NCBI GenBank assembly: GCA_001662655.1
Contig: KV460223.1
From: Pseudogymnoascus verrucosus
Taxonomy: Eukaryota
Length of the DNA stretch: 64,000 bases
Reading direction: 5' to 3' (one strand)
Each line of letters opens with the position of its first letter. The stretch's first letter is position 1. A model generated the notes under the pieces. It ran no database searches. It saw only the letters and a list, made by a program, of their open reading frames with translations, and was not told the origin of the DNA. The translations under genes were made by a program, and so were the position numbers. Positions 1-64,000 of this stretch are shown piece by piece.

Positions 1-1623
1 AGCTTACTTCTTATATCTTTAAGCTTCTTAATTATCCTTATTTACTATAGAACAGCGTAGTTAAGAGATAGATAAGAAGAGCCCTATAACTTCTTAGTTA
101 GGCAGACAAAGATATAGAATAGCTTTAATAAGTTATGTAGTGTAGCCTAGTCTACTACTATTAAAGCAATATCTCTTATACTAATATTAAGTTGCTATAA
201 TGCGTATAAAGCTGTAATTAGAACCTAAAGCTTTAAAGCTATATTAATTATATAATAAGTTAAGCTCTATTAGACTAGCATATTAAGAGTTAACTAACAG
301 ACTTTAATACTTATAGCTTTACACTAATTCTTTAAGGCATCTTTCTATCTATAGCAGTTCTAAAATATATATATATAACGCTAGAGCTTAGCAAGAATAG
401 TAACGATATCATTTTTAGAAGTAAGTAGTATTTATACTACCCTAATCTTAAGCTAATATACCTCTAGGCCTTTATCTAGTGTTGCTTTTAAAGAGGCTAA
501 AGTAGCTTAAATAGTAATATTAATAATATGCCTAATATAGCGTACGTCTCCTACTTTTGCTATAAAAGCCTATAGTTGTTTTAGAGTAACAGGTTGTACT
601 AAAGCTAGCTTCTTATATTCTAATAGCATAGTTGTATTCGTAGAGGCGTTATCTCTTATAATAGTAAAGATTGTAGGCGTAATACTATAATCGTCCGTTA
701 CATTTATCAACTATTTAGCAAGGTATTCGCTAGAGTAGATTAGCTCTTATAGGTGTATAATGTTAAGTATAGTATTTCTCATTTGCTAATTATCATTAAT
801 CTAGTGTACTATAACTACTATATACTTAGAATAGTTCTAAGTAGACTAAGTATCTATCGTTATTACTAGTTGTCTACTGCTTATAATATGCTGTTGTAAT
901 TCTACTTAAAGCTATGCTTTATAATAGCAGAATAGTCGATATAGATCCTGTCTAATTATAGTTCTACTAACTATTAAGACTATAGGATTTAGATAGTAAA
1001 CTAATTACTAGAAGGATTAGCTTTTAATAAGGCGTAATAGTAGGTTATTTGATACTATAAAAGAGAGAACAAGCTCTTTATATTTCATCGAACTTAGTGC
1101 ATTACTAAGTGCTTAGCGGGGCTAGAAGAAAGCAGAAGTAGAAGTAGAGGGTGTTGATGAGCTTTGAATTGAAGATATTGTATTATATTCTACATGCACT
1201 AATGGGTGCTGCTTCTAAAGATGCTTCTATAGATTGCTCGTTGTTAGGTTCTTTAGGGGCTAGCTCGGCGTATATCTACAATTAGTTTAAAGGCATTAGT
1301 ATTAGATTCTAGCAGGTACTATATCTAATAAAGTACAGTAGAATAGTCTTTTAGAAAAGAGTATTGATGTAGAATTAGGTAATTGAACTCTTAGAGGCAT
1401 ATGTAGCATCGAAATAAGGGGCATTAGAATAAGGGGCAGCAGCTCTAAAGCATCAGACTGATACTCAGCCGGCACTAGCGACAGCGAAGAGTCACTCATT
1501 ATAGGAAGTAATATAGAACGCTCAAGTAGAAGCTTCAATTATCTATTCTACAATCTATATTACCCCTCTTTGCCAAGGGCTTGGCAGTACTCGAGTATTC
1601 AGAGTAGTACTCGGGCAACACTG
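1..1623 (-). mobile_element. RIP-degraded hAT-family DNA transposon, one end only (the rest lies outside the window)
   Basis: Very AT/TpA-rich with many stops. It ends in ...TACTCGGGCAACACTG (1623), whose reverse complement CAGTGTTGCCC resembles the TIR of the hAT at 23568. The minus-strand remnant translation resembles that element's N-terminus. Confidence 0.75.
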
Positions 1624-1839
1624 GTTACCTCTACTAATTAATACCCATCTATATAATCAAAAACACCAAATCAAAATAAGTGGTGATAACGTAAAATAGG
1701 CATCCTCAGTCCGTACTTTCCAAAACATTCCTAGCCTGCCGTGGAATTCGACCACTCCTCCTTCAGGGAAAGCCCCAAAAAGGCAGATATCAAACACACG
1801 ATCTGCCTTCTAGCTGGCCATAACCAAGTGGATCACAGA

Positions 1840-4059
1840 TCATGCTTGGTTGTTGCCTTGCGCCGCAAGCTTTTGCTCTTCAAAGATGGATAACGGGATT
1901 GGACCACCACTCTCGACTTCCTCACTTGCCACCGCGACTACGCCGCTTGCTATGGCGGGTGCGTGGTGAGCTTTCATCCAGTAGGGCGCGTCATGGGGTA
2001 TTGTGAAGCTGCGTGAGTATGCCGGTGGCGCCTCAACAGGAAGGGTCTCTTTTACCAGATTTCTAGGTTGCGTTTTGGCTGGGGTTGGGATCTTTGAGGC
2101 TGCTGGGACCTTTAGAGGTTGCCCATGTGAGGGCGTAGGAACTGAAGCTGGCTTTGGCTGCTGCGAGGGCTGGGTAGCCTTGTAGGAGTGTACAACCACT
2201 GGGGTTGGCTTTGGCTTTGGGGTTTGAGTAGACTGGTTGAGGTGTACGGCTTTTGGAGTTGGCGTTGGCTTTGAGGGTTGAGTTGGCTGGTCCGACTGCT
2301 CAGACTTTGAAGTTGGCTTCATCTTTGGGTCTTGGTCCATCTCCGCTTCGGCCATCCCCTTCCTGAACGTGGCCTGCAGTTTCAAAAATTCTGAACCTGG
2401 AAGCTCCGCAGGATCCTTGGCTGCTTCACAGGAACGCTTTTCAATAATATCGTCTGCGATCCCCTTCCTTTTGTCAAGACGCATCCTCATTGCGTTTGCC
2501 TGTGCTTCTGTAAGTGCGGCAAGCCCCTCTGGTGCCCATCTACCACCGACTTGATTTTTTAGAGGATCACCTGGTAGTAGAGCAATGTGCTTCTTGTCTC
2601 CCTTTACCAACATATGTTTAGCCGCAAGAAGTTCCTCACGAAGATCCGAAATTTCTTGCTTCATCGCATCAACTGTAGCTTTACACTGGCTCTTCTCCAG
2701 TGAGCCGTTGTCTCCCATTAAGTCGAGCCTTTTTTGGAGCGTCGCTATCTCTTCCCTTAATACAGCCTCGTTTTGGGAATGGCTGTCGCAAACCGACTTG
2801 TGGTCGTTGACGAAAAGCTCCATAGCGTGATGGTGTTGTACACCAAGTTCACGATTCTCTTGGAGTAATTTCTCATGTGCTCGATGATAGTTTGTAGCGG
2901 TATCCACCACCACTGCGTAAGATTGTTGCGCTGTAACCAAATGGGCTTGAAGATTCCCAATCATATTTTCCATTTGACGAATTCGCTCGTCCCGGTTCAC
3001 TAGAGCAGTTTGAGCATCTCGACCCCATGTTTCAAAGTTCTTCTTGTTGGTTTCCTCCATGTCCAAACGACTCTTCCTCTCCAATTCTAGCTTGGCCTCG
3101 ATGTCTCGGAATTTTTGTTGTTCGTCCGAAAGCTCAGTGCTCAAACTTTGGAGCTTTTGCTGAAGGTTGCGAGATTCTTCGGTGCCTTTGTTGAGGCGGG
3201 CCGTTTTCCTTGCCACTTGATTTTCCAAAGTTTTGATTTGATTCTTGTAGAACTCTTTTTGTGCATTGGCGTCCCGTTTTAGGTCGTCGATTGTGCCCTG
3301 CCTCTGCTTATGGGTATAGACTGACCCATCTGGAGCCTTGACTTGCTTAAGTACCTCAATATACCCTGATACTCTGGCGTTAAGTTCATTGATTTCATCA
3401 TTCTGATCCTTGATTTGCGCGCAGGCTCTGCGATATTGCACTTTCAGATGGTCATTCTCGCGAAGAAGTTCTTTCCTAATATTCAGAGCCTCTGCGCGCT
3501 CAGTATCGAACTGGTCCTGTTGAGCTTGCATGGATTCAGCGTGCTTGAAATATGAGTCGTTGAGTTGTTCTTTGAAAGCCTTGTCGTTGTCTGATATTTC
3601 CTTTTCAGCCGTCCTTGCCCTTGCCTCCATAGCCTCACAGATACTCGTCATATTCTGTATTTGGAGCTCATGTATCTTCAAGTTGGCATCAGGCCCATCC
3701 TCAAAAGTCCAGCTTCCCCCATCAGATTCATTATCGCTGTTGAAGCTATTGACGCTTTCGGGGTTATCCTCAGCGGATTGTGAAACCTCCAGCAGCCAAC
3801 CGCGCCTCTGCCATTCTGGAGTAACCACTAAGATAGGGTCGTCGTGCATATTTCCGTCTGCGCTTGGATTGATAACACCTGTTGTCTCAATATCACAGCC
3901 ATGGGTCTTCACAGGAGGCTTGCCGTTGTCACTATCAACATCTTTCTTCAGGCTGTGTATTGAACATTCATCCGAGTTGTTGTATTGGTCTCCTACTTCG
4001 GGAGGCCTGAACTCAGGCGATTCTTGGAAGCAGTTTTCGTTGACCGCCTCGCAGCCCAT
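1840..4059 (-). CDS. Hypothetical coiled-coil protein (~739 aa) with a Pro/Gln/Thr-rich C-terminal region
   Basis: Long uninterrupted ORF; first ATG at 4059 (the ORF track starts at a TTG, 4095). Long E/K/Q/L heptad-like centre and repeated QSTQTPKPKPTP-like units. No catalytic motif recognised. Confidence 0.65.
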   Translation of the reverse strand: MGCEAVNENCFQESPEFRPPEVGDQYNNSDECSIHSLKKDVDSDNGKPPVKTHGCDIETTGVINPSADGNMHDDPILVVTPEWQRRGWLLEVSQSAEDNPESVNSFNSDNESDGGSWTFEDGPDANLKIHELQIQNMTSICEAMEARARTAEKEISDNDKAFKEQLNDSYFKHAESMQAQQDQFDTERAEALNIRKELLRENDHLKVQYRRACAQIKDQNDEINELNARVSGYIEVLKQVKAPDGSVYTHKQRQGTIDDLKRDANAQKEFYKNQIKTLENQVARKTARLNKGTEESRNLQQKLQSLSTELSDEQQKFRDIEAKLELERKSRLDMEETNKKNFETWGRDAQTALVNRDERIRQMENMIGNLQAHLVTAQQSYAVVVDTATNYHRAHEKLLQENRELGVQHHHAMELFVNDHKSVCDSHSQNEAVLREEIATLQKRLDLMGDNGSLEKSQCKATVDAMKQEISDLREELLAAKHMLVKGDKKHIALLPGDPLKNQVGGRWAPEGLAALTEAQANAMRMRLDKRKGIADDIIEKRSCEAAKDPAELPGSEFLKLQATFRKGMAEAEMDQDPKMKPTSKSEQSDQPTQPSKPTPTPKAVHLNQSTQTPKPKPTPVVVHSYKATQPSQQPKPASVPTPSHGQPLKVPAASKIPTPAKTQPRNLVKETLPVEAPPAYSRSFTIPHDAPYWMKAHHAPAIASGVVAVASEEVESGGPIPLSIFEEQKLAAQGNNQA

Positions 4060-5567
4060 CTTTACTGTTGCAGAACTGGCGTGATTCACCCCCAAAAATG
4101 TAACAAGGGCCTATCCAAGCCAAGGGCTGCTATTGCTAGCCTCCCTCTTGGTTATTTCTTGCTGGTAATTATAGTTTGTGACCTTTATTGGTAAAGAGAA
4201 GCAGTTGGGTATAAGAAGTGATATTTGTGTAAATACAGGGAAATATGAGCGGGGGAAAGAAAGACTCGGACCATATATAAGAACACAGCAGAATCACGCC
4301 GTTATAGCTTTGGAAGCTTACTATCAGTCCCATGGAATCGAAATCAAACTGGCGCCTGATACATCTCAAGATATGTGAATTTAGTGCCTGTCCTGGCCTA
4401 ACGGGACTGTCTTATGTTTGAACCATGAACCCCACACGTCCTCTGAAAAACCATGCACTGACGTTCCACACACTGCCTGTTATTCTCCATGGGTATCTCA
4501 GTGTCTATCCTGGCATTTTGGGGTTTGTGCCTTCCAGTGACTTCGACCCAGTTGTAATCCCAAAATGGCAAAACATGCCATTTTTAGCCAGATGTCTTAA
4601 ACAGCGGCATCTGACACGTCTAGCGGCGGGTAACCCTTGATAGTGTGTCAGTGAAAACTCGGGAATCCAATTACTAAATTAATATTCGTCAAACGGATTT
4701 GTGGCGTGATGGTTACCACCCAAGCCATGTTGTCATCGCTGTCATCGAACGTATGGTGATGTTATCATCCACCAATAAAGAGGCAGCACCAGACTGGAAT
4801 CAGTTGTAATGATATACACAATTTCCCCATCACAATATAGTAAGCTCTGAACCCAACCGTCAACTCACTTTGGTAATGGGATAATGTCTTGCTCTCAGTA
4901 CATAGACTAGTTAACACCACCATGAGACCTACATGAGATATCTCTTCGGACGTCAGAAGAAGTATACGGTTCTGTCAAAGTATGAAGTATATACTATCTA
5001 GTCACCCTACAGATGGCGCGAGTGCACCTGCGTCTGGGCTGATATCAGCAACACCGTTAGATACTAACTAGATATAATATCAATTCATTGGAACGTCTAA
5101 TTTAGGTTCTAGGATAGCATTGATGTGGATAAATAGCATGCCATCTTGTAGTGAGTTGGTGGGTAGATCTCGCTCGACTACGCTGGCTGTGTTGGTTCGT
5201 AGATCATGGCTAGACTCTACAACTACTGTACGAGTTCACTTAATAGCAAGTCTTCGTGGCGTAGGACCAATTTATTCGAATTGTTAAATCTACAGCCTCG
5301 AATATTAAATTCCAACAAAAACAATTTCTGTGGTATCCAGGTATCGACACCCCAAAATGACCCCGCGCTTCGTTTACCCATATGGATACCACCACAATGC
5401 AGCCGGTAAAACTCCATCCTCTCCCATACAGGAAAGACCGTAAGCCACATCCGACCATCACCTCTGAGCCCTTTTCATATATCCGTAACTCCTGTTAAAC
5501 TCCAACATTGAACTATGCGTCCATATCCCGTCCCTTCATTACGTATTCACATCCATCATTGCCGTCA

Positions 5568-8500
5568 TCATGTTTTTAATGCAGGCGGCCCCGAAGCGTT
5601 TAGCCTCTTGAATTCATTCCCTCCAGCCAGATCCTCCTCGTCTAGTGGCCGTTTACCGTTTTCATTTGTGTTTGTTGTTGGGTTACTGCTCCCTGGTTGC
5701 TGTGTGGTGATCTCCGACGACTGATGCGCAACCGCAATCGGTTGCGGCTGAGCAGTAGCCCCGAGAGATTCGGTATTGACCGCCGATTGGTGCAGCAGTT
5801 TTTGGTGGCTTTCGTTAGATTCTGTGCCAGGCACATTCTGAACTTGATGTGGTGGCAAGTCACCTGAAGCTGAAGTGGTGCTTGCAGCTGGAGGAGGAGC
5901 CGGTGATGCGCTGGTGGTGGCCCGGAAGGAGGGGTTAGCGGAGCTACTGGAATTGGCTCGAGTCATCCCCGGAGTCATCATAGGCGGACGAGGAACAGAA
6001 GGGCCGTTTGGTCGATTGTGGGATTGGCCAATAAATGTAGGTCTTTGAACAGCGGGACCTGGCGTTGGGGCTTTCTTGGCGACAGAGACGTCGGAGGCTG
6101 CGTGAGCTGCGTTTCCTGTAGGCGCAGGGGTGAGTTGGGCCAAAGCCTGTCTTGGCGCAGCATCGGTCTGTTGCGTGCTTTGTTGCATTGTGTGTGTCCC
6201 TAATTGGGCAGGAGGTTGCTGAAAAGTGCCATTGTTAAACTCGGGGAACCTTTTAAGCATCGATTTCAGGGCAGCCATAATTTGATCCTCTAACTTCAAA
6301 TCAGATTCTACTACCGTAGCTGTGCTCTGAGAAGTAACCCCCATGACACGGTTGATGGATGACGCAACTAAAGCTTCGGCCTTGTTATTCTTTGGCTTCA
6401 TAGTAGCGACCAGATTTGTCCGAAAGCTATCAATGGCTCGCCACATTGCATTATCCGGTTGTGGGGGCCCTTGCTCAATTGGTCGGGGCTGTTGTGGAGT
6501 TTGGTAAGGCACACTTTGAGGCGCTTGGCTAGGATTGTGAGATGTATTTTGTGGCGCTTGTTGAGTTGGATTAGCCGGTGGCTTCGGAGCGTATGGCGAA
6601 CTGTAAGTATTGCTCGTAGCACCCATGGGCTGAGCAGTCGGTAATGCGGAAGGGAATCCTGGAGGTGGTGCGCCGCCATTCATGGAGTGCTGTCCTGGTG
6701 GAAGCGGGTATCCATTCATGGGCTGCCCAGCGTATTGTGGAGGTTGTCCTGGCCGTAAATGAGGTGGCATGTGGTTCATGGCATAGCCAGGAGGCGGCAT
6801 CATACCAGGAGGCCCATGCATCATGTGAGGATGTGGTCCAGCACGGTATATCGGTTGATGTAAATGTGGGGGCAACTGATGAGGAGGAGTCGGCCGTCTC
6901 TTTTTCTCCTTCTCGATGGAAACTCCGTCTACGATAGCCCACATCCAACCCTTCCCGTCTCTCTCGACCTTCCTAAAAGCGTGATGTTGAGAAAGATTGT
7001 GCCTGACACTACTTTGCCAGCCATTTGTGTTACACTTAAGCACGAAGAAAGGATATCTACGCTGTATTGCGCGATATATCTGTGGCAATGACATTTGACC
7101 TGTTGGCGAGTTGCTGAGAGCTTCATGAATAAGGGTGACGTAGTTTGCTTGAGGCTTCGCCAGCTGCTCTGGAGTAAGATCTGCTTCGTTGAAAGTAGGT
7201 GACGGGGAGCGAGGTGGTTTTGTGGACTTCTTTTCCTTCTTTTCTTTGGACGGCCTATCTTCTTCCCCGGAGCCTTCCTGCTTGGCTACGAGAGCATCCG
7301 GGTCCTTAGGCTTCCGCTTGGTGTACTTCCTTTTTTCGGTCTTGACCGGAGATTCATCTACTGGATTCTTCCTAGGTCTACCAACCTTGTTCTTTCCAGA
7401 CGTATCCGGCTGTGAAACTGTCTTTTGCGCAGCCCTCTGCTGTGCCTCCTTCTTGGCTAGCTGCTGCTCTCGTTTCGACATGATGCCATTTTTCGGTGGA
7501 CGCCCGGGGCCTCTCTTCTTTTGTGGCATGGGCATCGACTCTGGAGCTTCTCTGGATTGCTCATCTTGGTCATCATTTCCATCCTCCGCCTCATCCGGTA
7601 CCTCTGACAGTTCGCTGTTGTCTTCATCGATATCGCTCCCTTCTTGTTGCTCTCCAAGTTCATCTCCGTCTCCTTCTTCGTCGTCCTCACCTTCAATCCC
7701 CAATTCGGGCCGATCTGCATCGTCCGATACTTCGTCACTGCTATCTCCAAGTAAAGCGCCTTCACGAGTGGCATCGTCGAAATCGAAGCTCATTTCCTTT
7801 CCTCCTTCGACATACCGATCTTGTACACCAGATTCCCCGTGCTCAGCTGGGATTTCAGCGCCTGTTTCCCCAAGTGCAACGTCAGGCAGCACAAAGCGCA
7901 CAACGACCCCGCCAATCTGAAGATAGCTGCCACTCTTCAAAGGAATAACATCCTCATGATAGTAGAAAACTTCGTCCACAAACGCGCCATTCCGCCCGAT
8001 GATTTCGGCTTCAAAGAGAGATTTCTTTGAGTTGTAGGCAATCTTTACATGCCGCCGGGAGATGGCCTTGTAGCCGCTTGCAGGAGTGGTGGCGGGTGGA
8101 TGGATTCCCACTAAAGGGCAATCGTGTGGAGAAGGGCGCAAGGATGCCGGGTCGACAGGTACTGCTCCGGCGGTTTCGGGGGCGTGCCGACGAGCTTGGG
8201 GCTGGGCCTGATACTCAATTTTGCCGCTTGGTTGAACCGACGACTGCCTCCTAGACACTCGGATTGACGAAGATCCGGTAGATTTGGACTTCTTGCTGGC
8301 TTTGCGGTGCATGCGACGTCTCGAACGTTCGTCGCTGTCGGAATCATCGCCATCTCTGAGAATACCACCACTTTCACTAATAACGGACTTTGTATATTTG
8401 CTCTCCTCCCTTTTGATACGAACCGGGGTTTTTGGCTCCCCCACAATGCTGTGCTCGTCCATATTCGCTTTTGCCTCCTCCGCATCTCGCCTCATGGCAT

Positions 8501-9140
8501 TTCGGGCTGCTTGGCGATCTCGCCCCAGTATTACCGAGTAAGTGTTCATGTAGAATTGCCCGTCCTCAAACTCGAGAAGAGCATATGCCGAGATTCGAGT
8601 CTCATCATTATCACGGGTAGGCTGCGACATCTCGGCGTAAGGTCCGTTGAGGTCGTTTGTGTTATCCATCGAGATGTCGTTCCCAGCGAGAGTCGCCATT
8701 GCAGACGCGTTCAGAGCTTCAGCCAGTCCGGGCGGGGCCTGATATTGAAGCATATGTGACAAAGCACGTAGTTGTTCGTAGTCGCCCAGGGGAACGCGGG
8801 GATATTCCGTGTCATCGTCGTTGTTCTCTGGTGTCCGAGGGATTGCCGGCTCCATGATAAGGTCGCTTTTTATTTGGATTGGTTGGGTTTGGGCCGCGGC
8901 GCTTTCCACATTTGGCTCAACATTATCATTGTCTGCACTGATCTGGAGCTGCTCAATTGAAGTGACTTGTTCTGCGTATTCCGGGTTCGCATCTTCTCGC
9001 GCCGTGGTTGCTGGGATGTCATTCGCCCCCGGAACGGCGTTATCTGCAGCGGTGAGTTCGATGTTGGTTGGGCTACCATCAAAAGCAGTTGTGACCATAG
9101 TGGCAACGGCCTCATCTGAGGCAGCATGCGGTGAAGTCAT
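5568..9140 (-). CDS. FHL1: FHA + forkhead transcription factor, Fhl1-like (1190 aa)
   Basis: FHA elements (ISAYALLEF..VILGR; ISRRH..IGRNGAFVD), forkhead domain (KPQANYVTLIHEAL..GWQSSVRHNLS..GKGWMW) and two AT-hook-like GRP motifs. Confidence 0.85.
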   Translation of the reverse strand: MTSPHAASDEAVATMVTTAFDGSPTNIELTAADNAVPGANDIPATTAREDANPEYAEQVTSIEQLQISADNDNVEPNVESAAAQTQPIQIKSDLIMEPAIPRTPENNDDDTEYPRVPLGDYEQLRALSHMLQYQAPPGLAEALNASAMATLAGNDISMDNTNDLNGPYAEMSQPTRDNDETRISAYALLEFEDGQFYMNTYSVILGRDRQAARNAMRRDAEEAKANMDEHSIVGEPKTPVRIKREESKYTKSVISESGGILRDGDDSDSDERSRRRMHRKASKKSKSTGSSSIRVSRRQSSVQPSGKIEYQAQPQARRHAPETAGAVPVDPASLRPSPHDCPLVGIHPPATTPASGYKAISRRHVKIAYNSKKSLFEAEIIGRNGAFVDEVFYYHEDVIPLKSGSYLQIGGVVVRFVLPDVALGETGAEIPAEHGESGVQDRYVEGGKEMSFDFDDATREGALLGDSSDEVSDDADRPELGIEGEDDEEGDGDELGEQQEGSDIDEDNSELSEVPDEAEDGNDDQDEQSREAPESMPMPQKKRGPGRPPKNGIMSKREQQLAKKEAQQRAAQKTVSQPDTSGKNKVGRPRKNPVDESPVKTEKRKYTKRKPKDPDALVAKQEGSGEEDRPSKEKKEKKSTKPPRSPSPTFNEADLTPEQLAKPQANYVTLIHEALSNSPTGQMSLPQIYRAIQRRYPFFVLKCNTNGWQSSVRHNLSQHHAFRKVERDGKGWMWAIVDGVSIEKEKKRRPTPPHQLPPHLHQPIYRAGPHPHMMHGPPGMMPPPGYAMNHMPPHLRPGQPPQYAGQPMNGYPLPPGQHSMNGGAPPPGFPSALPTAQPMGATSNTYSSPYAPKPPANPTQQAPQNTSHNPSQAPQSVPYQTPQQPRPIEQGPPQPDNAMWRAIDSFRTNLVATMKPKNNKAEALVASSINRVMGVTSQSTATVVESDLKLEDQIMAALKSMLKRFPEFNNGTFQQPPAQLGTHTMQQSTQQTDAAPRQALAQLTPAPTGNAAHAASDVSVAKKAPTPGPAVQRPTFIGQSHNRPNGPSVPRPPMMTPGMTRANSSSSANPSFRATTSASPAPPPAASTTSASGDLPPHQVQNVPGTESNESHQKLLHQSAVNTESLGATAQPQPIAVAHQSSEITTQQPGSSNPTTNTNENGKRPLDEEDLAGGNEFKRLNASGPPALKT

Positions 9141-10961
9141 CGCTGTCGCTCGATGGTAGTGACAGCTCTTTCACCGGCAGTGAATCCGTCCGATAGGTGT
9201 CAGGGTACGCTCAGTCGCGAGAAGGCAAACGGCGGGTTCTGATTGCGACAATCGTACTTTCTGCGCATCCATGTTAGCGCCACTGTCACGTGATATTATG
9301 GAGGAGGGGTCAAATGTAAAGTTTGACACCCCCTCCACGTTTGACCCATGAACGACATACGAACAATGATGGAAGCAACAAAAAGACTAGGGATTCCTAT
9401 CTCTACATTTCCACGGGAATGAAATTGCTTTATGGAAACCAGCAATGTTAGTTTATAGTATATCCCGGAGTTTATTTTTAAAGTTTAGAGTTATCCTCCG
9501 GATGGCTTGCCTCGGGGAACTTAAAAATGGGCTCACGCGTTCTGGCCTATGACTGACTTCCTTTGAGAAGCACGGATTGTAATTGCTCATGTTCTGATCT
9601 GGAGCGTTACTAGCCTGACCAACGGTCGCGTCTACCAAGCGCAAGTTTAGACTCAATTTCTTCTATGTGGTCTCACTTCCCTTCCATTCCGAGCTAGTAC
9701 TTCATTGTCGTCCTAAATCCAGCGGCGGCTTTCGCTGACGTCACATTATCCCTAAATCTTGATATCAACTCTTGATATCAACGGTCATTGTGCTTTCAAT
9801 GGGTCCAAATACACCAGTTACTATATTTCAAAATACTTTTATCTCACCAATCTGGTGCTATTTTGCCAGCAAGTAGCTGACGTGGCCGGCATGTCGATTC
9901 CTTTTGTCCCCATCGCCTTTACAAATGACAATCCTTGTCACATCAAAATTGTTGGACCATGCCTTGCAATCCCAGTGGTTGTTATACTAGCTGTATGATT
10001 GTCACTTCTCAAGCTTTCATTGTCTCTATCTGACTCTTTTAAGGTGGTATGTTGGCCGGCATCGCTCTTCTGTGGATGTTGTGCTACCGAGAGGGGAACG
10101 CGGTATGTTAACACAATGTTCTACTCTAAAAATACTTGAGCTGATTAGCTTCAAAAATGAAGCACTGCGATGCTGCCTAATAAAACATACGGTGATATCG
10201 TAAATGCAATACCTATATAATGGGACATTCTATCCATAGTGGCTTCCAGTCCAGACTAGATATCTTCCAGCATCATTTATTTCAGCCCGATTGATGGTTT
10301 TGTATTAGGAACGATTAGTTGATCAGTACCATATATATACTCCATATATATACTGGCAGGAGACCTTTGTATAAACTCAGAGTTGAGTATCGCAAGCATT
10401 ACCATTAAATTGTGATATTGGAACTGCTGTGGGAAATAAATTTATAAAATATCAAGATTGCAACTGCTTCATTATATCTGCCTGGAATACCTATATTGAA
10501 GTAGCAAAAGAGGGAAGCAAAGACGGCCTGGTTTTATTTTCAAGCAGAGATGATTTGGAGCTAGGCTGTTCATACCTCTTCTAAGCATCTATTTGTTTAC
10601 AACTCCTTTCGAAATTACCTGACACGTCTAATCGTTCGCTTTATTTATTCCTTACTTCTCAAACTAACTTTTCACTTCCATTACTTTCATTTCCTGCCGC
10701 CTTTGAACCGTTCAGTTCGTGCATCCGAATGCCGAACGAAATAACTTCCACAGGCCTCGTTGATAGCCACCTTCAAGCCTGCAGTTTTTGCTTCCAAAAG
10801 CCTCGATACATTCACGTCTACCACACCCATTAAATTGTTTATTCCAATATTACAATTTCTGCATTGAAAAGCTGTACACATCAACTTCTATTACGCACAT
10901 TGCCTATCACCATCCAATCTTACAATTCTTGTATCCGAAACTCCATTGTCCACAACTCACA

Positions 10962-13900
10962 ATGGGCAGGGTGAATAGAAAGAGAGCTCAGAAGAGCTTG
11001 GATGCTCGTCATCGCAGTACACGCTTTCACCGTGCTACTCGTTTCAGTATGACCTCTGCAGAACATTTATTTTATCCTACTAACATAAATAGGAGCATTC
11101 AGATCTGTACTAAAAGGCGGCGAGAGATTACCTGATGGATTCATGAAGAATCTCAGATGGTCCACACCACATCTCGGTGAGTGGCCTCACTCACTACTTG
11201 ATGAAGTCTATACTAATTCTTGGCAGGCCATCACCGCGAGGCTTCTCAAAAAAATGCCCGCCTTCTACCCAAAGGGTATCTCACTAACCACGCGGGTGCA
11301 CCTAGATATGTTCCTGTTGGAAATAGGACTCCGCAAAACAAGCAGAAAGCTTCGAAAAGCTCTTTGTTTTCTTCTAGAAAGACCCGTGTACGCCGCCACA
11401 ATGCACGAAACTGCAGTCTACCTCATCCAAACTATATGGGAATCTCACCTGCCATCTTGCTGGAGATGATGGTCAAAGTCGCAAAGGTCAAATGGAAACC
11501 TCCAACTGTTTTGGGAAACGGAAGGACAAAAAATTCGATTATGCTGCAAGCTGCGATGTCAAAGGACTCGCCAACAATGGTATCGGTGAAGAATATTGAA
11601 GGAATACAACATGCCCTCAGTTTTCTGAGAAATCTCCCAGAAAATGGATTGCCAACATTTGTGCAGAGAAATTCGGTGTTGAAGAGGTTTATACGGGGAA
11701 TGGAAACACACAATACCTCTGCCGCATCGGGCAATAGCCAAAAGCCGAAAAATGATCTGGGCATTATAGAACAGACAGTTTACCAACTGCAGCGCCGTGG
11801 CTTGGTAAAGCCGTACCTTGACAAGTTGACTGCATATTTTTCAGAGCAGGAGGATTTAAGTGCGGATGCAGAGACTTTGGTGCAGAAAGTTCTCGTTGAC
11901 GCAACAAATAGTGCTGCTCTAACCCCATGTCCAAGAGAAGGCGAAGTCGATATGACGATGGTGGATTCCAATGAGCAAAATGCGCCAAAACTTCACCTTG
12001 ATACATCTCAGAAGCGAGTGGTGATCTCACTCCAAGGCAGCCGCTGCAATCCTATTAATCTTGAAAACCTTGGTTTGCCTCGAGATCTTTTTCGAGGGCT
12101 GCCAAATCCATTTCTTGACAGGTCTTCGAATGTCACGGCGATCAATCCCATAAATATTTCTCAGGGACAACCGGATGCCGCTCTTGGCAAATGGCCTCGA
12201 ATTGTCTTCACGAGAAATCCCGAGCTGTTGGATCTTTGTCCTGAAGAGGCAGCCATGCATTGGAGGTTTGACCGTACGTTGTACGTAAGAGCCCCCGAAG
12301 CAGCTATAGCAGCAATAGCGGCTCTACCGCCTTGCCATTATGCGCCATGCATGTATATCACTTGTGAAAATTACTTGAAGAAGCGTACCACGTCTCCTTT
12401 TCGCGAATCCCCTATGCTAGGTGGACCAGGAGGACAGTATATAACAACCCCGTTTAATTTCGGGGACCACGTCGAAGGCGTGCAGTTTTATCAAGCGGCA
12501 ATCAATGCCAAAAGAACGCGTCAACTGGGTAAGTCATGAAATTCGTTGTTGCGCTATACGTAACTGACGAATATAGAACTTGAGAGACAAAAGACAGCCC
12601 AAAAAGCCGCTGAAGATCAGAAGCATAAGAGTCCGATTGACCGATATTCCCAGGCATTGCAGCAGTCGAGACTTGCCGAAGGACATCCTAACTGGCATGA
12701 CCTGCCATATCCAGCAATATCTCGCGAGGAAATGTCGTCTTTGGAATTGGAACTTACTGAGGCTGACAAGAGCGTGGCCCACCGCATGCTCATGGATGAA
12801 ATAGTTAAAGATATACCTGGGCAACGCAAAAAATTAGAGGAGTATGATATCCGGACCCTTTTTCCTGAACTCCAGCCAATCCAGCACGAGTTCGAAGAAA
12901 ATGGGTACTCCGAGCTACGTGCAGTGAAAAATGAGCCTACCAAGTCATCCCAAAAGTCCATTGCGAAAGACCACTGCAGCAAGAAGGGCCAATCTGGACA
13001 CGGATTGAAGCGTCGTCGAGCCTTTCCGGAAGAAGAACCGCGGCCACAATATTCCAATTTTGAGCTGGAAATCGATGGCCCTCTTCTCAATGGTGGTCCA
13101 ATATTCCGTCCAAGGAGTCCTTCGCAAATGTCCACATCGTCTGAATCTGATGTCTTTGTAGACTACGAAGAAGAAATCTCTCTCGTTAGATCTTCTGCAC
13201 CAAAAGGAGAGGCAGAACCCCACCCTGAGATATATCGCGATGAGGTTATGTTGCGCCATCAGCTCGCTTCTGGACCGGTTTACACCCAAAATCCAAATTT
13301 GTACTCGACTTACAGTTCAAGCTTGCCAAAGAGTACAGAGTACAACCAGTACCCCACAAGGACAAACCGGGCCATCAAGGAGCCGATATCAATCTTTGCC
13401 GGAGAAACGACATTCTCCAACTTAACAATTGCAGATATGCAGCCGAACAGCATGTCTGGTACTGGATTTCCTTCAGAGACATCACCACAAGCAGCATTGT
13501 CTACTGATTCTATTTTGTTCTCAGGATCGCCATTTGCCCCTACGTCCCTGGCTGGTGAGCCAATGGTCGCTGATAGTAAATCATGCCCCAAATGCGAGAA
13601 GCCGTACAAGTACAAGGGGGCCCTTACAAGGCATATGCAGAACTGTCAAGTTCCAGGTATCCCTGAAGAATATAAGAGCTGTCAATTTCCAGGTATTTCT
13701 GAAGTGTCTCCCTTACCACATTCTTGCCCCACTTGTGGGAAAATATACAAGAAGCTAGGGAACCTCTGGCCTCATATTGTTTCATGTAACTCAAAAAACA
13801 ATAAGTTTCAAACCACAGAGTTTCCAAAGCAGGATATTGGAGAAGTGAAGGCTCGTGGAAGCTTGGTGCCGTTTCCACGCGATAATGCGAGAACTTCCTC

Positions 13901-15206
13901 TGGAAAGCCATTTTGTGAGGCGTGCAGATCCGAATTCACTTCAAAGAGGGAGTTGGCCAAGCATATCAAGGCCGAATGTGCGGCGTTGCGTGCCCAGGGT
14001 TCATACGGCAGAAAAAATAATAAGCAACCTGGGACCCCGCTTGCACTAAGCTTCAAGGAGCCGATGTATGCCTCGGATTTTGAAAGCTCAGATTCCGAGA
14101 GCGTTGCTGAAATGACTTCTAGCATATTCGCTACTTCAGTTGGCAAATATGGGCAAAATTCTGTACGAGCAGAAAGGCAATCAACAAAGGGCGATGCTTC
14201 TGGAATGGACTGCGCAGTGAGGAAAGGCTCCATTGCAGAACAGATGGAGCTTATTTATGGACCACAATCCAACTATCATACTCCTACTAACCCAATGTCC
14301 TACTACTCATCCAATATCATGAAGAATTCAACTCTGGGTGATTATTCCGGAACAGGTGGAGTTAGAAATGGTGATGATTCTGATATGGATGCCAGCCCGA
14401 CACCAGAGACGAAGTCGCACAATATTGGAAAACTCTCCAGGTTTGCCTCGACCGTGAGACCAAGGCGACCGCCAACCAGAATAGGAATGTCTCCAGGCTC
14501 GAAACTAACCGTCGATGGCGAAACTCCAACGTCTGTCTCACGTGTCCGCGCCCTCGACCCTGGATTGTCAGAGCTACATGATACCAAGCCCCAGCCACCT
14601 AGCCGAAGGCTTTTCTCCCACGACACTGGCGTGGCTGGTATGTCTAGTCCTTTACTTCATACAAATCAGGATGAGCAAGCTTTCAAGGCATTCGACTTGG
14701 ACTTTCCACCACTCCCCACCCGCTTCTCGCCCCACAAGGATCCTGCGACCCACCGCAGCAGGCTATCAAAGGAGTTTGGACCATATCGCAGCAAGCTAGG
14801 ATCTTTTGGGTCGGAGGTTATCACTGTCCGATGCTCAACCCAAATTGTTTGTGATAAAGTAGTCAATTTTCTTGGTAAATTCAAGGCAGAAGATGCCAGA
14901 CGCCAGATTGTATCTGTGTCGGGTGAGAACGGGTTTACTGCGAAAGTCATTGTGCGGCCAGGGTTTGATATCACTGAGGTTAAGTTTGAAGAACTACCTG
15001 GGATTTTTGTAGAGAGTGAGATTAAAAAATTCATATTTGCGCAGACAGATCCAGAGACGTTGGGAGCAAGAGTGGGGAAGGATACCGGCGAGAAGCAAGA
15101 GCTTGAGTTGGGGACACCTGGGGAGAAGCCAGTGGATAGAACAAGAGGATGGAATCTCAGAGGGAAACACGGGGAGGAAACTCGCCGTCAAAAGCGCCGC
15201 CGATAG
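10962..15206 (+). CDS. Large C2HC/C2H2-like zinc-finger protein, 4 exons (~1361 aa)
   Basis: Exons 10962-11031, 11093-11176, 11227-12528 and 12577-15206 splice in frame through GT..AG introns with branch sites, joining the separate ORFs at 11143, 11220 and 12657. Three fingers: CPKC..HMQNC, CPTC..HIVSC, CEAC..HIKAEC. Confidence 0.75.
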
Positions 15207-15779
15207 GTGCCGATATGATGGTCATGAGTGGTTCTAGATATGAGAGATAAGAGATGCTAATGCTTGCGAAGGCGAGCATCTATGTAGGATATTTGTTTGT
15301 ATGACCACATCACAGCGTGTCCAACCATCTGAGGTTTGAGGAATGCAGGTGAAGGCAAGAAAGGGATGGCAAACATGGAACCTATGGATATTAGTTGCTG
15401 GTTACCTCGCAGTAAGAGAAAGGACGGTCTTGCTCACGAGCAGCCTACTGATGCGAGTTGATGGATATTACAGATATTGGTCATTACACTAAGCACGAGG
15501 GCAGGATAGCAATACAACACACTCGTTTTTAAACCCAGCCTGGATTACTTCGACGCTGTTCAGTCGTAAATTTTCTCCTCGGCCTGAGACAGTTAATGTG
15601 ACTCTTCAAATTAAAGAGTTTGCAGGCAGAATGGAACGCCTCTATTTGACCTCCTGCACGTAAGCGCGAACCTTATCCCAAACATTGAGCCGAAAGGTAT
15701 ATTAAGAGCCCCAAAGAGACATACATGAGTATTAATAGATTCAAAAACATTCAAATCCATACATACTTTTCTCTTGAAT

Positions 15780-16560
15780 GATTACACTTGTATTCTATTT
15801 CCTCCAACTTCTTAACAACCTCTTCATGGAATGTTATGCTCAATGTCGCAACTCCCCCCCCCCCCCAATTCTCGCGCGTAACCCGATCACACTGCTGTCA
15901 TCCAGAAGCTTTGCCCGGATAGTTTCAACTAGCTTCGGGTCTCCACATGCACGCTCCAGATCAAAAGCCTCGCCCCCCACGATGCTGCTGCGAGCGAGAA
16001 TGCTGCAGACTATCGGTACCAGGCCGAGCCGTTACCTTGTCGATACTGGACCAGTATGCAAGCTTAACCAAGATAACTCCGAAGGAGCAAATGTCGAAGC
16101 TCTTCTGATATGTAGGTCGCTCTGGGCCTATGTTGAGTGTTCACGGATGGCGGCAAATTCTAAACTCTACATCATCAGCCAGTTCCTCAGTGAATTCACT
16201 AGAATGTGCTGGTTGCGCTAAGTCAAATTAAAGAGACAGGGGCTCATTGTAGTCCAGGTCTGCTCTACGGTTCTGCTGAACACCGCACCGGGTAAGTGGG
16301 AAGAAGATAATGTTATCGCCTCGGAGTGAGTCTCTTGTGGGGCCAATTAGCAGAACGAAGATACATAATGCAGTTTGCCAGTGCCTTTGCAAGATCAACA
16401 CGGTCGGTGATGCTTGGTTTTGAGAGTTCAGTATCTTGTAGGAGTTGCAGAAGCGAAATTGGAGACGTGGATGGATCTACTCCAAGTGGTGCACGCTCAT
16501 TTGATGCTCTTCCTATCTCTCCTGTTCTTGAACCCAAGTTGAGAATACAGATTTAGCGAT
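15780..16560 (-). pseudogene. Fragmented kinase-like gene of the type often fused to HeLo (HET-s-like) domains
   Basis: Remnants in different frames: KPSITDRVDLAKALANCIMYLRSANWPHK, FDICSFGVILVKLAYWSSI and C-terminal FHEEVVKKLEEI. They are separated by frameshifts and deletions. Confidence 0.55.
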
Positions 16561-17014
16561 TCACTCCTTCCTTCTCTTACATTTGAAAGCCTTCTATCTC
16601 TCAAGAAATTTGCTTCTCCATATATAGTCATTCTGCGGTCCACACATAGGTATGGGAATATGCACCGTATATCAAAGTTATCTATCAATCGCACAATGAT
16701 TTAACTAGCGCAGGAAGACAGCTAATGGTGTGGTGCTGTAGTCGAGACTAGGGTCGACGGTCTACGGATGACCCTCGTTATGGCGCTCAGAAGAATGTCC
16801 GAATGTGCACAAGAAAAGGGGGGAGAATGTACCCCACATAAACCATCTCAAACCCCGCATACACTCTTTCGGCCAACGCCTGCAACCACAGACCCCCGCA
16901 GTAATCATGGGGAAGTTGATGATATCCTCTTCATACTTTTATTCGAGCATTGAAAAATAGTAGTCGTAATTATTTCTATTCTCTCATAGATTTACTCTTA
17001 CCGAAAGTTTCACG

Positions 17015-17938
17015 ATGCCATTCGTCACACTTTTCAACGGCCAGACCGATTACTTCGAAGTTGACGATTACACGGATCCTTGGAACCGCGATGAAGCAGA
17101 TATTGTGATATTTCAGCCAGGGATATTGCGACATACAGACTTTACATATCACCTGGTCCCTTTGATGTGCAGAGATGTACGATTTATCCGTCGTGATCTC
17201 CGGGGCCATGGGAAAAGCTCTAAAGGCGACGCCGAAGGCTATCAATACACTCTGACAACGCTGGTGGATGAGATGGCCGATTTTGTCGATAAGGTCGCGG
17301 GTCGTCCTGTTCACTGGATCGGAGAGAGTACGGCTGGGATGGTAAGCATCGCCTTTGCAGAAAAATACCCCGACAAGCTGAAATCTCTGATCATTATGTC
17401 GTCACCTCTCACATTGAAGTAAGTTTCTGTTACTGTTTTAAACTTCAAGTCGAGTTTCCATTGATAACTTGACAGTGACACATTTAAGAAGATGGTTTCT
17501 CAGCCATATGCGAGTCAGGCTGAGGCAATGCGAAAAATGGGCCTCGTTGAATGGCAGAAGTCCCGCCCAGTATCTAAACTGAGCTCGAATCCGAATGCTC
17601 CAAATACGAACGAGATGGGCCGATTCTCAGGCGAGAAGTATCTAAAATGGTACGAAGAAATGCTGGATCGACATGACGTGGAGGGTGTCGCATTATACTG
17701 TGCGTTTATTGCTGACGTTGATGTGTCCTACTGTCTTGAGAACATCAAGGTACCCACTCTGATTATGGCTCCCCGACACAGCATGGCTAGCCCTGTGAGT
17801 CTCAATGAGGAGATGGCGAGAAGAATTGAAAAGTCTCGCCTGGTCATTATCGATAGCGTCGGTCATATGTTGTATATCGATGAGCCTGAGAAGACGTGTG
17901 ATGCTATTCTTGGGTGGGTTACGGACATTCGAAAATAG
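17015..17938 (+). CDS. Alpha/beta hydrolase (enol-lactonase-like), 2 exons, 288 aa
   Basis: DLRGHGKS, nucleophile elbow GESTAG and C-terminal His (SVGHML). Intron 17419-17475 joins ORFs 17015 and 17492 in frame. Confidence 0.85.
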
Positions 17939-18078
17939 TGAAATTGTATCAATTTTCTTAACTCACCGGAGCTGTCTTCATTCAGAGGCTTTCATTGCGA
18001 GGTGTAGTCAGTGGTAAACCAATTTAATTTATATAGTCTTCATAGATACCCTACTGGCAATCTTGGAGCAATATCGAA

Positions 18079-19331
18079 TTAATTACCGAAGTCCTTAGAA
18101 AACAATGCTTGGCCCTTTGCTCCTGGTTTGACGTCTTTGCAACCCAGCCTTACTTGTCCCTCGTCTACTGATTTCGACATTGCCTCACCTAGCCACAAAG
18201 GCTGAGCTTTGTCCAAAGCGTCCTCAACCTCAACAATCTCATTGCCTCCAACGAAAAACCCTTTCCCTAGAATATATTTAGTTTCTGGCTGTTTCTCTGT
18301 GATCACAAGCAATAGTTTACCATTTATGGATTTATCTGTAGCAGGTAACAGAAGTGCTTTCGCCACACTAAGTGGCGTATTAGTTGGAAGAGGTTTCCAA
18401 AACTCTTCGATATTCTTAGCCATATTGGTCACTAGAGAATAGCGCAGCCCCATGCAGGGACTTTTAGTCAGTTGCGGTTAATATAGCGATAACAAAATAT
18501 GCAAGCACTCACGTGTCATCCAGGGTGCAACTGTATTCAGAGTCCAGCTGTCCTCAATAATAGCTTGACTTTTCAGGGCTCTCATCAGCCCGATAGCTCC
18601 AGCCTTAGCAGCAGACTAGGTCCACAACGGTGCGGATGGTAGATAACCTGCGGCTGATCCAGTCATGACTAAGGAACCAAATCCTTGTCCTGAGGGGTGG
18701 TTGCGGAAGTAATGGAGTGCAAGCTTGACAGCTATTGTACACTGTTAAATAATTATAGAACAAATGAGGTTGCAATGAAAACTAAAAGAATAAAACACTT
18801 ACTGTAGACAAGTCCCTTCAAGCAAACATCAAGAACGTGAAGTTTAGGTTCCGCTAATGATGTGCCATCTTGTTCGAGTTCATCAGAAAAGATGTCTTTC
18901 AACTCGGTTATGCCTGCATTTGCCAGCACGACGTCAATCTTGCCATGCAATTTGAATGCTTTCTCAAACATAGCGCGTTGATCTGCCCAGGATGTCACAT
19001 CGCAAAAGACGTAGGTTAGATTGCTAGGCCAGATTTATTAATACGAAGAGCTGTTTGGAATATCCAGAAGCAAAAGTAGAGTACCTGGTTTTTGAAACTG
19101 TCTCAATAGCTTCCCCGGAGACGCGATTTACATCCCCAAAAACGACCTTTGCACCACATTCTAATATCAATTAATCAGCTTGGGAACAACAGAGTATGAT
19201 CTTCAAAAACAGTTCATACCATCTGCAAACTCGACTGCAGCCTTGCCAATTCCTGATGCCCCTCCAGTGATAACAATAACCTTTCCTGAAATCTTGGTCC
19301 AGTCTGTGCCATCGATGTCAACCGTCGTCAT
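18079..19331 (-). pseudogene. Short-chain dehydrogenase/reductase with an in-frame TAG at the catalytic Tyr (probable recent pseudogene)
   Basis: TGGASGIG, ANAG and GSAAG motifs are present and the exons splice in frame. The YxxxK motif reads PLWT*SAAK (CTA on the + strand at 18616-18618). Confidence 0.75.
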
Positions 19332-19608
19332 TTTTATTGTGTTCGAAGAATGGGATTTCCAATGTTGTCAAATAGACACGCACATCACAGTACAGTACAC
19401 AACATATTTATATCCATATTCTTATGCGGGGTATCAAATTGATCTATGACCAGATTGATCGAACAGCACGGGGAATGTGGGTTGTCGGAGCCACCCCTCA
19501 TCACAATGAAATCCGAACGCCACATTTATAGCTGGAGAGGCATAATATTATAGACATAAACCAAAAATTTATTTAATTTACTGCCAATCCTACTGCTGTA
19601 TCTTAAAT

Positions 19609-20682
19609 TTACAGTTCATTCAACATAGAATCTGGCATAGTGCCTCCATCATTTGGTAGCCCGCCCAGAAACTCAACCTTCAACTCATACAGTCCTTGCT
19701 CACGTATTACACTCCCCATACTCGCAACATAACCAATGTCCTGTTCACAATCAAAGTACCTCCCCTTCAGTGCCGTACCTCGTCCCGCAGCTAGGAACAC
19801 GCATGTTTGTCCACACAATGCAGGCTCGCACTTGAATGCCTTGGTGAACTTGGCATAGGCGGCAGCGCCTTCTGGGTATGCTTCTGCAACATCCTGGTCG
19901 AGAGCTTTCTGTATGCCAGTCTTGGTCGCGCCCGGGTGTAGCGAGTAGATTTCGATGTCGTGGAATCCGTCCATGTCCTGCTCAAACTGCAAGCAACCGT
20001 TGGCGCGTACGAGTGCAGCTTTTGCAGCGGCGTAGTTGGCGCTGAAAGGACTGTTCACCGTTGCAGATCGAGAGGCGATATTGATAATCCTGCCGTGTCC
20101 GCGGCGCCGAAATTCAGGTATCAGCATGTGCGTCCAAAGCATGGGCTACGGCTAAGGGTCAGATGGTTTTCCTTTTCTCCTAGAATGTGATACTTTGCTT
20201 TTTACTTACTGCCTTGAAGTTCAAATCAATCATAGCCCAGAACTGATCAAAGGTCTCCATATGAAATGGTCTATCAATAGTCCTGCAACAATGTCAGCAA
20301 GAAGTACTTCTTAATATGGATCTCCTTACCCTCCAGCGTTATTCACGAGAACGTCCACCTCACCAAGGTCTGCCACGATCTGCTTCAACGTCTTTCTTGA
20401 CTCTACCGCATCCATAACATTGCAGAAGTAGCTTTTGACTTCAGCACCCAATGCCACACAATCATCCACTGTAGTCTGTAAGGCTGAGGCAGCGCGCTCA
20501 ATATCGAGCAGAGCAAGCTTTGCACCAGCTTTAGCGAATGCCACACATTCGCCACGTCCAAGGCCACCTCCAGCGCCGGTCAATACCACAACTCGCCCTG
20601 CTAGAGAGCCTTTCAGTGTTTCCACGCTGATGGCATCGTAGGGCTTCGTATTAATCGAGGGCTTTCGAATCTCGGCTGACAT
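19609..20682 (-). CDS. Short-chain dehydrogenase/reductase, 3 exons
   Basis: TGAGGGLG, VNNAG, NIAS and YAAAK motifs; two GT-AG introns near 20330-20283 and 20210-20150. Confidence 0.85.
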
Positions 20683-21414
20683 GTTGAGTTTGATTAGGGT
20701 GCAAGCTTTACAGGAGAAGTCAAAATTTTATGATGTGACAGCAAATTACATAAAACAAAATACTAAGGATTTAAAGGTTTGCGGAAACGATGGATTTCTT
20801 CTGTGTACCGAGACCATATTCGTCGAATATGGTCTCATATGCTTCAAGTCCAGACTCGGATATTGCATTCCAAGAGCCGAACCGCCGACATGGACGGCTG
20901 GCTCTATGGGGTAGGTCTAACTTAGAGCGGAGGCGGGGGTTTGCAGCCACCCCCACCCCCTCCCCCACCCCCACCTCCACCGCCACTCATCAGATCCCAT
21001 TATTGCTGCCATAATAGCAACGTCCATAATGCTAGTGCGTCTCCAAACAGTAATTATAGTCCCCATGTGAAGCGAGGATCCAGACACAATAGTTGGATGT
21101 ATAACCCTCGTGCTGCGGGGGTGTCTCGCCGTCCCATGCGTGGGATGCAAGCTTGATATCCACTGCCGCCGTTGCAAAATCTCAGTAAATAAGGGAACTC
21201 CACACAAAGTTGTGTTATGGAAACAGCATGTCGGTCCCTGTCTTTGACAAGTGGACTGTATCCCCCGCACAAGGCAAGATAATACTAGGCCCACCCCGCG
21301 ATACAAGTCACGCTGGGCGCCACATCAGCAAGCTTCTTCCATTCGAAAGTTGTTTCAATTTCTTTGAGATTTGATACCTCTACCAAATTTTCTAGACCTC
21401 ATTGTTATTTCATC

Positions 21415-23481
21415 ATGACGCTTAACGAAAGTGCTGCTGCTCATGCAGCGAGTTTTCTCTACCCACATGGATTTCCAACCGCCCCTTCGCCAATCAAAAT
21501 TATCACACTTGCTGCAGTCTTGATATTTACAATCAGCTTCTTCGTGAGGGGCAAGAAGACGAAGTACAGCTACCCCCCGGGCCCAAAGGGCAATTTGGTA
21601 GTGGGAAACACCTTTCAATTAGACCCTCGGTTCCCTGGTGCTAAATTCGCATCATGGGGACAAGAGTACGACGACATGTAAGTGCGATTCTATACCCGGG
21701 GCAAAAGTGTGACTAGTTTGCGTGGAGCTGATTCTTTCTCTGCGATAGGTTCTCTATATTTCTCGGTTCTACCAGATGGGTCGTTGTCAATTCCTCGAAG
21801 ATGGTGCGCGAACTGCTGGATCGGAAGGGTAAAATCTACCTCAGTCGTCCATACTTCCCGGTGACACAGGAAATCTTATCTGGTGGCATGCGAATTGTCT
21901 TGATGCCACATAGCGAGCGGTGGAGAAATCTGAGGAAGATCATGCATCAGCTATTGACTGCCAAAGCGGTAAATGATTGTAGCCATCTTTTGGATTGGGG
22001 GACTTGACGCTGATGAGCAAATAGGCCGATAGCTACAAGCCATACCAAGAAATTGAGTCGAGGAAGCTGATATGGGATTATTTAAAGGCACCTGAATTGT
22101 TCTACCTCCATGGTGCGCGATTTGCCAATTCTGGTCAGCAACATCCCCACCAATGAACACACAAACCGCTAACTTCGTTTTTTAGTTATCATGTCGGTGT
22201 AAGTTACTTGAAGTTAGATATCTAGGAGTATAGAGCTAATTCTCTGCGCTCAGTGTTTTTGGTCGAAGAAGTAGCATGAGCGAAGCAAATGTCAAGGAGT
22301 TATTCAGCTGCATTGACGAATTCATGAAACTGCAGGGATCGCCTTCAGCCAGCTTTATCGACGGATTCCCTTTCATCGCTCGATGGTTACCCGTGAGACT
22401 GCAGTGGTATCGACCGAAAGCTGAGAAGGTATTCCACGAAACCTTGAAGTAAGTTCTCGACCTTGATCTGTGTCATCTTCTTTATCTCAACTAAGAACCC
22501 TGAAAAAACAGAGTGTACGAGAACTTCTTCGACGATCTGCAGAAGCGAATCGATCAGGGCGAGAACCCGGAGTGTTTTGCGCGGTCTCTAGTCGACTTGT
22601 CAAAGCAGTACAACTTCAGTGACGAGCAGCAATATTTCTGTGGTATGTTTTCCAGATTAAAACGAAATGAAGTGCCCAGCTGTCAATCGACTAACTTTCC
22701 TATCAGCTGGTACCATCATTGAAGCAGGATCTGATACGACCAGAAATCAGATTAACCTCATGCTTGCAGCCGCAGCTAAATACCCGGAATGGGTAAAGAA
22801 AGCCCGACAAGAACTTGACAGTGTCCTAGGAGACGCCAAAAGACTTCCCGACTTTGATGTGAGTGCCAGCAAATCTGTACTTGCCCTCATAAGCTGACCA
22901 CCTTTGAAAGGATTGGGAATCTTTACCATACATACGGGCAGTTATGAAAGAGACTCTAAGGTGGCGCCCGAACATGATCGCGAGCGGTGTGCCACGCGTA
23001 CTTGTCGAGGATGATGTCGTTGGGCCCTACAGATTCGAGAAAGGCACCGTGTTTACGTGGAATCATTATGGAATTTCCCACGACGAACAAGAATACAAGA
23101 ATAATCAAGTATTCGACCCAGACCGATTCCTTAATGAGGATTTGAACGATATGTTGAAAGGACATTGGGGATTTGGCATGGGTGAGCATTGCCTAACTAT
23201 TTATCTAAACCAAACCATAGATTGGGATTCTAACTTTTGATGTAGGACGACGCGTTTGCGTAGGCTGGCATGTCGGATCTCGAAACATGTTCATTTCCTT
23301 CTCTCGCCTTCTTTACTGTTTCGATTTCGCGGAAGATCCATCGGAGCCCATCGACGAGACAAGGATTGATGCCTTTGCGCATAAAGCTGCTCCCTTCAAG
23401 CTCAATATCAAACCCAGGAGCCAGGCTCATGCTGATCTGATCGAGCGAGAATGTCGTGTTGCCGGCGAAGCTGTTTCGTGA
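21415..23481 (+). CDS. Cytochrome P450, 9 exons
   Basis: N-terminal TM helix plus PPGP, I-helix AGSDTT, ETLR, FDPDRF and heme motif WGFGMG/RRVCVG. Eight introns splice in frame, including a 13-bp micro-exon near 22186-22198. Confidence 0.9.
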
Positions 23482-23567
23482 AACGCAAGGACGGGTTCAG
23501 AAAACTTCTTCGTAAATAACCATTGAAATCTTTCAATAACCATAAAATAAAAAAATATGACTCAAAC

Positions 23568-26163
23568 CAGTGTTCCCCAAAATAGTAAGAGTATTTGTGG
23601 TTTTCGAATAGTATTCGGCGATGAGCAGTATTCAGGCCATATTTAGAGTATTCGGCGAGTATTTGCCTAGATCTCGAATAGTATTTGGGCCCTCGAGTCC
23701 TTAGCGCTAAGATGCCAAGCTACGAAGATTTTACCCCGCCCTTATAGATAGATCCGTAGAAATAGATCTGTAGATACTATATTACTTGATATTTCCACTA
23801 GAATGAGCGACTCTAAGTTATTAGCGATTCTAAGTGACGAAGATGAGGATATATAGCGCCTACTACCCCTTTTTCTAGAGTCTTCACCGTTAATAGCTCT
23901 ACCATTACTACAAATACAACTATAACTCCTAAATACTTAGTTACCGTTGTTCTTAAAGAATGTATTTAGTAGAACATTGTTAAGCACTAGCCCTATAACA
24001 ATAAAGATTGTCTGTATGTAAGATGGCTGTAATTATAGGCTAAAGCTAAAGCTTTTAACATAGAATATTACAAGTAATTTATAGAGGTATGTTGAGAGCA
24101 TGCATCCTTTATTATACGAAGCTATAAAACTAGGATCTTCATTGCTATAGCGTGCTTAGAGTTCATAGAGTTAGAGTTCACAGGATTCGTAGGGCGCTCT
24201 AAATATAAGAACTGCCTAAAACACCTAAGCATTCTTTACTCCTTAAGTAGGAGGATCTAGCTTAGTTCCTATCTCTCGATATAGAGAGTTATTACTTACA
24301 TTTATTGTATCTAATAACTTACTAGTAAGTCTAGTTAATCGGCCTTCGTTTCGTTAGCTTATTTACTAGCTTAGTCTATTAACGTTAGCTATATTAACAA
24401 GCTCCTTAATGCGCAATTTATATAAGACATTCTATAATTACTATATAAAGCTATAAATTGAACTCTAGGCTTATATAGCAAAGGGTAGATAGTTATTACT
24501 TACAACTAATACATAGTCTGTAATGAATGGCGTAGAGCACGCTATAATAACTATCTATTAGATAAATAACGAATAGGTTTACTAGCACTATGTTCTTAAT
24601 ATCGTACATCTAAAGGAGCCTATTCATTCTAGTAAATATCTTATAGAGCAGCTTTAAGCTGTTACTAATGACTTTAGTATTATACATAGAGTCTTTACTA
24701 TTACTAGAGATAACGCATTAAACAATACAGTAATGCTTATAGAGTTTAAAATAGGGGCATGCATAAGTGTTGTTTCTATGTAGCAACTATAGAGCTTTAT
24801 AGTAAAGAAAGGCAACGTCTAATGTATAGCACATATTATAAACCTTATAGTTTAAGTAGCTTTAACTATGTTAAAAGCTATACTATTAGAACAAACAGAA
24901 TTATATAGGCTTAAGTAAGGCTTAGCTTATACTTAAGGCTTTATTTCTAATTAAGAAGAAGTAGTAACAGTTCTTATAAAACTACGCTAGCATATCTATG
25001 TCTTTTAGAACTGTTAAGCGTAGAAAGATGTATTAAAAGTACAAGTATCTTCTATAGGTATTTAGGTAGTTTTAATGTCCCTTAACATGCCTATATAATA
25101 GAACTTAACATATTATATGCTTAAGAACGCTTTAAAGCTTAAGTAGCTAATTAATGCTTTATGTACTTTATAAACGATAGATTTAAGTATACGTAATATT
25201 ATTATTACGTTAATAGAATAGTAAGTGTTATATAGACTAAGGGCGTTCTTTAAGATATTTGTTAAACTAGTAGAGTAAGTTTAAGCTAATAGTTATCTAA
25301 CGTTAAACGTCTATATTATATACTATCTATAGCTTTTAAATAAGCTTAAGGTAATGTAAAAAGCTCTATTAACAATAGCTATAATTAGTGTAGCTTATAA
25401 AGTAGCATATAATAAGCTTAATACTTATTATAACCTTATAACAAATTAAGGCTTAAGCTACTTGTTAATTGCTACTATCTACAACCTAAGATTCAACCTA
25501 AGTATATATGAATTTTATATACTAGATAGTATAAACGCTATAAAACGAGATAGAGCAAGAGCATAGTTTACAGCTTGCTATAACTAGTATAAAGACTGTA
25601 AGAACGATATATAGGTTACTGCTATTAAAGCTACTATTACTACTAAAATAGAGCAGCTAGCGATCCTAAGAGAACTTGATTCTAACGACGAGATGTATTA
25701 GCATTGTAGGCCTTCTATTAAGGAAGTTAAGTGGCGACGATGGTTTAAAGAGAATAGGGTCAACTATAATACTAATATCCTTAAGTATTAGTAGGCAAAG
25801 TAGTATTAGTATCTAGTTATATCACGGATTACACGGGACTATTTAGCAATTCTAGCCTCATTGGTAGCGTTAGAGCGTATATTTAGTATTAGCAGTGATA
25901 TAGTTACAAAGAAAAGAAACAGGTTATTACCTTTAACTCTTCGATATCTACTCTGCCTACGGGATTGGGGGGTTATGGGCGACGAGGATAAGGAGTAAAG
26001 TAGAGTAGACAATTATCATATTTCATTACTATATACTATAGTATTCGGCGAATACTCAAATACTATTCGGCGAGTATTCGTACGAGTATTCGCCGAATAC
26101 TCTCAGATTACGAGTATTCGGGCAAACCCCGAATACTATTCGAATACTATTTGGGGAACACTG
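23568..26163 (+). mobile_element. Complete RIP-inactivated hAT DNA transposon (2596 bp)
   Basis: TIRs CAGTGTTCCCCAAA(A)TAGTA at both ends; 8-bp TSD ACTCAAAC at 23560-23567 and 26164-26171; subterminal GAGTATTCG/CGAATACTC repeats. Stop-riddled transposase with the hAT dimerisation motif (RDYLAI..ERIFS..KKRNRL..CLRDW) near 25830-25970. Confidence 0.95.
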
Positions 26164-26580
26164 ACTCAAACAAATATATTCTTAAGAAGTACATAGTTTA
26201 AATGTTTATTTTCAATTGCATTCGCCTTGAAAGCTTTTTCTTGCGAAGTTTTAGTAAATAGGGGCTACATATCTAAATATGGGCATTCGCCCAACCTCTC
26301 TTCTGTGCCGTTTTAAATGTATATGGAGAGTTTAAAGAAAATTTCATAAGCCTCTACCCTGGTTTGCCAAATTCGTCTCTATGTAATGAAAAGATAGTAC
26401 GTGGAGTCAATGCAGCATGTATTCAAAGCATGTAGAGAATAGAAAAGATGGCACAATAAAGGATAAATGTTTATTTGTCATCTAGAGGCACTTGTTCGTG
26501 TAAAACAGTTGAACATTGAAGATATTCAGATCTGCTACCCAAATATGTCTCTGTACTATAAAAAGAAGCTGGAATCTCTC

Positions 26581-28025
26581 TCACTCCTCGAAGTCATCAT
26601 CCATCACCTCGTTCATAGCTTTGGCCATATTTATGGTTGCCTCTGGATCATCAGTTATATTCTTAATAAAAGCCGCCCGCTTGGTCTTGAACTCATCGTC
26701 CTGACAGTGCAACCGGAGCTTATTCTCGATTGAGGCAGTATTCGTGTACTCAACAAAGGCCTTCTTTCTCACTGTAGAGTATCTCTCTAAGAGAGCTGCT
26801 GGATCGGGCTCATTCTTTGTCAATATTCGAATCATGCAGTTGCCGAGAGCAGTTGCATCAAGGAGGCCAGTTGTGAGTCCTAGGCCACCGATGGGATTGT
26901 TTGACTGCAAGCATCCATTTAGTATCAATACAACAAATCTGCAGTCTGTGCTTGGGTAACTTACGTGTGCTGCATCTCCTGTTAATACTACTCTACCGGA
27001 CGTCAACTTCTCTGCGACCCTTTGATGAGCCCAGTATGGATTTGCTGCAACGATCTTGTAGTTCAAAGGTCTTGGGCCAGGCATGAGTCGCTCCAGCTTT
27101 TCTGGTAGCTGAGCCAAGAGTTCTTTCTCGGGGATGCTGCAGCGGACACCAAATGCCACACGCCATAGGCCCTCCTTATCGATACGTGCAATCACGGCCC
27201 AATCTTCTTCATCGACCACCATGACGCCAGTAGAGTAGCCATGGCTCGCAAAATCGTACTCGATGTTGACTGCCATAAACCGGAAATCGTTCCACGTGAA
27301 GCCGCGGAAAGGAATACACTGGGAGCGGCGGACCGATGAACCAGCGCCATCTGCACCAATCAGATATTTGGCCGCAAAGTACTTCTCACCACGCGATGTA
27401 ACTGCTGTGATACGCACGCCGTTGTCATCCTGCTGAACGCCAGCAAAAGTATGGCTGAATTTGACATGGAAATTAGGAAGGCGTTGCGCGTGCTTCAGAA
27501 TCAAATGTGCGAGACGATCTTGGCCCGTGTTAATGCCTATGAATGGATATCGCTTGAAACTTTTTGGAACAAGGTTGAGTTTGACGGTTGTGAGAAGTTC
27601 GTCACCCTTGTTGTGGGGTGTGCGAAACTGAATGCCGTCGTTGTTCTGATGGCCGAGCTCGACCAGATCATCGAAGATGCCCACTTTTTCAAACTCATTG
27701 AGGACGATAGGCATGTACCTGAAGGGAGTATTAGTATAGGAAGCACCATCTCGAATATTTTCTACGAGGGGTTTATGACTCACGCAATAGCTCGTGGAGA
27801 CTCCGAGATTGCAGAACCACTCTCAATGACCAGTACATCGATGCCCTTCTGGGCCATTTTCAAGGCACAGAACAAGCCACTCGGTCCCGCGCCGACAACA
27901 ACGACATCGTGTTGCTCAAATGGATCGTCGGCAATTGGGTGCAGGTCCTGGCGGTATGTGGTTGAGTCTGGATCATCATTCTGCGGCTCGTGTGTTGAAC
28001 TACTGTTGTTGATTGCTGACGGCAT
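26581..28025 (-). CDS. FAD-dependent aromatic monooxygenase (FAD_binding_3, PheA/MhpA-like), 3 exons
   Basis: GAGPSG, GADGAGS.VR and GDAAH/..PIGGLGL..GLLDA fingerprints; intron 27783-27719 and a second intron near 26964-26905. Confidence 0.9.
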
Positions 28026-28570
28026 TGTGTGTGCTTAAGGAGACGGACGAGAATAGATGCAGAGGATTATGTCGAGGGGGGCGGTGAGGAGGACGACGAC
28101 ATATAAGGTTATGAGGGGAACCAGGCATGATCTGGCATGGATTGTGTATATATATTTCCTGAATAGGGGTCACCGTATGTGCACCATCCATTTTGAATGA
28201 CCAGTGTGAAGCAGCCGCACGACTACTACCGATTCGTATCACTGGATGTGAGGAGGGGTTGAATGGTGGCCCATCATCAGCTGGACCCGTGGGGGAGGCG
28301 GTCGGGGTGGGGTTCGAATGATGCGGGGGATGCGGGGCAGGAGAGGCTTACCACATCTGGGCACGGCAGGCTAGGGGCACACCCGCCCGAGTAAACCGAA
28401 AATCCCAACAAGGGAATGGCTGTGTGCATGGCTGCATCTGATACGCATAAAGTGCAATGCGAATGTTTTATTTATGCTCATGTTCTATTGTTTATCAGCA
28501 ATCTCTACACTGCGGAATTCGAGCCTCAACACCACAGCAACACAACACCACAACACCACAACACCACAAA

Positions 28571-29599
28571 ATGTCTAACGAAATCATCCTCGACACATCT
28601 ATCTTCGCTGACCTGCGGGGAAAGAACGTTATCTTCACTGGCGGTGCAAGCGGCATTGGGCGGGAAGCCGTCATTATCTTCGCCAAAGCTGGGGCGAATG
28701 TGACCTTTGGCGATGTTAATAAAGTCGAGGGCGATAAGCTTGCTGCTGAGCTGGGAAGGTAGGACTTGGTTTGATTTTGATTTTGATCTTGAGTCTAGTT
28801 CACACAACCTGATTTTAACACTGACTTTCCTGTAGCCACGTGCAATGTAAACAAACAGACGTTACCAGCTTCCAAGCACTGAAGGACTTGTTTGCAGCGG
28901 GTGCTGAGGCACACGGCCCAGCAGACATTGTATGTGCTAATGCAGGTATTCACGAGAAGGAAGACTGGCTGTCGGAAGAATATCTCGAGAAGGATTGCGC
29001 ATGGCCTTCCATGCAGGTAAACTACGTTGGCGTTCTCAACAGTGAGTCACCCGTTGGCCTTGTGTCAGCAATCATGATAGCCTCTTGGGGATATAGCTAA
29101 CGAATAAATAGCCATTAAGCTCGCTCTTCTCTCCTTTAAGCGCTCTGGGAAAGCAGGTTCCATCGTGCTTACCGCATCAGTGTCCGGATACATGGACTCG
29201 ACACCAGTATGCGCATACACTGGAACAAAGCACGCCGTGGTAGGGCTTCTCCGTAGCTTCAAAACAGTGGCTCCTGTCTACAACACTCGCATCAATCTGA
29301 TTGCGCCATGGATGACCAACACGCCTTTTGCTGGTGATACGGCGATGAAGATGTGGGGAGAACTGCCCATGAACTCTCCGGAGGGATGCGCCAAAGCGAT
29401 TGTTTTTGCAGCCATCAACCCTAAATTACACGGCTGTGGTATCTGGGTTGGCGGGAATCGCTTGTATGAAGTGGAAGAAGGTTATATCCGCACTAGACCG
29501 GACTGGCTTGGGCAAGAGATGTCAGATAATTTCCAGAAGGGTTGGGATCGTCTCTCAGCCCCTTATGGCAAAAATGGCGCCTTGAGCACTCTTCACTAG
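28571..29599 (+). CDS. Short-chain dehydrogenase/reductase, 3 exons; same subfamily as the SDR at 18079-19331
   Basis: TGGASGIG, CANAG, TAS and YTGTK motifs, plus IAPWMT shared with the broken paralog. Confidence 0.88.
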
Positions 29600-30274
29600 T
29601 ATGTAGATTTTACAAATGAGCTTGAAACTATAACATGACGCATATCTCTAAAAACATTGCTATGATTGTGATGTTCCAGACTGTCTATTTATTAAGCCTG
29701 TTAGTTTGATTCTGGCTGAAGATTTTATGGATTTTCTACATGATCCAGTGCATGATATAGTTACTTGGTCTCGTCGGACGGCTTCTGGGGAAGGAGAGCT
29801 CAGGGTAACTGATTTTCGAATTCAAAATGGATGGGTCCTGAGCTATGTGTTGGTATTGCCGCCTGAATGGTCGCTGTGGGGATGGCACGCACAGCTAATT
29901 CTTACAACTATGTCTGAGTTAGGAGGAGTGTTTTCGTAGGTAAAACAGAAGTAGGAGGGAAAATGCACATGTGGAGCATGTGATTACGTCTTGTACATTT
30001 AGACTGGGTGCTCTCTGCTCTGATCTGCTAGAAGCGTACTAGGAACGTATGCGGGGTAATATTTGCGGCTGGGTGGTAGGTGGTATATGATACAAAAAAG
30101 ACACCCCCATATCCCCTATAGTGGGACGAAAGCGATGGCACATAAATTAGCGTTATTTCTGTCCAGAAATTCAACTATTATACCACCATCGTGGTCCATT
30201 CTGTGGTCCATTCTAATTCTACTCTTTCCCCCCAGAAATACCTAGGATCTGGAAGTCTCCGATACGTGCCCAAC

Positions 30275-32021
30275 ATGCCTTCATTGTTATCAACCAACAT
30301 GGCTTCATTGTTATCAACAGTTATGGAATTCGGCAAAGTTTCTGTGACCACGCATATGCCACAGACAGCTATTGGCATGTTGCTTGTCTTTACGCTGACC
30401 ATTTGGTATTTCACCGATGCAAGGAGGAGGAAGCTTCCACCGGGTCCGCCAGGAATCCCTCTTTTGGGTAACTTTTCGGACATGGCAGATTCAGAGAAAG
30501 TTCGAAGCAAGGTGGTCGAATGGGCTCAAAAGTACGGCGATGTTGTTTACACCAAGATCGCTGAAGTCGACTACATCTGGCTCTCGTCTCCAACCGCGGT
30601 CAAAGATCTCATGGACAAGAAGTCGGCCATTTATTCATCCCGTCCAAAAATGCCTTTTGCCATGGATGTTGCCAGTGGTGGAAAACGTCAGCTTCTTATG
30701 CCATACAATAACGAATGGCGAAATATTCGGAAATACAGCCACCAGCTACTCAACCTGAATGCTTCCAAGGCATACCAACCCATCCAAGACTATGAATCTC
30801 TTCAGATGATGTATGATATGCTGAAGGTTCCGGCTGAGTTCTATAAACACAATCAACGATATTCTGCCAGCGTCATTATGACTGTCGCGTATGGTATCCG
30901 GGTTCCAACATTTGACAGCCCCATCGCGGCCCGCATTTACAAGGTCCTCGATAATTTGACGGAGATGTCAGCACCTGGAGCTCAAGCGGTAGACTCCATG
31001 CCCTCGCTTCGTTATCTCCCCCAGTTTCTCCTTGGAAATTGGCGTGACAAAGGGCGCCGGTATTTTGAGCACGACTCGGACGTCTACTTGACCATGTGGA
31101 ATGATTTGAAGAAAAGGGTGGATGAGGGAACTTCCAAGCCATGTTTTTGTCGTGATTTCTACCTGAGTGATCCTGCCAAGAATGGTATCGACGACCTGGC
31201 TGCGGCATATACCTGTGGTGGTCTTGTATGTCCCCAGAAGTTCTTTTGCGATATCGAATTCAACTAATACATAGTAGGTAGAAGCTGGCTCAGAGACAAC
31301 TGCGTCATCTCTGAACAACTTAATTCTCGCCATGTGCCAAAACCCCGATGTTGTCAAGAAGGCACAAGAGGAGCTAGACCGAGTGGTGGGGAACACCAGA
31401 ATGCCTACCTGGGACGATGAATCGAATCTTCCATACATTCGAGCCATTATCAAGGAACTCCTTAGATGGAGACCCGTGAACAAGTTTGGGATGTTCCATG
31501 CAAACACCGAGGATGACTGGTACAAAGGAAATTTTATTCCCAAAGACAGCGTTGTCATTCTTAGCTGGTGGTAAGTGGTCATCTCATTTTCGTTTTAGTC
31601 AGACGGCGGACTGATAATTACCTACAGGGCTATCCATTACGACCCAAAGAGATATCCAGAGCCGGAGAAATTTAAGCCAGAGCGCTACCTGAATTACAAA
31701 CTATCGGCTGCTGATGCTATCAACCTCAAAGACCCACTAGATCGTGATCATTTCTCATATGGCGCGGGACGTCGTGTCTGTCCTGGTGTGCACGTGGCTG
31801 AGCGCTCGCTATACATTAACGTGGCGAGGTTTCTCTGGGGGTTTAATATTTCTAAAAAGCGAGGCACTGATGGCAAATTTATTGAGCCCGATGAAAGGAT
31901 GGTCAGGGGCTTGCTCAGTGTTCCTAATCCCTTCGAGTGCGATATCCAGGTCCGATCAACCAAACACTCGGACTTAATCGTTAACGAGTTCCAAGTAGCA
32001 GAGAGCAATCAACAGGCTTAA
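30275..32021 (+). CDS. Cytochrome P450, 3 exons
   Basis: TM helix plus LPPGPPG, EAGSETT, ELLR, FKPERY and heme motif HFSYGAGRRVCPG. The start could be 30275 or 30299 because of a duplicated ATG segment. Confidence 0.9.
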
Positions 32022-32787
32022 GGAAATTAGATGCTCTTTTCGCACAATACAATTTTATGTTATCATCATTAAGTTTTTCATCCACTGGTTACAATATATT
32101 AGTGACATAGATCCTCCTGAGATCGGTAGACCTAGCATTTCTATGGTGTGAGGATCTTGACATAAATAAATTTAAGCAAGTTGCTCAACTGGTAAAAAGG
32201 CACAATAGCGGGGACCAACGCCGAATTACTCATCTTACAATTAAAAGGAGGCACTCAAGTCATGTGTAACACGTGATCGTGGCATATACAGTGTCTGCAA
32301 ATGGACCATCATGTCACACTCAAAATAAAAAAATTGCCATCGCATGATCTTCAGGCAACAGTTAACCAAACACTATAGCGCAGATCTTGCGACCCTGCAT
32401 GCTTCATTCGCTTTCAGTACCCGTACCTGTCCACAACATTGGGTAAGAGGGGGTAGGCGGTTTGCGGAGGGAGGTTTGCGGGGTAAGAATCGCCCCCGCC
32501 CCCGCATTTGAAGCGTCCGCCAGCATCCACAAGGGATGGATTCTCCGCAAAATCAAGGAGAATTCTATCTACGCCACGTTCTCCATGGGAAATGCCATTA
32601 GTTGGTCAGCATTAATTTCTCGTCGTCAATTCCCGCAATTCATTATAACTTATTCTGCCCCGCACTGTTCACTCCAATCCATTGTCCACTTCAGCACCAT
32701 AACTTGAGTAACACAATACCACAAGCTAGAAACTTTATACACTTTCCCCTTCTTTTTTACTTCAGGTCAATTTCTGCAAATCTCAAA

Positions 32788-34022
32788 ATGTCCGAATCTA
32801 CCGCTCGGTCTGTGATTGCCATTGTTGGTGCCTCTGGTACCTTAGGAGCGTATATTTTCTATCAGCTCAAGCATTCACCATATGACTTTGAAATCCGTAC
32901 CTTGTCGCGGAAACTCACGCCGCCAAAGGGTGGTGACAAGCAGAATCACTGTCAAGTTGATTTTAACAATGTCAAGCAGCTCGAAGAGGCTCTGAAGGGA
33001 TGTAATTTCCTGGTTAATTGTATGGGTACTGAAGGGGCCTATCACGCAGCGAAGGTCAACCTCGTCCATGCTGCTGCGGCGGTTGGTGTCTTTGGATATA
33101 TTACCAGGCAAGCTAGTCCTGTTAGAAAACAAATCCAGTATGGCTGCTAAGACAATTTCACAGCGACTTTGGGGTTGACTATAATTTTCCCGGCAAGCAC
33201 TTTGACCATCCTTGTTGGCATGAGAAGAGGGATCATATTGAGTATTCTAAAAAGCAGGGGTTGCGCACCATTGCCATTTTGTAAGTGGTGATATTTTTAT
33301 ACTCTTAATTATTATCATTGAAAGACTGAGTCTTTAATGGCAATACTGGACTCGGAGTGAGAGGCGCCAAAAACTTGCAAAGTATACAGGCCAAGACTGA
33401 CTGATCAATGTGCAGCCCAGGATTATTCCAGGAAGCGCCGTTTGGCGCATTTGGTCCATGGCATGGATTCGATCCGGAAACGCGAACATTCGTCGTCGCA
33501 GGAACAGGTCACGAGCCCATCACCACCTCTAGCAAGCTTGACATCGGCTCCGCCGTCGCACGTATATGCCATCTCGTCCTTAGCACGGAAGACACTAAGG
33601 ATAAACCTCCAACTCAACCGTTGGCTGGAAAAGATTACATCAGGATTGCTAGCCATAGCATCACGCCGTACGAGGTCATCAAAGTCATTCACGCCCATGG
33701 CGAGACGGAAAACAAAACAAGCGGCGACGACCGGTCCAAGGACTGGAAGGTAGACGCGCTCACCACCGAAGAAATGCGTGCTAAGTTCCAGTCCACGATG
33801 AAGCTCGTGGTGATGGATGATGTCGCGCGAGCAGCACTTGGTCCCGAATTCGACATAGAGTTTGCAAACGAGATTGCAGGGCGGGTTTTCAGAGCCATGG
33901 GCGACGGAAGCTTGCACTTCAAGACGAATGACAACGAGCTCCTCAACCCAGGCCAAAAATATTGGAAATGGAGGTCGGTGAGCAATTTTGAGCGCGACAC
34001 CATACCAAAGGCTCTGTTTTAA
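32788..34022 (+). CDS. NmrA-like / isoflavone-reductase-family NAD(P)H oxidoreductase, 3 exons
   Basis: IAIVGASGTLG; YITS/DFGVDY (the PSEFG-like motif) across a GC-AG intron at 33108-33163; conserved K (WHEK) and DIG motif. Confidence 0.8.
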
Positions 34023-34288
34023 GAGGACTTGTTGCACGTACATATGGTGCAGAGAGCCAGAGTTGATATAGTTGTTGGTCAATTTCTGGTGGTTGCTTAA
34101 TTGCCTTTCTTGTAGTCCGTTAAGATAGTCTGAATGATAAATTATGTCTACCTCATATCTGAATTATATATCTGGCCCGAATCGATCACAGCCGATGAGT
34201 GAATGCATTCAGACAGTTTATTATATCTGCATTTAGATGCTTCATATGCAAAATATTTCATCATTGCTATCAATAAAGCACGCTGTAA

Positions 34289-35979
34289 CTACTTGAGCTC
34301 CATTTTCCTAGTCTTTGCCATGATCTCTTCAACCTCCTTGGAATGAGTTGAGAAATTGTCAATCAGGTTATCCCACATCTTTGGATCATGTTCATGCTTC
34401 TTGTCGCTGTTCCAGGCCCAGTCCGTAATAGTAAATGGTCGGGAGGACTCGAACATGAATGCAATAGCACCCTTAGATATCTGCATCTCAGGCGGTGTCT
34501 GCTCTGATGCGGCCTTGAATTCCTCGTAGGCCACGCCATGGGGAACTACGCCGCACTCGAAGGATACACCGCCTGGCTGGAACTCGTCAGACCGTCCGCC
34601 GTACTCACCGTATATGAGCCCCATAAGCTCCGAGGCGACGTTTCTGTGGTAGTACGGGGGTCGGTAAGTGTGTGATGCCACATCCCAGCGTGGAGAGAAA
34701 ATCAAAATATCCGCTAATGGCGCTGTAGGATCGCGAGACTTCGCAGTTAAGACGCAGAAGATCGAGGGGTCGATATGATCGACGGATATAGATCCAACAT
34801 TTACGAACTTCGTGAGGTCGTACTTATATGGTACCTATATTAGGTGTTAGTATATTTCTTTCTACATCACAACACACAATGCACTGGTTTTTACTCACAT
34901 AGTTCCCGTGCCATGCAACAACATCAAAGGGCGAGTGCTCTTGTTTACTGCTAAAGAACTTTCCTCCTAACTTGTAGACGATCTCCCACGGCTCTTTCTT
35001 CACTTCATATTGAGCAACTGGGTGAAGGAAGTCCCGGGCATTAGCAAGGCCATTGGCTCCAAGAGGTCCAAGTTCGGGAAGCTCAAAATTAGAACCCCAG
35101 ATCTCGAGAATATATCCTCGAGAAGGTCCATCGGGAAGACTGACTCGAAATCGCAGCCCACGTTGGATGACGCAGATCTCTCCAGGTTGGACATAAAGTG
35201 GCCCGAATTCGGTCTGGATGTCAAGACTGCCTTGTTGTGGAACTATGCAGTAGTCACCGTCGGAGTTGACAAATGCTCGTTGCTCCATGGACTGATCGGC
35301 CATATACATATGAGTGGCAATACCCTCGCGCAGAGTCGGATCGCCGGACCCAGCTACCGTCTTCAAGCCCGAGATGAAGTCCGTCTTTCCACCTGTCGGA
35401 ATTTCGAATGGCAGCCATGCAACTTGTTGGGGCGAAAGGTGGACTCGAGGGTTGATAGGTAGGAAGTTCGCTTCGGTGTCATTGTTGTCCGGCATATCAA
35501 CCTATAAATATTTTGCATGAGTATTTACCTCTGTAATATGTCTGCAATAACCTCAGGTGCAAACTTACAAAGCCCTGGTGTGCAACGGCAGGACGAACTC
35601 TGTAGAGCCAGGCCTTCTTGTTGGTATGGCGCGGGGCAACGAAAGCCGAAGCAGTCACCTGCTCCGCGTAGAGGCCAAAGCGAACACATCTCGGGTTGTT
35701 CTGGCCCTGTGGGATGGTTCCCGGAATAGCCTCAGATTCGAAGCTGATATCAAAAGTAAGTCTTCTTACCGTTTAGTCTCATATAATAATCCTTACCTAT
35801 TGTCGAAACCTGGTTGGTACTAATGAAGGTAATGTCAGCCTCGTATCCCCGGAAAGATTTCTGTTGGATCATACCTTGTAAGGATCATTCTTCCTCACGG
35901 CAAAAGATGGAATGGTGGCATCCTTCTGGGTTTCTGCCCAATGAAAGATGTTTTGATAGTCCTGCGTCGAGCCGCTCAT
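34289..35979 (-). CDS. hmgA: Homogentisate 1,2-dioxygenase-like ring-cleavage dioxygenase, multi-exon
   Basis: ESEAIPG..GQN.P..GLYAEQ..AF.APR..WLYR, NSDGD, FELPELGPLGANGLAN, SPFDVVAWHGNY and DHIDPSIF motifs. Fe ligands lie in YYHRNVASE and PHG. This may be a paralog rather than the Tyr-catabolic copy. Confidence 0.88.
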
Positions 35980-37537
35980 TTTTCTTAGATGTTGCTAGAG
36001 ATGAAGTAATAGAAGTGCATGAAATAATAAGATTGTGAGTGAATAGCCTGTTAGAATGTCGAAGCTTGAGTTCCGGTTTACACCTAATATATAATATCAA
36101 TTCGAAGTCTCCCTCCATCTTAGTAACCCACGTCAAATAACGATGGCCGTCATTGGCAATGCGGGGGGACATTTCCAAACAGGGAGTGCCTCTATTTACG
36201 GTGGTAGGTGGGGTACCAGCCTGAAGCACGGGACGCGCGCATGTGGAATATGTGGAGTGCATGGTCTTGGGCGTCGGGAGGATGGACGATACGATGTGAG
36301 CTCCTGGAAGGGGGGATGTGGGAGATGGGGATCAGACACAGCCATTGGGTACTATCGCATTTAAAGTAACAGCGCCGTTGAAGTAATCAAATAACAGAAA
36401 CTCTCACCCTTTGACGAGCAAGGTATCTGCTGCTGCCTCCGTGGCCTCATTAATATGCCAATCATTCATGGATCTCAATTCCACGCAATTTATAGCTTTT
36501 TCTCAGACTCCTTATCTTTCGCTCGTTTTCTAACTCCTTTCCATGGATCCTCCTCGTCCAAATCAGCCCTTTTGCATTCTGTATTGGTTGGTCAGATACA
36601 GTGCAGTACTTGCATCGTCAAGCCAAGCAGCTCAACTATCTACCCTTCTCGTAAACGGAATTATGAGATGACCTTCAAAACACATGCTAAACGTCGGACG
36701 AGTACTCGTACCATCGCACTTCTGCTTGGAGCAGGTGAGGAATCGAAATATATTGGAATTGATCCTGCATGCCTATATATACCCACCAGGGCTCCCGCTC
36801 CAGTTACTCCAACGACCAAGGTTACATCTCCCAACCTTTCTCTCCTGCCCCCACAACTCTCTCCCACTACTATCAATTGCCGCCTTGCATCAACGTTTTT
36901 GCATGAACGTTTTTGCATGAACGTTTTTTTTTTGTTTTTTTTTATGTTCACATACCAACTCCTCTCCTTCCGACACTTTGACTTGTCCCCGACTACCTCA
37001 AACCGCAACTGTCCGATTTCCAGAATGTAGCTCCGAGAGCTCCGACCCGCAACTGGGATCGGGTCTGGAACGGCACAGGCAGGCTCGTCGACTGGTAAGT
37101 TGACTGTAGCGAGACCCACAGGGCAGATGACCCAATGCTGAGAGATGCTGGGATGGAACTCGTGTGCCACTTGGCTTGTCTAAGGAAATCGCTAGGGTCT
37201 GTCTAGTGGCAATTTAGCCCCTCCATTCCCCAACATCCCCGCTTTCATCCCCATACTCGGCCCCCAGCTCTTCACCTGATCCCCCATTTTCTTTCTATCC
37301 CCATTCATGTCGTCAACTCTCTATCTCTGCTTCTACCGCTTGTCTTAGCTATCTACAACCTGTATGAGAGATAGATTGAGGAATTAAAAAGGAAAGAGAG
37401 AGAGAAAGAGAAACAGAGAAAGGGAGGAAGAGAGAAAGAAAGAAGAGAGGAAAGATCGAGAGACTGCACTCAAACCCCCGCATCAGCTTTCCGTTGGCCA
37501 TCATACCTTGCGTCGGGAAGACGGCCATGACGCGGCG

Positions 37538-40500
37538 ATGAATACCGTATTCTCAATTCACCGGCAGCATCAGCCTGCCTCACGGCGCAAATCAGTGCGA
37601 GATCATTCCGGACGCTTCGAATGTTCCCATTGCTCCAAATCATTTACGCGGTCAGAACATTTGAAACGGCATGAACGCGCCCGTGAGTATAATCCACGGC
37701 CCTTGCGCGTATTCCTTCTCTAATCGTTATTTCTCCGTAGACACCAAAGAGAGACCCTTTGCGTGTGTATTTTGCAGAAGAGCTTTCGTTCGAAAAGATA
37801 TTTTGTCCCGGCATCTGAAGTCCTTCCACCCAGATTTAGGAGGGCCTGGAGAAGATGGTGAAATCCAAGCCGAAGCACCAAGGTCTGCTGCACACCCGTC
37901 TTCAATCCTGGTAGACTTCCCTACTTACCGGGACAACACCGACTCCATTGCACAACGACGACCATCTCAAAGTAGCGTTTCGTCAGAAATATATGGTATG
38001 TATCTCTACCTCTTCTTCTCTTCCTCCGATATCGTCGGGCTAAATATATACAACAAAAACCGTGGCATACGTACTAGGCTAAATTTCAGTCGCAGGAGAG
38101 AGCCCAATATCTGCTACATTAGAATCAACCCGACCAACAAACATGACCACCGATCCAGCCTACCAGAACTCTGCGATACAATTATCGCAGCCTCAAAACC
38201 GGGTTGGTTCGGTGAGCTCGCCTTCCGACAAGTGCACACCGACTCATAGCCCCGGAACTGTACAGAATCGTTCGCCTCTGAACCCCTCTACTAATACGAA
38301 TACTCATCAAACAACCAATTCCGAAGACGTGGGTCTTTTCTGGACAGAGAGCCACCGGCTGATTGATAATGGGGATTTTCCGTATGATAATGGTGTTGGT
38401 AGCCCTAGTATCCTTGACGAAAATAATTTCGACCTGCTCAGTCGACCTCCTAATGGGCACACGATGCCTCGGAACTCAGCAGCAACAGATATACAGCATC
38501 GTTCGCCTCTGAAAACCTCTGCTACTACGAATACTTTTCAACCTACTAGTTCCGACAATGTGGATATTTTCTGGACAGAAGAACAGCGGCTAATTGATAA
38601 TGGCCACTTCTCATTCGATGATGGTGTTGGCAGCCGTGTGATCCTTGACAATAATGCATTCGGAGATTCTTATAGCCCTCTTTTCAGTCCCTCGAGCGTT
38701 CTACAATCATTCAGATTTCAGTCTGCAAGTAGTAATAATGGCCAGCTATTGTCTGATGCCGAGTTGTTGTCTAAGGCACCTGCAAGGGCAGATCAGTCTC
38801 ATCCCCCAGCCTCTGTGCAAAGTTTTCCTGCCCTAGGGGAGACCAGCAACAGCCAAAACACATCTACATCTAGTGCTGAACAAAGACTACGGTACATGAA
38901 CGGGGAAAATGAAAGAAGCGATAGCTCAGAGCAAAAGATGCCGTATGCTGAGAAATTGCATACTATATACCCATCGATTTGTTCCCATCCCGATTCACTC
39001 CCAACAACAAACGCATTTCTCCGGTACATAGACTTCTACTTCAAATATTGCATGCCACAGCTTCCATTTTTACATCAATTATCTTTTGATCTCTGGACAC
39101 AGCTTCCCGCCCTGACACTCTCGGTGGCATCTATTGGAGCGATATATGCGGCCGAGCATGAGACTGCGTTTAGCCTGCACTGCCTATCGAAGCGTATTTT
39201 GAAACAGTTTGAGGAAGAGACCGCATTTTCAAAATCGAAGACTCCTTTGGAATATGTACAGGCCGAATTTCTGAATATGATGTTCGCGGCATGGAGCGGA
39301 GATGCAAGGGGCGTTAAATATGCTAGCAATCTGCAGAGTTCAGTTGTCGCAGTAAGTTCTATATATCATATTTATGGCATCGTTGCTAGGCTTTTTGTGA
39401 AAACCTTGGACATTGGCTAATTGGTGGGTTTTACAGAAAGTAACCCATTTGTTAAAGGACGCTGAGACAGAGGTTGCAAGCAATATCAAATTAGGGACCT
39501 TGCCAGATGCCTTGCACGGATACGAAGAAGTTAAAAGGTAGGTTTCAGAACACCCATCCGTCACATATATCGCTAACATCTCCAGACTCTTCTATGTCGT
39601 TTACATCGTGTCCGTTGCTTTCAGTTCTGCTTTTGGTTCTAATCCATTACTATTCAACCATGATTGCTCAACTATACGACTTCCATGCGAGGAAGATGAG
39701 TGGACCCAGCAACGGCCAGGCCCTCCCGACGCTCTATTCACTGCGTCGATAACGCCTATAGTATTCGATGAAGCTCTGTCTATCCTTTCAACAGGGAAGA
39801 TCCATGATTTTGGTTCTTTTCAATTGCGCATTTTAATTGCTGCTGTTTATTTGGAATTCTGGCAAGCAGCTTGTCTTTCTCGGGTAGGCGACAATGACAG
39901 CAAAAGCCCTTGGAAAGACAAGATAAGGCAAATGCTTCGGGCGTGGAAGGACTGCTTTCAAGAAGGATCAGAGAGACGTAGGGCCACTGGTACGAGTGGG
40001 CATGGGGCGCTAACATCTGAACCCCCGCTCACATTTGATGCTTTGGCATTGTATCGACACGTTCAGGTTGAGCTTGCACTCCCATTGCGTGTCTTTGGCT
40101 TACAGCTTCGTGATTATGACATTGCGCCAGAAGCCACTGCTGGCGCCCTGTGGCATCTTCGAAGTCAAGTACATCGATCTCTTGATATGACAGAAGCTAT
40201 GAATTATTGTCTGGAGACCCTTCGGATACCTCTGAGTAAAGGGACGCATTTCGTCGCGCGCACAGGTCCGTTATACTGGAGCGTTGAGCATGTTCCTCTC
40301 GGATCTATCTTGTGTGTATTGCTCTGTCTTTGGACGAGTCGTTTCAACGAGGCCGATGCCGCACCGGCTGACGAAATGGAAGAGACCATTTTGCGGCGAT
40401 TGATAGACATGTTACGTGATGCCGGGTATCGGCCAAAGATTCATAACCTCCCTTCAGTAGTCGCTGAGGTTTGGGAGACTATGCTAAACAGCTCTTGCTA

Positions 40501-40626
40501 CGTTTGGAAGGGTAAGAAAATGCAAAGCGAATACCCTGCAATAGCGCTGACATGGAGGTAGTTACTCCGGAATATGCGAAGGTGTTTAGATCATGTGTGC
40601 AGATCTTTGTAAATACTGTATACTGA
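37538..40626 (+). CDS. Tandem C2H2 zinc-finger + fungal-specific domain transcription factor (Adr1/AmdA-like architecture)
   Basis: [50 protein letters not shown] across an intron; YF..MPQLPFLH and IRLPCEEDEW middle-homology motifs; several GT-AG introns. Confidence 0.85.
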
Positions 40627-41224
40627 TGATACCTACTTAATGTGCAATGCGGTTGGGGCCTAGCTGTGGCATGGTTTGAGATTGAGTGCTTGCAGGATGC
40701 GCAAGTTGCATACAACTCCGCTACATGGAGAAACGAATTTATGGCCTGAGATGACAACCAAATGGGGCTATTTATTAGAAAGCGGGCAGGAAATAGGAAT
40801 CCTTGGCTGCATGGCTGAGGTTCACCAGCGTCAGAAAACCCGCGCATCAATCGTTTGAAAGCGCGTGTACATTGGTTTGCATTTGAAGAGGCGCTGACTA
40901 TATGGATGCAGCTTTGATTGAAGGCTCATGGGTCACATTCATTCACACATTACAAGATCCGTATAATCTCTATGTCAGGCTCCTGTACAATTGTGACAGC
41001 TAGGAAGAATGAAATTGGCAAATAATTGCGAGATGAAATAAATATTCCATTCCTAACGATGATACACACTCTAAAGATTACAACCGCGAGGTAGTAATTT
41101 CTCTCGGATGAAGATTAACCAGATTCCATGCTCGGGTGTTTCAAGGACTGCAGACCCGAACAGTATAAACCCGGTGAGAGGTCTCGAATGACAGCAGGAA
41201 CATCCGTTTTAAGGCTCCCGATGT

Positions 41225-43337
41225 TTACTTTGGGGTGTATTTAGCCATCAAGTCCCAACGACTCCACATATCCCGGTTCTTCTTTCCAAAGATATCTTAA
41301 AAAGGGTGTTAGAATACAGATGTAGAGTGACCAATTATGCAGATTGAGACTTACACATTGGGACACTGGTCAGGATCATGGCTGCGGAAATACCACCGAG
41401 AGTGTAAAACACAGTCTGGGCTCCACTAGTGGTGACCCAGTCGTTGATAAAGTTCGAGAAGCCATAGAACAACAGGTTCTTGGAGAAGGATGACCATACA
41501 AACACCTCCGTAGCAATGTCAGGGAACGCGTCACTTTTGCTCATGTTAATCATCTATGGGTGGAAGCAGCACGTTGGAGGTTCGACTTACGAGAGGTATG
41601 AACTTCCAGCTGCGTTGCTCACGCAGACGCCAATAGCAGCTACGCCATAAAGAGCTGCACCTACGACATAGCCTTTCTCAGTCCCGATGGACCATCCAAA
41701 AAGGAAGTAGCCGAGAGGAGCCGTGGCCAAAGCAAGCATGAAAGCAGGAAGGCGAAATTCAGGCTCGTAGATACCGCCATTGCGTCGTGCGAGCCGCATG
41801 GCGATTTTGTCGTCGAGCCAGAACATGATACCACATCCAAGGATGGCTCCGACGAAAGCTATACCACGTTAGTACCTGCGACCCAGAACGATGATTCGGA
41901 ACAATTGTTACATACGGCCTGCAAATAGATAGCCGACCCCAGACGGGTTTAGCAAGTATGGTGGTGGGAAATAGATCTGAGCGAGAGTGAACGAGATGGC
42001 GACCCAGAAAGCCTGTTGCTGGTTAGAATCGGTTCAAAAAAAGGCTGTTATTGTACACTTACGGTAATCATAGATTGGGTTGCCACAACGAACCAAGTCG
42101 CGGGATTCAGCAGTACAAGCATGAGGCGAGCAAGCATAACCAAAGCGCGTTTTGGCTCTGTATACGTCCCGCTGAATGGAGCTAGAGATTGAAGATAGGT
42201 CTTTGGCTTGTAAACGGGAGCTGTCGATGGGGTTATAGAGGGTACTTCTTCATGAGCTGCGTTGATCTTTTCGTCCATGTTATGTTCAGTATTGAGCTGC
42301 GCAGTGATTTGCGCGTTGCGAGGAGAATTGAAGGTTGTCTCTGGAGCAAAGAAGACCACCATCAAGAAAACTATGACGGCAAAGATAAGATAAATGTAAA
42401 GATTCCAATGCCAGCCAAGATTGTTGGTGATTTGTCCCGCAATAAGAGGTGACAGGTTCGAAATGCCCGTAAGGACTATGATTACGCCTGAGATCCATGT
42501 TCCACGCTCATGAGTGAAGAATCTATAGTGCTGTTAGCCATGATAAAAATTCACAGACACAGCTATTAAGGCTCCAAATACTTACAGATCTACAATTGTG
42601 ACAAACGCAATCGACTCAAAAGCAGAGGCTGCAAGTCCAGTGACCAACCTCCCTGCTCGTAGTGTTGAGTAACTACCGGAGGAGAAGCTAGCAATGCAAA
42701 TGATAGTTGCAACGACGCTCATTAATGTTGCAAACAGGTATTGAGATCGTTTGCCATAGATACGAGACAAGATGGAAACGGCAATACTAAGACGTGTTAG
42801 CCTTGCAGAAAAGTACAATGGCCCCCCATTCAGATATGAGGTAAGAGATGTACTGACCTCCAGCATCCGCTAACTAACAGCGATTCCCCCGTGAGTAATG
42901 AGATAGCAGATATTGGAACGTGGAGATCTGCAGCGATTACGACTGTTCCTGCGGACAAAAGAGGCCCTGCAACGGCAGCACTGAGTATACCAGCTAGAAG
43001 GATTGTAGTAATGGTGGTGTACTTCTTGGTCTGGGCCCAGTTCTACTCAGTGTTAGCAATGGCTAGAAGCACCTAGCAGGCACAGATCTATCATACCAAG
43101 GGATCGTTTGGATCATCGGATGGTTGAGGATTCAGAATAATATGAGAGTACTGTTGCAAGTTAGCTTGAACGGCCTGTTAGGACTTGTACAAAACTCATT
43201 CATACTTTTCCACTACCATGCTTGAGGACTGAGACATCGAGCCCGATATCAACGCCGGTGTTTGCAGCGAGGTCATCTAGGACAACAGTTCCTCGAACAT
43301 CTCTGCCATGCCCCGGCTCGAGTATTCCCAGAGGCAT
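41225..43337 (-). CDS. Major facilitator superfamily transporter (DHA1/Hol1-like), multi-exon
   Basis: MPLGILEP..GTV, PQPSDDPNDPL/NW, YGKR, DLFFTHERG, PET, EPEFRL and IFGKK motifs across many exons. Confidence 0.88.
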
Positions 43338-44393
43338 GTTGAAGAGAGTCTGTTGTGTTATAGTTCTAAGGGAAGAAGAAAGAAGCGTAGCGTATAGTGA
43401 GAAGCTTCGCCAGAGAAAGAGAGTTGGAGAAAAAGCTGGGGTTTTGCGGGGAATCTGGGGTTTGCGGGGAATCTGGGGGAGTTGGATATATCTTTATAGA
43501 ATCACGACTCAAAATGAGGCAGACTGGTTTCTCTATAAAATGCCAAGCCCAAGGTCCAATACAATGTACAGGTGGTCCTTGTTTCTAGGGTGGCCTGGAC
43601 GTCGCCGGCGTTAAAGGATTAGTGTGATGGAAATCGATTCTAGGCTGCTTTTGGTTGCGTGAACCCCCGCCTACGGTGCGGGCTGCTCTGTTTGGGGTTT
43701 TAGAGGCTATTCCCAGAAGTAGAATGGATGCGGGGGCCATAATTGCTAGATCGGGTTAGTATAGCCCACAACCCACGGCACGCCCATCCCCATCTCCAGA
43801 CAAGGTCTTTACCCATCAACCAGATTGCGGGAATTTTTATTAATGCAGGTGCATGCGCACGGGAATTGAGGATTTGAAAGGTCCCGTCCCGAGAGCGTCA
43901 CAATTGTTAAGAGAGTAAAGTGTGATTTTTAATAGTTTGCTTCTGGATCATCATCCCCACTTGTCTCCATCAGTTCGCCGGTCTAGAACTCATTGGCTTG
44001 TCTATGCGGTCTCACGCCAACCAAAGCAATTATCGTACTAGTCAAATTTGAGGTTGCCCCGCACAGAAGCGGGGAGGCCCGTGGCTAAATTTCAGGTCTG
44101 TTATGTGTGGGGTTCGTCCTATTTCGTTACCCCAACACTCCATAGCTTTAAATCCACTAGTACTGTATGGGGGGATAACATGCATATGGGCCTTACTCTG
44201 GCAATTATCAGATTTGACTCCTATCTTCTCTTCATATGTTCCGTCTCCATCTTAGGTTTTAAGTTTTATTGGACTCATTCTTCCGTGAATTACTTGCGAT
44301 CTTCTGATTAATTTTTGAAGGTTGATCTTTCCGGGCGGGACTTCTCTTTTTCGAGATATTCAACTCTCATAGACATATCAAGAAAACACAACA

Positions 44394-45374
44394 ATGGACC
44401 CGGGTGTACAAAACCATGGTGTTCCAGCGACGGTCTCGGTCCATGCGATTTCTGCGGGCTCCTTGACTCTCCCCGAACGGTTCTTCGTTCATCCAGCAGA
44501 CCCGGAAGCTCGCAAAACTGTTCCCTCGTTATCATTTCTTATCCAGCACATGAATCCATCGACAAGTAAGATAACGAGGATAGTTTTTGACCTAGGCATC
44601 CGGCGACAAATATCAGCCTACTCTCCCGAAATCCAAGCACATGCACAAACTCGTCAACCACTCACCACCGCCCCAGATGTTATCTCATCGCTCGCTAAAG
44701 GAGGCCTAAAAGAATCCGATATTGACTATGTCCTCATCAGTCATGTGCACTGGGACCATTTGGGCATGCCGTCAGATTTCAAGGCGTCGAAATTTGGAGT
44801 AGGGGCCGGGGCATTGGATTTACTATCGGGACGCACCAAATTAACCAACGGGAGCCATTCTTATTTCGAGGCAGGAATATTACCACCATCCAGAACTTTC
44901 GAACTGCCAGACCCCCTTCAAAACGATTCGGAAAGCACGCCAAGTTACCCAAGACCAGAGATGTTCTGTGAAGCCTGGAAGCCGTTTCATGCTTTCCCTG
45001 ATACGATGGACATATTTTCCGACGGATCTTGTTATGTAGTTTCAGCGCCAGGCCATCTACCTGGACATATTAACATGCTCTGTCGCATATCCTCACATCC
45101 TTTGAAATATGTTTTACTCGCAGGAGACGCATGTCATGATATCCGTATTTTGACTGGAGAGAGAGACATTGCTACATGGAGTGATGAAAGACTTCCACAT
45201 GTCACCTGTTGTATCCATGCCAGTGTCCAGGAGGCAGAAAAAACTATCGAGACCATGAGGAAGGTTCAGAGAGATGGGCTTGATGGCGGAGAGGTGGAGA
45301 TTGTATTTGCACATGATGTGGATTGGGCAGCAAAGAGTTTAAAGGAGGGACGGTTCTGGCCTGGGCATCTATAG
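44394..45374 (+). CDS. Metallo-beta-lactamase-fold lactonase/lactamase (AHL-lactonase-like), 326 aa
   Basis: FDLG, HVHWDH (HxHxDH), PGHLPGH, GDACH and C-terminal AHD zinc-ligand motifs. Confidence 0.88.
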   Translation: MDPGVQNHGVPATVSVHAISAGSLTLPERFFVHPADPEARKTVPSLSFLIQHMNPSTSKITRIVFDLGIRRQISAYSPEIQAHAQTRQPLTTAPDVISSLAKGGLKESDIDYVLISHVHWDHLGMPSDFKASKFGVGAGALDLLSGRTKLTNGSHSYFEAGILPPSRTFELPDPLQNDSESTPSYPRPEMFCEAWKPFHAFPDTMDIFSDGSCYVVSAPGHLPGHINMLCRISSHPLKYVLLAGDACHDIRILTGERDIATWSDERLPHVTCCIHASVQEAEKTIETMRKVQRDGLDGGEVEIVFAHDVDWAAKSLKEGRFWPGHL

Positions 45375-45727
45375 AAACGTTATGTGGTTCTGTTTAACAT
45401 ACATGTGCCCTAATGACATAGTGTTATCATCCCTACCATATTTTCCATACTTCGATAAAACATCATTATTCACGAAGGTATGACAAATCAATACTCGAAT
45501 GCGTAAAAAAAAATCCCTAGAAGACGCTTAGCTTAAGAATGAGGCCATTCCTATAAGTCTCAAGAAATTGGCACAGATAAGATAAGGTTTGTAGGAATTA
45601 AAGGCAGTGAATTGTTCACATGTAGGTACAGAGAGACGTGGCAACAAGGACCAAACTCATTCCAAAACCACCGAATCCGTTCCCCACCCTCACAATTCCC
45701 ACTACCCGATTCATCATTTGCATCTCT

Positions 45728-46162
45728 TTAAGAAGAAGAAGTAGAAAATTCAATCTCTCCATTTTCTTTCATCTCCTTGATGACCCTCCGTGCAGTATGG
45801 AAAGCATCAACACCAGCCGGCACTCCAGCATAAATCATCGTGTGCCTGATGGCCTCGCTGATCTCGTCCTCCGTCAGTCCGTTCCGGATGGCCCCCCTCG
45901 TATGCACCGCCAACTCTGGTGCTCGATTCAAGCACATAAGAATCCCGATGTTGAGGAGGGAGCGCTGCTTCTTTGTGAGGCCTTCACGGCCCCAAGAGGC
46001 CCAGCATACTTCGGTTACGTATTCTTGGATTGGCTTGCCGAAACGATCGGACCCAGCCGCCAATGCCTTGTCAACGTAGGCGTCACCGAGGACTTCGCGG
46101 CGGATTTTGATTCCTTTTTCAAACTCGGCAGATTTATCGGGGGTTGTAGGTGCTGAGGCCAT
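45728..46162 (-). CDS. Carboxymuconolactone decarboxylase-like (CMD/AhpD family), 144 aa
   Basis: GIKIRREVLG..YVD, W.R.GL..KQRSL, ELAVH.RGAIRNG and YAGVPAG motifs. Confidence 0.88.
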   Translation of the reverse strand: MASAPTTPDKSAEFEKGIKIRREVLGDAYVDKALAAGSDRFGKPIQEYVTEVCWASWGREGLTKKQRSLLNIGILMCLNRAPELAVHTRGAIRNGLTEDEISEAIRHTMIYAGVPAGVDAFHTARRVIKEMKENGEIEFSTSSS

Positions 46163-46576
46163 GGCTGAATTTTGCAGTAGTAAGAGAGGACGAATTGTGG
46201 GGTGTTTGGCGTTGGACTTGAAGTGCTGGAAGATACAGGAGTGTTTTACGGCGGAACATTTACTGTTGCTTTTAAGGCCAAATCATTTATCTAACAGTCG
46301 GAGATCCCAATTCCGTATCATTGTTGTGCGGGGAGATCACCCGTTCTGGTGTTGGAACTATGAGGGGTTGTTTCGATGTGGAGAAATTATTGAAGTGGTA
46401 GCTTCAAGTGGGGTTGGGCCAGACACGCCCCAAATGTTTACCTTTGAATCCAGCAGTACAGTGTTTATTTATGAGCAACTAGGGCAGTGAAACGCAATTT
46501 TGCATTCGCTCATATTGACTACCTTTAATAACAACCCTGAATTGCTTGATTCAACTACGACTCAGCTTAGATCATA

Positions 46577-47591
46577 ATGGAGACGACCGGGCACTCACAA
46601 AACCTTCCTCTGGGGGACTATGGATTCATTGGTAAGTCAGAATTCTTGGACGACTTCGCAAACCTCCTCTGATCAACTCCTAGGGTTGGGGATAATGGGA
46701 TACCCCATGGCCCAAAATCTGCGTAAAGCACTACCTCCAACGTCAACACTTGTGATATGCGAACTTTCACAAAAACAGATCGATAAGTTCATCTTGGAAA
46801 CCTCGCAACATGGCCCCATCAAAGTCGTTTCCTCTCCCAAAGAGGTCTCCGATAATTCGGACTTCATCATAACTATGCTTCCAAAGGGGCCTCACGTCCT
46901 TGGCGTATTCACCAATCCAACGAACGGCCTCCTTGCTGCCGCTCCATCCGCATCGCCCAAATTCTTTTTGGATTGCTCAACCATTGAGACTGCCACATCT
47001 CTAAAGGTCGGAAAAGCAGTAGAGAGTTCTGGGCTAGGCCGATTCGCCGACTCTCCCGTCTCTGGGGGTCCAAATGGCGCCTACTCAGCAACGTTGACTT
47101 TCATGGTGGGTGGTTCGACAGAGATCTTTGAATTGGTTTCCCCAGTTCTGGCAACGATGGGGAAAAGAGATTCTCTTTTCCATTGTGGGCCAGCAGGTGC
47201 AGGACTTGCAACAAAGCAGATTAATAACTACCTCTCGGCTGTGAGCATTATCGGCGTTTGTGAGGCAATGAATATGGGAGTTAGATACGGGTTGGATCCG
47301 AAGATCCTATCAGGCGTTATTAATGTCTCCAGCGGGAAATGCTATAATTCACTCGACCAAAATCCAGTCAAAGGTGTTACGTCAACAGCAGCGGCGAGTA
47401 AAGATTTTGAAGGCGGTTTCAGTATGGAGCTATGCAAAGGTGTGGTGGAAATGGCAGTCCAGCTGGGGAAAGATGTGGGCGCAAAGAACGTCCTGTCTGA
47501 TTTGGTCATGAAGACATTTGAAGATGCTAGTCAGGATGAGAGGTGCAAAGGAAAGGACTGCAGGTCGGTTTATAGGTATATTTCCGAATAG
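46577..47591 (+). CDS. Beta-hydroxyacid dehydrogenase (3-hydroxyisobutyrate dehydrogenase family), 2 exons
   Basis: GFIG/LGIMGYPMA across an intron near 46632-46683; TMLP, DCSTI, DSPVSGG, LTFMVGG and KQINN motifs. Confidence 0.88.
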
Positions 47592-47701
47592 TCGATGTGG
47601 TTTTAGGTACACGGAGAATTGAAAGAGATATCATTTGAGTAAACAAGTATCAGCTCCTCCTATAAGGCGATATTCAGCCAAATAATATTGGGGTTTTCCA
47701 C

Positions 47702-47860
47702 ATGCTCGCGATAGGAGTAAACAAGGGACTTATAAGTGCTCCAGAGCTCCCATTCGGTGGAATAAAAGAGAGCGGCATAGGCAGAGAAGCCAGCAAAAAG
47801 CAAATACGGGTTTGCGGAATATCAAAACATCAAAACGGTAACAACAGGCAATATCCATAT
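47702..47860 (+). pseudogene. C-terminal remnant of an aldehyde dehydrogenase (succinate-semialdehyde dehydrogenase-like)
   Basis: [26 protein letters not shown], then frameshifted [17 protein letters not shown]. The N-terminal ~400 aa are absent. Confidence 0.7.
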
Positions 47861-48024
47861 GTAGTATTTAGATGGCCCGGCCAACCAAAGTTATGTCATA
47901 GGGCAGGTTCTAGTGGTTTAGTTAACATCATCTAGTTTTGTCTTTATTTTATTTGAGATTAATCAAAAAGAGTGCGAATGAGATCAGTTCTAATTTAGCA
48001 GATCCATCATTTTTTAAAGGTATA

Positions 48025-50174
48025 TGTTCCGGCCCAACCGTGAACTATTCTGGTTCATGAACTGGCCGGCCCGTTCATGAACTGGCCGGCCCAACCATGA
48101 TTTTTCCGGTTTACGGTTGGGCCGGCCCAACCATGAACCACAAATAGTAGAAGTAATCAATTGATCTATAGCTACGTAGTATTACCTACTGTGTCTGCGC
48201 GTGCTCGTTTCCGACGAGGCCTCTCAACTAAAGCTATTTCTGTACGAGTAGCTAGACCTGATAAATAGCCACAGTCATGGTCATCGTTATGGCAGTGTAC
48301 ACTACACTCCTTTGCTTCCTTATAGCACCGGCACCGCTTTGTACTACACTGCCCTTTACATTGACATGATATTCCAACCCGTGCGCTTGTAGAAGCCTCT
48401 CTAGCTGCAAGCCCTAGTGTTACTTGCTTTGTAGAAGTAGGGATAATGATATCAGACCATAGAGCTTGGTCTACAACTCCAAGTGATTTTGTAGGTATAA
48501 GGCGTTGTATAACACCTGAAGGTGTAAGAATGCGATACCTATGAGGGTAAGGCTCTTCTAGAATGCGTGCAAATAGCCTCTTATTATCAGTTGAGGTTCT
48601 ATCCTCTCGAGGAACCTTTATAGAGACTATTGCTCCTATATCAAAGTGTTGAATATCATGCTTCTTTGAATACTTCCGGACCATAGAAATCCTTGCTCGT
48701 TGAGTAGCTACTATAGCTCTCTCAATTACAGGATCTGGTGTAAGCTGAAGCTCAGTTCTAAGCTGAGCTGGAACTCGAGCCCGGGTCCCACGCCGAAGCT
48801 CAATTCCAATTTCTGGCTCAGAGTGTGAGCTCTCAATTGCGAGCTCAATTCCGAGTTCTGGCTCAGAGTGGGAGCTCCCAATTCTGAGCTCAATTGAGAG
48901 CTCTGGCGCCTGGCGGAGCTGTGGGTCAATTAGAGCTTCGGGCTCAAGATCACTCTCAAATATCGGGCCCATGGTTGGGTCTTCCTGCTCAATTCCAATT
49001 GATAGATCCTTCCGGGCCTGACTGTTGAGCCAGTTGATGTGTGAGCTCCGCTCTCGGAATAGAAGCTCAGCTGGCGCACACCCAATTGTAGAGTGGATTT
49101 GGGTGTTCATAGCGAGCACTACTTCAAGTAGCCCATCCTTCCATTCTGTAGACCCATGGTCCATTTTCCATGCCCGTAGCTTATTCTCAACTACCCCATT
49201 TGCTTGCTCAATAAGGCCTTGCGTTTGAGGTGACCGTGGTGCTCCATTTACTACTTGAATTCCATACTTCCGTAGTAGAATGAGTAGAGCTCCCTTAAAT
49301 TCCTTCCCATTATCAGCTTGCATAATCTTAGGAGGTAAGAAAGCTGCAATGAATTGAGCAAAGCAGTCTGAAATTGGCTCTGCGTGCTTGCTTTTCAATG
49401 GGTAAAGCTGTGTATATTTTGAGAAATGATCCTTTATATGAAGAATCCATTTATACTGCCCTGACGGTTCGTGGCGCATATCAATTAGGTCAATTTGAAC
49501 CCTCTCCCACGCTCGTCCACTTATAATAGGAACTAATGGAGCTTTTGTAGTATTTGGTCTGTTTAAGGTGCAATTCTTACACCGTTTGAGTATAAACTCA
49601 ACATCCTCTCGCTTTATTCCATAGAACTGTTGCTCTATAGTAGGCCACACCTTATTCCGGCCTGCATGTAGGAGCTTAAGGTGTTCTTGCGCAATGATAT
49701 CAAACACCTCTGCTTTTTGAACAATATATCGAGGCTGTAGATGTCGTATATCGCTCTGCTTATAGAGCTTATTATTAATAAGCTCAAAGGCAGACTGCGC
49801 ACGGTTTTTGAGGTTTGTAGTCTCCCTATTATATGGGATATAGGCTGTAGGATTCTCAAGAATAGTACGTATTTGGCTCCATTTTGCGTGTGATAATTGC
49901 TCACGATTGTAGTAAGTAGAGGTGCTTATATAGGCTTCAAAAGCAGTGCGCACATCGTTTGGAAACGGGTTAATCGAAGCAATAGTAGCCATAATTATCG
50001 TGATTACAGACAGGAAGTAGGAAGTAGGAAGTAGGATTTCTATAATACTATTCTACACCGCCACTTTATGGTTGGGCTGAGTTCATGGTTGGGCCGGCCC
50101 AACCGTAAACCGGAAAAATCATGGTTGGGCCGGCCAGTTCATGAACCAGAATAGTTCACGGTTGGGCCGGAACA
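48025..50174 (-). mobile_element. Intact Ginger-like (Ginger2/TDD-type) integrase DNA transposon, 2150 bp
   Basis: TIRs TGTTCCGGCCCAACC.. (left 48025-48138; right 50081-50174) are identical apart from a 20-bp duplication. TATA flanks both ends (48021-48024 and 50175-50178). Single integrase ORF; no LTR, gag or RT. Confidence 0.85.
48172..49992 (-). CDS. Retroviral-type (rve) integrase/transposase, 606 aa
   Basis: H2C2 zinc motif (HLKLLH..CKNC), DDE core (QIDLID..QADNGKEF..GLIEQAN) and C-terminal Cys cluster CQCKGQCSTKRCRCYKEAKECSVHCH as in KRBA2/SCAND3-like proteins. Confidence 0.9.
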   Translation of the reverse strand: MATIASINPFPNDVRTAFEAYISTSTYYNREQLSHAKWSQIRTILENPTAYIPYNRETTNLKNRAQSAFELINNKLYKQSDIRHLQPRYIVQKAEVFDIIAQEHLKLLHAGRNKVWPTIEQQFYGIKREDVEFILKRCKNCTLNRPNTTKAPLVPIISGRAWERVQIDLIDMRHEPSGQYKWILHIKDHFSKYTQLYPLKSKHAEPISDCFAQFIAAFLPPKIMQADNGKEFKGALLILLRKYGIQVVNGAPRSPQTQGLIEQANGVVENKLRAWKMDHGSTEWKDGLLEVVLAMNTQIHSTIGCAPAELLFRERSSHINWLNSQARKDLSIGIEQEDPTMGPIFESDLEPEALIDPQLRQAPELSIELRIGSSHSEPELGIELAIESSHSEPEIGIELRRGTRARVPAQLRTELQLTPDPVIERAIVATQRARISMVRKYSKKHDIQHFDIGAIVSIKVPREDRTSTDNKRLFARILEEPYPHRYRILTPSGVIQRLIPTKSLGVVDQALWSDIIIPTSTKQVTLGLAAREASTSARVGISCQCKGQCSTKRCRCYKEAKECSVHCHNDDHDCGYLSGLATRTEIALVERPRRKRARADTVGNTT

Positions 50175-50549
50175 TATATAATCATATTTCTAATTATACC
50201 TATGTGACTTCGTTCGAATCATTGTCCTGAAAATCTATTGCTTGCAGAAGAGAATGATTATGCATTACAACCATATGGTCATTACCTCACCGCCATGGTA
50301 AATCATTAGCTTCTCGAAACGTTCTATTAAATCTCTCTCTTGCAAGGGAAAGGCAAACTCCTCCCTTCCCCGCTATTGCCCCTGCTACTAAATTACTCTA
50401 GGCCCAGAATAACAGGCAACACAATCCTTCTCTTCTTGATACTCTATAATAGAAAGAAACGAAAAGATTTTTTCAGGGCCTTCTTGAGTGTAGCTTTTGG
50501 AGTTACGACTTTTACCACGTAACTAATTTTTCGCCGCCTTCCAGTCACT

Positions 50550-50680
50550 ATGGCTGCAACGTTCACTCATCCCATGTTTGGGAAGGTAGGGCCTAAATTG
50601 GTTGACGGTGTTGAGCAATTTTTGGGACTCAAGTATGCGTCTATTAAAAACCGTCTTTCTCCTCTCAAGCTATACAAGAA
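50550..50680 (+). pseudogene. N-terminal fragment of a type-B carboxylesterase-like gene
   Basis: HPMFGKV..VDGVEQFLGLKYAS..NRLSP resembles carboxylesterase N-termini. The downstream frame shows no esterase motifs. Confidence 0.45.
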
Positions 50681-51522
50681 GGATATTGAAGAAGCAGTTC
50701 TAGAGTTGAGCCTGGCTTTTGTCCCCGTTCTTTTAGAATACTTCGCGCGTAACCTCTTGTGGCGTATTTGCCTTCGAATTCTTCAAAGAGCACCTTTATC
50801 CGAACCAACAGATCCAGCACAGTTGATCTGTGAAGTCCAAAGACGTTGGAGCCCAACAACTTTGAACTATTCTGTAGCTCATAATCCAACAGCCCGGACG
50901 CCTCACTCCAAGCCAACAATCTCTCCTGAGAGCCGTAGTCTTAGAACCAAATATTGCTGATATTTAGGGATATCTCTAGCAGTAATAATAAATTGTATTG
51001 CCATACATTCTTAGTTATGGATATTGATAAGAAATTGACAGCTGCCTACTTATGATGCATCCTGAGAATACTTGACCCGCGAGACCAGCAACGCCTGGAA
51101 CGATTCCAATCGCAGAAACCGGATCCATAACTAAGTATGGCGATATATATGTGAGTAGAAGTTAACAGTTGTTCTTCCCGAAGCTCTTTCAGTTGCACGG
51201 ATAGCGTATACACTTTAATATGCCATATTTACGACTTGCGATTATACAATGCCGCCTTTTTAAGGTCGCAATAAGCTCAGTCAATACCTGCACCAAATCA
51301 GAGATTGTTTCTCATGGGGAATTTGGGGGTTTGTTTCGCCTTTATGTCGTGGGGAAGGAGGTGTCTTGTCACTCACACGGCGTACTTGTTCGTGATCGAT
51401 AGTTAATCGGGGAAGTTAACAAGTGATGATATTCTCACATTAGCCAGTATTGTCCCAAATGTGTGAACAATTAGAGAAACTCTATTTACAGCTGTCAAGC
51501 TCTACACTTTACTTTTCCCTAT

Positions 51523-53724
51523 TCAACGTCCTGGCGGCGGTGGCCTGGGCCCCACAATTTGCCTCCTCCCGGCCCCAATCCCCTGATTCCCCCTATTCTG
51601 TCCATCTCCACCTGTATACCCAGTCCACTGATTCACATCCCATCGGCCTCCAATCCCTCCGCCAATTCCATCTACTCCATCCGTCTGTCCTCCCATCTTC
51701 GCCGCCTGCGCAGTTGCCTTCTGGCCCTCCTCCCATTCCTTCTGTCGCTCTCTCTCCATCTCCATCTCCCTCTCTAGGAGCGACTTGGAGGCCCAGCCAC
51801 CTGCTTTGGTCTTCGTCTGGGATGCTGCTCGCCGGCGGTCTTCGGCATCTCGCTCTGCAGTGGAATCAAAGGCACCTAGCTCGGATGCGTAGGTTGTTTG
51901 TGGCTGCGCGGTTTGTGGGGCGGGGTTGGAAGAAAGGTATCGGTCTGTGCGGCTCTGAGGTGCCGCTGCTGTTGAAGGTGGGGATTGATAGACTGAAGGG
52001 TCAGGCAGCGGGCGGGAAGATGGGCCAGTGTTGTTTTTCAAAACTCGAATGGGTGCTACTGGCTCAGGTAGCGGACGTGGTGGCTTTGAAGGGGCAGCCT
52101 CCTCGGTATGTTGGAACCCCCGTGGAGGCTGCGGCGGTGGTGCCTCGCCAGCAAATTGGTTGCTGCGCGTGGGTTTCGGCGGAGGAGTATCGGCGTGGTT
52201 TTGCTTTGACCATTCTTTGCGGAGATAATCACGCTCATCAGCGACCCATGAATCTTCACTATTCTTATGAGACAGGGCTCGTGGTCGGGTTTGAGATCGG
52301 TTACGCGTCCTTGACGGCTCTCTCTGATTCAGGCGAGACGAAAGGTCGTGGGCTTCGGTAGCGTCGCGATCGCGCGATTTAACTCTCTCCTGGCGCTCAC
52401 GTTCATACTGTCGCTCACGATCTCGTGCAAGTTCAAGCTCACGCTCAAGTTCTTGAACTCTACCAGACGGCCCTGGGCTTTTGCTCCGATCTCTACGAGC
52501 GAGGCCACGTTCTGCTTGATATTGACTTAGAAACTGTCCTTGCAAGCGGGCGTCGGAAGTCGCCCGTGATCGTCGCGTTTCTTTCTCTAGGCGCTCTTCA
52601 GCCTCTCGTTCTTCTTGCTGACGTCTCTCCTCCTCCTGCTTCCAGCGCCTCTCGTCCTCCTCCCATCTCTTCTTCTCTTCAGCTGCCTTTTCCTTCAGCT
52701 TCCTCTCTTCCGCCGCCCATCGCTCTTCTTCTTCAATCCTGGCACGCTCCTCCTCAGCTTCGCGCTCAATTCGCCTATGGTGCTCCGCCTCCTCCGCCTG
52801 CACCCTCAGCCGCTCCTCTTCGGCCTCCTGCTCTTTCCTTTTCCTCTCTTTCTCTGCCATATTCGGTACGTGTGGCCCAGCACTTGTAATTTGCCTCCGA
52901 CCTCCAAATGCAATGCCCATATTTCCCTGGCTCGCGCCGCCCATATATCCATATTGTGCAATATTCCAAGCCGGCGCCGTAACACCTTCATCTGTCTTCT
53001 TGCTCCAGCTGCTAGTACCGCCACCTGGTGAAGTGGGTAACTTATCAGTCTTTGTTGGACTCCACCGCCCGGTGTTTGCCTCGCCTGTTCGTGTTGGTGT
53101 CATAGCGCCACTACGCCCGGTTTGGTTGTAAGCTGAAGACGTATTGCTTGTGGTACTAGCGCCTCGCGCCCTATTCCCAAAGCTCCCTCCTCCAACTGTT
53201 GGGGTTCCGGTGCCTTGAGGGCTCATGACTCCCGCTCTCGACTTCGGCCCAATAGCAGTGGGGAACCTCGATGGCTGCACCTGGTTCGCAACCCTGCTGA
53301 ATGCGCCAATGCATTGTAGCACCTGCGTGGGATCTTTCTGCTCGTATAAATCGACAGTAAGGAAGACGTCATGTGGTTGCAGATTTAAAGGCGGCAATTG
53401 GCAGGCTCGGAGGAAGAGCGAGATGTTCTCCATCTGGACGAATGGCATGGCCGAGGCCTTGAATTTCACGCCGGGAGACGGAACAGCGAGGTTGACGAGC
53501 CTGTTACCATTGGTTAACGATTATGGAGAAGTATTAAGAAGAGTTAGAGATGCATACTTGCATAGCGCGACGCCATCTTTGAGTGCATCGAGCAAGTCAC
53601 CTCCGGCGAGTCGCTCACCAAGGATGCCTTCTATCCAGCCCCGCACTTCATTCGCTGCCTGTGGAGTATATTTGTCCAAGCGCATTTTGCGCAAGTCCTT
53701 ATCTAGCGACGACACCGACGCCAT
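51523..53724 (-). CDS. Calponin-homology (transgelin/Scp1-like) protein with coiled-coil and Pro-rich tail, 2 exons
   Basis: CH domain (VRGWIEGIL..LKDGVALCK/LVN..FVQMENIS.FL..TVDLYE..QVLQCI), a calponin-like repeat (AQYGYMGGASQ) and an E/R-rich coil. Confidence 0.85.
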
Positions 53725-54119
53725 GGCTTCTTAGAAGGTTGACAATATGTGCTTTGATATGTGTTGTGTTGTTCGCTTTCAAATCAATCCGAATCCGCCG
53801 TGTTGTGTCTGACTTGCGCTTCTATGCGCTTACGATGGTTCTCGAGTAGCAGATCGAGGGCCGCTACTAGTTTCCGAAATGACAGTCGTGCCTGTGAAGT
53901 ATCGCAGGTGAACAATATTGACAAAGAAAGTACAGCTCCTGGCGCATCTCTTATTTATATTAGCCGTCAACGAGAACAAGGCCGGCAACAAACAGCGTGC
54001 GTGGAATGTGACGTCTGTCGGCCTGCGCCACACAGCCCGCCCGCTGTGGCTGAACACCCTGATATCTCGCCCTCCAAAATAAAATCCCCAGCAACGAAGT
54101 CCCGATCAACAAACCAACC

Positions 54120-54935
54120 ATGTCCGCCCCAACAAGCTCCTTCCGTAAAGCCTGGTTAAAATGGAAATCGATGCGCCTCCCCTGGCGCAAGCGTTTTCTC
54201 GTCGGTTAGTCCCCCTACACCCTCTTCTCCAGCTCCAACCCAAAGCTAACTATCCGCCCAGGCCTTGACCTCCAGGGAAACACATACTGGGAGTTCCGCG
54301 ACACGCTCTCCCCAGGTCGCATGCGCCGAATCGTCGACTACCCACCCCACGTACAGTACTCGGATGTCTCGTCACATATCACGCCCGCGTGGCACCAGTG
54401 GTTGCGGCATACGCGCCAAGCAGCTCCAACGATCGCGGAGCAGGAGCTAGACGTTCTTAGGCGGAAGAGGGTTAAAGTTCTGGCTGCGCAGGCAGATGAG
54501 AGATGGGAGGCTAAGGGTAGGCTGGTGGGTGGGCCAAACATGAGGCAGATGGGACCGGGCCCAAGAATGGGCAATGCGACTGCTGCGGGTCAGGCCGAGA
54601 CGAGGACGGGGACGGCTGGGGTGGGTGTGGATGCGGGAGGGCCTACGATGGGGGGCGACGCTGCTGCGGAAGGGAAACAAGGAAAGACGACTACGAGTCC
54701 AGTTGCAAGTGGACAAGAGATTCTTGACCGAGAATCTGAGCGGATGAAGGTTAGTGGAGGGCCGCCTCCGAAGGTGTATACAAACCCGCGAGTGTCGGAC
54801 CCGGAGAAAGCGGCGAGAAGGGAGCCAGCAACCCCCTCACCACCAAAAGGAGATCCATGGAAGAATGCACGTGGCGGCCCGAGCGAGGATTGGCAGCCAC
54901 AGGCTTGGAGCCCTGGGCAGGCAACGCGGAGGTGA
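54120..54935 (+). CDS. NDUFA12-family complex I assembly factor (NDUFAF2-like), 2 exons
   Basis: LPWRKRFLVG/LDLQGNTYWEF..RRIVDY..WHQWLRHTR..PT..E..D..R motif and C-terminal WQPQAWSP. Confidence 0.8.
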
Positions 54936-55241
54936 CAAGACGACTAATATATACCCTTGTACACTACTCATGTATTCATAATAAATCAAATCTTTAGTTT
55001 TGACTATAGGTAATCATGCAATCATAAAGCAATCAAACAATAGTTGAATGTGGTGATCGTCTTCTACGATCGCCAGGGTATTGTAACCTGCAATCCGACG
55101 CCAACCATGATAATCACGCATATTCGCCACCATAGAACCGCACCATCGCCGAACGCCAAACCCAGCTCCTGTACCATACATATGCATGCACCCTTTCAAT
55201 ACGCCTTCGCAAGAGTAATGATTAGTGTAGACGCCAGGTCC

Positions 55242-57740
<2,499 letters not shown>

Positions 57741-58216
57741 CGCTGCAGTTTGTCACACGCTGTGATCTACAAGAACGGAATTCGTGGTATGTTCGTGTTG
57801 GGGCCTCGGTGAGGGCTCAAAGGTGAGGTTGACAGTTACTACAGTGGTGATAGCACCCCACCAACGATTCACTAGCGCCTCCGAGCGAAGCGAGGTTGTA
57901 CAAGGGTATGGTAAACACAGACGTCATCCAACGCGAAATGTTACGGCTTACTCGGGATTTTATAATGGGGGTCTATATCAATATTGATAATTGCACAATA
58001 AGAGTTTCTTCGGGCTATTCTATCGTTGAGTTGACATCTTAATTTTTTTAGGCAGCTCGGCATTGTTCCACCGAATGGACTCCGAGACCGGCGCGTCCCC
58101 TGTCACTACGCACCACGCGCTTCAGACATGCGGATTGCATATCACATTACTCCGTATAGTATCCGGATTATACAGTATTGTACAAGAAATTGCTCCTCGC
58201 CGACTGTTACTCAGCG

Positions 58217-59004
58217 TCATCCCCGAAGCTTCTCTTCCTCCTTCCTCAGTCTCTGTACAACCTTCTCTCTGAGAAAGTCGCTCAGTCCCAATCTACAAAT
58301 GTTAGCAAGCCCCCCCAGGACAAAAAGGATCAAACTCACATTCCCTCCCTCGTCACAATGCGATATGTCCCGCTCGGTTGGTAATTCCCCCCATCCAGCA
58401 TATGCCCCTGCCCATCGACCTCCAGACTGCCAAAGATGTCCTCAGGCCACGCAATGCGTCCGTAATCAGGCGGATTCCTTGAGTCACTTAGGTGCACCCA
58501 TCCTCCCCTTCCCCCACCACCAGCGCCGCCTTGTCCGCTTGCGCCCCCCGCTCCATCCCCTCTAGCTCCATGTGTTGCATCACCTCTTCTGTGTCTAGAT
58601 TGGCCGCGGAATATAGTGCCTCCGCTGTTGAATTGAGAGGTGGCATTTACGGCGAAGGCTTGGGCCTGAGAGAGCACGCCTTCATCTTCGTGCGCATGCT
58701 CTTTCAGTACCTCTTGCAGAATGGTCTGGAAGCGTGGGTTTTCGGTGAACGAGTCGGGCGTTGGAGGGATAGCAGCAGTTGTACCAATCGCTAACCCAGG
58801 AGTCGGGGGATCCGACGGGAGAAGCGTGAGGTAGTGGGATGCGGAGTTCTTGGGGAAGGTATACTGGTATAGTTTAGTTTGGGTGTTTTATCCACGGGCG
58901 GGAAAACATACTATGTGGGAGTTATTGGGCAATGTTCCAATCATTCGCCTGAATGGCTTCGATACACAGCTTCGAGCTGCTACTTTTAATGGTGAAGCGA
59001 ACAT
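58217..59004 (-). CDS. Conserved fungal hypothetical protein, probable mitochondrial presequence, 3 exons
   Basis: MFASPLKVAARS.. basic N-terminus; GGWVHLSDSRNPPDYGRIAWPEDIFGS..YQPSGTYRIVTREG/LGLS across GT-AG introns. Confidence 0.65.
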
Positions 59005-59510
59005 CTTGTTTGATTTGTGCTGTGAGGCTCTTGAGCTTGCTGTCACCGTATCTTCAGCGCTATCAGTGCAAACGGAGCAAACACCAATTAAGCTTTGACA
59101 GGGGTATTCCACGTGATTTGCTCCCACCTTCTTAGCTATTCTACGTCCTTACATTGCAGCCATTTCCTGAGCTTCATACTGTAAGTTAATTATATAGATA
59201 ATATCAGGATTCGCATATGCCGCACTTACAACAATTGCACCTGTCAAGTCATCAAACGTTGAAAAGGGGAAGCTAGCTACCCCTGTCCCGCTCTTGGCAC
59301 CGCGTCCCCAACTTCGCGTTTCCAGACCCTGGGGAAGAAGGCCAACGGACCCCGAACAACTCAAAAAATTCAAACAAACACCCAACTCTCATTCCTCACG
59401 ACTACCCTCGGCGCCTCACACGTACATGCAGTCCTAGCTGACTTTGAACACACTCGCTGCGCCTCCCACCTCCCACCTCTCATCTCGGGCCAGGTTGCCA
59501 TCCACACAAG

Positions 59511-60829
59511 ATGGGGGACACCACCCTTCACAACGCGCCGATCGTGCTTGACAACGGTTCAGGCACCATCCGCGCGGGTTTCGCTGGCGAGGATCTCCCC
59601 AAATGTTTCTTCCCGTCTTTTGTCGGGAGGCCGAAGCACCTGCGCGTGCTGGCGGGCGCACTGGAGGGGGACGTGTTCATAGGGACGCGGGCACAGGAGC
59701 TGCGTGGGCTGCTGAAGATCCGGTATCCGCTGGAGCATGGCATCGTGACGGACTGGGATGACATGGTGAAGATCTGGGAATGGGTTTATGGGGACGGGCT
59801 AAAAACACTAAGTGAAGATGTGGGTGACTTGTGTTGGGGAAATGAGTGCATGGCGCTGACGAATAATTCTAGCATCCAGTGCTCCTGACAGAGCCACCGC
59901 TCAACCCTAGGAGTAACCGCGACACAGCCGCCCAGATCCTTTTCGAGACCTTCAATGTCCCCGCGCTACACACTTCGATCCAGGCGGTGCTCTCGTTGTA
60001 CGCGTCTGGGCGCACGACGGGCATCGTGCTCGACTCCGGCGATGGGGTCTCCCACGCCGTACCTGTATACGAGGGGTTCGCCATGCCAAGCGCGATTCGA
60101 CGTATCGATGTCGCGGGGCGCGATGTCACGGAACATATGCAGATGTTGCTAAGGAAGGGGGGGCATGTGTTCCACACCAGTGCCGAGAAGGAGGTTGTGC
60201 GGTTGATCAAGGAGAAGTTGAGCTATGTGTCGCTGGACCCCAAGGATGAGGAGAGGGGATGGGGTGTGAGGAAGACTACGGATAATATGATGGTCGACTA
60301 CGTACTGCCGGATGGGAATAAGTTAAAGGTGCGCCTCAGTGACCCATTGTCCTAACTATTCGTTGGCATGCCCTGCTAACACAAACAAACACAGGTCGGA
60401 GCCGAGCGTTTCCGCGCCCCCGAAATCCTCTTCAACCCCGAGATCATTGGGCTCGAGTACCCTGGTGTGCACCAGATCGTCGTCGACTCCATAAACCGCA
60501 CCGATCTCGACCTGCGCAAGTCGCTGTTCGGAAACATTGTGCTTTCGGGTGGCACTACGATGACCAAGGGCTTCGGTGACCGCCTACTTTTCGAGGTGCA
60601 GCGCCTCGCCGTCAAGGATATGCGGATCAAGATCTTCGCGCCGCCGGAGCGGAAGTACTCTACGTGGATTGGGGGCAGTATTTTGGCGGGGCTGAGCACG
60701 TTTAGGAAGGTATGTTGTTCTTGTTCTAGGTTGGGAATTGAGCGAAAGGTGGCTAACATGTGATAGATGTGGGTGAGCATTAACGACTGGCATGAGAATC
60801 CGGACATTATCCACACCAAGTTTGCGTAG
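59511..60829 (+). CDS. ARP1: Actin-related protein 1 (centractin, dynactin subunit), 4 exons
   Basis: Actin fold with ARP1-type segments ([60 protein letters not shown]). Confidence 0.92.
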
Positions 60830-62008
60830 ATGAATGGATGGGCAGCCGATCGTCCAGCCAGTATCTAGGTGTATGGGAAAAAGAAGAGTGGCGCGCAAGC
60901 GGCTAAACGCGTATAATTTGTCTTTTGCGATGTCCCGACGTGTTAACCAACCTACTAGCATGCGTGGCTACTTGTGCGGCAGCTACTCGACTACCGGGAC
61001 GAAGGAAGAGGGGTAGGGATTGGGTTTATGTGTAGTATATTAAACGGCATGTAAGGGCGTAAGTTAGAGCGGGCCTGTCGCCACCTTTGGCGGAGAGAAA
61101 TGGAGAGAAAGGCAAGATGTAGTAGTGAGGAATGTACATGATACCCAGTTAACCAAGAGAAACTTACTCGAACGATCTCTGTTTCTCGCAAGCCGTGAGC
61201 TTCAGACTTCAGGGTGACACAAGTACAGGCGTCCCAATAATATAGAACCTGTCCCAAAGACCTTCTCACACAGCTGCCGACGCATGTCTTTTTACTCTAC
61301 AGCCCAAACTTCAGTGTCTTTCAGCTCGCACTTCGCACAACTCATTCCGTACGAAGTTACCTAATCACAGACCCCAGCAACAAACGAAAAATACACACAA
61401 CCCACCCCTCACGAAGCGCAAACCAAACCACGCTACCATCGGCCTAACCCGTCCCCGAAGCCCCGTCATGTTTAAGCTTGTCTCCACTAGCGGTCCCCGC
61501 ATTCTTGGATAAACATGCACGCCCCACACTCCTCTCCCTCCAAATGCAAGGATATAGACACACGAGGCAAGAGAAAGGCCGAGGGGGGTGGTAGATTGGT
61601 GGTCGATATGAGAACTTATCCAATGGGTGTCCCACAACAGACTACTGGCAGATCTGCTTACTCCCTCTCGGGACGACTAAGGATCCGACTATGCTCCAAC
61701 AAGGAGCGTCTAAAGCGTGAGATCGACGACACATATAGATCAGAGCTGGATCCAGCCATGCACTCCCCCCCATCCAAGCTACGAACCTGGCATGCGGGAC
61801 AGGGGACGGGAAGAGGTTCACGCGCTACTTTAGCAGAGACACATTGATAGCAGCTTGGGATTGCTTCATTCGTTAGCTACGTCTCGCCCCCAAAAGCCAC
61901 AGCCGCCAACGAACCCCGCGCTCGCTCCTTACTTCCTCCTCTCCTCCGACACACAGCTCCCTTTCTCCGATTTGGCAGCGAGAGGCCGCCCACAGGAGGG
62001 ATGTGGAG

Positions 62009-62399
62009 TTAGCCGTAGTGGCAGTGGCAGTCACAGTAACAGTGGTTGTATGCGTCACAGAGACACTGGCGGGGTTAGCTATGCTTCGTTGGATCATTGT
62101 GGGAGGGGGTGGGGGACGAACCTTTGATGCAGCGCAGTTGAGGAAGGCGCTGCCGCCAGCGCAGTAATGGGGGCAGGCTGGGAGAGGGGTTAGATTGGTG
62201 GTGTTTGTGGTAGTGGGGACTACCTGGGGAGAAGGAGGTAAGTCTTACGGACGCATTCGCGTTTGCCCTGTAGAGTGTCAGTTAGAATGATTAGAGATTA
62301 GGGGACGGGACCACGAACAAGAACCTGCGAGCTCTCCACCTCAGTGGGTGCCGCGAGGGCAGTAGCTGTTACGAGTGCGAGGACGTAGAAGAGCTTCAT
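62009..62399 (-). CDS. Small secreted cysteine-rich prepropeptide (70 aa; 40-aa mature peptide with 10 Cys), 4 exons
   Basis: Exons 62399-62319, 62267-62249, 62177-62122 and 62065-62009 give MKLFYVLALVTATALAAPTEVESSQVLGKR-ECVPCPHYCAGGSAFLNCAASKCLCDAYNHCYCDCHCHYG*. The three introns (51, 71 and 56 bp) are GT-AG with CTAAC-type branch sites. Confidence 0.85.
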
Positions 62400-62493
62400 G
62401 GTGTCGATATCTGTGTGTAAGTCTGTATAGTGATTCTCAGTGTTATCTCTCTTTCTCTCTCTCATACCAGTGCCTTCGGCGGTAGAGGCATCC

Positions 62494-62500
62494 TTTTATA
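62494..62500 (-). promoter_or_regulatory. TATA box of the cysteine-rich peptide gene
   Basis: TATAAAA on the minus strand about 95 bp upstream of the ATG. Confidence 0.55.
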
Positions 62501-63429
62501 CACCATCACCTCCACCAAGATCAGGAGAATCCAAGCTACGTAAGCGGCAGATCTTCTCCCCGCATTACGGGATGAGATAGAGGAAACACAGGCCATTATC
62601 GGGCCTTTGACGGAGTGTGGGTGGGAGGCGCTGGGGGGTGACGAGGATAAATGGAAGAAGCTAGATATAGAGCTTGCCTGTGAGGGGTAGTGAAATGCGG
62701 GGGGGGTGGTTCGATGTGAACCCCCAGGGACTATCCAGAGAGCATAAGGAGTTGGAGTCGTCAGTCGGACTATGAGGCAGGCTGGTAGCTGGATGCCATG
62801 ATTCGTGGGGCTTTTTTAGGTGCATAGAAGGACCGGTGATAAGACCGAGCGGCGAGTTCGAGACGGGATTGCCATGCAGTGATAGAAGCTCTGCGCACTA
62901 TAACATATCAATGGGCCGAGTACTAAGGGTTGAGGGGAGTTTCTGCGTCGTATTCAAGAGGGCCAATGGCAGGAGGAGACGTTCCGCGGAGCTCTTGATA
63001 TCAAACTATTAGACTGGAGGTGCATCATAAGAGCAAGCTTAGGGAGTCAATCTCCAAGAGTTCACAATGCCACTACCTTTGTCAAACAATGATCCTCCAT
63101 ATCTCCATATTCTCCCAATCAGATCCGCCGGCTTGCTAGCTAGCTAAACTACCCATACGAATTCGCGCTTAAGCGTATATAAAAGCTCCCCTCCATCCAA
63201 GCTCCCTGAGAGGTTATCGAGAATTTCATTCCGGTTACAGTGATATTATTTGGCCCTCCCTGTGTTTTAACGCCGTAGAAACTAATGGGTACCGACATGA
63301 GAAAATCGTGAGGACACCTTATTGAAGTTTTATAGTTAATAATTTAGGACCAAAATCGGCCACGGCGACATGAATGCCCACTGTCTTCATCACAACCAAC
63401 AGTTCTCATTCCAACTTCTAAGTTGTAGA

Positions 63430-63913
63430 TATAGAAAGAACGATTACCAAGCAACCTCAGTCGTAGCTTCCCTGGATGTTTGAATCCTTATATATGGAAG
63501 GAACGATTACCAAGCAACCACAGTCGTAGCTTCCCTGGAACTTTGAATCCCTATATATGGAAAGAACGATTACAAAGTAACCAGTCGCAGCTTCCCTAGA
63601 GCTTTCAGCCTCATATATGGAAGGGACGGTTGCTGAGCAGACAGTCGCAGCTTCCCTGTAGCTTTCGGGTTTTATATATGGAAAGAACGATTACCAAGCA
63701 AGCTGTCGCACCTTCCTCAGAACTTTCAAACCATATGTACGGAAAGAACGACTACCAAGCAAAGGCTCAATCGTAGCTTCCTTGGGGATTTTCAGCCCTA
63801 TATATGGAAAGAACGATTACAAAGCAAGCGATCGCAGCTTCCTTAGCGCTTTGAAATCTCATAGATGGAAAGAACCATTGCCAAGCAATGCACCCGTCGC
63901 AGCTTCCTTGGAG
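63430..63913. repeat. Diverged tandem array of 8 units, 60-65 bp each
   Basis: Consensus is approximately TATATATGGAAAGAACGATTACCAAGCAA..AGTCGYAGCTTCCCTRGARCTTT. Measured periods are 63, 63, 60, 61, 61, 65 and 61 bp. Confidence 0.9.
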
Positions 63914-64000
63914 CATAGCTTCCAATTCAGTAGATTCACAAACCCATCACTTTTGGTGATATGATGCTTAGAACACAAAAGACCTCTCGACCAAGCCACA

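Follow-up and report, generated by a model that had tools for sequence, protein, structure and literature searches.

A run of enzyme, transport and regulatory genes that lacks any gene for a biosynthetic backbone raises the question of what metabolite such a cluster would handle, and in which direction. Here, we analyse a 64,000-nucleotide stretch of contig KV460223.1 of the soil fungus Pseudogymnoascus verrucosus (the window) and propose, at a probability of roughly 0.55, that its recurring backbone-less cluster imports a lignin-derived dimer or lignan, cuts the bond between ring and Cα, and degrades the ring via methoxyhydroquinone and the side chain via a lactonase, a dehydrogenase and a decarboxylase.

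Gene models were built with our own splice-aware script and domains were assigned with Pfam. Fourteen genes, with five divergent pairs, occupy positions 17015–47591 (Table 1), and domains of PKS, NRPS, terpene cyclases and DMATS were absent from the 201 stop-to-stop frames scanned in the window (between 15 and 51 kb, 121 frames of 75 aa or more; in the rest of the window, 80 of 90 aa or more; shorter exons fall below these limits). The first-pass annotation was thus right about some 14 genes in divergent pairs without a backbone gene. Its description of them as contiguous holds in that they lie together, but a RIP-mutated transposon of 2.6 kb splits the run and one gene of the 14, the first short-chain dehydrogenase (SDR), is broken by a stop, being either a pseudogene in assembly GCA_001662655.1 or an assembly error. 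The transposon, which we take to be hAT-like, has 15 matches in the genome, seven of them spanning at least 570 of 631 bases, and is outside the pathway.

Table 1. Features of the cluster and its surroundings, with positions in the window.
Feature	Position	Strand	Basis
CCCCGCA motif, 18 copies in 9 upstream regions	16415..46576		motif count
alpha/beta-hydrolase, 288 aa, 2 exons, GEST nucleophile elbow, only distantly PcaD-like	17015..17938	+	Pfam, gene model
SDR a, in-frame stop 18618-18616	18079..19331	-	Pfam, gene model
SDR b, 320 aa, intact YxxxK	19609..20682	-	Pfam, gene model
cytochrome P450 a, 529 aa, 9 exons, intact haem motif	21415..23481	+	Pfam, gene model
TIR DNA transposon, RIP-mutated, 8-bp target duplication	23568..26163		TpA/ApT 1.6; genome matches
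FAD monooxygenase, PnpA/HspB branch, 439 aa, predicted ipso-hydroxylase (aryl-Cα cleavage)	26581..28025	-	Pfam, PDB matches
SDR c, 293 aa, intact YxxxK	28571..29599	+	Pfam, gene model
cytochrome P450 b, start possibly 30299	30275..32021	+	Pfam, gene model
NmrA-like atypical SDR, 347 aa, first intron GC-AG	32788..34022	+	Pfam, gene model
HGD-family dioxygenase, MhdA-like branch, predicted (di)methoxyhydroquinone ring cleavage	34289..35979	-	Pfam, alignment, tree
transcription factor, C2H2 (two fingers) + Fungal_trans, uncertain 3' end	37538..40561	+	Pfam, gene model
MFS transporter, ~525 aa, uncertain 3' end	41355..43337	-	Pfam, gene model
metallo-beta-lactamase-fold (MBL) hydrolase, 326 aa, HxHxDH motif	44394..45374	+	Pfam
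carboxymuconolactone-decarboxylase-family protein (CMD), 144 aa, without CxxC	45728..46162	-	Pfam
3-hydroxyisobutyrate-dehydrogenase-like (HIB) beta-hydroxyacid dehydrogenase, 320 aa	46577..47591	+	Pfam
aldehyde dehydrogenase 3' remnant, frameshifted; best model succinate-semialdehyde dehydrogenase	about 47666..47863	+	Pfam, curated models

The grouping of these genes is beyond chance, because 12 of the 14 have homologues, at 22–88% identity, in a reshuffled second cluster on contig C24 (about 280–317 kb), and scarce families pair in the same two regions. In the 30 Mb genome the monooxygenase, the alpha/beta-hydrolase and the non-canonical dioxygenase have at least two loci each, CMD at least three, and the HIB-like dehydrogenase at least four clear genes and two weak matches; all five are present once in the window and at least once in the C24 cluster. 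The hydrolase and the MFS transporter are 37% and 39% identical to their C24 copies. Two carboxylesterases, an Fe-ADH and a P450 reductase are found additionally on C24, the Fe-ADH being 44–48% identical to an annotated bacterial maleylacetate reductase and the OmeA-type carboxylesterase 50–56% identical to esterases adjoining the dioxygenase in other fungi. By Pfam scan, esterase and reductase genes are missing from the window cluster, whose aldehyde dehydrogenase is reduced to a remnant. The motif CCCCGCA is present in all nine upstream regions of the cluster, with 18 copies in 6.6 kb against about 1.2 expected (for example at 16853, 19426, 21263, 28323, 30051, 32478, 36161, 43446, 44057 and 46328). 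The cluster is probably co-regulated, and the C2H2 factor, or CreA, may act through this motif.

The FAD monooxygenase points to how the ring could be detached. A PheA/MhpA type had been suggested, but the best PDB matches are PnpA (E 7e-46) and HspB (8e-32), the next following at 5e-11, and no curated MhpA model, all with cut-offs in the range 390–1135 bits, scored above 71 bits for a query with an in-frame intron and without the first exon. Among its 20 plasmid matches are para-nitrophenol 4-monooxygenase and NdpD. Enzymes of the PnpA/HspB type replace a para substituent by a hydroxyl group to give a hydroquinone; ipso-hydroxylation is predicted for the cluster enzyme from its place in this branch, in which its identity to solved or annotated relatives is only 24–39%. 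Its bacterial relatives (80 loci, 34–42% identity) are accompanied by CMD in 26 loci, by CMD and HIB in nine, and by CMD, HIB and MBL in five, four of which also contain a P450; many of the 80 are closely related, and CMD with HIB represents about three lineages. CMD matches number only 2–10 per genome in five such bacterial genomes. On Sphingobium pEP1, SSADH, P450, monooxygenase, MBL, SDR, esterase and CMD are adjacent. A VAO/PCMH flavoprotein occurs in 17 of the 80 loci, and in two such operons it scores 643 and 711 bits against PDB 9H40, presumably the Pseudomonas pinoresinol hydroxylase, with other entries at about 415. Reciprocally, 20 stretches around VAO relatives in the sampled genomes contained the monooxygenase once and CMD never, and the module was absent from an additional plasmid example. 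Since MBL, HIB and hydrolase are only about 23–33% alike between fungi and bacteria, the parallel may be convergent.

The same ring chemistry could serve a monomer instead of a dimer, such as a 4-alkyl or 4-acyl guaiacol or syringol (e.g. of the hydroxypropiovanillone type) or another substituted phenol, with the small released acid passing via dehydrogenase, decarboxylase and aldehyde dehydrogenase. On a Massilia plasmid the monooxygenase is found with a flavocytochrome and hydroquinone-pathway genes (annotated hydroxyquinol dioxygenase subunit genes and maleylacetate reductase); this flavoprotein is PCMH-like, and the monooxygenase family therefore also serves simple alkylphenols. P450 b, whose family adjoins the dioxygenase in several Sordariomycetes, forms with it the most widely conserved pair in fungi, and in one record a near relative of P450 b bears the name of AtE, an enzyme of the terreic-acid cluster. 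A monomeric substrate is nevertheless unlikely, as it accounts neither for the presence in each cluster of two P450s, several SDRs and one or two genes with a lactonase fold nor for the bacterial MBL-HIB-CMD block.

Ring cleavage would fall to the HGD-family dioxygenase, which has the Pfam domains HgmA_N/C and, aligned to the human and Pseudomonas HGD, keeps the His-Glu-His iron ligands. The HmgA-type assignment made initially did not hold: identity is 44% to the genome's canonical copy on contig C85, as against 77–80% to Eurotiales proteins and 78% to Pc21g22500. The active-site segment reads SFEC in place of the SLHN of the C85 copy, and Glu stands where canonical enzymes have His, at a site that we take to be H365 of human HGD. 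A canonical role in tyrosine degradation was rejected on this segment and on the absence of hppD, fahA and maiA from both clusters. In a tree the enzyme falls together with Eurotiales proteins and with loci that have an adjacent esterase. Through Pc21g22500, whose own position is inferred from Fig. S4 of PMC8336404, it may belong to the branch of A. niger MhdA, an HGD-annotated methoxyhydroquinone dioxygenase adjoining the carboxylesterase OmeA (PMC8336404); the Fig. S4 tree holds two P. chrysogenum Wisconsin entries and also a third A. niger paralogue. No OmeA-type carboxylesterase was found by Pfam beside the window dioxygenase; the C24 cluster does contain one. Here the lid tyrosine is retained, as it is in 112 of 120 relatives; in P. 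chrysosporium MHQD1, which also takes homogentisate, it has been linked to that ability (PMC11634970).

This tyrosine would suit a route in which 2-aryl-3-hydroxypropanoate esters (tropate-like or isoflavonoid-derived) are hydrolysed, oxidised and decarboxylated to an arylacetaldehyde, which is oxidised and, by the two P450s, converted to homogentisate. The HIBADH-like enzyme, CMD, aldehyde dehydrogenase, two P450s and HGD-family enzyme match the logic of bacterial tropate degradation, and the C24 cluster has esterases. Such a route is improbable, however, given the separate canonical HmgA in the genome, the Glu for His exchange, the absence of fumarylacetoacetase and isomerase from both clusters and the maleylacetate-reductase-like gene on C24, and it would leave the ipso-type monooxygenase without a role.

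Action of CMD and hydrolase on ring-cleavage lactones, as the first-pass annotation had it, is unlikely because CMD scores 125.6 bits against TIGR02425 (PcaC, cut-off 155.7) and the hydrolase exons 46.7 and 49.8 bits against TIGR02427 (PcaD, cut-off 255.85), because Pfam found no intradiol dioxygenase or cycloisomerase in the window cluster or the C24 cluster, and because the product of MhdA-type cleavage is open-chain (PMC8336404); in the beta-ketoadipate pathway, a PcaC role was rejected on the missed cut-off and the lack of linked intradiol cleavage genes, and a PcaD role on the missed cut-off. The nearest solved relatives of the MBL-fold protein are lactonases, at a weak E of about 3e-7. 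The NmrA-like gene is missing from most related loci, and a link to the isoflavone/pinoresinol (PIP) reductases is at best tentative: it has no match in the PDB, and its first exon, the part searched, matched generic NmrA clusters, with one lariciresinol-reductase cluster at rank 8.

Among 33 fungal metagenome dioxygenase loci of at least 10 kb, the esterase adjoins the dioxygenase in nine, 18 are without any other cluster gene, only three (L052, L070 and L074) hold two or more of monooxygenase, HIB, MBL and hydrolase, and none has CMD. In the L052 hydrolase homologue the nucleophile Ser is replaced by Ala, and a stand-alone AMP-binding enzyme occurs in two of 10 related fungal loci. Co-occurrence in the C24 copy and in related clusters of other fungi is documented, and these are likewise free of backbone domains in the frames scanned (129 of 198 on C24, plus spanning frames, and 150 of 185 from 10 related fungal loci). 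That the genes tailor, or confer resistance to, a product whose backbone gene is located elsewhere is accordingly very improbable: P450s, SDRs, NmrA-like proteins, MBL and monooxygenases are frequent in biosynthetic clusters, but the ring-cleavage and reductase genes and the bacterial catabolic neighbourhoods indicate degradation. Two transposons, the broken SDR and the gene remnant might suggest that detoxification genes without a common role have gathered beside transposons in an accessory island, a reading that is hardly credible with the same families in the reshuffled C24 cluster and in other fungi and a common upstream motif.

From the observed gene content, recurrence, family placement and motif we infer the reactions and substrate of the preferred pathway, the breakdown of a lignin-derived dimer or lignan. 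The MFS transporter would bring the substrate in; a ring ether of the resinol or phenylcoumaran type would be hydroxylated at its benzylic carbon by a P450, and/or a benzylic alcohol oxidised by an SDR, to yield a p-hydroxyaryl ketone. Ipso hydroxylation by the PnpA/HspB-type monooxygenase would then release (di)methoxyhydroquinone and the side chain as acid or lactone. The MhdA-like dioxygenase could cleave the ring, giving a methyl ester of maleylacetate that a maleylacetate reductase and an OmeA-type esterase would process to the end; candidate genes for both lie in the C24 cluster. The metallo-lactonase would open the lactone, and the dimer remnant would be a 2-substituted 3-hydroxypropanoate, the shape of substrate that HIBADH-family enzymes take; the HIBADH-like enzyme may convert it to a beta-oxo acid, which the CMD-family protein would decarboxylate before oxidation by an aldehyde dehydrogenase. 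Of the import-oxidise-cleave-hydrolyse scheme first put forward, the catabolic reading stands, while the roles of dioxygenase, monooxygenase, CMD, hydrolase and NmrA-like protein are revised; a dedicated cluster for aromatic catabolism, lacking a backbone gene but equipped with a transporter and a regulator, is supported by recurrence in other genomes and the shared motif.

Genes for the intracellular handling of lignin monomers in fungi have been assigned only recently. If true, the proposed pathway would provide a testable gene set for the resinol-dimer step in non-white-rot ascomycetes, a function for the unexplained HIBADH-like/CMD pair and an example of a cluster type overlooked by backbone-based finders; lignin valorisation would gain a flavoenzyme for ipso cleavage and P450s that oxidise lignans.

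The fungal tyrosine-degradation (hppD, hmgX, hmgA, fahA, maiA, hmgR) and gentisate clusters (PMC3914699) resemble the present one in clustered hydroquinone-type cleavage with a regulator; unlike them, it is without hppD, fahA, maiA and gentisate dioxygenase, and its dioxygenase is from a different branch. A non-canonical HGD-family dioxygenase is probably shared with A. niger vhyA/mhdA/omeA (PMC8336404) and Phanerochaete MHQD1/2 (PMC11634970), as are carboxylesterase and maleylacetate-reductase-like partners, here in the C24 cluster. In A. niger, only the two genes mhdA and omeA stand together, supplied by a vanillate hydroxylase annotated as salicylate hydroxylase (PMC8336404), whereas here the dioxygenase is one of 14 clustered genes, which include a monooxygenase of the PnpA/HspB type, P450s, a lactonase-fold protein, HIB, CMD, transporter and regulator. 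The bacterial pinoresinol route is described as alpha-hydroxylation, a benzylic ketone, a putative ipso-hydroxylase and methoxyhydroquinone (PMC12607616, PMC12997858, PMC10795516, PMC11148156); benzylic hydroxylation, ketone, ipso cleavage and methoxyhydroquinone as proposed here would parallel Pseudomonas sp. SG-MS2 and Burkholderia sp. SG-MS1, whose pinoresinol genes are clustered and co-induced, the likeness being one of clustering and pathway steps. Their entry enzyme is a VAO/PCMH flavocytochrome; FAD_binding_4 genes of this type were absent from the window cluster and the C24 cluster, with one fragment in L052, and P450s are proposed instead. PMC12029670 states that the enzymes by which fungi degrade resinol dimers have yet to be clearly characterised. 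For syringaresinol degradation by Fusarium solani M-13-1, known from metabolites, a fungal alpha-hydroxylation route for resinols like that proposed here is reported (Kamaya 1981, as cited in PMC12607616 and PMC12029670). It is conceivable, if tentative, that the cluster encodes the intracellular aryl-Cα cleavage of lignin dimers and lignans in ascomycetes, in parallel to the bacterial pinoresinol route but started by P450s, with the same enzyme families on both sides and a general dehydrogenase-decarboxylase module removing Cγ from any dimer remnant.

The window contains a real and conserved catabolic cluster. Splice models and Pfam searches resolved 14 genes in five divergent pairs, in agreement with the first-pass annotation, which had seen about 14 genes, often divergent; its remark that a biosynthetic backbone gene was missing also held, as none of 201 frames of the window carried a backbone domain (Pfam). 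The models are the output of our own simple splicer, and those of P450 b, SDR c, the metallo-beta-lactamase-fold hydrolase (MBL) and the dioxygenase match public proteins. Ordinary genes flank the cluster (a forkhead factor and a C2H2 protein; NDUFA12, an SNF1-type kinase and an actin family member), the window being positioned at G000:C18:248001-312000 in the assembly. The first SDR is broken and an aldehyde-dehydrogenase remnant is frameshifted, with no further copy of the latter in a DNA search of the genome. A RIP-mutated TIR transposon lies within the cluster, and directly after it follows an integrase-bearing TIR element that we take to be Ginger-like. The single-exon MBL has its best match, at 98% identity, in a Pseudogymnoascus protein, the next matches reaching 76-77%. 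When two contig sets were compared with window positions 28000-47999, a single 34 kb contig from a related organism matched the stretch as two segments of about 97% identity, which is evidence of presence only. The viral contigs searched gave no match.

Features located in and around the cluster
Feature	Window position	Strand
756-aa frame, no Pfam match	1843-4110	-
Long C2H2 protein gene, upstream of cluster	11217-15206	+
Direct repeat, 171 nt, 76%, inside regulator coding region	38261-38662	
TIR element, 626-aa open frame (rve integrase, H2C2 zinc domain), apparently intact, without RIP mutation	48021-50178	
HeLo-domain fragment	50668-50940	-

Genome searches with the monooxygenase and with the dioxygenase each led to another contig, C24, where homologues of 12 of the 14 window genes lie within about 31 kb in a different order (tblastn, 70 kb examined); no tblastn match in these 70 kb was obtained for SDR b or the NmrA-like gene. 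Identity between the two clusters was 37% for the alpha/beta-hydrolase, 39% for the MFS transporter, 42% for the MBL and for the 3-hydroxyisobutyrate-dehydrogenase-like protein (dehydrogenase), 55% for the carboxymuconolactone-decarboxylase family protein (CMD), 61% for P450 b, 29-42% for the monooxygenase and 83-88% for the dioxygenase. As the searches found 2-4 copies per family in 30 Mb, the double co-location is not due to chance. The remaining homologues among the 12 are another P450, two SDRs and a distant regulator. C24 further holds a second MBL and a second dehydrogenase, and a Pfam scan also detected an Fe-ADH, a P450 reductase, an epimerase-like reductase and three esterases, two of them carboxylesterases. 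The Pfam scan comprised 146 frames picked from 237 and spanning frames, 129 from C24 and 17 from contig C85, and no backbone gene was among them. A third HGD-family gene, on C85, has the canonical version of the active-site segment; the 12 kb examined around it, which ends at the contig end, contained no cluster gene. The C24 cluster (L008-L014, G000:C24 about 280-317 kb) is more complete, having its own P450 reductase, esterases and a maleylacetate-reductase-like gene, and is a better experimental target than the window copy. The latter has neither esterase nor reductase and shows signs of decay, and may therefore rely on C24 for these functions or act on a different version of the substrate. 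A RIP-mutated transposon family is shared by the two sites (window 23568-26163, inside the cluster, and G000:C24 about 317420-320043, at the cluster edge; 83% identical), probably by coincidence since at least 7 long matches exist in the genome.

Co-occurrence in other genomes, proposed as a check at first pass, was found in patchy form: cluster parts recur in the fungal metagenome loci L070, L074, L052 and L032, and in other fungi. Judged from accessions, Dactylonectria estremocensis, D. macrodidyma, Fusarium decemcellulare and Sporothrix eucalyptigena have a homologue of P450 b (61-62%) beside the dioxygenase. In F. albosuccineum, a mis-fused record combines the dioxygenase with a reductase that shares 59-64% identity with the one in C24. 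In another Pseudogymnoascus isolate the MBL, dioxygenase, P450 and SDR are V501_08648, 08650, 08652 and 08653. A metagenome scan with two dioxygenase exons as queries gave 79 loci, 33 of which, some redundant, were at least 10 kb long. The dioxygenase stood without another cluster gene in 18 of these 33 and next to an esterase in nine, and larger cluster parts were present in three: L070 (monooxygenase, dehydrogenase, MBL, P450 and reductase, with a regulator and another P450 by Pfam), L074 (MBL and dehydrogenase) and L052 (MFS, SDR, a weak MBL, esterase and hydrolase). L032, slightly below 10 kb, had monooxygenase, P450, MFS and regulator. The dioxygenase thus has a wide distribution, and the complete cluster a patchy one. 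When locus tags of MBL matches were compared with those of P450 or dioxygenase matches, species by species (e.g. Exophiala bonariae, Aspergillus nanangensis, Kalmusia), no adjacency was seen; these matches, at roughly 55%, are probably not cluster orthologues. P450 b (window 30275-31225) is 76-82% identical to Dactylonectria/Eutypa proteins versus about 60-64% to other Leotiomycete ones.

The motif CCCCGCA was first spotted by eye in the window cluster, and an unbiased 7-mer ranking of nine upstream regions then placed it first, with 18 copies and presence in 9/9, against about 1.2 expected from 200 kb of unmasked genome (36 copies); a background with long open frames masked under-counts (0.6 expected upstream), and the unmasked figures are used. 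The whole window cluster had 19 copies versus 5.7 expected (3.4-fold, P 8e-6), and the sequence outside it 4 versus 5.9. In C24, which provides an independent check, the counts were 13 versus 6.5 (2.0-fold) and, for CCCC[AG]CA, 31 versus 13.8 (P 5e-5). The further fungal loci examined showed no clear enrichment of the motif. It presumably fits a CreA/Mig1 site (SYGGRG) as well as the sites bound by two-finger Adr1/Tda9-type factors, which the regulator of the cluster resembles, and either kind of factor may bind it.

The monooxygenase, initially described as PheA/MhpA-type, has PnpA and HspB as its closest structures. In both enzymes the group para to a hydroxyl is replaced, which in HspB involves cleavage of an aryl-acyl bond. 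A plasmid search with the monooxygenase gave 20 matches, and in the three neighbourhoods examined it was accompanied by a flavocytochrome, genes annotated as hydroxyquinol dioxygenase subunits and maleylacetate reductase (Massilia), by hydrolase, VOC proteins and dienelactone hydrolase (Agrobacterium), and by SSADH, P450, MBL, SDR, esterase, CMD and MFS (Sphingobium pEP1). The Sphingobium plasmid locus L098 (NZ_CP015988.1 about 175-183 kb) carries the block SSADH-P450-monooxygenase-MBL-SDR-esterase-CMD, and this bacterium is a culturable model for what would be the same chemistry. A search of bacterial genomes, run with an alignment of 8/150 representatives, gave 320 loci. Among the best 80 of these 320, CMD was present in 26, CMD with dehydrogenase in 9, both with MBL in 5 (4 of them also with P450), a VAO/PCMH flavoprotein in 17, and some alpha/beta-hydrolase, mostly outside the fungal subfamily, in 59. 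L124, L128, L182 and L193 are arranged as P450-MBL-HIB-CMD-(VAO)-monooxygenase-hydrolase, with HIB denoting the dehydrogenase, and Pfam confirmed this arrangement for L193; L178 has monooxygenase-HIB-CMD-monooxygenase-reductase, plus GSTs, SDRs, cytochrome c and VAO. Two representatives are fusions of monooxygenase and hydrolase. Fungal and bacterial proteins are 46-58% identical for CMD, 34-39% for the monooxygenase, about 30% for the dehydrogenase and about 23-31% for MBL. In L122, L171, L172 and L178, CMD and monooxygenase are separated by a MetE-like (Meth_synt_2) gene.

The substrate class is probably a lignin-derived dimer or lignan. Aryl-Calpha cleavage of any beta-linked dimer would yield HOOC-CH(X)-CH2OH, a 2-substituted 3-hydroxypropanoate, which the dehydrogenase would oxidise to a beta-oxo acid; its closest structures, 3-hydroxyisobutyrate and 2-hydroxymethylglutarate dehydrogenases, act on such a shape. 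The beta-oxo acid would then be decarboxylated, probably by the CMD-family protein. This mechanism, inferred at each step, would cover the majority of the cluster's gene families; outside the proposed steps fall the NmrA-like gene and the hydrolase, in which the nucleophile serine is not conserved in L052. A narrower, resinol-specific reading draws on the VAO of L193 and L178, the best structure match of which is PDB 9h40, presumably pinoresinol hydroxylase. No literature naming 9H40 was found, and the available part of PMC7617285 does not mention it. In a reverse search from the VAO (801 sampled genomes) the monooxygenase occurred in 1/20 stretches examined and CMD in 0/20 stretches around VAO relatives; this reciprocal search was largely negative and counts against the resinol-specific reading. 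A gamma-butyrolactone pathway, which we assume would be AttKLM-like, was rejected because it leaves the oxygenases unexplained.

Ring cleavage by way of methoxyhydroquinone is suggested by the dioxygenase, whose iron ligands are conserved. The label HmgA-type was only partly supported: identity is 44% to the canonical C85 copy and 77-80% to Eurotiales proteins including Pc21g22500, as calculated from P0270, a public full-length protein that agrees with the exons in the window. In a tree (FastTree, 82 rows, C85 root) the window and C24 dioxygenases fall inside a Leotiomycete group that is sister (support 0.88) to a Eurotiales group containing the esterase-adjacent L060, L075, L079 and L080. According to the sections available of PMC8336404, methoxyhydroquinone is cleaved by A. 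niger MhdA, which carries the annotation homogentisate dioxygenase and shares 50.8% identity with A. nidulans HmgA; its gene adjoins that of the esterase OmeA, and maleylacetate reductase is probably required. Of the two genes from P. chrysogenum Wisconsin in that paper's tree, one is canonical and the other belongs to the MhdA clade, and we therefore infer that Pc21g22500 is the MhdA-clade member. Phanerochaete enzymes also cleave methoxyhydroquinone, and one accepts homogentisate as well (available parts of PMC11634970, PMC12420386). PDB 9pz4, a 496-aa HGD-family structure without the lid tyrosine, is nearer to the window dioxygenase than is human HGD.

No account of this gene combination in fungi was found in the open full-text literature, and at first pass it had not been recognised as a described cluster. 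The parts available of PMC3914699, PMC11381361, PMC10832562, PMC12388069 and PMC7617285 describe none; the same holds for the main text, as far as available, of bioRxiv 10.1101/184242, whose supplements may list one, and for the available part of PMC13094099, where pinoresinol is absent from the supplement. As outlined in the accessible portions of reviews (PMC12607616, PMC12997858, PMC10795516, PMC11148156), the SG-MS2 route proceeds by alpha-hydroxylation and ring opening to a benzylic ketone, followed by a putative ipso-hydroxylase and methoxyhydroquinone, and similar chemistry occurs in F. solani with enzymes that are not clearly characterised (PMC12029670, in part). PMC11148156 gives WP_105642528 as the accession of PinA from the SG-MS2 cluster. 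The cluster reported here appears to be a new form built on the known methoxyhydroquinone pathway.
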